29,510 nucleotides of DNA, from the IMG/VR virus record IMGVR_UViG_3300025830_000002; one strand, given 5' to 3'. Each line of letters begins with the position of its first letter. The stretch's first letter is position 1. The position numbers were made by a program, and so were the translations under genes. Source of the DNA: a virus. Positions 1 through 29,510 of the stretch are shown here, piece after piece. A model generated the notes under the pieces. The model was not told the DNA's origin, did not search any database, and was given only the letters and a program-made list of their open reading frames with translations.

Positions 1-127
1 CACCATCAATAACGGCCTTACCTTTGTAATCTGGTTGTGTTTCCGTTTTTTTGTAATCGTTTTTAAAGATTGCACCTGTGTTGTTCTTTTGTTCCATAAC
101 TTAATCTATTGTTTTACTTATTATATA
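1..127. repeat. Exact 127-nt copy of the window end (29384..29510): circular-closure overlap or direct terminal repeat
   Basis: Compared base by base: 1..127 equals 29384..29510. On the minus strand, 1..97 repeats the 5' part of the SSB-like CDS (ATG at 97 corresponds to ATG at 29480). Confidence 0.95.
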
Positions 128-229
128 TGCGCTTAACGTCTTTCGTTTACGCCTTGCTTTTTCTTTTAAAAGCTTCTTCTCTTCTTCTGTTACTCTTATT
201 GTAACTATGTCAGTCTTTCGTGTTTTCAT
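101..229 (-). CDS. Small ribbon-helix-helix (CopG/Arc/MobC-like) DNA-binding protein, 42 aa (not in ORF track)
   Basis: Hand translation gives MKTRKTDIVTIRVTEEEKKLLKEKARRKRKTLSAYIISKTID. The pattern is beta-strand (IVTIRVT), helix (EEEKKLLKEKA), then helix (TLSAYII), typical of RHH. It overlaps the exo 3' end by 20 nt and stops 3 nt before the SSB-like ATG. Confidence 0.45.
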   Translation of the reverse strand: MKTRKTDIVTIRVTEEEKKLLKEKARRKRKTLSAYIISKTID

Positions 230-893
230 CTATTAAAGTTTTGTAATATTCTCTACATTCTTTTATCCTGTCGTAGATAGCTTTAACAACGTCTTTATCA
301 TATCTTACTTCAAACGTTTTGATTCGTTTTTCTGTTGGTATATGATCAAAATTGTGTTTGGCTTCTACATCTGATCGCAGTTCTTCTGATTCATCTATTA
401 AATGATTCTTCCAATGTTCACGCCTTACTTCGTCTTCAACGATTTCATCTGGTGTGTTTACTAAACAATATGCAAGAACACTTTTACGTTTGTTACATAA
501 AGCCATATAGCCTTGAAGCTGATAATAGTAATCTTTGTTTGGTATATCTTCAGCAAAGAATGGAAACGTTGTTGCATCATAACTACTTTTTACATCTAAA
601 AGTATACTATCCGTGTTTACGTCTGGAGTGCCTGTTAAAAAACCATTGTTAAAATGTTCTTCGTTTTTATACATCAATCCAAAATCTAATACTTCTTGTG
701 CTAATGAAATACTTTCATCTTCTACAAGGTTGCCTTTGTCTGTGTAACGGCTTGAAAATTCTTTCTTGATTCCGTACATTTCTTCTATTGCCAACTCCTG
801 TAAGTAGGTCTTGCAAGTCTTACTCAATACTTCGGACTTGCTTCTGCTATTGGTCATTATTTTGCCAAGTGCTGAACATCTAATCTTCAACAT
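210..893 (-). CDS. YqaJ/lambda-Exo-type recombination exonuclease (PD-(D/E)XK)
   Basis: 227-aa ORF with motifs ...LTGTPD... and ...LLDVKS... (D...D/E-x-K) plus ...YYYQLQGYM..., characteristic of YqaJ-like viral recombinase exonucleases. It is adjacent to and overlaps the ERF annealase gene. Confidence 0.8.
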   Translation of the reverse strand: MLKIRCSALGKIMTNSRSKSEVLSKTCKTYLQELAIEEMYGIKKEFSSRYTDKGNLVEDESISLAQEVLDFGLMYKNEEHFNNGFLTGTPDVNTDSILLDVKSSYDATTFPFFAEDIPNKDYYYQLQGYMALCNKRKSVLAYCLVNTPDEIVEDEVRREHWKNHLIDESEELRSDVEAKHNFDHIPTEKRIKTFEVRYDKDVVKAIYDRIKECREYYKTLIDENTKD

Positions 894-1447
894 AACTCAA
901 GTGCTTTAACTTGTAAAGGCGATAAATCAAACTCTTCTAACTTGGCTTTGTTTATTTTGCCATCTTGTAAAGCTTTCAATGCGTCTTCAAATCGTTTTTT
1001 AGTTAGCTTCTCTTTCTTTACTTCGTTTTTATTATGCGTATTTGTTGTGTCTGCGTCTTTCGTATCGTCTATTAAAAACAATCCGTTAAGTGCGTACTTT
1101 CTTGCATAACTTGAACTGCTTCCAAATGCTTGTGCGATATCCATTCCTTTTCTATTTGGATCAATTCCTGCTTGTGCTTTTACTGCCTGCATCTTTGTTC
1201 CATCTGTAATCATAGCAGTTGATTCTACATACATATAGCCTGCTGCTTCTTTTACTTCGTCAGTTAGATTTAGTGCCAATCCGTTTAATAGTGGCTTAAC
1301 GGCTTCAAGTATATCTTCACAACTCCTGTACTTGTAGTTTCCAAACTTGTTAAATTGATTCTTTGGTGCTTTTAATTCTTGCTGGATTTTGGCCAGTCTT
1401 CCAATTACTGTGTCTTTCATAACATTATTTATTTTTTGTTTATACAA
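887..1447 (-). CDS. erf: ERF-family single-strand annealing protein
   Basis: 186-aa ORF. The N-terminal segment ...LKAPKNQFNKFGNYKYRSCEDILEAVKPLL... is the hallmark of P22 Erf-like recombinases, and it is paired with an exonuclease. Confidence 0.8.
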   Translation of the reverse strand: MYKQKINNVMKDTVIGRLAKIQQELKAPKNQFNKFGNYKYRSCEDILEAVKPLLNGLALNLTDEVKEAAGYMYVESTAMITDGTKMQAVKAQAGIDPNRKGMDIAQAFGSSSSYARKYALNGLFLIDDTKDADTTNTHNKNEVKKEKLTKKRFEDALKALQDGKINKAKLEEFDLSPLQVKALELC

Positions 1448-1456
1448 ATATAAGTA

Positions 1457-1978
1457 TTATTTATTTAATTCTTTCTTTTTTTGTTTATACATTTCAATAA
1501 TCGCTTTCAATTCTTCTCTTGTATACTTTCTTATCTTGTGTGCTTCTTCGTGTAATTTTATTAGTTCTTCGCCACCTATTCGTTTTTCTATACCTATTTG
1601 GTAGTTTAGTAGGTTTCCGTGTTTGTGTTGGTTACAGGCTACGCATTGACCGTGAACATTATTTTCATCGAAAGTTACGTTCTTGTGGCTTGTACTAAAG
1701 TAGTGACCAGCATCGAATTTACTTCCTAATAGCTTTTCGCAACTTACACAAGGTTTATGCTTATCACGTTCACGAATGTATGCATTAAAGTATACCTGTG
1801 CTTTTTTAGTTAAGCTTTGCACCGTTTCTAATTCGTCTTTTAGTCGCTTCTTTTCTTTCTTCCAGTTCTTTACTTTTGCGGTTTCTACCCATACCTTGAC
1901 ACAATCACTTTTAAAGCAGTACTTCTGATTGAAGTGTTTTACTTCAAACTTTTCTTTGCAGTTTTTACAACGTGGCAT
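1457..1978 (-). CDS. ninG: NinG/Rap-like recombination endonuclease
   Basis: 173 aa with Cys/His clusters CKNC..., PCVSC...DAGH..., HGQCVACNQHKHGN, typical of the lambda NinG (Rap) family. It lies in the recombination module. Confidence 0.75.
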   Translation of the reverse strand: MPRCKNCKEKFEVKHFNQKYCFKSDCVKVWVETAKVKNWKKEKKRLKDELETVQSLTKKAQVYFNAYIRERDKHKPCVSCEKLLGSKFDAGHYFSTSHKNVTFDENNVHGQCVACNQHKHGNLLNYQIGIEKRIGGEELIKLHEEAHKIRKYTREELKAIIEMYKQKKKELNK

Positions 1979-3077
1979 TTAAATTAAATTCTTTTATTAT
2001 TAATTCTAAACAACGTACTACAATACTATTTCCAGCTTGTTTGTATGCTTGACTATCTGAACAAATCCAAGTAAAAGTATCTGGAAAATCCATAAGTCTA
2101 AAACATTCTCTTGGTGTTAATCTTCTTATGTTTTGATTTTCTAAAGTTGCTTGATTGCATTGCGTGTCTAAAGTTTGTGCTACACCTTTACCAACTCTTC
2201 CTCTCCGTGTTTCTGAATTAGGAACACTAAAGTTTATACTATCGCCTTCATTAGCTTTTTCATAACCTTTTTTAGTTGCTGATTTTATTTGTATTGTATT
2301 ATCAGTAGGACACAAAGCTGCATTTGCCCTTAACGTGTTAGCCGTATCATTTTCGTTTTTTGGTTGCCATTTAAATCCTGTTTGTTTTTCTTCGTGTCTT
2401 TCTTTGTGTTTCAAAAAACCGTTTATAATTGTGTGACTTAAAAAATACTTTTCATCTACTTCGTTTTCAAGTACGTCTTTTAGTCGTTTAGTTAAATGCT
2501 CTTCTTTTGCCCATCTAAACGTATTATCTTGATCATCACGAACACCAATTATAAAAACTCTTTCTCTATTTTGTGGAACTCCGTGTTTTTTTGCGTTCAT
2601 TACTTTGTAGTAAATGTGATATGGAACTGAATTTTTATAAGGAAACAATACAGGCAAACCATTTACACTTTTTCCACCTAACATATTTATCCACTCTTTA
2701 AAAGTATTGCCATTATCGTCTGATAATAAACCCTTGACATTTTCAAATATAAAGTATTTTGGTTTGTTCGTTTTTATGAACTCGTGACTATTAAAAAACA
2801 ACACCCCTCTTTTATCGTCTTTGCCTAATCTTTTTCCAGCTAAACTAAAAGCTTGACAAGGAGGAGAAGTCATATAAATATCTAAACTTTCCTTTGGTAT
2901 TTCTCTTTCATATACATCTTTTGGATAATACTTTGGTTCTCCGTAATTATGTATAAATGTTTCTCTTGCATACTTGTCCATATCACAAGCAAAAACCTCA
3001 TCGTATTCTATGCCTAATCTTATTAACGCTTGATTAAATGCACCTACTCCACTAAAATCACTTCCTACCTTTATCAT
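1965..3077 (-). CDS. DNA (cytosine-5)-methyltransferase
   Basis: All canonical C5-MTase motifs are present in order: I DFSGVGAF, IV SPPCQAFS, VI ENVKGL, VIII QNRERVFIIG, IX RRLTPRECFRLMDFPD, X AGNSIVV. Confidence 0.93.
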   Translation of the reverse strand: MIKVGSDFSGVGAFNQALIRLGIEYDEVFACDMDKYARETFIHNYGEPKYYPKDVYEREIPKESLDIYMTSPPCQAFSLAGKRLGKDDKRGVLFFNSHEFIKTNKPKYFIFENVKGLLSDDNGNTFKEWINMLGGKSVNGLPVLFPYKNSVPYHIYYKVMNAKKHGVPQNRERVFIIGVRDDQDNTFRWAKEEHLTKRLKDVLENEVDEKYFLSHTIINGFLKHKERHEEKQTGFKWQPKNENDTANTLRANAALCPTDNTIQIKSATKKGYEKANEGDSINFSVPNSETRRGRVGKGVAQTLDTQCNQATLENQNIRRLTPRECFRLMDFPDTFTWICSDSQAYKQAGNSIVVRCLELIIKEFNLNATL

Positions 3078-3367
3078 ATACCCTCTTTTAAGTTTTCTAC
3101 TAAAATGTTAAGCTTTTCTAATTCGTGTTTTTGTTCACTTATAACCATTTGCAAACGTAAATTACTTTTACATTCTAAAAGATATTGGTCTTCAAACTGC
3201 ATAAACACGGATTGAAAATAGCTGATGTCTTCAAGTGAATCAAGCATAGAATCAATTAAGTCTTTACGTTCTGGATGCTTTGCTTGTAACTCCTCTATAC
3301 TACTTGTGAACTTAATAATAGTTGTTTGTAGGTTTATCTTTGCTTTTAGTATTTCTAAAGTGTCCAT
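3074..3367 (-). CDS. Hypothetical protein (helical/coiled-coil, 97 aa)
   Basis: The ORF fills the gap with ATGA-type overlaps at both ends. I recognise no motif. Confidence 0.5.
   Translation of the reverse strand: MDTLEILKAKINLQTTIIKFTSSIEELQAKHPERKDLIDSMLDSLEDISYFQSVFMQFEDQYLLECKSNLRLQMVISEQKHELEKLNILVENLKEGI
3109..3132 (-). repeat. 24-nt element AAAAACACGAATTAGAAAAGCTTA (copy 1), containing the AAACACGAAT motif
   Basis: It matches 4350..4373 at 23 of 24 positions. It lies inside the 97-aa ORF, 32-55 nt upstream of the C5-MTase ATG (3077). Confidence 0.9.
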
Positions 3368-4272
3368 TATTCGTGTTTTGGTTGTGCGTAAATCTTATTG
3401 TAAACATTCGGCACAGGATTATCTTGTTCATAATATAGAAATTTTTCTTTATCAAACCATAATTCTAATTGGCCTATATTTCCAACTGAACGTGGCTTAA
3501 TCTTATTAAAGTTTATTATTGCTTGATTGTAGCTTAAATCTTCTCTGTGAACGGTAATCATACACTTGCCACTATTAAACCATTCAGAGCCACCTTTTAG
3601 ATCGTATGGGCTTGGCACGTTTCTTTTGCCGTTTATCTTTTCAGTTAGTTTAGGATGAATAATTGTATGTAAGTGTAGATTGTTATCTTCTGCTATTTGG
3701 TTTCTATAAGGAAGTATTACTTCTAAATATTGTGCATAACCTCCATACTCGTTATATGGATGGCTTAAATCTTTCCAACTATCAATACTTGCCGTTTGTA
3801 ATCCGTGTTTTTGTTTAAGTTCTACTGCATAATCATAAAATTCAAACGGTGTTAATTTGGCTTTAACATCATATTTGGTTAGTATTTTAAAGTGTTCAAA
3901 AATCCAATCTAAACTATTTGTTATCTCTTTGTCTTTAATCACGTTGTTATCTAATGGATTAAAACTTTTGCCTGTAAGCTTGTGAATTAAATCTGCAACT
4001 ATTTCAACATTACTACCTACATCTGGAAAGTAAACAAGATGTTTCCATCCGTAAAACTTACTTGTATTAAGTAGGCACTCCATCAATACCTGTGTTTTAC
4101 CACTCATAGGGAAACCTGTCCAATCTGTGCAGTTGCCTAATTGCATAGAATAGAACTCATCCATTCCTTTCCATCCTAAATACTTTCCTTTGTTGTTGTA
4201 ATTATCTCTATGCTTGTATATCTTGTTTAAAATATCTTTTGCTTCTGTTACCTTATAACCTTTCATTGCCAC
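3367..4272 (-). CDS. DnaB/T7-gp4-like (SF4) replicative helicase, ATPase domain only
   Basis: 301 aa with Walker [10 protein letters not shown], a Walker B-like ...[10 protein letters not shown]..., and ...[21 protein letters not shown]... resembling the DnaB H4/arginine-finger region (DLRESG...DAD.v..l.R). Confidence 0.6.
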
Positions 4273-4835
4273 GGTGCTTTAAATCCATTACTACTTTCTA
4301 CTTCTTTTTTTGTTTGTTCTTTCTTCAACCAATTTTTAGCAGTTAAATATAAGCTTTTATAATTCGTGTTTTTCTTGAAGTTTTGGATCGCATCGCATAC
4401 ACCATCAATTTGTTGTTTAGTATAATCTTTTTCTAATTTGTTAAATTCATCTAAAGACATAGACAAATGGGCGAAAGCCCTATATATATCTTTATCATTT
4501 ACATTATCATTAACATTAACATTTACGGCTATGTTTGCCATTTTCTTTTTAGCACTTTTAACAGGTGCTATATTCTGCCATCTTTTATTAGCACCTTTCT
4601 TTCCTGCTTCTCGTTTCTTTTCTCTTATCTGTTCGTATTTTTGTAGATCACGTTTTAAGTTTTGTTTGATCGGCTCAAAACATAAATCTGTTATAATGTC
4701 TTCGGTTTCTGGATTCAAGTCGTTGACGTACTCTAAAACGTGTTTAAATAGCTTTCCTGCCTGTTCATCATTTAACTTCTTGACCGTATGCAATAAGTCG
4801 CAATAAAGTAAAAAGCTTTTTTTATTTTCTGCCAT
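4263..4835 (-). CDS. Replication-associated protein (replisome-organiser / DUF6291-like N-terminus)
   Basis: 190 aa. The N-terminus ...[32 protein letters not shown]... resembles the phage replisome-organiser N-terminal family seen in Bacteroidota phages. It sits directly upstream of the helicase. The central [12 protein letters not shown] linker is encoded by a hexamer array. Confidence 0.45.
4350..4373 (-). repeat. 24-nt element AAAAACACGAATTATAAAAGCTTA (copy 2)
   Basis: It matches 3109..3132 at 23 of 24 positions but lies in a different reading frame (encodes KNTNYKSL here and QKHELEKL in copy 1). It is 78-101 nt upstream of the helicase ATG (4272). Confidence 0.9.
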
Positions 4836-4847
4836 AAATTATTGGTT

Positions 4848-4902
4848 AAAAAAAAAGTATAACGCTTTCAGTGGGTAGGAACACTTACTTACGCTATACT
4901 CT
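4848..4902 (-). terminator. Long hairpin followed by U9: terminator/attenuator-like element in the leader of the replication genes
   Basis: The minus-strand RNA reads GUAUAGCG...(26 nt)...CGUUAUAC followed by UUUUUUUUU, an 8-9 bp stem with one G-U pair. An inner 4-bp AGUG/CACU helix presents loop UUCCUACC. The run ends 12 nt before the ATG at 4835. Confidence 0.4.
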
Positions 4903-4930
4903 AAATATTTTGATTGTCCTACCAACTCCA

Positions 4931-4938
4931 CAAATATA
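4931..4938 (-). promoter_or_regulatory. Candidate Bacteroidota-type -7 promoter box TATATTTG (TAnnTTTG)
   Basis: The minus strand reads TAG-T-TATATTTG immediately after the nuclease stop codon, upstream of the structured leader. I see no clear -33 TTTG. Confidence 0.3.
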
Positions 4939-4939
4939 A

Positions 4940-5305
4940 CTAAAAAGTTAAAAATTTAATTAATTCTTCTTCATTAATTTCTTCTCTATTTAAAAATACT
5001 TTTCCATTTTCAAAATTAAATTTTTCAAATTGTATTAAATGTAAACCTTTATAAGTCCATTCTTCATCTATTCCTTTTTTTATCCATTTATCTAATTTTG
5101 TTAATATTAAATGCTGATCTGATTTAACTTCTGTATTGTAGCTTTTTAATTCTATAAACATTATTTGCTTTAATTTTTTATGCCATAAAACAAAATCTAT
5201 ATCGTAACATCTGTATCCTGTATAACTATCTGGTAATTTTTCTCTTATCCATTCACTAAAAAATAAATCGTGTTCTCTATTTCCTGTTTGTTCTTGCCTT
5301 GTCAT
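4940..5305 (-). CDS. Small PD-(D/E)XK nuclease-fold protein (VRR-NUC-like), 121 aa
   Basis: ...YRCYDIDFVLWHKKLKQIMFIELKSYNTEVKSDQHLILTKL... shows D-x-D then E-L-K with spacing typical of the restriction-endonuclease fold. It shares an ATGA start/stop overlap with the upstream MTase. It is very AT-rich: I counted 10/60 and 15/60 G+C in two 60-nt lines. Confidence 0.5.
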   Translation of the reverse strand: MTRQEQTGNREHDLFFSEWIREKLPDSYTGYRCYDIDFVLWHKKLKQIMFIELKSYNTEVKSDQHLILTKLDKWIKKGIDEEWTYKGLHLIQFEKFNFENGKVFLNREEINEEELIKFLTF

Positions 5306-6474
5306 AATAAAGATTTTGCTATGTTATAAGTTTGTTCGTTTATTTCAGCAGCTAAAACTTTTCTTTTCTTTTCTTTGGCTGCTATTATAGTTGTACCACT
5401 TCCAGCAAACGGCTCTAAAATTGTATCCATTGGTTTAGTAAACATTTCAATTAAATAAGCTACGCCACTTTTACTTTGTTGCCAGTCGTGTCCGTTTTTT
5501 TCTCTTTGTTCTGAAATAAAATAATCTTGAAAAGTATTTTCTATTTTTTTCTTGCCATTTTGAAATATTAGTACAGGTTTCCATCTACACATTAAATTTA
5601 TTCCATTGACTATTTGCGTTTGTCCCTCGTGATAAACGGCAAACGTCCAATAATAATCTAAATTTTCACTCATTCTTTTCATTACTTCTGGCAAATACAT
5701 TTGTCCACTATATGCAATACAAAAACCATTTGGTTTTAATACACGTTTTGCAAACCTTGAAAGTTTAGTCCATACTTCTATAAATTCATAAGGATAAGGT
5801 GGATCTGTAATTATACAATCTATACTTCCATCTGGCAAGTCTGCAAAAACTTCTTGAAAATCTCCAAGTCTAAAGTCTATTTCTATTTCTTTTTTTGCGC
5901 CTTTTTCTGCTAACCTTTTACGTTCTGCTATTTTTTCTTCTTTCTTTTCTTCTTTCTTTATTTCTTTGTAAGCTGCGTTTATACTTACTTCTCCAGTTGC
6001 AAGTTTTGCTTTTACTTCTTCTGGTGCTTTCTCTTGTATTTTTTTTACTTTAGAAATAGTGTCTTTACCTACATTGGCAACATTTGACAACTTTTCAATA
6101 GTTTTACCCTGTTCTGATTTCGGAACAGGCTTAGCTTGTATCATTCTTTCCTTTGCTTTTTTGCTAAAAACTTCTTCAAGTTCTAAAGCCAAAACACTTC
6201 TTTGATAGTTGCTTAAATTACGTCTTCCAAATTGATTTAATATCATCCATTCTTTTACACTTTCTTCACTTGCAAAATGTTTGCTTGTAGTTCTATACTC
6301 TACATCAAATCGTTGTGCTATACTATAACGATTATGTCCATCTATTATAAATCCATTCCAAGTTATTATAGGCTCTCGTATTCCCTCTTCTAATATGTTT
6401 GCTTCAAGCTGCGCATATTCTTCAGCACTTAATGCTGGTATTAAATTCTTAAATTCTTCTTTTACTTGTATCAT
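5302..6474 (-). CDS. ParB-like N-terminal domain fused to an N6-adenine/N4-cytosine DNA methyltransferase (beta class)
   Basis: ParB/Srx-type motif ...IITWNGFIIDGHNRYSIA..., a K/E-rich linker, catalytic motif IV IITDPPYPY, then SAM motif I LEPFAGSGTT (order IV then I indicates beta class). Confidence 0.88.
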   Translation of the reverse strand: MIQVKEEFKNLIPALSAEEYAQLEANILEEGIREPIITWNGFIIDGHNRYSIAQRFDVEYRTTSKHFASEESVKEWMILNQFGRRNLSNYQRSVLALELEEVFSKKAKERMIQAKPVPKSEQGKTIEKLSNVANVGKDTISKVKKIQEKAPEEVKAKLATGEVSINAAYKEIKKEEKKEEKIAERKRLAEKGAKKEIEIDFRLGDFQEVFADLPDGSIDCIITDPPYPYEFIEVWTKLSRFAKRVLKPNGFCIAYSGQMYLPEVMKRMSENLDYYWTFAVYHEGQTQIVNGINLMCRWKPVLIFQNGKKKIENTFQDYFISEQREKNGHDWQQSKSGVAYLIEMFTKPMDTILEPFAGSGTTIIAAKEKKRKVLAAEINEQTYNIAKSLL

Positions 6475-6848
6475 ATCAATTCTTTATAAAGTTGTTTTTC
6501 TGTTCTTCCTTTTATTATTTGTAAATCTCTAATTGTTGTAGCTTTTAGAATATCCGTTTTTAAATCGTACTTTGTATCATTGATTTTAAACTTGCCATCG
6601 TATTCTGCAATATCCAAAAACATTAACGGATCTTTTGCTTTCTTTAAATTCTTAAAAGTTTTAATTCCGTGTACTATTGTGGCGTGATTTAATCCGAATA
6701 AATCGCCAATACTTTGATAAGTATATCCAGCAGTTCTTAAAACGTTAAAAAAGTATATTCTTTTGTGTACATATTTTCTTTGTCTACAACGTTTTTTTAA
6801 TTCGTCTTTTTCTATGTAGTGCAGTACACTACTCATCAATTCTTCCAT
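6471..6848 (-). CDS. DnaA domain-IV-like helix-turn-helix DNA-binding protein
   Basis: 125 aa. ...RKYVHKRIYFFNVLRTAGYTYQSIGDLFGLNHATIVHGIKTFKNL... parallels the DnaA C-terminal HTH (R..v..R.i.mYl.r......sl..IG..fg.dHsTV.h...k.). Confidence 0.55.
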   Translation of the reverse strand: MEELMSSVLHYIEKDELKKRCRQRKYVHKRIYFFNVLRTAGYTYQSIGDLFGLNHATIVHGIKTFKNLKKAKDPLMFLDIAEYDGKFKINDTKYDLKTDILKATTIRDLQIIKGRTEKQLYKELI

Positions 6849-6893
6849 ATATCCAATTTATAATAAGACAATAAAGATATTCAATTATTTTCT

Positions 6894-7133
6894 TCATACC
6901 TTTTCAATACTAATTATTAACTTTTTCCATAAGCCACAAAGCTTGATAGCTTCCTGTCTGTCTTCTGCTTTTACATACTTTACTGCTTGGCAACATTCTG
7001 CGTCAGTATTAGCACCTTTATAGTATTTGTATAGTATTTTATAAGTGTTCATTTTTTCGTCTTTTGCTATTAAATAATTGCAGTATAATTCTTCGTTAAA
7101 ATTACTCCACCAGTCTATTTTTAATTGTTCCAT
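6894..7133 (-). CDS. Hypothetical early protein, 79 aa
   Basis: The ORF is in the co-directional array and overlaps the upstream gene by 13 nt. No motif recognised. Confidence 0.45.
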   Translation of the reverse strand: MEQLKIDWWSNFNEELYCNYLIAKDEKMNTYKILYKYYKGANTDAECCQAVKYVKAEDRQEAIKLCGLWKKLIISIEKV

Positions 7134-7396
7134 TTGTTTAGTATTTCTTCAAGTTCTTCGCACAAATCTTCTTCGTTATAATAGTTCACACCATCACATC
7201 TTAACGTTTCTTTCTGTACTCTATAATATGTTTCTTCTACTTGTGCGTATGATAGCTTGTCGTTAAAGCTATTGTAGCTATCAAGTTCTTCTATTATTCG
7301 TGTTTCTATAAAAAGTTCCACTTGATATGGTGTTTCGCCTATGTAAAATATTGCACCATCTTGATCGTAATATTCTATTTCTATTTCGTAACTCAT
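7121..7396 (-). CDS. Hypothetical acidic early protein, 91 aa
   Basis: The ORF is in the co-directional array. It shares an ATGA overlap with the upstream small ORF. Confidence 0.5.
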   Translation of the reverse strand: MSYEIEIEYYDQDGAIFYIGETPYQVELFIETRIIEELDSYNSFNDKLSYAQVEETYYRVQKETLRCDGVNYYNEEDLCEELEEILNKWNN

Positions 7397-7491
7397 ACTA
7401 ATAAATTTACTGCTAAATAATAAAACGTAAAGGCAACTGCCATAAACACGAATCCAAATAATAATTCTTTTTTTGCTTCTTTCTCTTTCAT
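7393..7491 (-). CDS. Small single-pass membrane protein, 32 aa (not in ORF track)
   Basis: Hand translation gives MKEKEAKKELLFGFVFMAVAFTFYYLAVNLLV. The charged N-terminus is followed by one hydrophobic helix. Its TGA overlaps the downstream ATG (ATGA), and it starts 7 nt after the upstream stop. Confidence 0.4.
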   Translation of the reverse strand: MKEKEAKKELLFGFVFMAVAFTFYYLAVNLLV

Positions 7492-7498
7492 AATCTAT

Positions 7499-7717
7499 TT
7501 ATTTAAGTGTAATTGCTAATTTTCTAAACCTATCATTTAACCTATCAATACATCTTGTGTAGATGTCTATGTCGTGGTCGTTAATTTTTCTAATTGATTG
7601 AAGCTGCAAACCAGCACCAAACTCATTACTCCATTCTCTTTCGTCAATACGATTTTTGTAATACTTAATGTATTCATCAATCGTAGTAAGTGTTTCTAAT
7701 TTTTCTATTCTTTCCAT
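7499..7717 (-). CDS. Hypothetical early protein, 72 aa
   Basis: It is the first ORF after the 122-nt AT-rich intergenic region. No motif recognised. Confidence 0.5.
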   Translation of the reverse strand: MERIEKLETLTTIDEYIKYYKNRIDEREWSNEFGAGLQLQSIRKINDHDIDIYTRCIDRLNDRFRKLAITLK

Positions 7718-7839
7718 AACTTTAATTAAATTGTATACACAAATATATACATTATTAACAATATATAACGACTTATTAACAAAAAAAGTTACAATTATTT
7801 TTTAGTTGTTTAAAAATCAATAAGTTACAAAGGTGTTGT
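7718..7839 (-). promoter_or_regulatory. Early-region promoter/operator region
   Basis: This is one of the largest non-coding gaps. The minus strand carries TATATTTG (plus 7743..7750), matching TAnnTTTG, 25 nt before the ATG at 7717. Direct repeats ttattaacaa (7753..7762 and 7774..7783, 21 bp apart) and aagttacaa (7786..7794 and 7822..7830) are present. Confidence 0.4.
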
Positions 7840-8712
7840 TTAGAAAATTCTGTGCGAATCTATGTATTTGATGGTTTCATCTACATCTTTTGTTTTATTT
7901 CTTACTATTTTGATAGTAAGCATACGGCCACCAATTGGCTTAATAGGTGCGCCACGTTCTACGTGCCAACCTTTTGATCCATCTCCGTACTCTTCTTTAT
8001 AGCAGCCTGTAATCATTAAGTGTATAGGCTTGTGATTTATACTATAACCTTTCTTTGAGTTACTTTCCAAAGCATCTCTAACGTCATTTCGTGCTGCATT
8101 TTCGTGTATATGGCCCATTGTGTAAACGTCACAACCCTCGTACAATTCTAATGCCCTTGTAAGATTTAAAGCACCTTTTGTAACAACTCCACCACCACCA
8201 GATCCGTGAAAATATTTAATTTTTGTAGTTGCTATTCTTGAATGATTATTCATTTTAATAATAACCCAACCACCATAACCACCAACTTGCACGTTAGAAT
8301 GGCATTTTAAGTTAAGTAAGTCTACAAATCTTTGAAGTATGTCAGTTTCTTGCCACTTAATTATTCCTGTTTCGTGGTTTCCATATCCAATAACCGTAAG
8401 AATATCTGCATAAGGTGTAAACCATTCAACTGCCGTTTCAACAACTGAATCTAAATATCTTGCGTTGTTGTGTTCTGGTCTGATATCTGATTTATTACGC
8501 CTGTTATCGCCACGTCCTTGCATCAAGCAGAACATATCTCCATTAATCATTACAGGAATATTCTCTTCTTTACAATAGTCTAAATGTTTTTTAAGTAGGT
8601 CTTGATCACATTTTGGATTGTCCCAGTGTAAATCGCTTAACATAGCTATTTCTGCATATTTACCCTCTAATTGTATTTCGTGTACGTTCTTACCGTGTCT
8701 GATTACTTTCAT
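7840..8712 (-). CDS. Calcineurin-like metallophosphoesterase
   Basis: Motifs occur in canonical order: SDLHWD (D-x-H), NGDMF (GD), GYGNHE (GNHE), FHGSGGG, GHIHE (GH-x-H). The GDxxDRG motif of PPP Ser/Thr phosphatases is absent. Confidence 0.8.
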   Translation of the reverse strand: MKVIRHGKNVHEIQLEGKYAEIAMLSDLHWDNPKCDQDLLKKHLDYCKEENIPVMINGDMFCLMQGRGDNRRNKSDIRPEHNNARYLDSVVETAVEWFTPYADILTVIGYGNHETGIIKWQETDILQRFVDLLNLKCHSNVQVGGYGGWVIIKMNNHSRIATTKIKYFHGSGGGGVVTKGALNLTRALELYEGCDVYTMGHIHENAARNDVRDALESNSKKGYSINHKPIHLMITGCYKEEYGDGSKGWHVERGAPIKPIGGRMLTIKIVRNKTKDVDETIKYIDSHRIF

Positions 8713-9131
8713 ATTATCTTACTTATTAGCTTATTTAAAACAAACATAACTGCACCAAACACTAAAGCAAATATTAACATCCACCAATAGTTTGGTTTCT
8801 TATTGGCTTTGGCTTCTGCTTTTGCCCTTTGCACTTCTACTCTTGTAATCATTCTTAAAGTGTCACGTTTTAGCTTGTATTCTATTCGTGTTTCTAACCT
8901 TGTTTGTGGCACATATACGGTCTTGTATTCTATAATAGTATCTTTAGAACTATAAAAGTGTTCGTATACTATTGTATCGTGTTTTATTACAGGAATAGAA
9001 TCTATTGTGCTAATTCTTATCGTGTCGCTTGTTTGCGTGACTTGTAAGCCACGTTTAAGTGCTTTGTTATAGTGATACTTCGCAGAACACGAAAACAACG
9101 TTAGAACGCAAATTAAATATATTACTTTCAT
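8709..9131 (-). CDS. Unimolecular spanin candidate (N-terminal lipoprotein signal plus C-terminal transmembrane anchor)
   Basis: MKVIYLICVLTLFSC... has a lipobox-like LFSC, and the C-terminus YWWMLIFALVFGAVMFVLNKLI forms a TM helix. It sits immediately downstream of the endolysin with a 4-nt overlap, the same architecture as T1 gp11. Confidence 0.55.
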   Translation of the reverse strand: MKVIYLICVLTLFSCSAKYHYNKALKRGLQVTQTSDTIRISTIDSIPVIKHDTIVYEHFYSSKDTIIEYKTVYVPQTRLETRIEYKLKRDTLRMITRVEVQRAKAEAKANKKPNYWWMLIFALVFGAVMFVLNKLISKII

Positions 9132-9778
9132 TTTTCTAATTCTTTAATCATTTCAAAGTGAATCTTGGCTATCCTATTTCTTCCATCATTACTCATCAAT
9201 AGTCTACATTCAGCTTCGTTAGTCATAAAGAAGTTTTCTGATAATATCGCAGGCATAGCAGTATTTTTAAGAACATAAAAGTTTGCTTCTTTGTCTGCAT
9301 CTCCATCTCTTGTATCTTTTCGCATTGTGTGAGTAGGAAATTCTGCCTGTGCTTTGTTGAACAACACTTCTGCGATCTCATCGCTTTTTGTTTCTCCTAT
9401 ACTTGTGTAAACTTCCCATCCGTGTGCTGCTTCGTCACTAAAGCCGTTTGCGTGAATAGAAATATAGATACAAGGTTTATCCGTGTTTCTGTAAATTTCG
9501 TTTGCTTGTGATGTTCTGGTGCTTAAAGGAATATCTACATTTGTATCTACTAAATTAATGCAGTCAATATTTGCATCTTCGCAAAGCTTCATTAATCTGT
9601 CTACAATACTTCTGTTGAATTCGCCCTCAAAAAGTTGTGTGCCATCTGGCCAAATAGGACTTCGTTTTCCTGCCGTTTGATAAACACCATCTATAATACC
9701 ACCGTGTCCGTTATCAAATATGTATAAGTTTTTACTATCCAATTTAATTGGTTGTCTGCAACATTTACAAATCTTCAT
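9128..9778 (-). CDS. N-acetylmuramoyl-L-alanine amidase (Amidase_3 family) endolysin
   Basis: Motifs DNGHGG, ISIHANG, HGWEVY and FYVLKNTAMPAILSENFFMTN are typical of MurNAc-LAA zinc amidases. It is flanked by holin and spanin candidates. Confidence 0.88.
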   Translation of the reverse strand: MKICKCCRQPIKLDSKNLYIFDNGHGGIIDGVYQTAGKRSPIWPDGTQLFEGEFNRSIVDRLMKLCEDANIDCINLVDTNVDIPLSTRTSQANEIYRNTDKPCIYISIHANGFSDEAAHGWEVYTSIGETKSDEIAEVLFNKAQAEFPTHTMRKDTRDGDADKEANFYVLKNTAMPAILSENFFMTNEAECRLLMSNDGRNRIAKIHFEMIKELEK

Positions 9779-10241
9779 TTTTTTTGATGTTTTTAAAATC
9801 GCTTGTTACTTCCTTTGCTCTTGCAAATAAGTTTTTTAATGATGCCCACAAATCAATGCCTTTTACTGCCTTGTAGTTTTCATTGATAGAAATAACTTCA
9901 ATAGAAACAAGAACTAAAGCCAAGATTTTAGTAGTAAGTAATTCGATACTAAAAAACGAAATAACAATATCGTTTAATAGAAATTTATCCATAGCATAAA
10001 ACAACATAACGGTTGCTTCATAAAGTAAAATCTTTGATATGATTGCAGATAGTCTTCTGCTTGTAATTGGTTGTTTAAGTTTCTTTGCTTTCCAGATACC
10101 TGTAATTGTATCTAAAATAACAGAAGCTGCAATAAGAATAAGAATACCAACAATAGGTAAAAAAAACGAAAGAATAATAGCCATCAGTTTAGTTGAGTAA
10201 AGTTTAATTTTAGTTGTCAGTACATAGAGTTGTGTTTTCAT
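9765..10241 (-). CDS. Holin (multi-pass, Phage_holin_4-like)
   Basis: 158 aa with about four hydrophobic helices. ...LDTITGIWKAKKLKQPITSRRL... resembles the LL-H/holin_4 family motif. It overlaps the amidase start. Confidence 0.6.
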   Translation of the reverse strand: MKTQLYVLTTKIKLYSTKLMAIILSFFLPIVGILILIAASVILDTITGIWKAKKLKQPITSRRLSAIISKILLYEATVMLFYAMDKFLLNDIVISFFSIELLTTKILALVLVSIEVISINENYKAVKGIDLWASLKNLFARAKEVTSDFKNIKKNEDL

Positions 10242-10242
10242 C

Positions 10243-10404
10243 TTAAAGTTGTTCCGTTATAAGCCAAATAATTTTAAATAATAGAAATACACCAAACGCC
10301 TGTACGTGTAATTCTGTACTTGTAAACATACAAGAAAAGGCACAGAAGCATCCAGCAAGAAAATATAATACTGCAAGTACGTTTTGATGGTTTCTAATAT
10401 CCAT
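10243..10404 (-). CDS. Small two-helix membrane protein, 53 aa (possible second holin/antiholin; not in ORF track)
   Basis: Hand translation gives MDIRNHQNVLAVLYFLAGCFCAFSCMFTSTELHVQAFGVFLLFKIIWLITEQL. Its ATG overlaps the upstream TAA (TAATG), and its stop lies 1 nt before the holin ATG. Confidence 0.4.
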   Translation of the reverse strand: MDIRNHQNVLAVLYFLAGCFCAFSCMFTSTELHVQAFGVFLLFKIIWLITEQL

Positions 10405-10655
10405 TACTCAACAGGTATTTCTTCACTCCATTCTGGCGTTTGCATAAGTGCCAAAGCCTCTTCGTGTGTTAAAGTTTGTAAAGGAACTATTGTTCCATCT
10501 TCTATAAATGTTGGTGTGTGATGCCATTTTAAAACAAATTCAGTTAAAGCTAAATTTATTCTAATCGTATCAATACTTGTTTCTCCAACTTGTGAATAGT
10601 CTACTGCGTTTGCTGCTGCTATGTCTATTATTCCGTAATGTTCAAATCCGTGCAT
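10404..10655 (-). CDS. Hypothetical protein, 83 aa
   Basis: The ORF lies between the LamG protein and the lysis cassette. No motif recognised. Confidence 0.5.
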   Translation of the reverse strand: MHGFEHYGIIDIAAANAVDYSQVGETSIDTIRINLALTEFVLKWHHTPTFIEDGTIVPLQTLTHEEALALMQTPEWSEEIPVE

Positions 10656-10677
10656 TTTATTTTATTTTAATTCGTTT

Positions 10678-11526
10678 TTATGTAGGTACATCTGTGCTTC
10701 GTACTACCGTGTTATCTAATACTCCATCATTTCCACCTGTTCCACTATCTATAGCAGTTGTTCCTGTTCCCTCAAAACGCCACCAAGAAACAGGCGATAG
10801 ACTACTAATGTCATTAGGAACTCCATTGTTGTATATAGTTTCTATGTCAGTTGAACTTAAGGCACTACTGAAATAGGAAACCTCGTCTACTAATCCATCA
10901 AAATAATTTTGGTCTAAATCAGATGTAAAAATTCTGCCTATGTTTATAGTGTCAAAACTTGCCATATCGTTTAACCATTTTTGGTCATTAGTAGACACCA
11001 AAAAAGTCTGTGCTACTGCCACTCCATCAACATATAATTGTGGACTTACTCCATTTTGTACTATTGCTAAATGCGTCCAAGCTCCAACGCTAAAAGGATT
11101 TACATTAGCATAAACAATAAATCCTGATGATGAGTTAGACGTTGTACGCATATCAATAGTAAAACCAAGTGATGAACTTAAGTTTAAAATTAAATATTGC
11201 CTTGTTTGTGTGGATGCACTAAAATTTAATATTGTTTGATTACTTGAAATATCATTAGGGTTTACCCATACAGAAATTGTTCCCTCATTATCTGCACTAA
11301 TAGAACTTGCAGCACTGTTACAATCAACATAGGCATCCATTCCATCAAGCTCTATACTTTGAGTATTGCTAAAACTTGGCGTTGCACCTGTTCCTGTTAA
11401 GTTGGTTTCTGGACTCAAACTATTTGCGCAAACTTCGCCAAAATCTATAGTATTATTTGTTGCTGATTTTCCGAATCCATTCGTGTTTTCAACTGCTGCC
11501 TGTCCCCAATATATCGTATTTGCCAT
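10678..11526 (-). CDS. LamG/concanavalin-A-like lectin domain protein (tail fibre-associated, candidate receptor-binding)
   Basis: ...GTISVWVNPNDISSNQTILNF..., ...WTHLAIVQNGVSPQLYVDGV..., ...NIGR...YFDGLVDEVSYFSSALSSTDIETIYNNG... matches the Laminin_G_3 pattern. It follows the tail fibre gene. Confidence 0.75.
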   Translation of the reverse strand: MANTIYWGQAAVENTNGFGKSATNNTIDFGEVCANSLSPETNLTGTGATPSFSNTQSIELDGMDAYVDCNSAASSISADNEGTISVWVNPNDISSNQTILNFSASTQTRQYLILNLSSSLGFTIDMRTTSNSSSGFIVYANVNPFSVGAWTHLAIVQNGVSPQLYVDGVAVAQTFLVSTNDQKWLNDMASFDTINIGRIFTSDLDQNYFDGLVDEVSYFSSALSSTDIETIYNNGVPNDISSLSPVSWWRFEGTGTTAIDSGTGGNDGVLDNTVVRSTDVPT

Positions 11527-11528
11527 TA

Positions 11529-12386
11529 TTAATAAGTTTTATGTAGTACAAAGTTTGCACTATGTATTTCGTCTTGTGTTTTAGCTTGTCCCCATTCTGC
11601 CGTAATATCTATAGTGTTTGCAATAGTTGAATCAAAAGCTTCTACATCTTGAAATACATAACCCTCAAGTCCTCCTGTGTTTCGTGTATATGCAAAATTC
11701 CCATTAGTACAAATACTTCCACTTGCACCGATAGCTGCTATTGTGAAATCTATTTCACATTCCCATCCTAAACCAGTCGTAGGACTTAAAGAAATAGTGC
11801 CTGTTGTTGCTAATACCGTTGCACCACTTTTTATCCTTATTGTGATATCGTCGCCATTTTGTGCTGAAATTTCGCCACCAATTTTTGCGTGGTAAGAATC
11901 TCCTACTACAAAGTGATCTGCTGGTATTGTTAAACTTCCTACTCCACTTCCAACTATACTCGTTTCTGTTGTTGTGTTTGTTAGTGTTGCACTAACTACC
12001 GTTTGTGCATATAATCCTGTCGTTGGTTGGTTAAAAGATAAAGTTCCTGCACCATCAGTTTTAAGAACTTGTCCTGCCGTTCCATCTGCCGTAGGAAATG
12101 AATAAGCATTGTTGAAGCTTATAACATCAGCTGCACTAATTTTAAATACATCTGCGCCACTATTTTGAAAAGCCAAGTAAACACCGTTTAAATCTACCGT
12201 TCTGTTGCTTCTAATCGTGCCATCTATTAAATAAATGTTATCTCCAGCAATAGCCGATATTTCTGCACCTGTGATTTTCTTTGATACGAAGCCACCAGCA
12301 CCATCAGATTCTGCTATAACAAATAAATCCGTGTTTGCTAAATTAGCACTCTTTGCCGTTAGGTCGCTGATCTTTATTTCTGCCAT
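11529..12386 (-). CDS. Tail fibre protein
   Basis: The N-terminus MAEIKISDLTAKSANLANTDLFVI... and the motif ...FPTADGTAGQVLKTDGAGTLSF... are common in phage tail fibres. The composition is Gly/Thr/Ala-rich, beta-type. Confidence 0.6.
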   Translation of the reverse strand: MAEIKISDLTAKSANLANTDLFVIAESDGAGGFVSKKITGAEISAIAGDNIYLIDGTIRSNRTVDLNGVYLAFQNSGADVFKISAADVISFNNAYSFPTADGTAGQVLKTDGAGTLSFNQPTTGLYAQTVVSATLTNTTTETSIVGSGVGSLTIPADHFVVGDSYHAKIGGEISAQNGDDITIRIKSGATVLATTGTISLSPTTGLGWECEIDFTIAAIGASGSICTNGNFAYTRNTGGLEGYVFQDVEAFDSTIANTIDITAEWGQAKTQDEIHSANFVLHKTY

Positions 12387-12449
12387 AATATTTATTTAAA
12401 AACGTCTGTAAACGTTTTACGTTCTTTTCTTTTGGTGTGTAATGTTTCT

Positions 12450-12950
12450 TCATAAAATCCAACCAGTAAAATTTGTACTTTCGTTTGGACTCATATCACT
12501 TCCTGTATTTGTATTGTATTCTGGAAACGTGCTACTATTGTCGCATATATAATCTACAAACCTTTCTTTGTAGTGCATATAAGTCTGTCGTTGTTTTTCT
12601 ACTAAAAAATCTATTTCTTCTTTACTTACCGTTTCTGAATTTTCTGCTCCGTGTTTATATACGCCTTTGTTTGCAATAGTTACTGCACTAAAAGGCAAGA
12701 ACTCTAACATACTTGCGTGAATTAAGGCAGGTTTTATGTAAATTTCTAATAAGTCTTTATACGGATTTGCCAAAGTTCCTGCAATTATTTCTGCTTGTAG
12801 TTTTTCAAGTAGTTTAGTTCCTAACATTGATTGAATATGTATATCTTGTGCGATCGAAACGTACTGAATAAATTTATCCGTGTCTATGTTTCCGTTCATA
12901 TTTGTGAAACGAATCGCATCTTGTCTGCTTATTAATAGTGCTTTTGCCAT
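12450..12950 (-). CDS. Hypothetical virion/head-tail connector-like protein, 166 aa
   Basis: The call rests on its position directly after the portal gene. No diagnostic motif. Confidence 0.45.
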   Translation of the reverse strand: MAKALLISRQDAIRFTNMNGNIDTDKFIQYVSIAQDIHIQSMLGTKLLEKLQAEIIAGTLANPYKDLLEIYIKPALIHASMLEFLPFSAVTIANKGVYKHGAENSETVSKEEIDFLVEKQRQTYMHYKERFVDYICDNSSTFPEYNTNTGSDMSPNESTNFTGWIL

Positions 12951-12956
12951 ATCTTG

Positions 12957-14723
12957 TTATTTTTTATATCCTTGATTAGGCATATCAATAGGTCGTTGGC
13001 TTACTAAATTTGGATTTTTAATTATATATCCGTATTTAGCTGCTTTTGCACTTGATATACGTGATGCTAAAGGACTTTTAACGTCAATTCCTGTACCCTC
13101 AAAAGCTACATAAACTTGTTTATTCCATCTGTGATAGCAATTCGGCCCACCTTTGTAAAGCCATATCGAATAAGTATTAGCGCCATCAACACCAAAGCCT
13201 GGATTTACAGATTGTCCACTCATTCTTATGATGTCTTCTTTACGATATATCTTGTTTCCTCGTTTGTCATTCATCATATTTTCGCAAAATTCTCTGCCTT
13301 TTCCACTATTGCCACCTGTTTTTCCTGCATAAACATAACGTGTAATAAATTTAATTCCATCAATTACATCGTCTTGTGTACTTTTTGCGTTTGGAAAAGC
13401 CGTTCCTGTACTTACTAAATTTATTAATCTATCTTTTAGGCTTAATTCCGTTTTTATGTCGCTTGAAAGTAACGTATTTTCGTCTTCGTCTGTATCGTAG
13501 TCTACTTCAAATTCATCTATAAGCAACCAATCAGCTTTAGGCATTTCGCCAAGTTCTATGAGTTCTTTGCCTACAAAATCGCCACTTAATTCTAATCCTG
13601 TTTCTTCTTGTATTTGTTCTTCTGTTTGTACGTTTTCTAAATCTACAAACTCCAAAGGTTTTAACGTTCTAAAGAATAAGTTTAAAGCTATTCCGTTATA
13701 TGCAAGTATCTGATCGAAAGCATCCAACAAAAGTTCTTGCATTGGTGCAATTACCATATTTGAAAACAACGCAAACGAGTCTTTTAATTCGTCTGAATTA
13801 CTGCTAAATCCATTAGACGATGCTATGCCAAACAATAAAGGACTCGTTACATTGTGTGCTAACATTATTTTTCTTAAACACTCTTCCGATAAAGTACTAT
13901 ACAAATCTGGTGCATCATTTACAGGCATAGAATCTACTGTTGTTTTTGATTCTGCATTGTTGTTAAAAGCTACTATTAACTTTTCGCCACTCATTCCTGT
14001 TAATTGGCTTTGTACTTTGTTTTTTATTATTTGTTGTTGATCTTCACTTGGCACTCCGTTATTGAAGTTTACTACACTTCTTCCACTAAATCCGTTTTCT
14101 ACTTCGTTTATTAAGTATTCAGAAATATCTTCTTCTAAAACTGCATAAGGAATACCGCCGATAAAATCTACCAAAGAATAATACTTCATTCCTACACTAT
14201 ATGGCTTTATAAAATAGATTTCAATATCTTCTTTTGAACATCCAAACGCAGGTATTCTTTTTGGCTTGTAGTTTCTTAAATCTGTCCAATCGTCACTATA
14301 ATAGTAAGCTTCAATTTTGCCCTCTTCGTTACACTTTTCAGCACGTAATAATTGAACAGGTATATGATGTACTTGTGCAATTTTCTTTCTGTCTTTCGTG
14401 TATATGACTTGAACGGCACATTGTCCTAACAACTTTAAATCAGTACATAAGTGCCTAACACAATCTTTATTGAATAGTGACATCATTTGTGCGTACTCAT
14501 TAGGCTTTCTTGATGCGTCTGTTGCACTTAAACCTCTTCCGTATACTAAACGAGTGATGTTGTTTATTATGGCGTTGTTAGTAGTGCTATTCGTGTATCT
14601 GTCGATTAAATACTGATAGTAGTTATTATCCGTACCAAATTCAACCCAATCTTCTCTTTTAGATTCTTTGATTACAGGCGCTTCGTAGCCACTTAATTCT
14701 AATACGTGTATGTTATTACTCAT
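12957..14723 (-). CDS. Portal protein with a C-terminal MuF/SPP1-gp7-like head-morphogenesis domain
   Basis: This is the largest head-module ORF, with an acidic stretch ...DEFEVDYDTDEDEN.... The C-terminus ...REFCENMM...NPGFGVDGANTYSIWLYKGGPNCYHRW... recalls the HPNCRC motif of MuF-like proteins. I chose ATG 14723 (8-nt overlap with the upstream gene); the track start 14771 would overlap by 56 nt. Confidence 0.6.
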   Translation of the reverse strand: MSNNIHVLELSGYEAPVIKESKREDWVEFGTDNNYYQYLIDRYTNSTTNNAIINNITRLVYGRGLSATDASRKPNEYAQMMSLFNKDCVRHLCTDLKLLGQCAVQVIYTKDRKKIAQVHHIPVQLLRAEKCNEEGKIEAYYYSDDWTDLRNYKPKRIPAFGCSKEDIEIYFIKPYSVGMKYYSLVDFIGGIPYAVLEEDISEYLINEVENGFSGRSVVNFNNGVPSEDQQQIIKNKVQSQLTGMSGEKLIVAFNNNAESKTTVDSMPVNDAPDLYSTLSEECLRKIMLAHNVTSPLLFGIASSNGFSSNSDELKDSFALFSNMVIAPMQELLLDAFDQILAYNGIALNLFFRTLKPLEFVDLENVQTEEQIQEETGLELSGDFVGKELIELGEMPKADWLLIDEFEVDYDTDEDENTLLSSDIKTELSLKDRLINLVSTGTAFPNAKSTQDDVIDGIKFITRYVYAGKTGGNSGKGREFCENMMNDKRGNKIYRKEDIIRMSGQSVNPGFGVDGANTYSIWLYKGGPNCYHRWNKQVYVAFEGTGIDVKSPLASRISSAKAAKYGYIIKNPNLVSQRPIDMPNQGYKK

Positions 14724-15066
14724 AAATAATAAATTCGTTGTTACTGACGTTTGAAGTAAATTCTCCGTCATTTACTGAATAGTTTACAACAGGCGTTTGA
14801 TCCGTTACAAAGATTCTATCCTTGTGTACTATCGTTGTTCCGTTTTTTAGTTCCAAAGTGTAAAAAGTATTGTTTACTAAATTGAATAAGCCATTAACAA
14901 AAGTTGCGTTTATTGTATCGTAGTAATCTCCATTTGCAAAACTTGTTATTGTTATTTCAGTTGTTACGTTTGTAGATTCTCCTGTGATATATAACGTGTC
15001 ATAAGTTTGGCTTCTTGGTATAAAGCTAAAACTTTGTTCTGTTGCTATCGGTTGTAAAATAATCAT
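14716..15066 (-). CDS. Hypothetical structural protein, 116 aa (beta-rich)
   Basis: The ORF is preceded by the conserved 13-mer AAAAGTTATTATA and an AAACACGAAT motif. No motif recognised in the protein. Confidence 0.5.
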   Translation of the reverse strand: MIILQPIATEQSFSFIPRSQTYDTLYITGESTNVTTEITITSFANGDYYDTINATFVNGLFNLVNNTFYTLELKNGTTIVHKDRIFVTDQTPVVNYSVNDGEFTSNVSNNEFIIYE

Positions 15067-15072
15067 ATCTAC

Positions 15073-15085
15073 TATAATAACTTTT
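15073..15085 (-). repeat. 13-mer AAAAGTTATTATA, copy 1, ending 6 nt before the ATG at 15066
   Basis: Exact 13-mer, also found at 18587..18599 and 26536..26548, each just upstream of a start codon. Confidence 0.9.
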
Positions 15086-15123
15086 TTTTAAATATTTTGT
15101 TTTTAATTCGTGTTTATGTAAAC

Positions 15124-15149
15124 AAAAAAAGGCACTCCGAAAAGTGCCT
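15124..15149 (-). terminator. Rho-independent terminator
   Basis: The minus strand reads AGGCACU-UUUCGG-AGUGCCU followed by U7, 30 nt downstream of the stop of the 190-aa gene. Confidence 0.8.
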
Positions 15150-15178
15150 CTTTGTTATGAAAGGTATAAGAAAGAATC

Positions 15179-15751
15179 TTAAGAAGTAACAATAACTGCG
15201 TCAGTTGCTCCTGCATCTGCAAAAGCCGTAGCAAGTCCTGCTTCGGTTGTTACATCAATAAAGTTAGCTGGAAGTTCTTCCATAGCCGTAAAGGTCAAAG
15301 AATATCCGTTAAAATCTCCAAGTGCTGCACCAGAAGAAATTTCTCCTGCTGAAACGTCTGCGCCTTGATCAAGACCCATTAAGAAAAATTGGTCTGTCAT
15401 TGTTCTAACAATTATTCTTGGTCTTCCGTATGCAAGAAGTTTTACGTTCTTGTGTGTAGCAAAATCTTGTCTTTTTAAAGCAGCTACTAAAGTTTGAGTG
15501 AAGAACGTCGTTCCGTTATCTCTACTGCTTTCTATGGCCGTAGTAAAAGAATTTGTTGTACTCTTCAATTCGTATTTGTATAGGCTTAAAGGTGCTGCTG
15601 GTTGCCAAGTGTCAATAACATCTCCGTTTGTGGCATCATATACAACATTGTCAGAATCCAAATCGTCGAAATTGGCGAAGTAAATCGCTTTTAATCCACT
15701 TACTGAATCTTTACATTGTTCTATACGTCCGTTTGTAATATCACAACTCAT
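15179..15751 (-). CDS. Abundant virion protein, candidate major tail (tube) protein
   Basis: 190 aa, bracketed by two strong intrinsic terminators, which suggests a highly expressed structural gene. The beta-rich sequence ...GLKAIYFANFDD... resembles tail tube proteins of Bacteroidota siphoviruses. Assignment is tentative. Confidence 0.4.
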   Translation of the reverse strand: MSCDITNGRIEQCKDSVSGLKAIYFANFDDLDSDNVVYDATNGDVIDTWQPAAPLSLYKYELKSTTNSFTTAIESSRDNGTTFFTQTLVAALKRQDFATHKNVKLLAYGRPRIIVRTMTDQFFLMGLDQGADVSAGEISSGAALGDFNGYSLTFTAMEELPANFIDVTTEAGLATAFADAGATDAVIVTS

Positions 15752-15771
15752 TTTTTTAAAGTTTTATGAAT

Positions 15772-15798
15772 AAAAAAAGGCAGGTACTTTTACCTACC
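15772..15798 (-). terminator. Rho-independent terminator after the capsid gene
   Basis: The minus strand reads GGUAGGUA-AAAG-UACCUGCC (8 bp with one G-U pair) followed by U7, 21 nt after the major capsid stop codon. Confidence 0.75.
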
Positions 15799-15818
15799 TT
15801 TCTTTAATCTGATTTATA

Positions 15819-16754
15819 TTATACTGAATAAACTACACAATCGTTAGCTATTCCTACTTGTGCGCCTACTTGCATTCTCATAACGATTCTTACATTATCA
15901 GATCCATCATATAAATGAACTGGAATTACAGAAGCTTCTTGCCAATCTGACAATAAAGACGTTCCAAAATACAAGTTAGAAGTCTGTGCTGCTACCATTG
16001 TATTATCTGCCATTCCGTTAGCAACAAAAACAGGAATACCATCGAATGACAAGCTTCCGTTTGTATACCATTGTGTACCTTTGTTGTCTGTACCATTTGC
16101 ACCAAGTCCTGCTGCTGCGAATCCTCCGAGTGCGCGCACGTAATTACGGGCGATATTGGAAGATACATACAATTTCAAATCCTCATTTCCCCACACAGTT
16201 GTAGGAACGGCTGAAATTACAGACCCCATTTCATCGATTACGTTAGCTGCCGTAGAAGCTACTGCCGTAATATCTTGTGCTGCTGGCAATCCTGCTGCGT
16301 TTAATAAAGTAACGATACCATCGTATGCGTTAGCACCTGCAACACCTGTCCACAATAAAGTTTCATTAGAAGCTGCAACTTTAGAAGCAACATATCCTAA
16401 TAAGTAATCTTCAAAAGATTTAGGAATATCTGCAAAAGCAGAAGCACCCATCTCAATTGCTGAAAACGTGTCGTGAAACTGGCTTCTACAAAGTTGTAAA
16501 TTTACTTGCATATCTTTAACAGTTAATATGCTTTCGCCCATTGTTACAGTACGTGTTTCGTCAAAATCACAAGTTGCATCTTGGAATAAGTCGTTAGTAT
16601 CAATAGTTTGTAATACTGATTTTCCTTTGACGTTTTCAAGAACGGTAACGCCACCGTTTTCAATTGTAGGCGCACTTAAAAGAGCTGCGGAAATGTATTT
16701 TCCTGCTGCTAATCCTGCATAAGTGCTACCTGGAAATGTCGGCTGATCTGCCAT
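15819..16754 (-). CDS. Major capsid protein (HK97-fold type)
   Basis: 311 aa, Ala/Gly-rich, directly downstream of the protease and scaffold genes and followed by a terminator. The call rests on position and composition. Confidence 0.7.
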   Translation of the reverse strand: MADQPTFPGSTYAGLAAGKYISAALLSAPTIENGGVTVLENVKGKSVLQTIDTNDLFQDATCDFDETRTVTMGESILTVKDMQVNLQLCRSQFHDTFSAIEMGASAFADIPKSFEDYLLGYVASKVAASNETLLWTGVAGANAYDGIVTLLNAAGLPAAQDITAVASTAANVIDEMGSVISAVPTTVWGNEDLKLYVSSNIARNYVRALGGFAAAGLGANGTDNKGTQWYTNGSLSFDGIPVFVANGMADNTMVAAQTSNLYFGTSLLSDWQEASVIPVHLYDGSDNVRIVMRMQVGAQVGIANDCVVYSV

Positions 16755-16780
16755 AATTTTTAGGTTTTAATTATTATTAT

Positions 16781-17416
16781 TTATTTATTTAATTTTTTAT
16801 AGATTCTATCTAAAGTAGTTTCTGTTCTGTTTTGTGCGTATAACATTTTTTCTCTTACTTCCTTATTTTCTGGATTGAAAGAAATTGGCTTAACTGCTGG
16901 ATCAAGTTCTTCTGTAGAAAGTTCCGTTTTTTCGTCCTCAACAACTTCTTCTGTTTCTTCAGTAGTTTCTACTTTAGAAAGGTTTTGAAGTTTTGCTTTA
17001 AGTTCTTCGTTTTCTTTTTTCAAAGTTTCGATTTCATTAAAGAAAGTTTCTTTTACGATTGATTCAACTACTTTTTTAACAGGCTTTGCTTCGTCTGCCA
17101 TTTCTTCTTCTTTTTCGTCGTAGTCTTTTTTAGCTTCTTCTTCAATTACTTCTTCTTCTTCTTCAGCTGCTTCTTCTTTGATTTCTGCGATCAAACCCTC
17201 TTCAGTAACAACTAAAATTTTAGAATCATCCATTTTGTATTCTCCGATTGGAAGTGGAATTCTTTGTTCGTCTTCTGTAATTATAACGACCTCGTTTTCT
17301 GGTGCAAATTCATCTGCTTCAATGATTGTTACACCATCTTCTAATTTACGTTGTTCAAGTTTAACTTCCATTCCAAGAAGTTCTCTTACTTTGTTTAGTA
17401 TTGCTTTATTGTTCAT
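16781..17416 (-). CDS. Scaffolding protein
   Basis: 211 aa, highly acidic (poly-E tracts EEAAEEEEEVIEEE) and helical. It sits immediately upstream of the capsid gene. Confidence 0.6.
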   Translation of the reverse strand: MNNKAILNKVRELLGMEVKLEQRKLEDGVTIIEADEFAPENEVVIITEDEQRIPLPIGEYKMDDSKILVVTEEGLIAEIKEEAAEEEEEVIEEEAKKDYDEKEEEMADEAKPVKKVVESIVKETFFNEIETLKKENEELKAKLQNLSKVETTEETEEVVEDEKTELSTEELDPAVKPISFNPENKEVREKMLYAQNRTETTLDRIYKKLNK

Positions 17417-17442
17417 AGCTTATTTAATTATTCGTGTTTATC

Positions 17443-17805
17443 TTATAATAGTTTTTTAGCATCTGCCAAATCTTTTTTAGCTGAATCAACAATAAAAAGT
17501 GCTTCTTTATATTCTTTTACGCTATCTGGCGTTAAACCTAAATCTTTTGCAGCTTTGGCGAAAGCTTTTGCCTCTTTATTTGCAGCACTTCTTATTGATT
17601 CAATATTTTTAATAGAATTTGAATAATCTTGTTTTGCCTTAAAAAATGCATTTCTTTTTTTAAAATTAGATTCCAATTCTTTATCTAAAGCGCTTATCGA
17701 TTTTTTTAAATCTGCCACACTTGCAAGTTCTACTTTTTCAGAAGCTAATTCCGTTTTTTTGTCATCTTTTGCCCAGTCAGCAAAAATCTTATTTAGTCGT
17801 TCCAT
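17443..17805 (-). CDS. Hypothetical helical head-module protein, 120 aa
   Basis: K/A/E-rich coiled-coil-like ORF between the protease and the scaffold. Confidence 0.5.
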   Translation of the reverse strand: MERLNKIFADWAKDDKKTELASEKVELASVADLKKSISALDKELESNFKKRNAFFKAKQDYSNSIKNIESIRSAANKEAKAFAKAAKDLGLTPDSVKEYKEALFIVDSAKKDLADAKKLL

Positions 17806-17847
17806 ACTATATTAACTTTATTTTAAATTGTTTGTTGCATTTTTGGA

Positions 17848-17988
17848 TTATATGTTGCCGATTCCTTGATTTCTTATAGTGCCTTTACAACACTTTGTTG
17901 AATATGTATTGTCTTCACATAAACAAGCTTTACGTGAGTTTTTAGGACTGCTTTGTGCTTGTGGCCTTTCTACTTTCTTTTTACTCAT
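17848..17988 (-). CDS. Small basic Cys-rich peptide, 46 aa (not in ORF track)
   Basis: Hand translation gives MSKKKVERPQAQSSPKNSRKACLCEDNTYSTKCCKGTIRNQGIGNI. Its ATG overlaps the protease TGA (ATGA). It occupies most of an otherwise unexplained 179-nt gap. Confidence 0.35.
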   Translation of the reverse strand: MSKKKVERPQAQSSPKNSRKACLCEDNTYSTKCCKGTIRNQGIGNI

Positions 17989-18584
17989 TTCAATAGGTCT
18001 TTTAGTTTGTTTATTGTTTCCGTTTTTTTATCGTCTTTACTCATATCGTATCTGTCTGCAAAATAACCTTCAATACTAAATCCTTTTATTTCGCCAGACT
18101 TTGCTTTGTCGTATAGTTCTTGATCGTCTATCTTTGCCGATACCATCCAAGTGCCTACAGGTACATCTAAGCCATATAAAGCCGTTTTGTCTTTCTTGCT
18201 ATCTTCTACTATCCAACTTTCAACGATTGTAACGCCATCAATTTTATTTTCGTGTTCAAAGGTTGCGTTTTTATGATTCGATTTTTTAAAGAATAATTCA
18301 CTTGCCTGTCGTACCGTGTTTTTAGAAAAGTAAATATAGTATTCGTCGCCTTTGTCGTTTCTTCTGTAAATACTTTTATCTGGAATAAGTGCAGCACCCA
18401 TTAAAATTTTCTTTTCTGCGTTAATCTCTTTTAGATATAGTTCGTGTTTTTGTTTAGAAAGTGCGATGAAGTTGGATTCAATCGCAGGAGTTTCTACTAA
18501 AGAAATTGCGTCTATTCCACTTTGTTCATCGTTTGGATCAATTATAAGTTCTACGATTTTAAATGTTTTTGATTCACTGCTCAT
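17985..18584 (-). CDS. XkdF-like prohead protease-family protein
   Basis: 199 aa. ...IDAISLVETPAIESNF..., ...FEHENKIDGVTIVESWIV..., ...GEIKGFSIEG... parallels the PBSX XkdF (Peptidase_S78_2) family. It lies in the head module. Confidence 0.6.
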   Translation of the reverse strand: MSSESKTFKIVELIIDPNDEQSGIDAISLVETPAIESNFIALSKQKHELYLKEINAEKKILMGAALIPDKSIYRRNDKGDEYYIYFSKNTVRQASELFFKKSNHKNATFEHENKIDGVTIVESWIVEDSKKDKTALYGLDVPVGTWMVSAKIDDQELYDKAKSGEIKGFSIEGYFADRYDMSKDDKKTETINKLKDLLK

Positions 18585-18586
18585 AT

Positions 18587-18599
18587 TATAATAACTTTT
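18587..18599 (-). repeat. 13-mer AAAAGTTATTATA, copy 2, ending 2 nt before the ATG at 18584
   Basis: Exact 13-mer shared with 15073..15085 and 26536..26548. Confidence 0.9.
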
Positions 18600-18605
18600 A
18601 TTTGT

Positions 18606-21098
18606 TTATAGTGTTGCATTTTGTACTCTGTTTCTGTCAAGTGCTTGGCTTGTCGTTACTTCTCCACTAACTACAAAAGCTTGTACAGGTTGTTGTTGTA
18701 ATTGTGCTATTTGATTTATTCCACTATCTCCAACAACGTTAAAATTAGGTGCTGCTGATTCGTCTATATTTGGCGTAGGTGTGTCAGCAGGATCGCCAGT
18801 TGATTCAAATTTAGTAGAAGCAATTTTCGCAATATTTACGGCAGACGTTGTAGCTGCAAACGCAAGAGATGCTATACCAGCAGGATTAGGAACAGGCCCA
18901 ATAGCAATAGGAGCAGAAGCAAGAGAAGCTGTAATTGCCTTACCTGCATCTATAATAGCACCCCCTAACTGCATCGCTTTGTTAAACTTAAATTGTTTTC
19001 TTGCAAGTTCTTCTTCTTCCTTACTTCCCTCTTCAAGTTTAGCCATTTTATTAGAAAAAACTAAATCGCCAATTTGTTGAATTGCGTCTGCACCTTGTTG
19101 CGCATATTCTAAACCTTTTTGTATTGCTTCAAGTCTTGCTTGTCTTTCGGATTCTATTAAGTCTTTTTGTTTATCTGATGCCTCTTTGTCTTTGGCCAAC
19201 TTTTCTAATCTAAATTGATCTTCTATTGCAGCTTGATCTATTAAAAATTGTGCTTCTAATTGTTTTGTAAGTTCTGCATTATCTTGTGCAAGTAAATACT
19301 TTGCTTCATAACTTTGTGACAAAGCAATTATTTCTGCCATTTGCCTGTCTTTCATTAAGTCAAGTTCTAACTGAAATAAAGCATCTTCTTTATCTATTCT
19401 TTCTTGATTTGCTTTAGCTTTTTCTTCATCAATTTTTTTGTTTTTCTCTTTTTCTAAATCAACGTACTTTTTATTAATTACTTTTTGTTGTGCAAGTTCT
19501 TGCTTGTCATAAAGGTCTTTTAACGCTGCTCTTTCTTTTGCAGTTAGCTTCGTGTTTTTCTTGGCATCCTCTTGTAGTCTTCTAAACTTGTCTCTATTGA
19601 TTTCAAGGTCTTTCTCTATTCCGTCCTTTAGTAAAGAGTTCTCAAGGTCTTCTATTTTTCTGGCAGTGTTTAATCTATCTTCTTGTTTTTGTTTTAATTT
19701 GTCTGCATTATCCTTTACTTCTTCAGCGTCAAAAATTTCTAAATCTTTTTGTAAAGATTCAACGTCACCTTTAGTAGTTGTTATCCATTTCTTAGTCTCT
19801 TTATTCCTAAATTCATTTAATCTTTTATTTGATGCTTCTAATTGTCTTTCAATCTCAAATGTATGGGTATACATATTTACACGAGCATTTCTTAAAATTT
19901 GGGATTCTACAACAGATAAATCAGACCTATCTTTTATACCCTCAGCCTCTATTTTTTGTATTACTTTTTGTGCCTTCTTTTTTGCATCTATTCTTTTTTG
20001 AATACTATCAATAGTATCTCTAGTTTCTTCTTCAAATTTATCCTTGTCGTCTTTTGCGTTTTTTTCAGCATCAGCTATTGCGTCTGTTATTATTTTTCGT
20101 TCTGCTTCTCTTGTTTCTTCACCCTTTGCTTTTGCTAAAGCAATTTCTTTTTGTGCTAATTTTCGTTTTAACTCATATTCTTTATTTAGCCTGTCTTTTT
20201 TATCATTCCATCTATCTTCGTCTGCTTTTGCTTCTTCTTCACGTCTTTTAGCATCTGCTTTTTCTTGTTCTGCATTTTTGCCCTGAGCTATACCTAATGC
20301 TTTTAGACCTTTTTGAAATACTTTAACCGTGGCGATTAAAGGAGCGAAAGAAATCATTAGTGCCTTTGTTAATAAGCCACCCTCCTTAAAGCCTTTGTTT
20401 ACATCTGTTAATACTTCTTTAACCTTGTCAAAATTTGCCACGAGTAAACCAATACCTACAACTAAAGCACCCACACCTGTACTAATAAGTGCTGCTCTAA
20501 ACAACTTTAATCCTGTTGTTGCACCACCAGTAACAAAAGTAAATGCTGCTTGTCCTGCTGCTGCCAATTTACTACCTATTGATAATTCTCTGTAAGCTTC
20601 TGTAAGACCTTGTACTCCTTGCTGTATAGCTAATGCAGATTGAACTTTTAAAAGTGATTCTTCAAGTGCTTGGTTCTCATCTCCAAACAAAGCCATAGCA
20701 CCTTGTGTAGCTGCAAAGCCACTTGTAGCACCATTTAACGCACTACCTAACTTTTGCGTCATTGTAGTCGCTGCGCCATCTACTGCTAAATCCGTTTGTA
20801 TTTGAACTTTACGATATTCTCCTACTTTGGTTAATAGTTCTTGATATTCTTGTGAAGCCGTATCTCCTGCAAGTGCTAATTCATAAAGACGATCTTCTGC
20901 TTCGCCCATTCGTGTAGTAAGTGGCTCTATGGCATCTCCATATCTTTTAGCAAATGTTGCTCCTGTATCAAACGATTCATTTACCTGCTCGTTTGCTTTT
21001 GCAGTTTCGTCTAACGAATCATTTAAATTATCAAAATCTTTTGCCGTTTTATCAGCATTGTTTTTGATGTTTACGTTTATAGTTCTTGTTTCAGCCAT
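18606..21098 (-). CDS. Tape measure-like protein
   Basis: This is the longest ORF (830 aa). Gly/Ala-rich hydrophobic segments at both ends (...LISTGVGALVVGIGLLV..., ...APIAIGPVPNPAGIASLAFAA...) flank a K/E-rich coiled coil of about 450 aa. No enzymatic motif recognised. Confidence 0.6.
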   Translation of the reverse strand: MAETRTINVNIKNNADKTAKDFDNLNDSLDETAKANEQVNESFDTGATFAKRYGDAIEPLTTRMGEAEDRLYELALAGDTASQEYQELLTKVGEYRKVQIQTDLAVDGAATTMTQKLGSALNGATSGFAATQGAMALFGDENQALEESLLKVQSALAIQQGVQGLTEAYRELSIGSKLAAAGQAAFTFVTGGATTGLKLFRAALISTGVGALVVGIGLLVANFDKVKEVLTDVNKGFKEGGLLTKALMISFAPLIATVKVFQKGLKALGIAQGKNAEQEKADAKRREEEAKADEDRWNDKKDRLNKEYELKRKLAQKEIALAKAKGEETREAERKIITDAIADAEKNAKDDKDKFEEETRDTIDSIQKRIDAKKKAQKVIQKIEAEGIKDRSDLSVVESQILRNARVNMYTHTFEIERQLEASNKRLNEFRNKETKKWITTTKGDVESLQKDLEIFDAEEVKDNADKLKQKQEDRLNTARKIEDLENSLLKDGIEKDLEINRDKFRRLQEDAKKNTKLTAKERAALKDLYDKQELAQQKVINKKYVDLEKEKNKKIDEEKAKANQERIDKEDALFQLELDLMKDRQMAEIIALSQSYEAKYLLAQDNAELTKQLEAQFLIDQAAIEDQFRLEKLAKDKEASDKQKDLIESERQARLEAIQKGLEYAQQGADAIQQIGDLVFSNKMAKLEEGSKEEEELARKQFKFNKAMQLGGAIIDAGKAITASLASAPIAIGPVPNPAGIASLAFAATTSAVNIAKIASTKFESTGDPADTPTPNIDESAAPNFNVVGDSGINQIAQLQQQPVQAFVVSGEVTTSQALDRNRVQNATL

Positions 21099-21265
21099 TT
21101 GAGTGTGTCTTTATTTCGTGTTTTTAACAAGTTCATTCTTTTCTTTTGCTTATAAATTCCTTTCACTCCTGTTTCATAACTATATAATCCTTTCGCCACT
21201 TGTACATTGTAGCTGCCATTATAAAAATCGTCTATTGCTAATAAGTCTACTATGTTTTTAATCAT
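21077..21265 (-). CDS. Hypothetical protein, 62 aa
   Basis: It has a TAATG overlap with the upstream 803-aa gene and a 22-nt overlap with the tape-measure start. It contains an AAACACGAA motif 17 nt before the tape-measure ATG. Confidence 0.35.
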   Translation of the reverse strand: MIKNIVDLLAIDDFYNGSYNVQVAKGLYSYETGVKGIYKQKKRMNLLKTRNKDTLKWLKQEL

Positions 21266-23676
21266 TACGGTTGTTGTTGGATAAATATTTGGTTGCTTGT
21301 TTGTGTTCCGTTACTGAATGTATAAGTAACAACTAAAGTGTATAGTTCAATAGTTCCCTCTTCTGTTCTTACTCGTTTAGTATCTTCCGTGTTTATGTAG
21401 TCTATATCATCTTCAGTTTTTAGTACCGTTGTAGTATTTGGATTGTCTGGAATACATACTTGAATCGTACCCTCACTTGTTAAAGTGCTTGGCGTAATCG
21501 TTACACTTGGATTGCTACAAGTTATATCTGCTTGAACTACTCCGTTAGGAAATAAGATTCTAACGTCTAAACATTGTGATACATCACTTGGAATTAATGG
21601 CTCTGTTGGACCACCTCCACCGATAGCAATAACAGGTCTAAAATCATTTATCAAAACAAAATCTACATCGCCAGTATTGAGATTAGATTTCATTGATTCT
21701 ATAATGTATCTTTTATCTCTAATAATTAGCCTGTCATTCAAACGTAATTCAGTTAATAGGCTTACAGGTAGATTCGTTTTTATGGTTGTTCTTCTATTCT
21801 TTAAATTAAACAGATTAAGTAAATATCCAGAATAATATGTTTTAAAAAGTGTATTCTGTTCAGCTATGTTTGTTAAGGTGCTTATGTCTGCATTAAAATT
21901 AAGTGTGTAGTTTTCAGTCAATACTTTTACATCTTGTCCGAAAGGAACATACTCTGTTAAAGTGCTTGTACTTGTTTCATCTGTAAATCTATAATCTTGT
22001 GCTAATTCTTCGTACTCATAAATTATCATAGGTTTAGGAACGTACTTGTTTCCATCTTGATTTATTGTTTCGCCTATTTGTAGATTCGTGCCTTGAAACT
22101 TTTGCATCATCATATTTTCAAAAGGCAATTCTACTTTAAAAGCACCACCATCATAATCAAAAGTGTTCTTCGTGTTTCCATAGCCACGACCTGTAAGATT
22201 TTTAAATATTGTATTTGTAGCACTTTCACTTTCTTGGTAGTTAAATTCTATTGTTTTAAATAATTTAAGCCTGTCTATGTTTATGCTTTTTATATCCGTG
22301 TATTTCGTGATATCTACAACTGCGCCTTTCGCATACCAATCGTCTAACGGCTCAACTTGAAACACATTTTCTGCCGTTCCATAGCAAGTTAAATTAAACA
22401 TCTTTAGAACTCCTTTAAAGAAGTCGCTTACGGTCATATCTGGAACGTAGTTAACAACACTAAAATCATTATTTACACTTACTGCTCCTGTTCCATAATA
22501 TCTATTTATAGCCGTATCAATGCCACTACCTGTGTCAATATATGTAAGTTGCTGATAAGTAATTTTAAAAGTAACTGATAAAGCATTTTGAGCCCTAAAT
22601 CTAAAACTATAATTAGTGTTAGGTGTATTTACACTACTACCCTCAATAATTTGTGTTGTTCCAGGAGATTGTGCAGTTATTGTTTGAACTACTTGGTTAT
22701 TCAATATTACATCAATATAAAATATTGTTTGTGGTGTTGCTGGATTTACAGAATTAATTTCTAAAACAACACTATATAGAAATGCAGCTTGAAGACCAGG
22801 CGTTGCTCCTGGAAATGCTTCTGAAAATGATATTTGACCAAAGCTTAATGTATCTGTACCTAAATCAAAATAATCTAAATAAGTTTTAGTTGTATTATAA
22901 TTAATAATATCCGTACTTCCACTTGTTATATCCATTAATTTAGATTCAGTTACAAAAGTAAAATCTTCTGAATTTTTACAATACAAATAAGCATTACTAA
23001 ATCTTTTATCTCCAAAAAATGTTCCACTAAACGTAACTCCGTACCTCGTTTGTATTACGTTAATTAAAGAAAGTAGTTTAATAGCTGGAAATAATTCATT
23101 GTACAAAACACTTCCTGTTCCTGTTGTTCCTATGTCTGTGCTTCCACCTGTTCCATAAGTTATATCTCTATTAAAGATTAAAGGAAACCTAACACCATAA
23201 GTAATGCTTCCATTTGTTATTCTGTCTTGAACTGCTGCGCCATCATACGCAAAATTATAAAAATCAAGTTCAGACATATCAGCCAATTTATCGTCTTGAA
23301 ATTTATCCTTAAGTGCCAATATATCTCCGTAGAAAGTAATTTGATAACTATAAGGTTGGTTGTCTTTTACTTCTGATTTTTCTAAACTTATTTTTCCACG
23401 TCTAAATGTTGTTAAGTCTATTTCTATGTATGCATCTCTTCGGATGTTGTGGTCAAAGATTGTATTGATATCTTGTAAATCGCCAATATCACTATTATAG
23501 AAATGCTTAAATATTGCATCGTTTTTAATTGAACTCGGAACACTAAAGCTTTGTGAATAGTCAGTAAATACTTTGCTAATATCTTGGATATCTTGCTGCT
23601 TACTTGTAACGCTTATTATTTCGTCTTTAAATAAATCAAGTCTTTGCCCCTCTATGTATACTTGTACAGTTCTCAT
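21265..23676 (-). CDS. Large tail structural protein (candidate tail tip/baseplate or receptor-binding component)
   Basis: 803 aa, beta-rich and Thr/Asn/Ser-rich, in the tail cluster. No diagnostic motif, so the call rests on size and context. Confidence 0.45.
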   Translation of the reverse strand: MRTVQVYIEGQRLDLFKDEIISVTSKQQDIQDISKVFTDYSQSFSVPSSIKNDAIFKHFYNSDIGDLQDINTIFDHNIRRDAYIEIDLTTFRRGKISLEKSEVKDNQPYSYQITFYGDILALKDKFQDDKLADMSELDFYNFAYDGAAVQDRITNGSITYGVRFPLIFNRDITYGTGGSTDIGTTGTGSVLYNELFPAIKLLSLINVIQTRYGVTFSGTFFGDKRFSNAYLYCKNSEDFTFVTESKLMDITSGSTDIINYNTTKTYLDYFDLGTDTLSFGQISFSEAFPGATPGLQAAFLYSVVLEINSVNPATPQTIFYIDVILNNQVVQTITAQSPGTTQIIEGSSVNTPNTNYSFRFRAQNALSVTFKITYQQLTYIDTGSGIDTAINRYYGTGAVSVNNDFSVVNYVPDMTVSDFFKGVLKMFNLTCYGTAENVFQVEPLDDWYAKGAVVDITKYTDIKSINIDRLKLFKTIEFNYQESESATNTIFKNLTGRGYGNTKNTFDYDGGAFKVELPFENMMMQKFQGTNLQIGETINQDGNKYVPKPMIIYEYEELAQDYRFTDETSTSTLTEYVPFGQDVKVLTENYTLNFNADISTLTNIAEQNTLFKTYYSGYLLNLFNLKNRRTTIKTNLPVSLLTELRLNDRLIIRDKRYIIESMKSNLNTGDVDFVLINDFRPVIAIGGGGPTEPLIPSDVSQCLDVRILFPNGVVQADITCSNPSVTITPSTLTSEGTIQVCIPDNPNTTTVLKTEDDIDYINTEDTKRVRTEEGTIELYTLVVTYTFSNGTQTSNQIFIQQQP

Positions 23677-24767
23677 TAAACTACATTGTTAATTAAATCG
23701 TAAGCAAATTCAAACTCCATCTCATAGTTAATCATTCCATCGTTTATTCCTACTTGTTTTTGAAGTGATTTAGTTTTGGCTTTTACAGGAGTGTAGTTCG
23801 TGTTTACCTCGTAATCTAATAGAAGCACCTTCTCACTCAATAACATCTGTTGTATATAATCGCCATAGTCGTCGTTAACCCATCCTGTGTTTAGCTTAAT
23901 AGTTTCTTTTGCGTTTATGTTAAACTCTTTAAATTGACCATCGCCAGACAAGTTAGGATAGTAAGGTAATGCGCTTGGATTGAATTTGTATTCATTCGTT
24001 TTTACGTTGATACTTCTTTTCTTAACTTTTTGAAAGAATATTCTTGACCAACTTCCGTAACGATTAATAAAGTCCACAACTACTGGCTGATACTTTGGCT
24101 CACATTGTGGCTTAAAGTATGCAGTCCAACGTTCTGTTACGCCACCTATTAAGATTTCTACTTTGTTACCGTTTGGTGCATAAGTTAAGTATGCTCGTGC
24201 ATAGCTTTTTACTCCATCAGTAGTTGCCGTGTCTGTAAATGTTGCACCTGTTACTAAATCAGTATATTTCACAACATCTCCTATACTTAATTCACAATCA
24301 AAACTGCCCCATAATCCATTACCTTGTGTAGTTGGTATTGTAGCATCGTAGTTGTAAAAATAAGTACCCTCATCTAAAAGTGCTATTGGTGTTGTTGCGT
24401 TGTAGCCATCCATATAGTAGTTGTAGCCATCTACAAAAGTTCCTGTTTCTGTTGTATTTAATACATACGTTCCACCTATCAAGTTATAAGACTTTACTTT
24501 ATAGTTTACTAAGTAATTTGTACTTGTGTCGATGCCATACGTTAAACCTGTCGCACTTTGCCACACGTTAAAAGTGTAGTATTCTCTTACGTAAGGACTT
24601 ATATTGTAAAAAGTTTTAGTGTTGTTAGACGCAGGAATTAATTTAGATAGTGTGTATTGTGGATTTGCTAAAAAGCCAGGTGTATTCGCCAAAAATAATT
24701 CTATTTTGCTTCCTGTTTGTGTAGCATCGTCTACCTCTATTATGTATGGACTTCGTGATAATTTCAT
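23676..24767 (-). CDS. Tail structural protein (candidate distal tail protein)
   Basis: 363 aa, beta-rich, with a 1-nt overlap with the downstream 803-aa gene. The call rests on context only. Confidence 0.4.
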   Translation of the reverse strand: MKLSRSPYIIEVDDATQTGSKIELFLANTPGFLANPQYTLSKLIPASNNTKTFYNISPYVREYYTFNVWQSATGLTYGIDTSTNYLVNYKVKSYNLIGGTYVLNTTETGTFVDGYNYYMDGYNATTPIALLDEGTYFYNYDATIPTTQGNGLWGSFDCELSIGDVVKYTDLVTGATFTDTATTDGVKSYARAYLTYAPNGNKVEILIGGVTERWTAYFKPQCEPKYQPVVVDFINRYGSWSRIFFQKVKKRSINVKTNEYKFNPSALPYYPNLSGDGQFKEFNINAKETIKLNTGWVNDDYGDYIQQMLLSEKVLLLDYEVNTNYTPVKAKTKSLQKQVGINDGMINYEMEFEFAYDLINNVV

Positions 24768-25327
24768 TTTAGTTGTTTAAAGTTTTCTTCAGTAATTTGA
24801 TTAAATAGTTTTTCCATATCAAAGCCGAACATTTCCATAAGTTCATCTGGAAGTTTATTGTAATACTTTTCAAATGGCTTTGTAAAAAACAAGCTTGGCT
24901 TTAAGCCTTTGGAATATATGCTTCTTGCTATAATATAACCCATACTCTTATGGCTCATAAATCTGCCTGTCTCTTTATCTTTCCATTGAAAGCCTTTACG
25001 CTTGGCCCATTTTGCCATAATGCCAGACATACCACCGTTTGCTTTTCCTATTAGTGAACTATTTGTTCCAAATTTATAAGGCGATTTGTTTTGTCCGTTT
25101 CCTTTGTTAGAACTTTTATTTCCTTTTACACCTTGATCTTTATAAAATCCGTATTCATCCATCTCAAAAGAAATTTGAATACTATTTTTTGATTCTTTAA
25201 CATATCCTTTTAAACTATTTGCAAGATTTCCTGTATCTCTTGGAATACCTTTTTTTGCTTCACGGATTACATTATCCTTGAAGTCATCTAATAGTTCTTG
25301 TATGTTATTAAATTCTGCCATTAACAA
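24764..25327 (-). CDS. HK97 gp10-family head-tail/tail-completion protein
   Basis: ...REAKKGIPRDTGNLANSLKGYV... matches the gp10-family signature (aP.dTG.L..Si). Confidence 0.55.
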   Translation of the reverse strand: MLMAEFNNIQELLDDFKDNVIREAKKGIPRDTGNLANSLKGYVKESKNSIQISFEMDEYGFYKDQGVKGNKSSNKGNGQNKSPYKFGTNSSLIGKANGGMSGIMAKWAKRKGFQWKDKETGRFMSHKSMGYIIARSIYSKGLKPSLFFTKPFEKYYNKLPDELMEMFGFDMEKLFNQITEENFKQLK

Positions 25328-25773
25328 ATAGTCATTGAATTGCCGATTAAAATATCACAGGTTAATGTTGCGCCTGCAAGTTTATTTTCAAACCTTTCTG
25401 TAAAAAATTCTGCCGTTGGATTGCCATCCACTTGAAAGGCATCCGTGTAAAGTGTGCCTCTTCTTAACAACTCATAAACTCTATTCAATACTGCCATCAT
25501 AGTATTTAATACATATAGTTCGTTATCGTTGCCATCAAATTTATTTGTTGTTTCGTCTTTTGATATGTCTGTGATATCCATAGCCAAAATACTTATATTG
25601 TATCTTATGACGTTTTCTTCAAACGTGGCTTGATTTACGATCAAATGCACTAAAGGAAATATTGTTTGCTTATTTAAATCAACGTCAAAGATATCGCCTT
25701 GTGTAACGGTTTTTATTAGTTCATCGTTATCGAAGTGTGTTTTTAGTTTGTCTATTATATCGAAGTAGTTCAT
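25321..25773 (-). CDS. Head-tail joining / tail-terminator-like protein (DUF3168-like)
   Basis: 150 aa. The N-terminal pattern M..fD.I..L......l...v....if........fPlv is typical of tail-completion proteins. The call rests on this and on context. Confidence 0.4.
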   Translation of the reverse strand: MNYFDIIDKLKTHFDNDELIKTVTQGDIFDVDLNKQTIFPLVHLIVNQATFEENVIRYNISILAMDITDISKDETTNKFDGNDNELYVLNTMMAVLNRVYELLRRGTLYTDAFQVDGNPTAEFFTERFENKLAGATLTCDILIGNSMTIC

Positions 25774-25775
25774 AA

Positions 25776-26045
25776 TTATTTCATTTGTCGTTTTAGTTCA
25801 CGGCTTTCAATTTCGTTTTTTTGTTTGACGAAAGATAAATATGTGAGACATTTAGTAAGTCCGTATTTTGTAACTGTGTCAAATTTTGTAAGGTCGTTGC
25901 CAGAGAGTCCATATATACTTGAATACCAACCCCATTGTTTGCCAAACTGAACTCTTTCTGAAAATTCGTTAAATCCTTCGTCTTCATCAGTTCGTTCTTC
26001 AAATAAGTTAGAGTAGCTTGTAACAATTCGCTTCCTAAACTCCAA
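25776..26045 (-). CDS. -1 frame extension of the chaperone gene (predicted 252-aa fusion: residues 1-163, then LEFRKRIV...RQMK)
   Basis: An 89-codon open frame begins exactly at the U9 run, with no ATG (the track start is a TTG inside the run). It ends 2 nt before the next gene's ATG. The sequence looks protein-like (...FGKQWGWYSSIYGLSGNDLTKFD...). Confidence 0.5.
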   Translation of the reverse strand: MEFRKRIVTSYSNLFEERTDEDEGFNEFSERVQFGKQWGWYSSIYGLSGNDLTKFDTVTKYGLTKCLTYLSFVKQKNEIESRELKRQMK

Positions 26046-26533
26046 AAAAAAACACTTGCACTTATTGCAACATCTAAAGGCGCAAACTTCATCAAGTCCT
26101 GCATATCTTCGTTTGGCTCGTATTCTATTATAGAATACTTGTCTTTGTGCTTTTCTTTTATCGGCCTAAACATTACTGCCATTGCCTTGTGATATGTACT
26201 CCAATCTTTTAAGTGATGTTCTAAATCAACATATTCTCCGAAGCTGATGTTTTCCAGATTAGGAATAAATCCAAATTCTATGTTTTTTATTTTAAAGTTT
26301 CGTATTAGTTGTGGCTTTTCACTAAACACTTCTGTAAAGTGCTTGATTAATCCGTTTAAATCTTTTAGTTTAATCTTTGCAACTTCTCCTAATTGTAAGC
26401 CACAAAATATCTGTATCATTTTATTTGCAATCAGTTCTTCGTCGTTACTCTTTTCTTTCATAGCTACAAACTCTTGATACCTTGATAGTGGTATTTCAGA
26501 TAGTGAATTTGGCAGCAGTATATCTAACTTCAT
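25793..26533 (-). CDS. Tail assembly chaperone-like protein, zero-frame product (246 aa)
   Basis: ...ISFGEYVDLEHHLKDWSTYHKAMAVMFRPI... resembles tail-assembly-chaperone families. It contains the slippery run G-UUU-UUU-UUG at codons 161-164. Confidence 0.55.
   Translation of the reverse strand: MKLDILLPNSLSEIPLSRYQEFVAMKEKSNDEELIANKMIQIFCGLQLGEVAKIKLKDLNGLIKHFTEVFSEKPQLIRNFKIKNIEFGFIPNLENISFGEYVDLEHHLKDWSTYHKAMAVMFRPIKEKHKDKYSIIEYEPNEDMQDLMKFAPLDVAISASVFFWSLGSELLQATLTYLKNELMKTKDLTNFQKEFSLANNGVGIQVYMDSLATTLQNLTQLQNTDLLNVSHIYLSSNKKTKLKAVN
26044..26052 (-). other. Slippery homopolymer (U9 on mRNA; U UUU UUU heptamer in the zero frame) for -1 frameshifting or transcriptional slippage
   Basis: The plus strand has A9 at 26044..26052. 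The zero frame reads GUU UUU UUU UGG, and the -1 frame continues UUG GAG UUU AGG.... Confidence 0.6.
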
Positions 26534-26535
26534 AA

Positions 26536-26548
26536 TATAATAACTTTT
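26536..26548 (-). repeat. 13-mer AAAAGTTATTATA, copy 3, ending 2 nt before the ATG at 26533
   Basis: Exact 13-mer shared with 15073..15085 and 18587..18599. An AAACACGAA motif (26551..26559) lies directly upstream. Confidence 0.9.
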
Positions 26549-26566
26549 TTTTCGTGTTTTTGTACT

Positions 26567-27727
26567 TTACAGAATATTATAACTTCCGTAATTCTTATTC
26601 ATTCCTAACGTTTCCATCTCGTGATAACGTACTGCATCTATTGCGTGATTGAAATTATCTACAGGTTTGTTTAAACGTTTTCCTGTCTTGTCTGTGTCCC
26701 AGCAATAACTCCTTAATTCTTTAATTAGGCTGGTGCTATTAGAAGTAACTAAATAGTTTTCACGTTGCATAACATCAATACCGTAGTTTATAGAGTCCCT
26801 GCCCTTTGTTACTCCTTTTATTGTTATGCCATACCGTTGTATATCTGCTATACTTTTTGGCTCTGCTGAATCTGCATAACACGGCACGTTGCTTGGAAGT
26901 ATTTTTGCTATGTCGCTATTTAATAATCCTGTTTGATAGGTTACTTCGTTTAGTATTCGTGTTTCGTTATGTTTGTACACTTCAATAATACTTGTAGGGT
27001 CGTTTGTATATCCAAAGTCAATTCCTATGCCTATCAATCTTGCTTCGTCTGGTATTGTATCAATCTGTTTCCAATTACTAAATACAACGCCCTCTAATTG
27101 CCCCATCTCGCCATCTACATAAACACGTACCCAGTTCTTCCAATAGTTGCTTGTAGCTGCTTTCTTTATGTTCTTTTCTATCTGGCTTATGATTCCGTTA
27201 TCAAGTGCTTCGTTGTCTTTGTAAGTAAGTATTATCTTTTCTGCATCTTCTTGGTCTTCTATTTCTGTTTGTACCCAAAATTCAGCAGTTGGATTGTAAT
27301 CAAGAAATACTTCGTTTTTTGTACGTATTGAAAGTTCGTTGTAAGATTCAAAGCTTACACTATTGCACTCGTTTATGTAAAGTATTGTACGTCTACCACC
27401 ACGAAGTTTACTTGAATCGTCTGCACTAAAAAATTCTATAAAACTGCCGTTTGCAAATTCGTATTTTAGTAGTGACTTGTTAAATCTGTCATCTACAAAC
27501 CTGTTGATAGATTTCATAATCTTTACAAAATCTCTTAAAGCACCTCTTCTCAAGTGTGGAATAGATTCAGATACAACGCTTATTTCTGTGTTAGGTGTTT
27601 TGGCTGCACGGTCTATTAAGATAGGAAGTATGCCGTATGTCTTTCCTGCTGATGTTCCACCTTGAACTATCTTAATCCGTTTTTTTAACGCAAGTATTTT
27701 ATTTATTGCCGTTGTTCTTTGAAACAT
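26567..27727 (-). CDS. terL: Terminase large subunit
   Basis: 386 aa with Walker A VQGGTSAGKTYG, a Walker B-like ...RTILYINE..., and a C-terminal RNaseH-like nuclease region (...GIGIDFGYTNDPT..., ...YADSAEP..., ...HAIDAVRY...). Confidence 0.88.
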   Translation of the reverse strand: MFQRTTAINKILALKKRIKIVQGGTSAGKTYGILPILIDRAAKTPNTEISVVSESIPHLRRGALRDFVKIMKSINRFVDDRFNKSLLKYEFANGSFIEFFSADDSSKLRGGRRTILYINECNSVSFESYNELSIRTKNEVFLDYNPTAEFWVQTEIEDQEDAEKIILTYKDNEALDNGIISQIEKNIKKAATSNYWKNWVRVYVDGEMGQLEGVVFSNWKQIDTIPDEARLIGIGIDFGYTNDPTSIIEVYKHNETRILNEVTYQTGLLNSDIAKILPSNVPCYADSAEPKSIADIQRYGITIKGVTKGRDSINYGIDVMQRENYLVTSNSTSLIKELRSYCWDTDKTGKRLNKPVDNFNHAIDAVRYHEMETLGMNKNYGSYNIL

Positions 27728-28130
27728 CTGGAAAAAGTGGTTGCTCTATATTCGTTTGTTCTATCTGTTCTTTTAGGCTATTTAATCGTGCAGTAATGCT
27801 TGGATTGTATTGGCCTACCATACCACCTTTGATTTGATCGTCGCGTATTTCTTTGCGTATACGTGTAGAGATAGTACAGAAATCTTCGTATCTCTTTTCT
27901 GTATTCTCTAAATAATGCTTTGCCGTGAAGTTAAATTTCTTGTGACAGTATAGTTCAAAGCCCTCTATTGTTAGTGGAACTTCTAATGGTTCTCCTACCA
28001 TATCTCCTGTTCTTTGGTTTAGGTGATATTTAAATCTTGGATTCGTTTTTGTGTAGGTTTTGTATGCGTCAAAAATGTCTTCTAATTCTTGTGCGTCTTT
28101 TAGTGATTTAGGTCTTCCTTTTTTTGCCAT
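27699..28130 (-). CDS. terS: Terminase small subunit
   Basis: 143 aa. MAKKGRPKS..., ...PLTIEGFELYC... and a C-terminal ...GGMVGQYNPSITARLNSLKE... resemble Terminase_2-type small subunits. It overlaps the terL start. Confidence 0.65.
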   Translation of the reverse strand: MAKKGRPKSLKDAQELEDIFDAYKTYTKTNPRFKYHLNQRTGDMVGEPLEVPLTIEGFELYCHKKFNFTAKHYLENTEKRYEDFCTISTRIRKEIRDDQIKGGMVGQYNPSITARLNSLKEQIEQTNIEQPLFPDVSKNNGNK

Positions 28131-28134
28131 CTTA

Positions 28135-28566
28135 TTAATCTTCGTAAGTTTCGTATACTTTTTTAATTCTGTTGTTTATATCTCTTAAACAACTTGCACA
28201 CGTTGTATATTGTTGTTTAGTTCTGAATACTCTATTGTAAATTACTAATAAATCACGTTGTTCACTTGGCTTCATTCTATTGCTATCTTTTGAAAACCAT
28301 TCTTTTAAATATTCGTATTCGTCTTTTTGTAGGCACTCGGCTTTAAATCTTCTTGGAAATAATGCGTTTAATTTTTCTTTACGTTCTTCACATCCACAGT
28401 CATCTCCTGCCAACCATTTAATAGCTTTCTTTATTCCTGTCGCTTCTGTTACCTTTTCGATAACGTCGCCTAAACCCTCAACAGGTTGCTGCTTCTTCCA
28501 GTCTTTGTATTCTTTAGATCGTTTATCTAATCCTAAATAATATTCTTCGTTTTTTTCCATAATCAA
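28135..28566 (-). CDS. Hypothetical Cys-containing protein, 143 aa
   Basis: Contains ...GLGDVIEKVTEATGIKKAIKWLAGDDCGCEERKEKLNALFP... and ...CASC.... I cannot assign a family. Confidence 0.5.
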   Translation of the reverse strand: MIMEKNEEYYLGLDKRSKEYKDWKKQQPVEGLGDVIEKVTEATGIKKAIKWLAGDDCGCEERKEKLNALFPRRFKAECLQKDEYEYLKEWFSKDSNRMKPSEQRDLLVIYNRVFRTKQQYTTCASCLRDINNRIKKVYETYED

Positions 28567-29096
28567 ATTAATTCGTAATCTTCGTTTTTATAGTCTTCGT
28601 AATCTTCATTCAGATTTTCTTTTAGTTTTCCTTTGCAGTATTTTATTGTTTGAAATATACTACTTGTACTTATTCGTGTTTCATCAGCAAGTTCACGCAT
28701 TGACATACCACTATCAAAATAGTGTTTAAATAACATCTCATCGTACCAATGCCACGTTTCTGCTTCTTCTTTTACTCGTTTAATTAAACCACTAAAGGCT
28801 TCTTCTTTTGAAATATAATCATAAGTTACGCCAATATCTTTACGTTCTTCTATATTAACCATCTGGTGCTTGTTTCGTTCCTTTGTCAAATCTTTAAATA
28901 TGTTTCTTAAAGTAAAGTGTATGTATGCACGGTTAAGTGTTCCGTTTTTTTGTATAACCTTTTCCCTGTCTGCATACTTGTGTAATCTTATGTACATTTC
29001 TTGAACTATATCTTCTGCGTAGAAGTCTTCTCCGTAGCTTTGTACGATTCTTAAATAGTCAGCGTGAAATTTAGCAACTTCTTTTAACCAGTTCAT
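28563..29096 (-). CDS. Sigma-70 family (ECF-like, regions 2 and 4 only) RNA polymerase sigma factor candidate
   Basis: 177 aa. ...AEDIVQEMYIRLHKY...NRAYIHFTLRNIFKDLTK... is region-2-like. The C-terminal HTH ...MSMRELADETRISTSSIFQTIKYCKGKLKENL is region-4.2-like. Confidence 0.55.
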   Translation of the reverse strand: MNWLKEVAKFHADYLRIVQSYGEDFYAEDIVQEMYIRLHKYADREKVIQKNGTLNRAYIHFTLRNIFKDLTKERNKHQMVNIEERKDIGVTYDYISKEEAFSGLIKRVKEEAETWHWYDEMLFKHYFDSGMSMRELADETRISTSSIFQTIKYCKGKLKENLNEDYEDYKNEDYELI

Positions 29097-29111
29097 TGAT
29101 TAGATATTAAA

Positions 29112-29119
29112 CAAATGTA
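29112..29119 (-). promoter_or_regulatory. Candidate Bacteroidota-type -7 promoter box TACATTTG (TAnnTTTG)
   Basis: It lies in the 126-nt gap after the SSB terminator, 15 nt upstream of the sigma-like gene ATG (29096). I see no clear -33 TTTG. Confidence 0.3.
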
Positions 29120-29172
29120 ACGATTATTTTCTAATAGTGTATAGACGAAGTTTTTAACGAAACGTTGTGAAT

Positions 29173-29199
29173 AAAAAAAAGCACCTCTTTCAAAGTGCT
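29173..29199 (-). terminator. Rho-independent terminator after the SSB-like gene
   Basis: The minus strand reads AGCACUU-UGAAAG-AGGUGCU (7 bp with one G-U pair) followed by U8, 24 nt after the stop codon at 29223. Confidence 0.7.
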
Positions 29200-29222
29200 T
29201 CTTCCGTTTTATAGTTTATAAT

Positions 29223-29480
29223 CTAAAAAGGCAGATCGTCTAAATCTGATCGTTGTGCATCGTGCTTCGCGTCTTCGTTGCCACCAGCTTCAACTTCTGC
29301 TTGGTACGGCTTACTAAACTTTGCACTAAAATACTTTACTCCACTTTTACTTTCGTTTAGCCATAGTGCCACTTCTTTTTCTACACCATCAATAACGGCC
29401 TTACCTTTGTAATCTGGTTGTGTTTCCGTTTTTTTGTAATCGTTTTTAAAGATTGCACCTGTGTTGTTCTTTTGTTCCAT
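29223..29480 (-). CDS. Miniature SSB-like protein (DUF736-like OB core plus acidic SSB C-terminal tip), 85 aa
   Basis: The C-terminus ...RSDLDDLPF matches the conserved bacterial SSB tip (DDDIPF/DDDLPF). The core ...TGAIFKNDYKKTETQPDYKGKAVIDGVEKEVALWLNESKSGVKYFSAKFSKP... parallels the DUF736 pattern. It sits next to the Erf/Exo/NinG module across the circular junction. Confidence 0.55.
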   Translation of the reverse strand: MEQKNNTGAIFKNDYKKTETQPDYKGKAVIDGVEKEVALWLNESKSGVKYFSAKFSKPYQAEVEAGGNEDAKHDAQRSDLDDLPF

Positions 29481-29510
29481 AACTTAATCTATTGTTTTAC
29501 TTATTATATA
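29384..29510. repeat. Exact 127-nt copy of the window start (1..127)
   Basis: See the feature at 1..127. Confidence 0.95.

Follow-up and report, generated by a model that had tools for sequence, protein, structure and literature searches.

The question raised by this DNA is why one short word recurs throughout a phage genome, almost always on the same strand, and which protein might read it. The window, i.e., the whole stretch of 29,510 nucleotides that was analyzed, carries the complete genome, a circle of 29,383 bp, plus a 127-nt assembly overlap. The phage is small, uncultured, and marine. Its 40 genes are all located on a single strand with 40% A, and annotation of the whole genome revealed no evident integrase or repressor and no encoded primase.

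An earlier note on this sequence had listed 16 TTCGTGTTT sites on the plus strand. All of these are real, but a 17th, at 19549, had been overlooked; there is one copy on the minus strand, and shuffled sequences contained 1.05 copies (maximum, 4). The core CGTGTTT, reported there as at least 25 versus 2, is present in a 30:3 ratio (5.8 expected); the earlier counts were thus real, if slightly too low. The extended form AAACACGAAT was recounted as 10 rather than 11 copies, AAACACGGA has 9 copies (the six listed and those at 610, 1616, and 2204), and the three other core sites are joined by a fourth at 4739. The note had expected well under 1 for the 9-mer and a few for the 7-mer; shuffles gave approximately 1 and 6, far below the counts. 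Counting against codon-preserving shuffles and a 3rd-order Markov model, as the note had proposed, supports the excess: the 17 copies of AAACACGAA compare with 1.7 under the Markov model, 5.3 (maximum, 9) under synonymous shuffling, and 3.8 (maximum, 7) under codon-order shuffling, where both codon-aware totals include 3 to 4 intergenic copies left unshuffled. Position 4 tolerates A and position 8 tolerates G, and the resulting motif AAA[C/A]ACG[A/G]A (AAAMACGRA) is found 51 times on the coding strand, versus 9 to 16 in codon-aware shuffles, and 4 times on the opposite strand. Single substitutions at positions 1 to 3, 5 to 7, and 9 abolished the excess, and AC often stands at positions -4/-3. 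The motif excess over chance is thus real. The forward sites are as follows.

28673..28681, minus: AAACACGAA, frame 1 (ETRI), kept in 26/27 relatives
26956..26964, minus: AAACACGAA, frame 1, within TerL, kept in 29/35
26551..26559, minus: AAACACGAA, intergenic, start codon 26 nt on, kept in 32/34
23797..23805, minus: AAACACGAA
22169..22177, minus: AAACACGAA, gained in lineage, kept in 0/25
21115..21123, minus: AAACACGAA, tape-measure gene start 25 nt on
19549..19557, minus: AAACACGAA, absent from the earlier note
18441..18449, minus: AAACACGAA
17431..17439, minus: AAACACGAA, intergenic, start codon 23 nt on
15107..15115, minus: AAACACGAA, intergenic, 10 nt past a strong terminator (15126-15153)
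11480..11488, minus: AAACACGAA
8885..8893, minus: AAACACGAA, frame 1 (ETRI)
7297..7305, minus: AAACACGAA, frame 1 (ETRI)
4363..4371, minus: AAACACGAA
3370..3378, minus: AAACACGAA, across gene junction
3122..3130, minus: AAACACGAA, kept in 11/14
217..225, minus: AAACACGAA, exonuclease gene 3' end, kept in 19/19
21386..21394, minus: AAACACGGA
12648..12656, minus: AAACACGGA
12328..12336, minus: AAACACGGA
9480..9488, minus: AAACACGGA
3802..3810, minus: AAACACGGA
2580..2588, minus: AAACACGGA, within C5-methyltransferase gene
2204..2212, minus: AAACACGGA, via rare CGG codon; AGA or CGT in bacterial homologues
1616..1624, minus: AAACACGGA
610..618, minus: AAACACGGA
42..50 = 29425..29433, minus: AAAAACGGA, one site, in the assembly overlap
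28941..28949, minus: AAAAACGGA
28581..28589, minus: AAAAACGAA
28546..28554, minus: AAAAACGAA
28042..28050, minus: AAAAACGAA
27676..27684, minus: AAAAACGGA, TerL 5' region, via rare CGG codon, kept in 35/35
27311..27319, minus: AAAAACGAA
25812..25820, minus: AAAAACGAA
23995..24003, minus: AAAAACGAA
21773..21781, minus: AAAAACGAA, kept in 21/23
18019..18027, minus: AAAAACGGA
17750..17758, minus: AAAAACGGA
16923..16931, minus: AAAAACGGA
14839..14847, minus: AAAAACGGA
13447..13455, minus: AAAAACGGA
10671..10679, minus: AAAAACGAA, intergenic, start codon 24 nt on
6553..6561, minus: AAAAACGGA, within DnaA_C-like gene
5491..5499, minus: AAAAACGGA
2767..2775, minus: AAAAACGAA, methyltransferase gene; K-T-N versus K-K-N in homologues
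2352..2360, minus: AAAAACGAA
1579..1587, minus: AAAAACGAA, kept in 14/15
1022..1030, minus: AAAAACGAA
660..668, minus: AAAAACGAA
323..331, minus: AAAAACGAA, kept in 17/17

The claimed frame independence is borne out, the AAAMACGRA copies being distributed over frames 0 (16), 1 (9), and 2 (21) and intergenic DNA (5). The four sites encoding E-T-R-I by GAA ACA CGA ATA (28673, 26956, 8885, and 7297) had been identified correctly, but CGA is an only moderately uncommon Arg codon (37 CGA versus 192 AGA; CGG occurs just 3 times genome-wide). Motif density is approximately 1.7 per kb, with 2.4 per kb in early genes versus 1.2 in structural genes, and spacing is more even than random (coefficient of variation [CV], 0.55 versus 0.93; P = 0.007). 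Pairs of AAACACGRA within 30 nt of each other are absent from about 1 Mb of family DNA, for which our own arithmetic predicts approximately 19. A search of the genome found no tight origin-like box cluster and no enrichment of canonical DnaA boxes.

Comparison with 35 relatives of 72 to 78% identity showed that the nine motif positions were 82 to 95% conserved, as opposed to about 74% for the flanks, with 69% at position 4. Within the motif, 81% of third codon positions were conserved versus 57% outside, and 58% of the forward sites were retained versus 13% of control 9-mers. Compared with its bacterial homologues, the acquired methyltransferase gene gained its sites through synonymous or near-synonymous changes. 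The footprint is sharp, spans 9 bp, includes synonymous sites, and is kept in relatives at about 75% identity but missing in motif-less ones. The approximately 50 copies are therefore kept by selection, which, as the earlier note had argued, acts on the nucleotides and not on the protein, given that codon-aware nulls are exceeded and third codon positions conserved. The word is also specific to the phage family: AAACACGAA occurs at 0.013 per kb in 80 unrelated AT-rich phages and prophages (1.3 Mb) versus 0.58 per kb here, i.e., it is about 45 times rarer there. No excess was detected in Fpv8 or in sampled Flavobacteriaceae, Weeksellaceae, and Myroides DNA, a sample that does not include the true host. 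Motif variants differ from clade to clade.

Strand specificity, which had been considered a property of the signal, was not supported by an analysis of coding DNA totaling 162 kb, taken from nine divergent genomes that bear the motif. Reverse-orientation copies (13 observed versus 1.05 or 0.15 expected) are enriched 12- to 85-fold over codon-aware nulls, and forward copies 4.5- to 18-fold. The nulls, which do not reproduce the count, do predict the bias and even a larger one, namely, 17-31:1 versus the observed 6.5-8:1, varying with word and shuffle. The one-strand bias is thus mostly due to the A-rich coding strand: A-rich codons accommodate the word far more readily in its A-rich than in its T-rich form. 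Since reverse copies are enriched as much as forward ones, the data argue for recognition of duplex DNA and disfavor interpretation of the word as a Chi-like, RNA-level, lagging-strand, or promoter signal. Retention was 33% for reverse and 58% for forward sites, and some orientation preference may exist. The reverse copies are as follows.

3203..3211, plus: AAACACGGA, kept in 12/22 relatives
7444..7452, plus: AAACACGAA, intergenic, kept in 3/4
9952..9960, plus: AAAAACGAA
10162..10170, plus: AAAAACGAA

The candidate for the reader is encoded by the following gene.

6471..6848, minus: 125-aa DnaA domain IV-like helix-turn-helix (HTH) protein, proposed on the basis of Pfam, fold, and covariation

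This protein matches the Pfam family Bac_DnaA_C (E value, 7e-7), and its top PDB sequence match is 1J1V, the structure of DnaA domain IV in complex with a DnaA box. In the AF2 model (pLDDT, 81), the top fold matches were the DnaA DNA-binding domains 3PVP and 1J1V. Sequence and model assign the DnaA domain IV fold and its key DNA-contact residues to the N-terminal 80 residues, which are followed by a 45-aa tail; there is no AAA+ module. DnaA domain IV binds as a monomer to asymmetric 9-bp boxes; its HTH occupies the major groove, and an Arg enters the minor groove at the AT-rich end. Base contacts are made by residues 399, 423, 432 to 435, and 438 to 439 (PMC5043019), and the equivalents of R399 and H434 are invariant in the phage homologues. 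The gene heads the replication module, followed by that for a DnaD-like organizer (DUF6291) and a helicase gene. It was found in every motif-rich locus spanning the region and is missing at the syntenic position in the motif-poor L079 and L071 clades, with the same result for 18 of 18 further loci. At residue 54 (D433 equivalent), all 15 motif-rich helix types (0.34 to 1.5 C-variant sites per kb) have N or D. In six motif-poor types, which belong to different clades (L061, L069, L101, L239, L247, and L075; 0 to 0.43 per kb), this residue has changed to H or G, and in their genomes orthologous sites have decayed chiefly at the CG core. L269 is an exception, having N at this position yet being motif-poor; L236 to L238 have N but just 0.4 sites per kb; and L013, with a 51%-identical allele that has W at the H439 equivalent and D at residue 54, retains the motif. 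The L071 clade, which lacks the gene, still has 0.4 to 0.9 sites per kb, all forward and partly in genes that it has recently come to share with motif-rich phages. Protein and motif thus covary, although the link is a correlation drawn from lineages that are not fully independent.

Taken together, AAA[C/A]ACG[A/G]A is best seen as a selected duplex-DNA box, most likely read by the DnaA-like protein, a prediction to which we assign a probability of about 0.5; both binding and its consequences are inferred. Bacterial DnaA boxes (TTATNCACA) are scattered over the chromosome and bound in either orientation. Like the phage box, they are asymmetric 9-bp sites with an AT-rich end, a free central position, and a specific block, and both are read, putatively so in the phage, by a basic-loop Arg and an HTH. 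In contrast, the two words share just length, the AT-rich end, and a few positions, and the phage boxes are dense (approximately 1.7 per kb), mostly within genes, individually conserved, and accompanied by neither an origin-like cluster nor an AAA+ module. The USS/DUS of Pasteurellaceae and Neisseriaceae tag self-DNA for a DNA-binding receptor; they resemble the phage word in length (9 to 12 bp), density (about 1 per kb), occurrence within genes in more than one reading frame, and more-even-than-random spacing, but are transformation tags of bacterial chromosomes, whereas the phage word marks a phage genome. Cluster A mycobacteriophage stoperators (L5 gp71-type repressors) are likewise numerous, asymmetric, dispersed across the genome, and mostly co-oriented with transcription, and they are read, as is predicted for the boxes here, by a phage-encoded monomeric HTH protein. 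Stoperator variants co-evolve with their repressor (PMC9283540; see also PMC6550527), much as the box covaries with its putative reader. Stoperators differ in being orientation-dependent 13-mers of temperate phages, located mostly in short intergenic gaps at 20 to 35 per 50 kb; the phage boxes are three times denser, mostly intragenic, and equally enriched in reverse.

It is possible, if doubtful, that the correlation with the DnaA-like protein is a phylogenetic coincidence and that the duplex site serves either another phage protein, for which the conserved Zn-finger protein (28135-28566) is a candidate, or a host protein that binds or modifies DNA. Any duplex reader would account for the site-level selection and for the enrichment in both orientations, clades of the sigma-like protein also track motif preference, and L269 and L013 fit the DnaA-like model imperfectly. 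However, motif-less clades also have the sigma-like, Zn-finger, and TerS genes, most motif-rich relatives lack both methyltransferases, the VRR-NUC gene, and the helicase, and no other gene combines presence/absence with residue-level covariation.

We consider it unlikely that the word is a polar, Chi-like signal that AddAB or some other translocase or nuclease of the host reads on one strand, so that rolling-circle tails are protected or a motor is oriented. Chi sites (RecBCD/AddAB) are likewise short over-represented oligomers, mostly in one orientation in many phages and chromosomes, and the 51:4 ratio, the roughly even spacing (one site per 0.6 to 1.7 kb), the density peak upstream of the terminase genes, and clade-specific variants, as host switches might yield, would all fit, as would the fact that no Chi sequence has been assigned to AddAB in Bacteroidetes (PMC2887965). 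But Chi, a motif of host genomes, works in a single orientation, whereas here reverse copies are enriched at least as much, contrary to what a polar signal predicts, the strand ratio is below that predicted from composition alone, the motif and a base-contact residue in a phage protein vary together, and the excess is absent from the sampled bacterial DNA (true host unsampled) and from 80 unrelated Bacteroidetes-type phages. With the strand bias explained by composition, neither this idea of the earlier note nor its replication- or packaging-polar one retains a basis.

The note's promoter idea, i.e., promoters or -10-like elements to which the sigma-like protein (28563-29096) would redirect host RNA polymerase, appears improbable. 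Its observation of six sites within 45 nt upstream of a start codon is correct, 6 of 17 exact sites lie at most 53 nt (about 7% expected) and 11 of 17 at most 181 nt (about 25% expected; both our own arithmetic) from the next start codon, 5 sites stand 23 to 26 nt ahead of ATG, and one lies just past the strong terminator. T4 late promoters, moreover, consist of a single 8-bp block. Against this, the selected sites (about 51) outnumber the 40 genes, the region from -45 to +50 shows no second block, density peaks in early genes, reverse copies are enriched, and the best-conserved sites lie far inside TerL and other genes; motif-less clades also carry the sigma-like gene, whose place just before terS suits a single-promoter late activator. 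Overall, the interpretation of the earlier note is partly supported.

Slightly more improbable still is an RNA-level processing, stability, or translation signal or a primase/primosome site on the lagging-strand template. One-strand genes would make any mRNA signal seem strand-specific, and sites are enriched toward the 3' ends of genes and ahead of start codons; however, reverse copies are enriched and in part conserved, cleavage or binding sites far inside coding regions would be costly, and the genome has neither a primase nor an Rfam match. Finally, a functionless by-product of codon usage, amino acid composition, or CpG context, suggested by the 40% A, the favored ACG and CGA contexts (A precedes 67% of CpGs), and the confinement of AAAGACGAA and AAATACGAA to frame 0 (encoding K-D-E and K-Y-E), is ruled out by counts 4 to 18 times above codon-aware nulls, undepleted CpG (0.95 of expectation), same-composition phages without the word, and the sharp 9-bp footprint with synonymous sites that motif-less relatives lack.

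Under the preferred reading, the phage genome would carry some 50 selected duplex-DNA recognition boxes per 29.4 kb, which an early protein may read through its DnaA domain IV-like fold, box orientation not being essential. The boxes would load or concentrate this initiator-like protein along phage rather than host DNA. Since the gene of the putative reader heads the replication module, the simplest guess is that they may act as a tag, distributed along the DNA, that recruits the replisome, or as a replication-coupled regulatory sink.

The window is 95% coding, with all 40 substantial open reading frames (ORFs) on the minus strand, and its coding strand consists of 40% A, 27% T, 19% G, and 14% C. 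Its ends (positions 1-127 and 29384-29510) are identical over 127 nt, which represents an assembly overlap, and the window therefore represents an entire genome of 29,383 bp, either circular or circularly permuted. Its genes, listed in transcriptional order, are as follows:

28563-29096, minus strand: sigma-like or late-activator-like protein, the first gene
Minus strand, after the sigma-like gene: Zn-finger protein
Minus strand, after the Zn-finger gene: TerS (P22 gp3-like), then TerL
Minus strand, after TerL: head, tail, and lysis genes
Minus strand, after the head, tail, and lysis genes: early block with small ORFs
6471-6848, minus strand, after the small early ORFs: DnaA domain IV-like protein (125 amino acids)
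Minus strand, after the DnaA domain IV-like gene: ParB-methyltransferase, then VRR-NUC-like protein
Minus strand, after the VRR-NUC-like gene: DUF6291/DnaD-like organiser, then helicase
Minus strand, after the helicase: C5 methyltransferase
Minus strand, last in the gene order: NinG, Erf, and exonuclease

We found no integrase, primase, tRNA, or Rfam match in the window. A megablast search was without any match, and no close cultured phage was thus detected; TerL shares 56% identity with Flavobacterium psychrophilum phages. The same genome is present in many ENA metagenome assemblies, as contigs of 29.5 to 30 kb, and TerL has more than 590 relatives in IMG/VR. One member of the phage family, L110, was binned in a Flavobacteriaceae metagenome-assembled genome (a single genome-contig scan, in which seven loci were returned), which is only a weak hint that the host belongs to the Flavobacteriaceae.

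The earlier note had listed 16 plus-strand copies of TTCGTGTTT, the complement of the coding-strand 9-mer AAACACGAA; this listing was nearly right but overlooked the site at 19549, and the count is 17:1. The excess of CGTGTTT in one orientation was confirmed (30:3), and the counts of the variants needed small changes, with 10 rather than 11 copies of AAACACGAAT and 9 rather than 6 of AAACACGGA. A single-substitution scan showed that positions 1 to 3 (AAA), 5 to 7 (ACG), and 9 (A) are strict, whereas position 4 tolerates C (as in ACAAAAACACGAAT) or A and position 8 tolerates A or G. The resulting motif, AAAMACGRA, has 51 copies on the coding strand and 4 on the opposite one. About half of the sites have C at position -3, and A is favoured at -4; between -45 and +50, nothing informative was found beyond these two and the nine motif positions. 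The motif is independent of reading frame, as had been claimed, with 16 sites in frame 0, 9 in frame 1, 21 in frame 2, and 5 in intergenic DNA, so that 46 of the 51 are intragenic. Variants with G or T at position 4 are found in frame 0 only in the window, as K-D-E and K-Y-E, and are therefore protein driven; likewise, the variant AAAGACGA followed by A or T, considered as a further form of the motif, is largely in frame 0 (K-D-E) in several clades and was rejected as mostly protein driven. A literature search for the word returned primers only.

The 17 copies of AAACACGAA in the window exceed all three expectations, namely, 1.7 under a 3rd-order Markov model, 5.3 under synonymous shuffling, and 3.8 under codon-order shuffling, both shuffle values including 3 to 4 intergenic copies that were left unshuffled. 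For AAAMACGRA, 51 sites compare with 16.4 (synonymous) and 9.0 (codon order). A CpG-context artefact was ruled out, since CpG reaches 0.95 of its expected frequency and the motif accounts for only 51 of the 744 CpGs. Phage Fpv8, which has the same composition and its genes on one strand, contains AAAMACGRA 9:3 in 42.7 kb, with no excess over its own nulls. In 1.3 Mb from 80 unrelated AT-rich RecT phages and prophages, AAACACGAA occurs 17 times on both strands together, i.e., 0.013/kb versus 0.58/kb here, and the word is thus 45 times denser in this phage. Three loci from flavobacterial genomes (L111, L112, and L115) contained 0 to 1 AAAMACGRA per 20 kb. The mild enrichment in L114 (3 sites versus 0.5 expected) was discarded, as this is an unrelated RecT prophage and its 80 relatives show no excess.

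Several other words depart from expectation in the window. The palindrome CATG is absent from positions 1-29510 (0 versus 86 expected), which suggests strong avoidance of an NlaIII-type restriction site; the relatives L239, L248, and L069 do carry it. TGAGGGT occurs 7:0 on the coding strand versus 0.84 expected, and the related G-rich words GAAGAGGG and TGAGGGTA are also one-sided (5:0 each). A second over-represented 9-mer, AGAACGTAA (7:0 versus 0.47 expected), is dense mainly in the window strain, with 1 to 2 copies in most relatives. The positions are as follows:

11661, 13095, 19938, 21469, 22639, 24366, 28474, plus strand: ACCCTCA (TGAGGGT on the coding strand)
1675, 3264, 5918, 12417, 15442, 28379, 28840, minus strand: AGAACGTAA

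Conservation in related phages bore out the earlier reading that the word is under selection. Over 859 kb of relatives, AAACACGAA occurs 516:42 and AAAMACGRA 1234:73. In 35 relatives with 72 to 78% nucleotide identity, the nine motif positions are 82 to 95% identical and the flanks about 74%, with position 4 at 69%; the conservation footprint comprises exactly nine positions, with position 4 free, and is not seen in relatives that lack the motif. Third codon positions are 81% conserved inside the motif versus 57% outside. This upholds the earlier view that selection acts on nucleic acid and not on protein; its RNA-level part is argued against by the selection of both orientations (see below). 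Many sites hardly vary among the relatives: that at 27676 in TerL in 35/35, despite requiring CGG (one of three CGG codons in the genome), that at 28673 in 26/27, that at 26551 in 32/34, and that at 217 in 19/19. Further sites are lineage-specific gains, and the horizontally acquired C5-methyltransferase gene carries motif sites that arose through synonymous or conservative changes not present in bacterial homologues. The spacing of AAACACGAA is more even than random (coefficient of variation [CV] of 0.55 versus 0.93; P = 0.007), with a smallest gap of 248 nt, and no pair of AAACACGRA within 30 nt was found in about 1 Mb of family DNA, where by our own arithmetic about 19 are expected. The motif is real, selected, and family specific.

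To assess the strand bias, nine divergent genomes bearing the motif (162 kb of coding DNA) were compared with synonymous and codon-order nulls.

Occurrences by orientation relative to the coding strand in nine genomes (observed; synonymous null; codon-order null; excess)
AAACACGAA, forward: 84; 18.8; 4.7; 4.5-18x
AAACACGAA, reverse (TTCGTGTTT on the coding strand): 13; 1.05; 0.15; 12-85x
AAAMACGRA, forward: 220; 51.5; 22.9; 4.3-9.6x
AAAMACGRA, reverse: 27; 2.95; 1.03; 9-26x

The earlier note had treated strand specificity as a property of the signal. This was not borne out: reverse copies of the 9-mer are enriched 12- to 85-fold versus 4.5- to 18-fold for forward copies, and codon usage alone predicts a larger strand ratio (17-31:1) than the 6.5-8:1 observed. 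The four reverse copies in the window exceed the maximum of 500 shuffles (for codon-order shuffling, they equal it). Of the reverse sites, 33% are kept and 20% are exact, versus 12.9% for controls, and 12/22 relatives retain the reverse copy at 3203; retention of forward sites is higher (58% kept, 47% exact). Since reverse copies are both enriched and retained above background, the element is selected in both orientations, which points to recognition of duplex DNA. The bias itself is largely compositional: the sites appear to lie on one strand because the A-rich reading suits A-rich codons (AAA, AAC, ACG, and GAA), while the T-rich reading needs rare codon contexts. More generally, in genomes transcribed from one strand, the strand bias of an A-rich word can come wholly from composition, and a polar mechanism should be considered only after the reverse orientation has been compared with a codon-aware null. 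We found no relative with gene blocks on the opposite strand, and polarity of transcription and of replication are therefore not separable by gene flips.

Among known systems of dispersed words, stoperators (PMC9283540) are read by the immunity repressor of a temperate phage, of which there is none among the 40 ORFs; these include no integrase, CI-like repressor, or partition system. The reverse copies of the phage word are enriched but less conserved, and the location of all genes on one strand confounds a test of co-orientation. A stoperator-like roadblock role is less likely because reverse copies are enriched and lysogeny genes are lacking. DNA uptake sequences (USS/DUS) resemble the phage word in being hyper-abundant, evenly spaced (the CV of 0.55 versus 0.93), and specific to the own DNA, but they are read by a DNA-uptake receptor, for which there is no match; no competence-type genes were found in this phage genome.

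The proposal that the sites are phage-specific promoters draws on their position. The exact sites lean toward gene ends, with 6/17 within 53 nt of the next start versus 7% expected and 11/17 within 181 nt versus 25% expected (both expectations by our own arithmetic); five sites lie 23 to 26 nt ahead of an ATG, and one lies just past a strong terminator at 15126-15153. However, 51 selected sites stand against 40 genes, no second element at a fixed spacing and no conserved start region were found between -45 and +50, and the best-conserved sites are deep inside genes, 400 to 1,150 nt from the next start. Site density is 2.4/kb in early genes, 3.1/kb in the sigma-like and terminase region, and 1.2/kb in structural genes, and motif-less clades still carry the sigma-like gene. 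Gene 3' ends and spacers are simply where an A-rich box costs least, and the promoter reading is not supported. The Chi-like, KOPS-like, RNA-level, and lagging-strand readings all predict selection in one orientation and are argued against, since both orientations are selected and the excess is not confined to one of them beyond composition, which also leaves the replication- or packaging-polar sequence of the earlier note unsupported.

The window contains other candidate regulatory elements. The terminator at 15126-15153 (minus strand), with a 12-bp stem and a T-run, follows the gene at 15179-15751 and is the only convincing one in positions 1-20000. The spacer heading the early block (7718-7839, minus strand) contains two copies each of TTGTAACTT and TGTTAATAA, with a TATATTTG box immediately ahead of the 7717 gene, and is probably a host-type early promoter and operator region. 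A conserved spacer ahead of the DUF6291 organiser gene (4836-4939, minus strand; 2560-2670 in the relative L048) carries the Bacteroidetes -7-like box TATATTTG with a T-run and an inverted repeat, GGTAGGACA...TGTTCCTACC, in which there are one or two TAAGTGTT boxes; this spacer may be either an origin element or a promoter plus leader or attenuator.

In a gene-content comparison over relatives, the DnaA domain IV-like gene was the only one to track the motif. All motif-rich loci covering the region carry it, and it is absent from the clades of L079 (0 to 0.3 sites/kb) and L071 (0.4 to 0.9 sites/kb), in which the genes flanking the missing gene abut directly; 18/18 further loci agree. Other candidate readers were rejected. 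Most motif-rich relatives lack both methyltransferase genes, which speaks against a methyltransferase target, and the VRR-NUC protein and helicase are likewise missing from most of them; the sigma-like protein, Zn-finger protein, TerS, NinG, and exonuclease, in turn, are encoded by motif-less genomes as well. The DnaA-like protein matches Pfam Bac_DnaA_C (PF08299) with an E value of 7e-7, just under the gathering score, and the best PDB sequence match of its family profile is 1J1V (E = 0.0035), the domain IV of Escherichia coli DnaA in complex with a DnaA box. The closest folds to its AF2 model (pLDDT 81) are 3PVP and 1J1V, both DnaA DNA-binding domains (probability 0.90 to 0.98; TM of about 0.6 on the target; weak E values). 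When the protein is aligned to 1J1V, R22 and H55, which correspond to R399 and H434 of DnaA, do not vary within the family, and residue 54 corresponds to D433. Base-specific contacts of DnaA involve residues 399, 423, 432-435, and 438-439 (PMC5043019).

Residue 54 was compared over 21 helix types, with L269 as an additional exception. It is N or D in 15 types, the genomes of which contain 0.34 to 1.5 AAACACGRA per kb, and H or G in six types (L061, L069, L101, L239, L247, and L075/L248), which come from different clades of the protein tree and contain 0 to 0.43 per kb. In H/G-type genomes, the decay of orthologous sites chiefly affects C6 and G7, giving, e.g., AAACATGAA or AAACACAAA; only this decay of the CG core was seen in these lineages, and no replacement word was found. 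AACACTTA, considered as such a word in L239, is common in motif-rich clades too, where it is part of a start-proximal cassette. The exception, L269, has N at residue 54 yet is motif poor; L236-238 have only 0.4 sites/kb, and L013 keeps the motif despite a very divergent allele, with D at residue 54. The allele of L013/L014 is only 51% identical to that of the window in genomes otherwise 87 to 90% identical, which indicates allele replacement by recombination inside the family. Protein and motif covary, by gene presence and by residue 54.

AACACTTA clusters around the DnaA-like gene in L048, L060, L068, L249, L260, and L266, with three forward copies upstream and two reverse copies, 15 bp apart, just downstream; this set could be operator- or iteron-like and distinct from the main motif. 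In L239 (4630-5245), a repeated cassette, TTAATTAAACACTTAAAAAAATG, lies directly ahead of four consecutive small genes and resembles the start-associated sequences of Cluster K mycobacteriophages.

Like DnaA boxes, the phage site is asymmetric and 9 bp long, and the phage encodes a candidate cognate protein with a predicted domain IV fold and contact residues. The box architecture (an AT-rich triplet, a free position, and a 5-bp specific block) would fit reading by domain IV. In contrast to DnaA boxes, the word departs from the consensus TTATNCACA and is not clustered at an origin; canonical DnaA boxes show no excess in the window (2 versus 2 expected). Wider protein and locus searches with the sigma-like and DnaA-like proteins matched this phage family only, and no cultured relatives were found except a 39-amino-acid fragment in MW202711, which has no comparable motif. 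The best-supported reading is that the words are dispersed DnaA-box-like sites for the phage-encoded domain IV protein as their putative reader, to which we assign a probability of about one-half.

The DnaA-like gene is early and, in relatives lacking the methyltransferase insert, immediately precedes the genes for the DnaD-like organiser and the helicase, which is where phage replication modules have an origin-binding initiator. The window contains no iteron cluster. In our working model, the sites would form a distributed tag by which an initiator-like protein is gathered on phage DNA, for replisome recruitment or as a replication-coupled titration sink. A more speculative and rather unlikely proposal is that a stripped-down DnaA, consisting of domain IV only, and about 50 dispersed boxes act as a self-DNA tag, in which the protein would coat phage and not host DNA. 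It would then (i) nucleate the neighbouring DnaD-like organiser and helicase at numerous sites, which would amount to a distributed origin, or (ii) serve as a titration sink that gains 50 sites per genome copy, which would tie the early-to-late switch to replication.

Hyper-abundant short words such as Chi, USS/DUS, KOPS, HIP1, and stoperators have each revealed a mechanism, and such a word is now found in an abundant, uncultured group of marine phages. Selection on its individual sites is clear, and with a named candidate reader and only one candidate residue for specificity, the hypothesis is directly testable with one protein and a few oligonucleotides. Either option of the self-DNA tag proposal, if true, would represent a previously undescribed mode of phage genome recognition.

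Follow-up and report, generated by a model that had tools for sequence, protein, structure and literature searches.

Two near-identical 24-nt elements and a dispersed sense-strand word in a marine Flavobacteriaceae phage

The two 24-nt copies and their surroundings

The window, that is, the whole 29,510-nt stretch of viral DNA analysed here (IMG/VR record IMGVR_UViG_3300025830_000002), contains a 97-aa ORF (3074..3367) and a replisome-organiser-like ORF (4263..4835), each of which carries a 24-nt element upstream of the start of another gene, a C5-methyltransferase and a helicase, respectively:

3109..3132, minus (coding) strand: copy 1, AAAAACACGAATTAGAAAAGCTTA, inside the 97-aa ORF, frame 0
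4350..4373, minus (coding) strand: copy 2, AAAAACACGAATTATAAAAGCTTA, inside the DUF6291 replisome-organiser-like ORF, frame 2

An initial annotation of this DNA had reported the pair, and we found both copies where it had placed them, on the coding strand and identical at 23 of 24 positions. As they are read in different frames (copy 1 as CAA AAA CAC GAA TTA GAA AAG CTT, QKHELEKL; copy 2 as AAA AAC ACG AAT TAT AAA AGC TTA, KNTNYKSL), protein homology is ruled out as the source of their likeness. In agreement with the annotation, copy 1 lies upstream of the methyltransferase, its end being separated by 31 nt from the ATG at 3077. For copy 2, the distance of 78–101 nt given to the helicase is correct for a GTG start at 4272, but the ATG at 4266, joined to the preceding stop codon by an ATGA overlap, is the likelier start, so that the distance becomes 84–107 nt. 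The description of the pair as an extended form of a shorter motif also holds, since both copies contain the 10-nt core AAACACGAAT. Weaker relatives followed by AAGCT are indeed present at 17430 and 8884, with AAGCT placed 8 and 7 nt after the 10-mer, respectively, versus 5 nt in both 24-mer copies.

No other pair of 24-mers with at most one mismatch exists in the whole genome. Such a pair appeared in 0.7% of genomes simulated with a third-order Markov model, and its chance was 0.3–0.8% when 11–17 copies of the 10-mer core and the real genomic flanks were granted. So long a match is unusual for this one genome, but it fails to hold in relatives, as described below.

The core word across the genome

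The heptamer AAACACG is found 30 times on the coding strand and only 3 times on the opposite strand (7.8 expected), an excess that persists under a third-order Markov model. Twenty-seven of the 30 sites lie inside genes, distributed over the three frames as 9/7/11, and the other 3 are intergenic; structural genes carry the word as well, i.e., it is present genome-wide. With 10 exact coding-strand copies in the unique genome against 0.37 expected (z = 15.8), AAACACGAAT is the highest-scoring 10-mer of the genome. Both 24-mer copies carry AAAAACACGAAT on the coding strand, in frames 0 and 2. The exact copies of the core, together with one variant, are located as follows:

3121..3130, minus strand: exact core in copy 1
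3369..3378, minus strand: exact core in the last helicase codons, 1 nt before the ATG of the 97-aa ORF
3801..3810, minus strand: core variant AAACACGGAT, within the helicase gene
4362..4371, minus strand: exact core in copy 2
8884..8893, minus strand: exact core in a 140-aa ORF, frame 1, encoding ETRI; kept in relatives G005, G006 and G007
15106..15115, minus strand: exact core directly after the intrinsic terminator at 15153-15126 and 39 nt before the ATG at 15066
17430..17439, minus strand: exact core in the 26-nt gap upstream of a 211-aa structural gene
28672..28681, minus strand: exact core in the sigma-like gene, frame 1, encoding ETRI
26955-26964, 11479-11488 and 7296-7305: remaining exact core copies

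The core at 3369..3378, situated between the two 24-mers, is not followed by an AAGCT extension. The variant at 3801..3810 is retained in most relatives, including four of six G004-type loci, and the core at 17430..17439 is the most deeply conserved intergenic site, being kept in G005, G006 and G007. The terminator preceding the core at 15106..15115 is the only strong intrinsic terminator of the genome. The consensus of the word is (c-n-a-c-a-a)AAACACG(A/G)A(T), and the genome has about one site per kb. Motif sites are enriched about 2-fold within 130 nt upstream of gene starts, and most word sites are hundreds of nucleotides from any start. Their spacing showed no consistent regularity, with coefficients of variation of 0.67–0.99 versus about 0.95 for random placement.

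Other recurrent words were considered separately. The A-rich, ACG-containing words AAAAACGAA and AAAGACGAA are likewise frequent. AAGACGA, which recurs in the window and in G006/G007, was discarded as a comparable signal because it falls mostly in frame-1 acidic E/K-D-D/E codons, and GAGGG was discarded as a Shine-Dalgarno signal because nearly all its occurrences are in-frame E-G codons. The sole exact plus-strand copy of the core (7444-7453) had suggested an anti-motif carried by the transcribed strand at what looked like a gap; it corresponds to the F-V-F codons of an unannotated 32-aa membrane peptide, and we rejected it as the seed of a phage sRNA.

Selection at the nucleotide level maintains the word. 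Peptides able to encode it do so in 9 of 9, 7 of 13 and 11 of 55 cases in the three frames, against 4.4, 1.6 and 2.5 expected from codon usage, so that synonymous choice favours the word 2- to 4-fold per frame, via codons that are otherwise minor (ACG, CGA). The same bias in codon choice was found in G006 and not in G004. Word sites are also kept more often than other 7-mers, both in G006 (48% vs 18–22%; p = 6e-4 and 4e-3) and in G007 (30% vs 12–15%), which amounts to about 2.5 times the conservation of other 7-mers, and they are better conserved than matched A-rich CG-containing 7-mers. The earlier suggestion of a nucleotide-level signal therefore stands for the core, in codon choice and in conservation, but this signal is confined to the first ~12 nt of the 24-mer and extends over the whole genome.

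Core and extension among relatives

Searches with the helicase and with the sigma-like protein returned 386 and at least 542 relatives, respectively, and 764 kb of sequence from relatives contains 402 coding-strand versus 63 opposite-strand occurrences of AAACACGAA. There was no DNA match to isolated phages. By portal protein, Nonlabens phage P12024S comes closest (34.5%); it, G004 and L136 are all sister phages of similar composition without the word. A limited literature search found no relevant described strand-specific motif in Flavobacteria phages. Every gene of the motif-bearing relatives is on one strand (no opposite-strand genes were found) and, as a consequence, the orientation of the sites cannot separate the polarities of transcription, replication and packaging. 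A role as recombination-junction marker was rejected, since homology breakpoints against G005 fall at gene borders and only 2–3 of them are near a motif.

The core of copy 1, AAACACGAA, is retained in G005, G006, G007 and most of 48 relatives, and that of copy 2 only in the near clade and in the L029 type. At copy 2, G006/G007-type relatives read AACAATAAGAAATACAAATCG (NNKKYKS), in which CAATAAG or AAATAAG replaces the core, yet the helicase still follows directly downstream; the same is true at about 75% identity, where the core is absent and the helicase gene retained. G004-type relatives have AAAAATACAAATTATAAAAGTTTA at this position, which is the extension without the core. Among the grounds on which the annotation would have abandoned the element was a lack of conservation in homologous phages, and we found that they do not conserve the 24-mer, whereas they do conserve the core.

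The last 12 nt, TAnAAAAGCTTA, carry no information across 182 independent sites. In a weight matrix of these non-orthologous sites, information is restricted to positions −7 to +8, with +12 to +21 (AAAAGCTTA) at background. Copy-to-copy identity in relatives is 13–21/24 in 46 of 48 loci, and in the near clade the core matches at 11–12/12 while the extension does so at 7–10/12. Between relatives that are 90–94% identical, the extension drifts synonymously and the core is stable. The 3′ half of copy 1 thus varies among relatives as GATAAGTTA, GATAAATTA, GAAAAGCTA and GACAAGCTA, and that of copy 2 encodes a conserved Y-K-S-L, which distant relatives spell TAC AAA TCG TTA. Family-wide, AAGCT is found 10–21 nt after the core in 9 of 182 sites versus ~3.9 expected (about 2-fold, p = 0.018), and under the random-flank null described above an extension matching at 11/12 would be a rare event, which counts against coincidental spelling. 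Nevertheless, on our reading the 3′ 12 nt is ordinary coding sequence (L-E-K-L in one gene, Y-K-S-L in the other), alike in spelling by chance in this one genome.

We also searched for promoter and RNA signals around the copies. Copy 2 is followed after 10 nt by TATATTTA, a 7/8 match to the TAnnTTTG box with no TTG 17–23 nt upstream. Many relatives read TATATTTG instead, the same −7-type box as in three intergenic gaps of the genome (7747, 4938 and 1452). Copy 1 has no box after it, only TACGTTTG upstream at 3159, also without TTG. As neither copy combines a box with a properly spaced TTG, a Bacteroidota sigma-A promoter (−33 TTTG/−7 TAnnTTTG) at the 24-mers was rejected. Across the family, TAnnTTT(G/A) boxes follow 6 of 182 core sites versus 6.7 expected, without association with host-type TAnnTTTG boxes, and in a sigma-70 promoter and terminator scan the promoter-like matches were at shuffle level. 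Folding z-scores around the word were +1.37, −0.30, −1.43 and −0.80, the predicted folds leaving the word single-stranded or with weak pairing only, and Rfam gave no match in the window.

These data bear on the original interpretation of the full 24-mer as a discrete bipartite regulatory site (an internal promoter, an operator, or an RNA processing or translation signal) upstream of the methyltransferase and the helicase, which we consider unlikely. The rarity of the match even with the core granted, the position of both copies within ~110 nt upstream of a gene start, the −7-type box after copy 2 and the mild enrichment of AAGCT speak for it. On the other hand, the extension drifts while the core is constant, there is no positional information beyond +8, AAGCT varies in spacing (5, 7 and 8 nt), relatives with the same downstream helicase do not have the copy 2 core, and neither box enrichment nor RNA structure nor an Rfam family was found. 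With 30 cores spread over the genome, the claim of a 24-nt site of the replication module serving these two genes is not sustained; no special role is demonstrated for the two copies at the methyltransferase or helicase genes, and the 24-mer should not be annotated as promoter or operator.

The word belongs to the phage lineage and not to the host. In the nearest MAG, the 10-mer was counted 14 times over the 3.6-Mb main contig, versus 9–10 per 30-kb phage-like contig, and the 8-mer shows neither enrichment nor skew there. Among 151 Flavobacteriaceae genera the word is enriched in none, with counts mostly below the reversed-word control. On these counts, a host-wide signal was rejected for the nearest MAG and the 151 genera. 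A host-directed role of the core, either as a Chi-like protector against a host exonuclease or through a one-strand orientation that would evade Type III-like restriction requiring head-to-head sites, thus seems quite unlikely. It would fit the strict strand asymmetry (30 to 3) and a genome in which the genes all have one direction, probably shared by replication and packaging; in T7 all 36 known EcoP15I sites are in one orientation, and rolling-circle DNA is protected by Chi. Besides, different hosts may be infected by relatives that share the gene set and have no motif, for instance L136 (29% G+C). However, orientation-based evasion covers the absence from one strand, and not the 4- to 27-fold excess on the other or the selection at codon level.

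Short-patch templated copying (ectopic gene conversion), by which the organiser gene would have received ~20 nt from around copy 1 in an ancestor of the near clade, is very unlikely in our view. In the aligned variants, the change at copy 2, if it ran from distant AATAAGAAATACAAATCGTTA to near-clade AACACGAATTATAAAAGCTTA, takes seven substitutions, six of them to the base of copy 1 and including a whole serine codon-family switch (TCG to AGC), and the phage encodes Erf, an exonuclease and NinG. Nevertheless, selection for the core alone explains three of the six converging changes, there is no homology between the flanks of the two copies that might guide annealing, and the G004-type loci, with an AGT serine codon and the extension but no core, indicate that the two halves did not arrive together. 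Finally, that the core has no function and results from biases in amino acids, codon pairs or mutation on a coding strand rich in A is hardly credible despite 40% A on that strand, the frequency of AAAAACGAA and AAAGACGAA and the mostly single frame of AAGACGA, given that the word occupies all three frames and intergenic sequence, exceeds the Markov expectation, bends synonymous choice, outlasts matched 7-mers and is missing from P12024S, G004 and L136.

Candidate readers and known systems

We are confident in the descriptive part of our reading taken alone, namely that the selected word comprises only the 5′ ~12 nt, that the 3′ half is ordinary coding sequence, and that selection acts at the nucleotide level on a word specific to the phage lineage. 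The reading as a whole, in which the 24-mer pair represents two members of a dispersed sense-strand word that would be bound in a stoperator-like manner, we regard as somewhat probable. We see about even chances that AAACACG(A/G)A, with a AAAGACGAA dialect in sister lineages, constitutes an undescribed genome-wide oriented word in a large, uncultured family of marine Flavobacteriaceae phages. It would be read by a putative phage factor, selection for it would have reshaped codon and even peptide usage, and the two copies would be ordinary members of the set.

Regarding the identity of such a factor, the phage encodes a 177-aa sigma-70-like protein. However, the word is present in relatives at 45–100% sigma identity, including L149 (49%), with 13.8 motif copies per 10 kb, and yet absent from L136 (55%), and co-variation of the word with this protein was rejected. 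No gene tracks the word by presence or absence, L136 having nearly the full gene set and no motif. Neither a repressor nor an integrase was recognised in the genome (Pfam, PHROGs), where several small ORFs are without family match, and no nicking enzyme was recognised either. As putative readers, we would consider first the DnaA-C-like HTH protein (6471-6848), the sigma-like protein (28563-29096), the 85-aa SSB-like protein (29223-29480) and these small ORFs. The word could be the asymmetric site bound by a protein specific to the lineage, whose action would depend on orientation along the single direction of transcription, and once bound it might serve as roadblock, pause or operator site, as in mycobacteriophage stoperators. 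This mechanism, with the word as candidate binding site, is offered tentatively; about equally open is that the sense strand itself is recognised, as mRNA or as displaced single-stranded DNA.

The stoperators of Cluster A mycobacteriophages (L5 gp71-type) are many short asymmetric sites that are oriented with transcription and have a lineage-specific consensus (PMC9283540). The phage word resembles them in its many scattered asymmetric copies and its orientation with transcription (30 vs 3 in the window, 402 vs 63 in relatives). In contrast, stoperators are 13-mers that occupy promoters and the short gaps between genes, and the monomeric repressor that reads them is known and comes from a temperate phage (PMC9283540), whereas only 3 of 30 word sites are intergenic and the database searches yielded no repressor or integrase. 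Like the T4 late promoter TATAAATA, read with gp55, the word is a single 8–10-nt sense element partly inside upstream genes, and the sigma-70-like protein parallels a minimal phage sigma; unlike T4 late promoters, it is too dense, mostly far from starts and does not track sigma similarity. Moreover, the core at 3369-3378 lies so close to an ATG (1 nt) that a transcript would have no space in which to begin. The nick-site motifs of T5, tf and phiKMV-like phages are also conserved, dispersed and restricted to one strand, but they number from a handful to about a dozen versus 30 word sites, and no nicking enzyme was recognised in this phage. With Chi (RecBCD/AddAB), the word shares being a short, oriented and over-represented sequence that could protect linear or rolling-circle DNA ends, but it is the host enzyme that defines Chi, and the host chromosome shows Chi enrichment and skew, neither of which the word displays in the nearest MAG or the 151 genera. 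Uptake sequences (Neisseria DUS, Pasteurellaceae USS) are 9–12 nt long, occur at about one per kb within genes and in all frames, and bend codon and peptide choice; they are spread over both strands of the host genome, whereas the word is limited to a phage lineage and a single strand.

A widespread family of marine Flavobacteriaceae phages thus carries a one-strand word, about one per kb, that is maintained against codon preference, is absent from sister phages with nearly the same gene set and is not enriched in genomes of the host family. As a caution for similar cases, a selected short word that falls beside similarly spelt codons can yield long near-identical matches between unrelated genes. 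In stoperators, Chi, uptake sequences and nick sites, each dispersed oriented word marks a specific molecular machine, and identifying the reader of the word described here would expose a regulatory or replication mechanism in the little-known phages of Bacteroidota.

Phage genome and replication module

An exact 127-nt terminal direct repeat (1–127 = 29384–29510) identifies the window as a complete phage genome of ~29.38 kb (29,383 bp), circularly closed or terminally redundant. All of its genes lie on the minus strand, whose A content is 40%. The nearest isolated phages, Nonlabens phages P12024S and P12024L, show a portal identity of only 34.5%; a helicase search recovered 386 IMG/VR relatives, and the nearest Flavobacteriaceae MAG (G001) contains near-identical contigs of ~30 kb. 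In this MAG, C13 and C23 are two separate genome-length (~30 kb) phage relatives, and smaller contigs (C22, C17, C4, C20) also bear the motif, all of them unintegrated. A recognisable integrase was not found in the window, and the phage may represent lytic co-binned DNA or be carried extrachromosomally.

Replication and recombination module, with the 24-mers and the copies of the short AAACACG-type word between them
210–893 (-), exonuclease
887–1447 (-), Erf
1457–1978 (-), NinG
1965–3077 (-), C5-methyltransferase
3074–3367 (-), 97-aa ORF
3109–3132 (-), 24-mer copy 1
3367–4266 (-), VirE/D5-type helicase-like protein
3369–3378 (-), word copy at the helicase stop
3801–3810 (-), word copy inside the helicase
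4263–4835 (-), DUF6291 replisome-organiser-like protein
4350–4373 (-), 24-mer copy 2

Region 3367–4524, comprising the helicase and the 3' portion of the organiser, is 90% identical in protein and 83–84% in DNA to loci L033–L038 and the related phages G003 and G004, whereas the structural proteins are only 26–55% identical. Homology stops exactly at the helicase stop codon, so this module has been transferred horizontally.

The 24-nt pair

In agreement with the initial annotation, we found both copies of the 24-nt repeat on the coding strand; they differ at one position and lie in different reading frames (QKHELEKL in copy 1, KNTNYKSL in copy 2). No other 24-mer pair with ≤1 mismatch occurs genome-wide, and such a pair arose in 0.7% of third-order Markov genomes. 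With 11–17 cores set among genuine flanking sequences of the genome, at least one pair agreed over 24 nt with ≤1 mismatch in 0.3–0.8% of trials. Among 48 relatives with both sites ungapped, identity between the copies was 13–21/24, and 23/24 was reached only by the window and one other locus. Since the long match is rare in one genome but unreproduced in relatives, we read it as a coincidence aided by A-rich codons.

The extension (the 3' 12 nt) behaves differently from the core (the 5' ~12 nt). AAACACG contexts were pooled from five genomes, the window and 86 helicase loci; once orthologous copies had been collapsed, 182 independent sites remained. These carry information only between positions -7 and +8, with the AAAAGCTTA stretch at background. 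AAGCT 10–21 nt from the core start was ~2-fold enriched (9/182), and its spacing varies among window sites. In the near clade, the two copies still agree at 11–12/12 in the core but only at 7–10/12 in the extension, where substitutions are either synonymous or conservative (GAA AAG CTT, GAT AAG TTA, GAT AAA TTA). Distant relatives lack the core at copy 2, where they spell N-N-K-K-Y-K-S-L as AAC AAT AAG AAA TAC AAA TCG TTA; Y-K-S-L is a protein constraint, served there by other codons. G004-type loci have TAT AAA AGT TTA, again without the core, and read AATACAAAT. The copy 1 core, AAACACGAA (K-H-E), is old and is kept in the related phages G005, G006 and G007 and in most loci. On these data, the 3' half lies outside the word.

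Short templated conversion could also have produced the match, and 6 of 7 substitutions leading from the distant copy 2 to its near-clade form give copy 1's base (aligned variants, by eye); we nevertheless assign it a low probability. A real extended site is likewise improbable, and the initial annotation's proposal that the 24-nt element regulates two replication genes is unsupported, as the 3' half falls outside the word and the match is not repeated in relatives. Both 24-mers belong to a sense-strand word that is spread over the whole genome and is under selection.

Distribution of the word and selection on it

The most over-represented 10-mer of the genome is AAACACGAAT, found 10 times on the coding strand where 0.37 copies are expected. 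For AAACACG, the coding strand has 30 copies and the opposite strand three (expected 7.8). The 30 sites lie in all three frames (9, 7 and 11, plus three intergenic) and across early, lysis and structural genes, with near-random spacing. In 764 kb of relatives, the phage word was counted 402 times on the coding strand and 63 times on the opposite one. The sole exact plus-strand 10-mer copy (7444–7453) corresponds, backwards, to the F-V-F codons of an unannotated 32-aa ORF, MKEKEAKKELLFGFVFMAVAFTFYYLAVNLLV, which occupies an apparent intergenic gap (7393–7491, -). This ORF combines a charged N-terminus with a single hydrophobic helix, ends in an ATGA overlap with the following start codon, and is kept among relatives with synonymous changes. 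In sister lineages (L158, L160, L161, L165, L171), AAAGACGAA is present beside AAACACG in 9–13 copies per 14–20 kb (10–13 per locus in L158, L160, L165 and L171), with 0–1 on the other strand, and could represent a dialect of this word. With ~60% of its copies formed by K-D-E codons in frame 0, coding may account for part of the excess.

Codon choice favoured the word beyond codon-usage expectation in every frame: 9/9 K-H-(G..) peptides (4.4 expected), 7/13 [KEQ]-T-R peptides (1.6) and 11/55 x-N-T peptides (2.5). The excess was repeated in G006 and absent from the motif-free G004. In the G006 alignment (~73% identity), 12 of 25 word sites were kept exactly, compared with 18% of all 7-mers and 22% of A-rich CG-containing 7-mers (p = 6e-4 and 4e-3); in G007, 6/20 were kept (controls, 12–15%). 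Only 12 of the 31 G006 sites coincide with sites in the window, so the word keeps its density even as individual sites are replaced. Selection therefore acts on the word at the nucleotide level.

The word is a property of the phage, not of the host. The 3.6-Mb main contig of the nearest MAG holds 14 copies of the 10-mer, about chance level, and its phage-like 30-kb contigs 9–10 each; the 8-mer is neither enriched nor skewed in this MAG. Across 151 Flavobacteriaceae genera (one genome each), the 9-mer exceeded the reversed-word control in none. The word is missing from the more distant phages G004, G003 and Nonlabens phage P12024S.

Regulatory readings and known systems

Within 130 nt upstream of starts, word sites were only ~2-fold enriched (10/28, 12/28, 12/31; p = 0.005–0.03), being otherwise spread along genes. 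Host-type TAnnTTTG boxes were not associated with the word (6/182 versus 6.7 expected).

Host-type TAnnTTTG boxes in true intergenic gaps
29119
7747
4938
1452

Copy 2 is followed, within the organiser gene and ~75 nt ahead of the helicase start codon, by TATATTTA (4342–4349, -). In many relatives the sequence there is TATATTTG, the same as the -7-type boxes at 7747, 4938 and 1452. The site falls in conserved L-Y-L-T codons, with Tyr invariably TAT, and lacks a -33 TTG. Separately from the 24-mer, it may act as an internal -7 box or promoter of the helicase gene. RNA folding at four sites gave no significant structure, with the word unpaired or weakly paired in the predicted folds, and no Rfam match was found.

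A ~31-nt family, ACAAA...AAAAGTTATTATAGTA, precedes four structural-module genes, with AAACACGAA just upstream of two copies. The start codon is too close for a promoter, and the family may serve translation initiation without a Shine-Dalgarno sequence.

The ~31-nt family, ending 0–5 nt before ATG
15070–15100 (-)
17805–17835 (-)
18584–18614 (-)
26533–26563 (-)

A candidate reader, a sigma-70-like protein of 177 aa, is encoded at the head of the structural genes. Among the 47 loci for which a sigma alignment was obtained, the word was present across identities of 45–100%; it was absent from several loci, including L136 (IMGVR_UViG_3300024581_003596; 55% sigma identity, almost the same gene set, early genes included, G+C lower at 29%), in which AAACACG occurs once in 20.5 kb. 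This locus offers a natural contrast for what maintains the word. The presence of no gene tracks the word, and every gene is on one strand in all motif-bearing relatives, so that the polarity of transcription is inseparable from that of replication or packaging.

Chi, uptake sequences, T4-type single-element promoters and nick-site motifs each have some features in common with the word and others that it lacks. The nearest analogues in behaviour are the stoperators of Cluster A mycobacteriophages, sites of the L5 gp71-type repressor (PMC9283540). Membership is not claimed, because the phage word, unlike stoperators, lies mostly inside genes and no repressor was recognised for it; the likeness is in copy number, asymmetry, orientation and lineage specificity.

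Follow-up and report, generated by a model that had tools for sequence, protein, structure and literature searches.

A gene on the minus strand of a viral DNA stretch of 29,510 nucleotides (IMG/VR record IMGVR_UViG_3300025830_000002, here called the window) probably carries a conserved, programmed -1 frame change, by which two products with the same front half would be made. Comparison of homologues establishes that the shift site is conserved, that both frames downstream of it are open and under selection, and that the -1 open reading frame (ORF) has no independent start. This layout is kept across a very large phage family, which argues that the programmed frameshift is real. From the same material we infer the occurrence and efficiency of the shift, the choice between ribosome and polymerase, and the tail-assembly function considered below.

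The shift site and its predicted products

The zero-frame ORF (25793..26533, minus strand, as are all features below) encodes 246 aa plus a stop and is the product of standard decoding. Codons 1-163 (26045..26533) specify an N-terminal domain found in both predicted products. This domain leads into a run of nine T (U9 in the mRNA, A9 on the plus strand; 26044..26052), where codons 161-164 read GTT TTT TTT TGG. Within the run, U_UUU_UUU (26051..26045, from codon 161 position 3 to codon 163 position 3) has the form of an X_XXY_YYZ heptamer in the zero-frame phase. The zero frame then continues for 83 further codons (WSLGSELLQATLTYLKNEL...; codons 164-246 plus stop, 25793..26044) to a stop at 25795-25793. 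Its whole tail is dual-coded with the tail of the -1 frame (LEFRKRIV...KQWGWYSSIY..., 25776..26045), which runs for 89 codons to a stop at 25778-25776. Standard translation would thus give the 246-aa protein, and a shift to -1 on U9 would join residues 1-163 to the 89-aa tail (163+89 = 252 aa). The third (+1) frame has a TAG two codons past the run, at 26035..26037, where translation of transcripts with U8 or U11 would end, at 165-166 aa.

The U9 run, the coordinates and the frame lengths given in the initial annotation all proved correct when the window sequence was read again. The approximately 250 nt of dual coding that it proposed, with products of 246 and 252 aa, is strongly confirmed by the comparative data. 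The predicted junction peptide of the -1 fusion is SASVFFLEFR; predicted peptides from the -1 tail include VQFGK / QWGWYSSIYGLSGNDLTK, and the zero-frame tail is predicted to yield SASVFFWSLGSELLQATLTYLK.

Conservation across a phage family

The carriers, mostly uncultured and marine, make up a very large phage family whose members infect Flavobacteriia and related hosts. Full-length homologues number 3745 proteins at E<=1e-3 (1637 representatives of 50%-identity clusters), and a scan for further loci with one member, P0275, as the query gave no matches. Of the 114 distinct homologues compared as DNA (27-100% protein identity), 106 have a run of exactly T9, which persists down to 27-35% identity; the other lengths are T10 (two sequences), T11 (one), T8 (one, with a broken frame), T6 (one) and heptamer variants with four T (three). 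T9 is held in two codon phases, phase 2 in 87 sequences and phase 3 in 22, with U_UUU_UUU in phase in both. GC-richer relatives without T9 have an in-phase A_AAT_TTT (L125 and L133) or G_GGT_TTT (L123) at the aligned codons, and both of their tails are open despite the four-T run. L132, with T6 only, has no canonical heptamer.

The shift site is also present in the cultured Nonlabens phages P12024L/S, which have siphovirus morphology, and is unannotated there. Current annotation misses the signal in these phages as well as in thousands of phage contigs of marine and freshwater origin, and the -1 tail either goes without annotation or figures as a small hypothetical gene of its own. Once recognised, the signal would correct gene models throughout a phage lineage and add to its proteome a conserved domain, marked by the motif KWGWY.

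The -1 tail is open in all homologues (about 80-96 codons), down to 27% identity. The zero-frame tail is long in nearly all of them (51-90 codons), is stop-free in all close homologues, and is shortened to 25-27 codons in two cases, L089 (about 25) and P12024L, which has the classic short-G layout with a zero-frame stop 27 codons past the site. Over the same stretch, the third frame contains 10 stops in the window gene and 7-13 in the 72 closest distinct homologues, closing within about five codons in most relatives; the off-frames of the upstream 163 codons contain on average 12.8 and 22 stops. Codon resampling, in which the protein of one tail is fixed and its codons are redrawn by the genome's own usage in 2000 trials, gives a mean of 6.8 zero-frame stops when the -1 protein is kept and 6.9 stops in the reciprocal case. 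A stop-free frame appeared in 0/2000 trials each way (P<0.0005 for either frame). Homologues keep both frames open; retention of only one was among the conditions under which, by the initial annotation, its claim would fail.

A gene with a single true frame could look like this if the homopolymer carried a sequencing or assembly indel. Homopolymers are error-prone, and T8 and T10 versions occur in databases, but those that were traced are single contigs, and the contigs that bear a fusion are low-coverage or long-read-like, with other broken genes. T9, on the other hand, recurs in over 100 contigs assembled independently from many samples. It is present in all of about 20 contigs at least 91% identical from different metagenomes, and in three MAG-binned contigs at least 93% identical to the window protein, two of which are 29.6 and 30.7 kb long. 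The run is therefore nine, and neither eight nor ten, in independent assemblies; with selection acting on both frames as well, an indel is exceedingly improbable. It is also very unlikely that the -1 ORF is a separate gene that overlaps the first and has a start codon of its own, or that the run is a phase-variation switch at the DNA level. The program-made ORF list does give a TTG start at 26045, and the annotation of P12024L lists the -1 tail as a gene of its own (gp41). This TTG, however, is merely the end of the run, and the -1 ORF lacks an ATG in 89 of 92 sequences, many of them without any start codon, so that it would be reachable only by a frame change. A -1-frame stop lies directly ahead of the run in some homologues, and there the shift is possible only on the run itself. 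Homopolymers are capable of phase variation, but the presence of T9 in 93% of distinct sequences indicates that populations are not split between lengths.

Several atypical proteins were traced individually. In-frame fusions (P0182, P0335 and P0357) were considered as natural proof of the fusion and rejected: they owe their frame to T10 or to a nearby extra A and are regarded as sequencing errors, because terL or the dual-coding gene is also fragmented on their contigs. An apparent 'short' form (P0249) was discarded as a separate layout, since it traces to a T8 version of the standard one. Like the T10 fusions, the short T8 forms stem from error-prone contigs on which terL or the dual-coding gene is broken up as well. 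At the protein level P0313 has a ..FFII ending like that of P0249, and P0369, from one contig, has a deletion that spans the shift site.

Selection on the two tails

The N-domain has a pN/pS of 0.16, and the ratio rises to 0.43 in the -1 tail, 0.83 in the zero-frame tail and 1.06 in the third frame; the codon-position entropy of the shared N-domain (0.37/0.19/1.04) is a normal coding signature. In the -1 tail, whose motif is KWGWY, F34, W38, G39 and W40 are invariant. The best motif of the zero-frame tail, NG[DV]GI, arises as the frame-shadow of KWGWY; family-wide conservation is seen over about the first 20 zero-frame residues, VFF[WY]xLxxELLxxxxxYL. Of the two tails, the -1 tail is under the stronger constraint; constraint on the zero-frame tail is weak, but its frame is clearly held open.

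An overlap test was applied to three independent clades whose zero-frame ORFs end 25-35 codons early. Synonymous divergence in the -1 frame is 0.34, 0.43 and 0.37 inside the overlap vs 0.43, 0.58 and 0.52 beyond it. The suppressed synonymous variation for which the initial annotation suggested looking is present in all three clades, and the zero-frame tail lowers synonymous change in the -1 frame. The proposal of two alternative C-terminal domains stands in part. Both frames are kept, but the arrangement is asymmetric: the -1 tail is better conserved and family-wide, whereas the zero-frame tail is weakly constrained, variable in length and lost in the Nonlabens phage P12024L.

This asymmetry could mean that only the protein made of the N-domain and the -1 tail matters, and that the zero-frame tail is stop-free for the sake of expression (e.g., coupling to the start of the next gene, or avoidance of polarity and mRNA decay) without being a functional domain. 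The weak constraint on that tail, its loss in P12024L and L089, its variable length elsewhere, and the origin of its most conserved motif as a shadow of the -1 motif are all compatible with this. Coupling in particular would suit the window clade, where the stops of the two frames lie no more than 17 nt apart and no more than 20 nt from the next ATG, but it is not general, because elsewhere in the family there are clades whose zero frame stops 75-100 nt ahead of the -1 frame. The family-wide conservation of the first 20 or so residues, which are modelled as a confident helix, also argues for a functional tail, and a synonymous suppression of 25-40% looks too large for stop avoidance alone, resampling yielding about 6.8 stops per 83 codons. 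On balance, a zero-frame tail without a function of its own is unlikely.

These 250 nt offer a clear example of extended dual coding in a dsDNA phage, and a zero-frame overlap of this length is unusual. A long dual-coding overlap also follows the U_UUU_UUA shift site of retroviral gag-pol. The two have in common a U-rich heptamer and about 200 nt that encode protein in both frames, and differ in that gag-pol belongs to a eukaryotic virus, is served by a stimulatory RNA structure and encodes unrelated proteins.

Ribosomal and transcriptional slippage as possible routes

Slippage of the ribosome is narrowly favoured as the main route, on the character of the sites. Two tRNA-Phe on codons 162-163 would re-pair one base back on U_UUU_UUU, and decoding would resume as UUG GAG UUU AGG (..VFF-LEFRK..). 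The A_AAT_TTT and G_GGT_TTT that stand in place of T9 in GC-richer relatives favour ribosomal -1 slippage, and their four-T run is far below the nine A/T at which bacterial polymerase slips efficiently (PMC5009743). Neither a stable or conserved stimulatory structure downstream nor a Shine-Dalgarno-like element upstream was found at the site, though such elements are not obligatory for a -1 frameshift. Across 30 lineages there is no common RNA fold downstream of the run, and the minimum free energy of the 60 nt past it, compared with shuffles, has z between -1.4 and +1.8. The G/GT site of lambda is likewise without a strong stimulatory structure. What speaks against a purely ribosomal route is this lack of a downstream structure, and also that the run is exactly nine in both phases, though seven would suffice for the ribosome.

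Given this strict length in two phases, the caveat in the initial annotation that U9 might support RNA polymerase slippage was apt, and the alternative is live and not exclusive. Transcripts with U10 would yield an identical 252-aa protein, and may contribute. That transcriptional slippage is the main route is more doubtful, although far from implausible. The host polymerase would stutter on the A9 template and make U10 (also U8, U11, U12...) transcripts, the products being the 252-aa fusion, a truncated form of about 165 aa that ends at the conserved third-frame TAG/TAA, and a zero-frame form with one additional Phe. Efficient slippage of bacterial RNA polymerase has been shown at runs of nine A/T, a documented threshold that fits an RNA:DNA hybrid of 9-10 bp (PMC5009743), and productive use is outlined for Thermus dnaX and Shigella mxiE (PMC5009743; references in PMC3711429). 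The run here is exactly nine in 106 of the 114 sequences, in two codon phases, and T10-T11 in three. Runs of at least nine are otherwise avoided on the mRNA-sense strand of this genome. The rapid closure of the third frame in most relatives, and the absence of a stimulatory structure in the 30 lineages, are in keeping with polymerase slippage too. Against this, the four-T relatives with in-phase heptamers keep both tails, so that a long run is dispensable in the family. The two extra T's may also be forced by coding: codon 161 is V/L/I (xTT), and W/Y/C/S (Txx) stand at codon 164, where L/F are read in the -1 frame.

It is tempting to combine the two routes, and to suppose that the recoding mechanism switches with base composition, from polymerase slippage on T9 in AT-rich members to ribosomal heptamers in GC-richer ones. 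There would then be three products (N-domain with zero-frame tail, N-domain with -1 tail, and a truncated N-domain made via a conserved third-frame stop), about 250 nt encoding two selected proteins, and a new, non-homologous class of tail-assembly chaperones beside the terminase. Taken as a whole, such a scheme is improbable. To our knowledge, dnaX is the only well-known parallel for a switch of mechanism between homologues. As summarised in the literature, dnaX of E. coli uses a ribosomal -1 shift on A_AAA_AAG, and in Thermus thermophilus it is the RNA polymerase that slips, on a run of 9 nt (Larsen et al. 2000; PMC5009743). As in dnaX, homologues of the present gene appear to use different sites according to composition, and the run of nine is of a slippage-prone length. 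The alternative frames of dnaX close at once to give a truncated product, whereas a conserved domain of 90 aa is encoded in the -1 frame here. In Shigella mxiE and other type III secretion genes, slippage is described on about nine T or A (Penno et al. 2005, 2006; PMC3711429, PMC5009743). The likeness lies in the 9-nt T run within coding sequence and in an extended fusion product, which is predicted here; mxiE, however, is a cellular regulator with a brief ORF overlap, and the present gene is a phage gene with a long one.

The family contains over 100 natural versions of a single site (T9 in two phases, T10/T11, A_AAU_UUU and G_GGU_UUU) and is a ready comparative system to separate ribosomal from polymerase slippage in Bacteroidota. 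In these bacteria translation initiation relies little on Shine-Dalgarno pairing, and we know of no experimentally characterised frameshift signals from them.

Genomic context and putative function

The dual-coding gene directly follows terL, which encodes the large terminase subunit (26567..27727; PF04466, PF17288 and terminase large-subunit PHROGs). The same order is found in L081, L087 and P12024L, and in L125 two small ORFs separate the two genes. The next gene downstream encodes 150 aa (25321..25773), its ATG lying 3 nt past the -1 stop and 20 nt past the zero-frame stop, and heads a conserved block of proteins of about 150, 190, 360-475 and 750-800 aa. The dual-coding gene itself heads a conserved block that closes with a tape-measure-like protein of 830 aa (18606..21098), which has hydrophobic segments and a long charged helical region and matches phrog_9483 and phrog_1538 ('tail length tape measure protein'; E 2e-8 and 4e-7). 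Four genes (150, 187, 363 and 803 aa) lie between the dual-coding gene and the tape-measure-like gene, in an order similar to that of relatives; Pfam and PDB sequence searches with these four proteins returned nothing usable. The distance to the tape-measure-like gene is 4.7 kb, in agreement with the position after terL and the roughly 5 kb reported initially. The dual-coding gene also precedes a weakly HK97-gp10-like protein (E 0.054), and it does not lie between major tail protein and tape-measure genes.

An AlphaFold2 model of the N-domain has pLDDT >90 for residues 1-170 and presents a 163-aa alpha/beta fold. The zero-frame tail is modelled as a helix on to about residue 192, with falling confidence, and the -1 tail, modelled alone, is helical with a pLDDT of 72. 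The N-domain matches phrog_32199, whose function is annotated as unknown. A Pfam search of the dual-coding protein found nothing at E<=0.01. Of 18 family members, one has a sub-threshold match to Phage_TAC_7 (E 0.15) and two match phrog_166 'tail protein' weakly (E 0.003). A sequence-profile search of PDB gave no matches, and Foldseek of the full-length model found no fold match in PDB (best E 0.4) and chaperone-annotated proteins in BFVD only at E 0.15 and 0.54. With the -1 tail model, Foldseek against BFVD returned only uncharacterised phage proteins, some of which, at 226-267 aa, match the N-domain too. The resemblance of the N-terminal part to tail assembly chaperones, noted in the initial annotation, was not borne out, there being no Pfam, PDB sequence or fold match and sub-threshold or weak matches only.

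Because no homology was found, a chaperone role is argued by analogy, on the basis of the frameshift layout and of a location within a tail-like block. A chaperone-like function of the pair is accordingly put forward as tentative, and as a slightly less than even prospect. The N-domain carrying either the -1 tail (a helical KWGWY module) or the lineage-variable zero-frame tail would make up an assembly-factor pair of fixed ratio, comparable to gpG/gpGT of lambda. The latter pair represents the tail-assembly-chaperone frameshift conserved in long-tailed phages, as reviewed in outline elsewhere (Levin 1993; Xu, Hendrix and Duda 2004, 2013, 2014; PMC5009743). As in lambda, one gene is predicted, by comparison, to give two products with a common N-terminal part, the longer by a programmed -1 shift; the phage has a tape-measure-like protein, strong stimulatory RNA structure is lacking, and P12024L even has the early zero-frame stop. 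Unlike lambda, sequence or fold homology is undetected, the gene follows terL far from the tape-measure-like gene, the site is a U9 run instead of G_GGA_AAG, and the zero frame mostly runs on for 51-90 codons through some 250 nt of dual coding. In the chaperones of SEA-PHAGES genomes, the slip site is on average 26 nt from the stop (PMC10274946). A zero-frame stop soon after the site is found here in P12024L and L089, and in the window it comes only after 83 codons.

The distance from the tape-measure-like gene, the adjacency to terL and the late zero-frame stop all weigh against a chaperone, and the pair could instead be two C-terminal versions of a protein that belongs to the virion or the head-tail joint, or that serves assembly or packaging in some other way. 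This is possible, if somewhat doubtful. The position right after terL is kept in most loci examined, the neighbouring protein is the weakly HK97-gp10-like one, homology to chaperone families is lacking, and the N-domain, as an alpha/beta fold of 163 aa, exceeds typical gpG-like proteins in size. Some Gram-positive phages, with major capsid or tail proteins that are frameshifted, provide a precedent for a pair that is not a chaperone. Conversely, this genome has a tape-measure-like protein and no other candidate frameshifted chaperone pair was noted in it, nor any other frameshift-type gene pair beside the tape-measure-like gene in the window. A shared N-domain with a -1 extension, together with the short zero-frame form in P12024L, is also the gpG/gpGT pattern (PMC5009743). 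If the pair does prove to be a tail chaperone, the G/GT principle would have survived complete sequence turnover and gene relocation.

A T-run shift site within a tail-assembly gene has a counterpart in phage P2, whose E/E+E' tail chaperone (Phage_TAC_7) reportedly shifts to -1 on T_TTT_TTG (Christie et al. 2002). The match of the present family to Phage_TAC_7 is, by contrast, sub-threshold and confined to the single member mentioned above. The E gene of P2 directly precedes the tape-measure gene and has a short frame overlap, unlike the gene described here.

Layout and conservation of the dual-frame gene

The frameshift gene is encoded on the minus strand as a zero-frame ORF of 246 aa, running from an ATG at 26533 to a stop at 25795-25793, with terS (27699-28130, minus strand) and terL (26567-27727, minus strand) immediately upstream. 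Codons 161-164 read GTT TTT TTT TGG and contain nine consecutive T's (26052..26044, minus strand). From this T9 run, the -1 frame reads TTG GAG TTT AGG (LEFRKRIV...) and stays open for 89 codons up to a minus-strand stop at 25778-25776. Slippage into this frame after codon 163 is predicted to give a 252-aa product with the junction ..SASVFF-LEFRK.., while the third frame contains 10 stops across the dual-open stretch. When the ORF, the run, both tails and both products were re-derived, all coordinates and lengths in the initial annotation proved correct.

Database searches with the zero-frame protein gave 3745 relatives at E<=1e-3 and 1637 representatives of 50%-identity clusters; relatives are encoded on 430 viral contigs. 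Of the 80 best contigs (65-100% identity), 79 have a T9 run and one has T10; in every contig of this set long enough to judge, the zero tail spans 83-88 codons and the -1 tail 89-91, and the third frame has 7-13 stops. T9 is found in all contigs at least 91% identical to the window, which come from about 20 different samples, and in three contigs from the bin of a Flavobacteriaceae MAG (29.6 and 30.7 kb for two of them). Three further scans and single look-ups reached distant relatives, which keep the same gene design down to 27% identity. The nine-nucleotide run and the two open frames reported initially thus hold across the family, with T9 in 106 of 114 distinct sequences (T10 in 2, T11 in 1, T8 in 1, T6 in 1 and T4 in 3). 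When the -1 protein was held fixed and codons were redrawn from the genome's codon usage, the zero frame acquired a mean of 6.8 stops and was stop-free in 0 of 2000 trials; the reciprocal resampling gave a mean of 6.9 stops, again with no stop-free trial. On this evidence, the T9 dual-frame layout is neither an artefact nor a product of chance.

Selection on the tails and entry into the -1 frame

Upstream of the run, entropy at the three codon positions (0.37/0.19/1.04) follows an ordinary coding pattern. Downstream it is 0.38/0.75/0.57 in zero-frame numbering and 0.57/0.38/0.75 in -1 numbering, and therefore protein constraint is stronger on the -1 frame. Between divergent pairs, pN/pS is 0.16 for the N-domain (codons 1-163, common to both products), 0.43 for the -1 tail, 0.83 for the zero tail and 1.06 for the third frame. 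Six residues of the -1 tail are invariant across 55 sequences (F34, W38, G39, W40, S43 and Y45; KQWGWYSSIY), and the top zero-frame motif, NG[DV]GI, consists of the nucleotides of this motif read one base later. Synonymous divergence in the -1 frame is lower over the tail (0.48) than over the N-domain (0.79). In three independent clades, the zero-frame ORFs end 25-35 codons ahead of the -1 ORF, and here pS of the -1 frame is 0.34, 0.43 and 0.37 in the overlap versus 0.43, 0.58 and 0.52 beyond it. The first ~20 zero-frame residues after the site, VFF[WY]xLxxELLxxxxxYL, are conserved family-wide. By these measures, the zero frame is not free, with synonymous change in the -1 frame lowered in the overlap, and selection acts on both frames, strongly on the -1 tail and weakly on the zero tail.

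In L001, a locus identical in sequence to the window gene, the -1 frame is open for just 63 nt upstream of the slip position, and the T9 run is the sole slippery element in this stretch. A scan of 92 sequences, spanning the region between the upstream -1-frame stop and a point 90 nt beyond the run, found no ATG in 89 and, in many, no ATG, GTG or TTG at all. A predicted 'TTG start' of the -1 ORF was rejected, this TTG being merely the end of the T run. Several relatives have a -1-frame stop directly 5' of the run (e.g., ..GCTAGTG-T9), and the frame change must therefore occur on the run itself. The -1 tail can only be reached through a change of frame.

Some database proteins look like in-frame fusions. 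Three of these (P0182, P0335 and P0357) were rejected, with T10 or a nearby extra A at the site; terL or the frameshift gene is also broken in their source contigs, which are error-prone assemblies. Fusion-like proteins from loci L081, L134 and L135 likewise have T10 or a nearby extra A, with terminase or frameshift genes split too, a pattern suggestive of homopolymer errors in low-coverage or long-read assemblies. A 'short' form, P0249, was also rejected, since it was traced to a T8 version of the site. In BFVD, six uncultured-phage proteins of 226-267 aa (A0A516L5A8, A0A6J5N0W0, A0A6J7WDG4, A0A6J5SVK3, A0A6J5MY57 and A0A6J5N3F3) match the models of both the N-domain and the -1 tail, and could be genuine in-frame fusions in distant lineages.

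Ribosomal and transcriptional slippage

In favour of a -1 shift by the ribosome, a U_UUU_UUU heptamer within the run is in phase with the zero frame in both T9 classes. In three of the four relatives lacking T9, the precisely aligned codons hold a canonical in-phase heptamer, and both tails remain open: A_AAT_TTT in loci L125 (GC 53%) and L133, and G_GGT_TTT in L123 (GC 43%). Their four-T run is far under the nine A/T shown for efficient slippage by bacterial RNA polymerase (PMC5009743). This strictly conserved 9-nt run, swapped for heptamers in GC-richer lineages, recalls the dnaX dichotomy. In the fourth relative, the AT-rich L132 (490-1140; GC 32%), the run is broken to T6 (GTT TTT TCT) with no canonical heptamer and both tails intact; slippage here may involve a single tRNA (U_UUU), or the signal may have weakened recently.

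RNA polymerase slippage, which is not exclusive of a ribosomal shift, may contribute in the T9 lineages. In 93% of sequences the run has a length of exactly nine, though seven would be enough for the ribosome, and a 2-nt displacement between codon phases has left this length unchanged (phase 2 in 87 sequences, phase 3 in 22). Bacterial RNA polymerase slips very efficiently on nine A/T, a length that matches its 9-10 bp hybrid, and Thermus dnaX and Shigella make productive use of such slippage (PMC5009743). Also favouring the polymerase, the sequence downstream of the run showed no stable or shared RNA structure. Runs of at least nine are otherwise avoided in the window genome: mRNA-sense A runs of this length number 0 against ~5.8 expected under a first-order Markov model, and the shift site shares its length only with an intergenic mRNA-sense U9 (plus-strand A9, 4848-4856) between the minus-strand ORFs 4263-4835 and 4940-5305. 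U10 transcripts are predicted to encode the identical 252-aa protein, and U8 and U11 transcripts to stop at a TAG two codons past the run, giving 165-166 aa. Coding constraint at codons 161 (V/L/I) and 164 (W/Y/C/S) could also account for the two additional T's. A ribosomal shift appears somewhat more likely as the family-wide mechanism.

Possible function, cultured relatives and genomic context

An AlphaFold2 model of the zero-frame protein, built with 65 homologues, predicts the N-domain with confidence as an alpha/beta fold (mean pLDDT 84.7; >90 across residues 1-170). The shift site falls within a long predicted helix (153-192), and the zero-frame tail is modelled as helical with falling confidence. 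Modelled alone, the -1 tail forms an acidic linker followed by three or four helices (pLDDT 72). The N-terminus had been likened to tail assembly chaperones. A Pfam search of the protein and family members gave nothing, a PDB search with the sequence profile gave no match, and a PDB fold search with the model gave no resemblance (best E 0.4). The BFVD proteins that match the model are all uncharacterised and from phages, among them Nonlabens phage P12024S and Flavobacterium phage 6H, with chaperone-annotated entries only at E 0.15 and 0.54. All members match phrog_32199 (unknown function), and 2 of 18 weakly match phrog_166 ('tail protein'). These searches therefore lend the proposed resemblance no support as homology.

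In kind, this case would belong to the well-known programmed -1 frameshifts of phage assembly genes, and, as in the gpG/gpGT pair of phage lambda (PMC5009743), a shared N-domain is joined to a -1 extension. Unlike known chaperone frameshift genes, this gene adjoins terL, and no relation of its protein family to known chaperones could be detected. Its overlap of 150-270 nt is selected in both frames, whereas the slip site of SEA-PHAGES chaperones lies a mean of 26 nt from the stop (PMC10274946). The gene heads a conserved block of ~150, 190, 360-475 and 750-800 aa proteins, also present in loci L089 and L125 and in Nonlabens phage P12024L; in the window this block ends at the tape-measure-like gene (830 aa, 18606-21098, minus strand), near which no other candidate frameshift pair was noted. 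The 187-aa block protein has a sub-threshold HK97-gp10-like match (E 0.054). From architecture and context, the chances that the pair has a chaperone-like role seem roughly even. No prior description of the gene was found in the literature searched.

Among 50,697 phage records, tblastn found only the Nonlabens (Persicivirga) phages P12024L and P12024S, in which a layout of the classical short-G type is open to experiment. The gene that follows terL in P12024L is gp40 (175 aa), whose T9 run is at the matching position; its zero frame ends 27 codons past the run, and the -1 frame extends for 84 codons and contains KWGWY. The distal part of the -1 frame is annotated as a separate 55-aa gene, gp41, so that even isolates lack an annotation of the frameshift; gp40 and gp41 are two halves of one frameshifted gene (NC_018272, locus L090, 9001-9695). 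A remnant of the zero-tail motif, NGDGI, can be read past the zero-frame stop, across two stops, which suggests that the zero tail decayed recently or that the record contains errors.

The minus strand of the window has an unusual module order (10678-28130): terS, terL, the frameshift gene, proteins of 150, 187, 363 and 803 aa, the 830-aa tape-measure-like protein, protease, a scaffold-like protein, a 311-aa capsid-like protein, portal (12957-14771), DUF6712, a 285-aa protein, a 282-aa LamG-domain protein, holin and endolysin. A tail-like block is thus placed between terL and the head genes, with the portal 12 kb from terL. A 116-aa ORF (14716-15066) shares 56 nt with the annotated start of the portal ORF; since residue 22 is the first in the portal PHROG match, a later start is the simpler reading. 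A sigma-factor-like gene of 177 aa (28563-29096; phrog_1740, E 3e-6) lies two genes upstream of terS, and P12024L has a similarly placed Sigma-70 region 2 protein, three genes upstream of terL.
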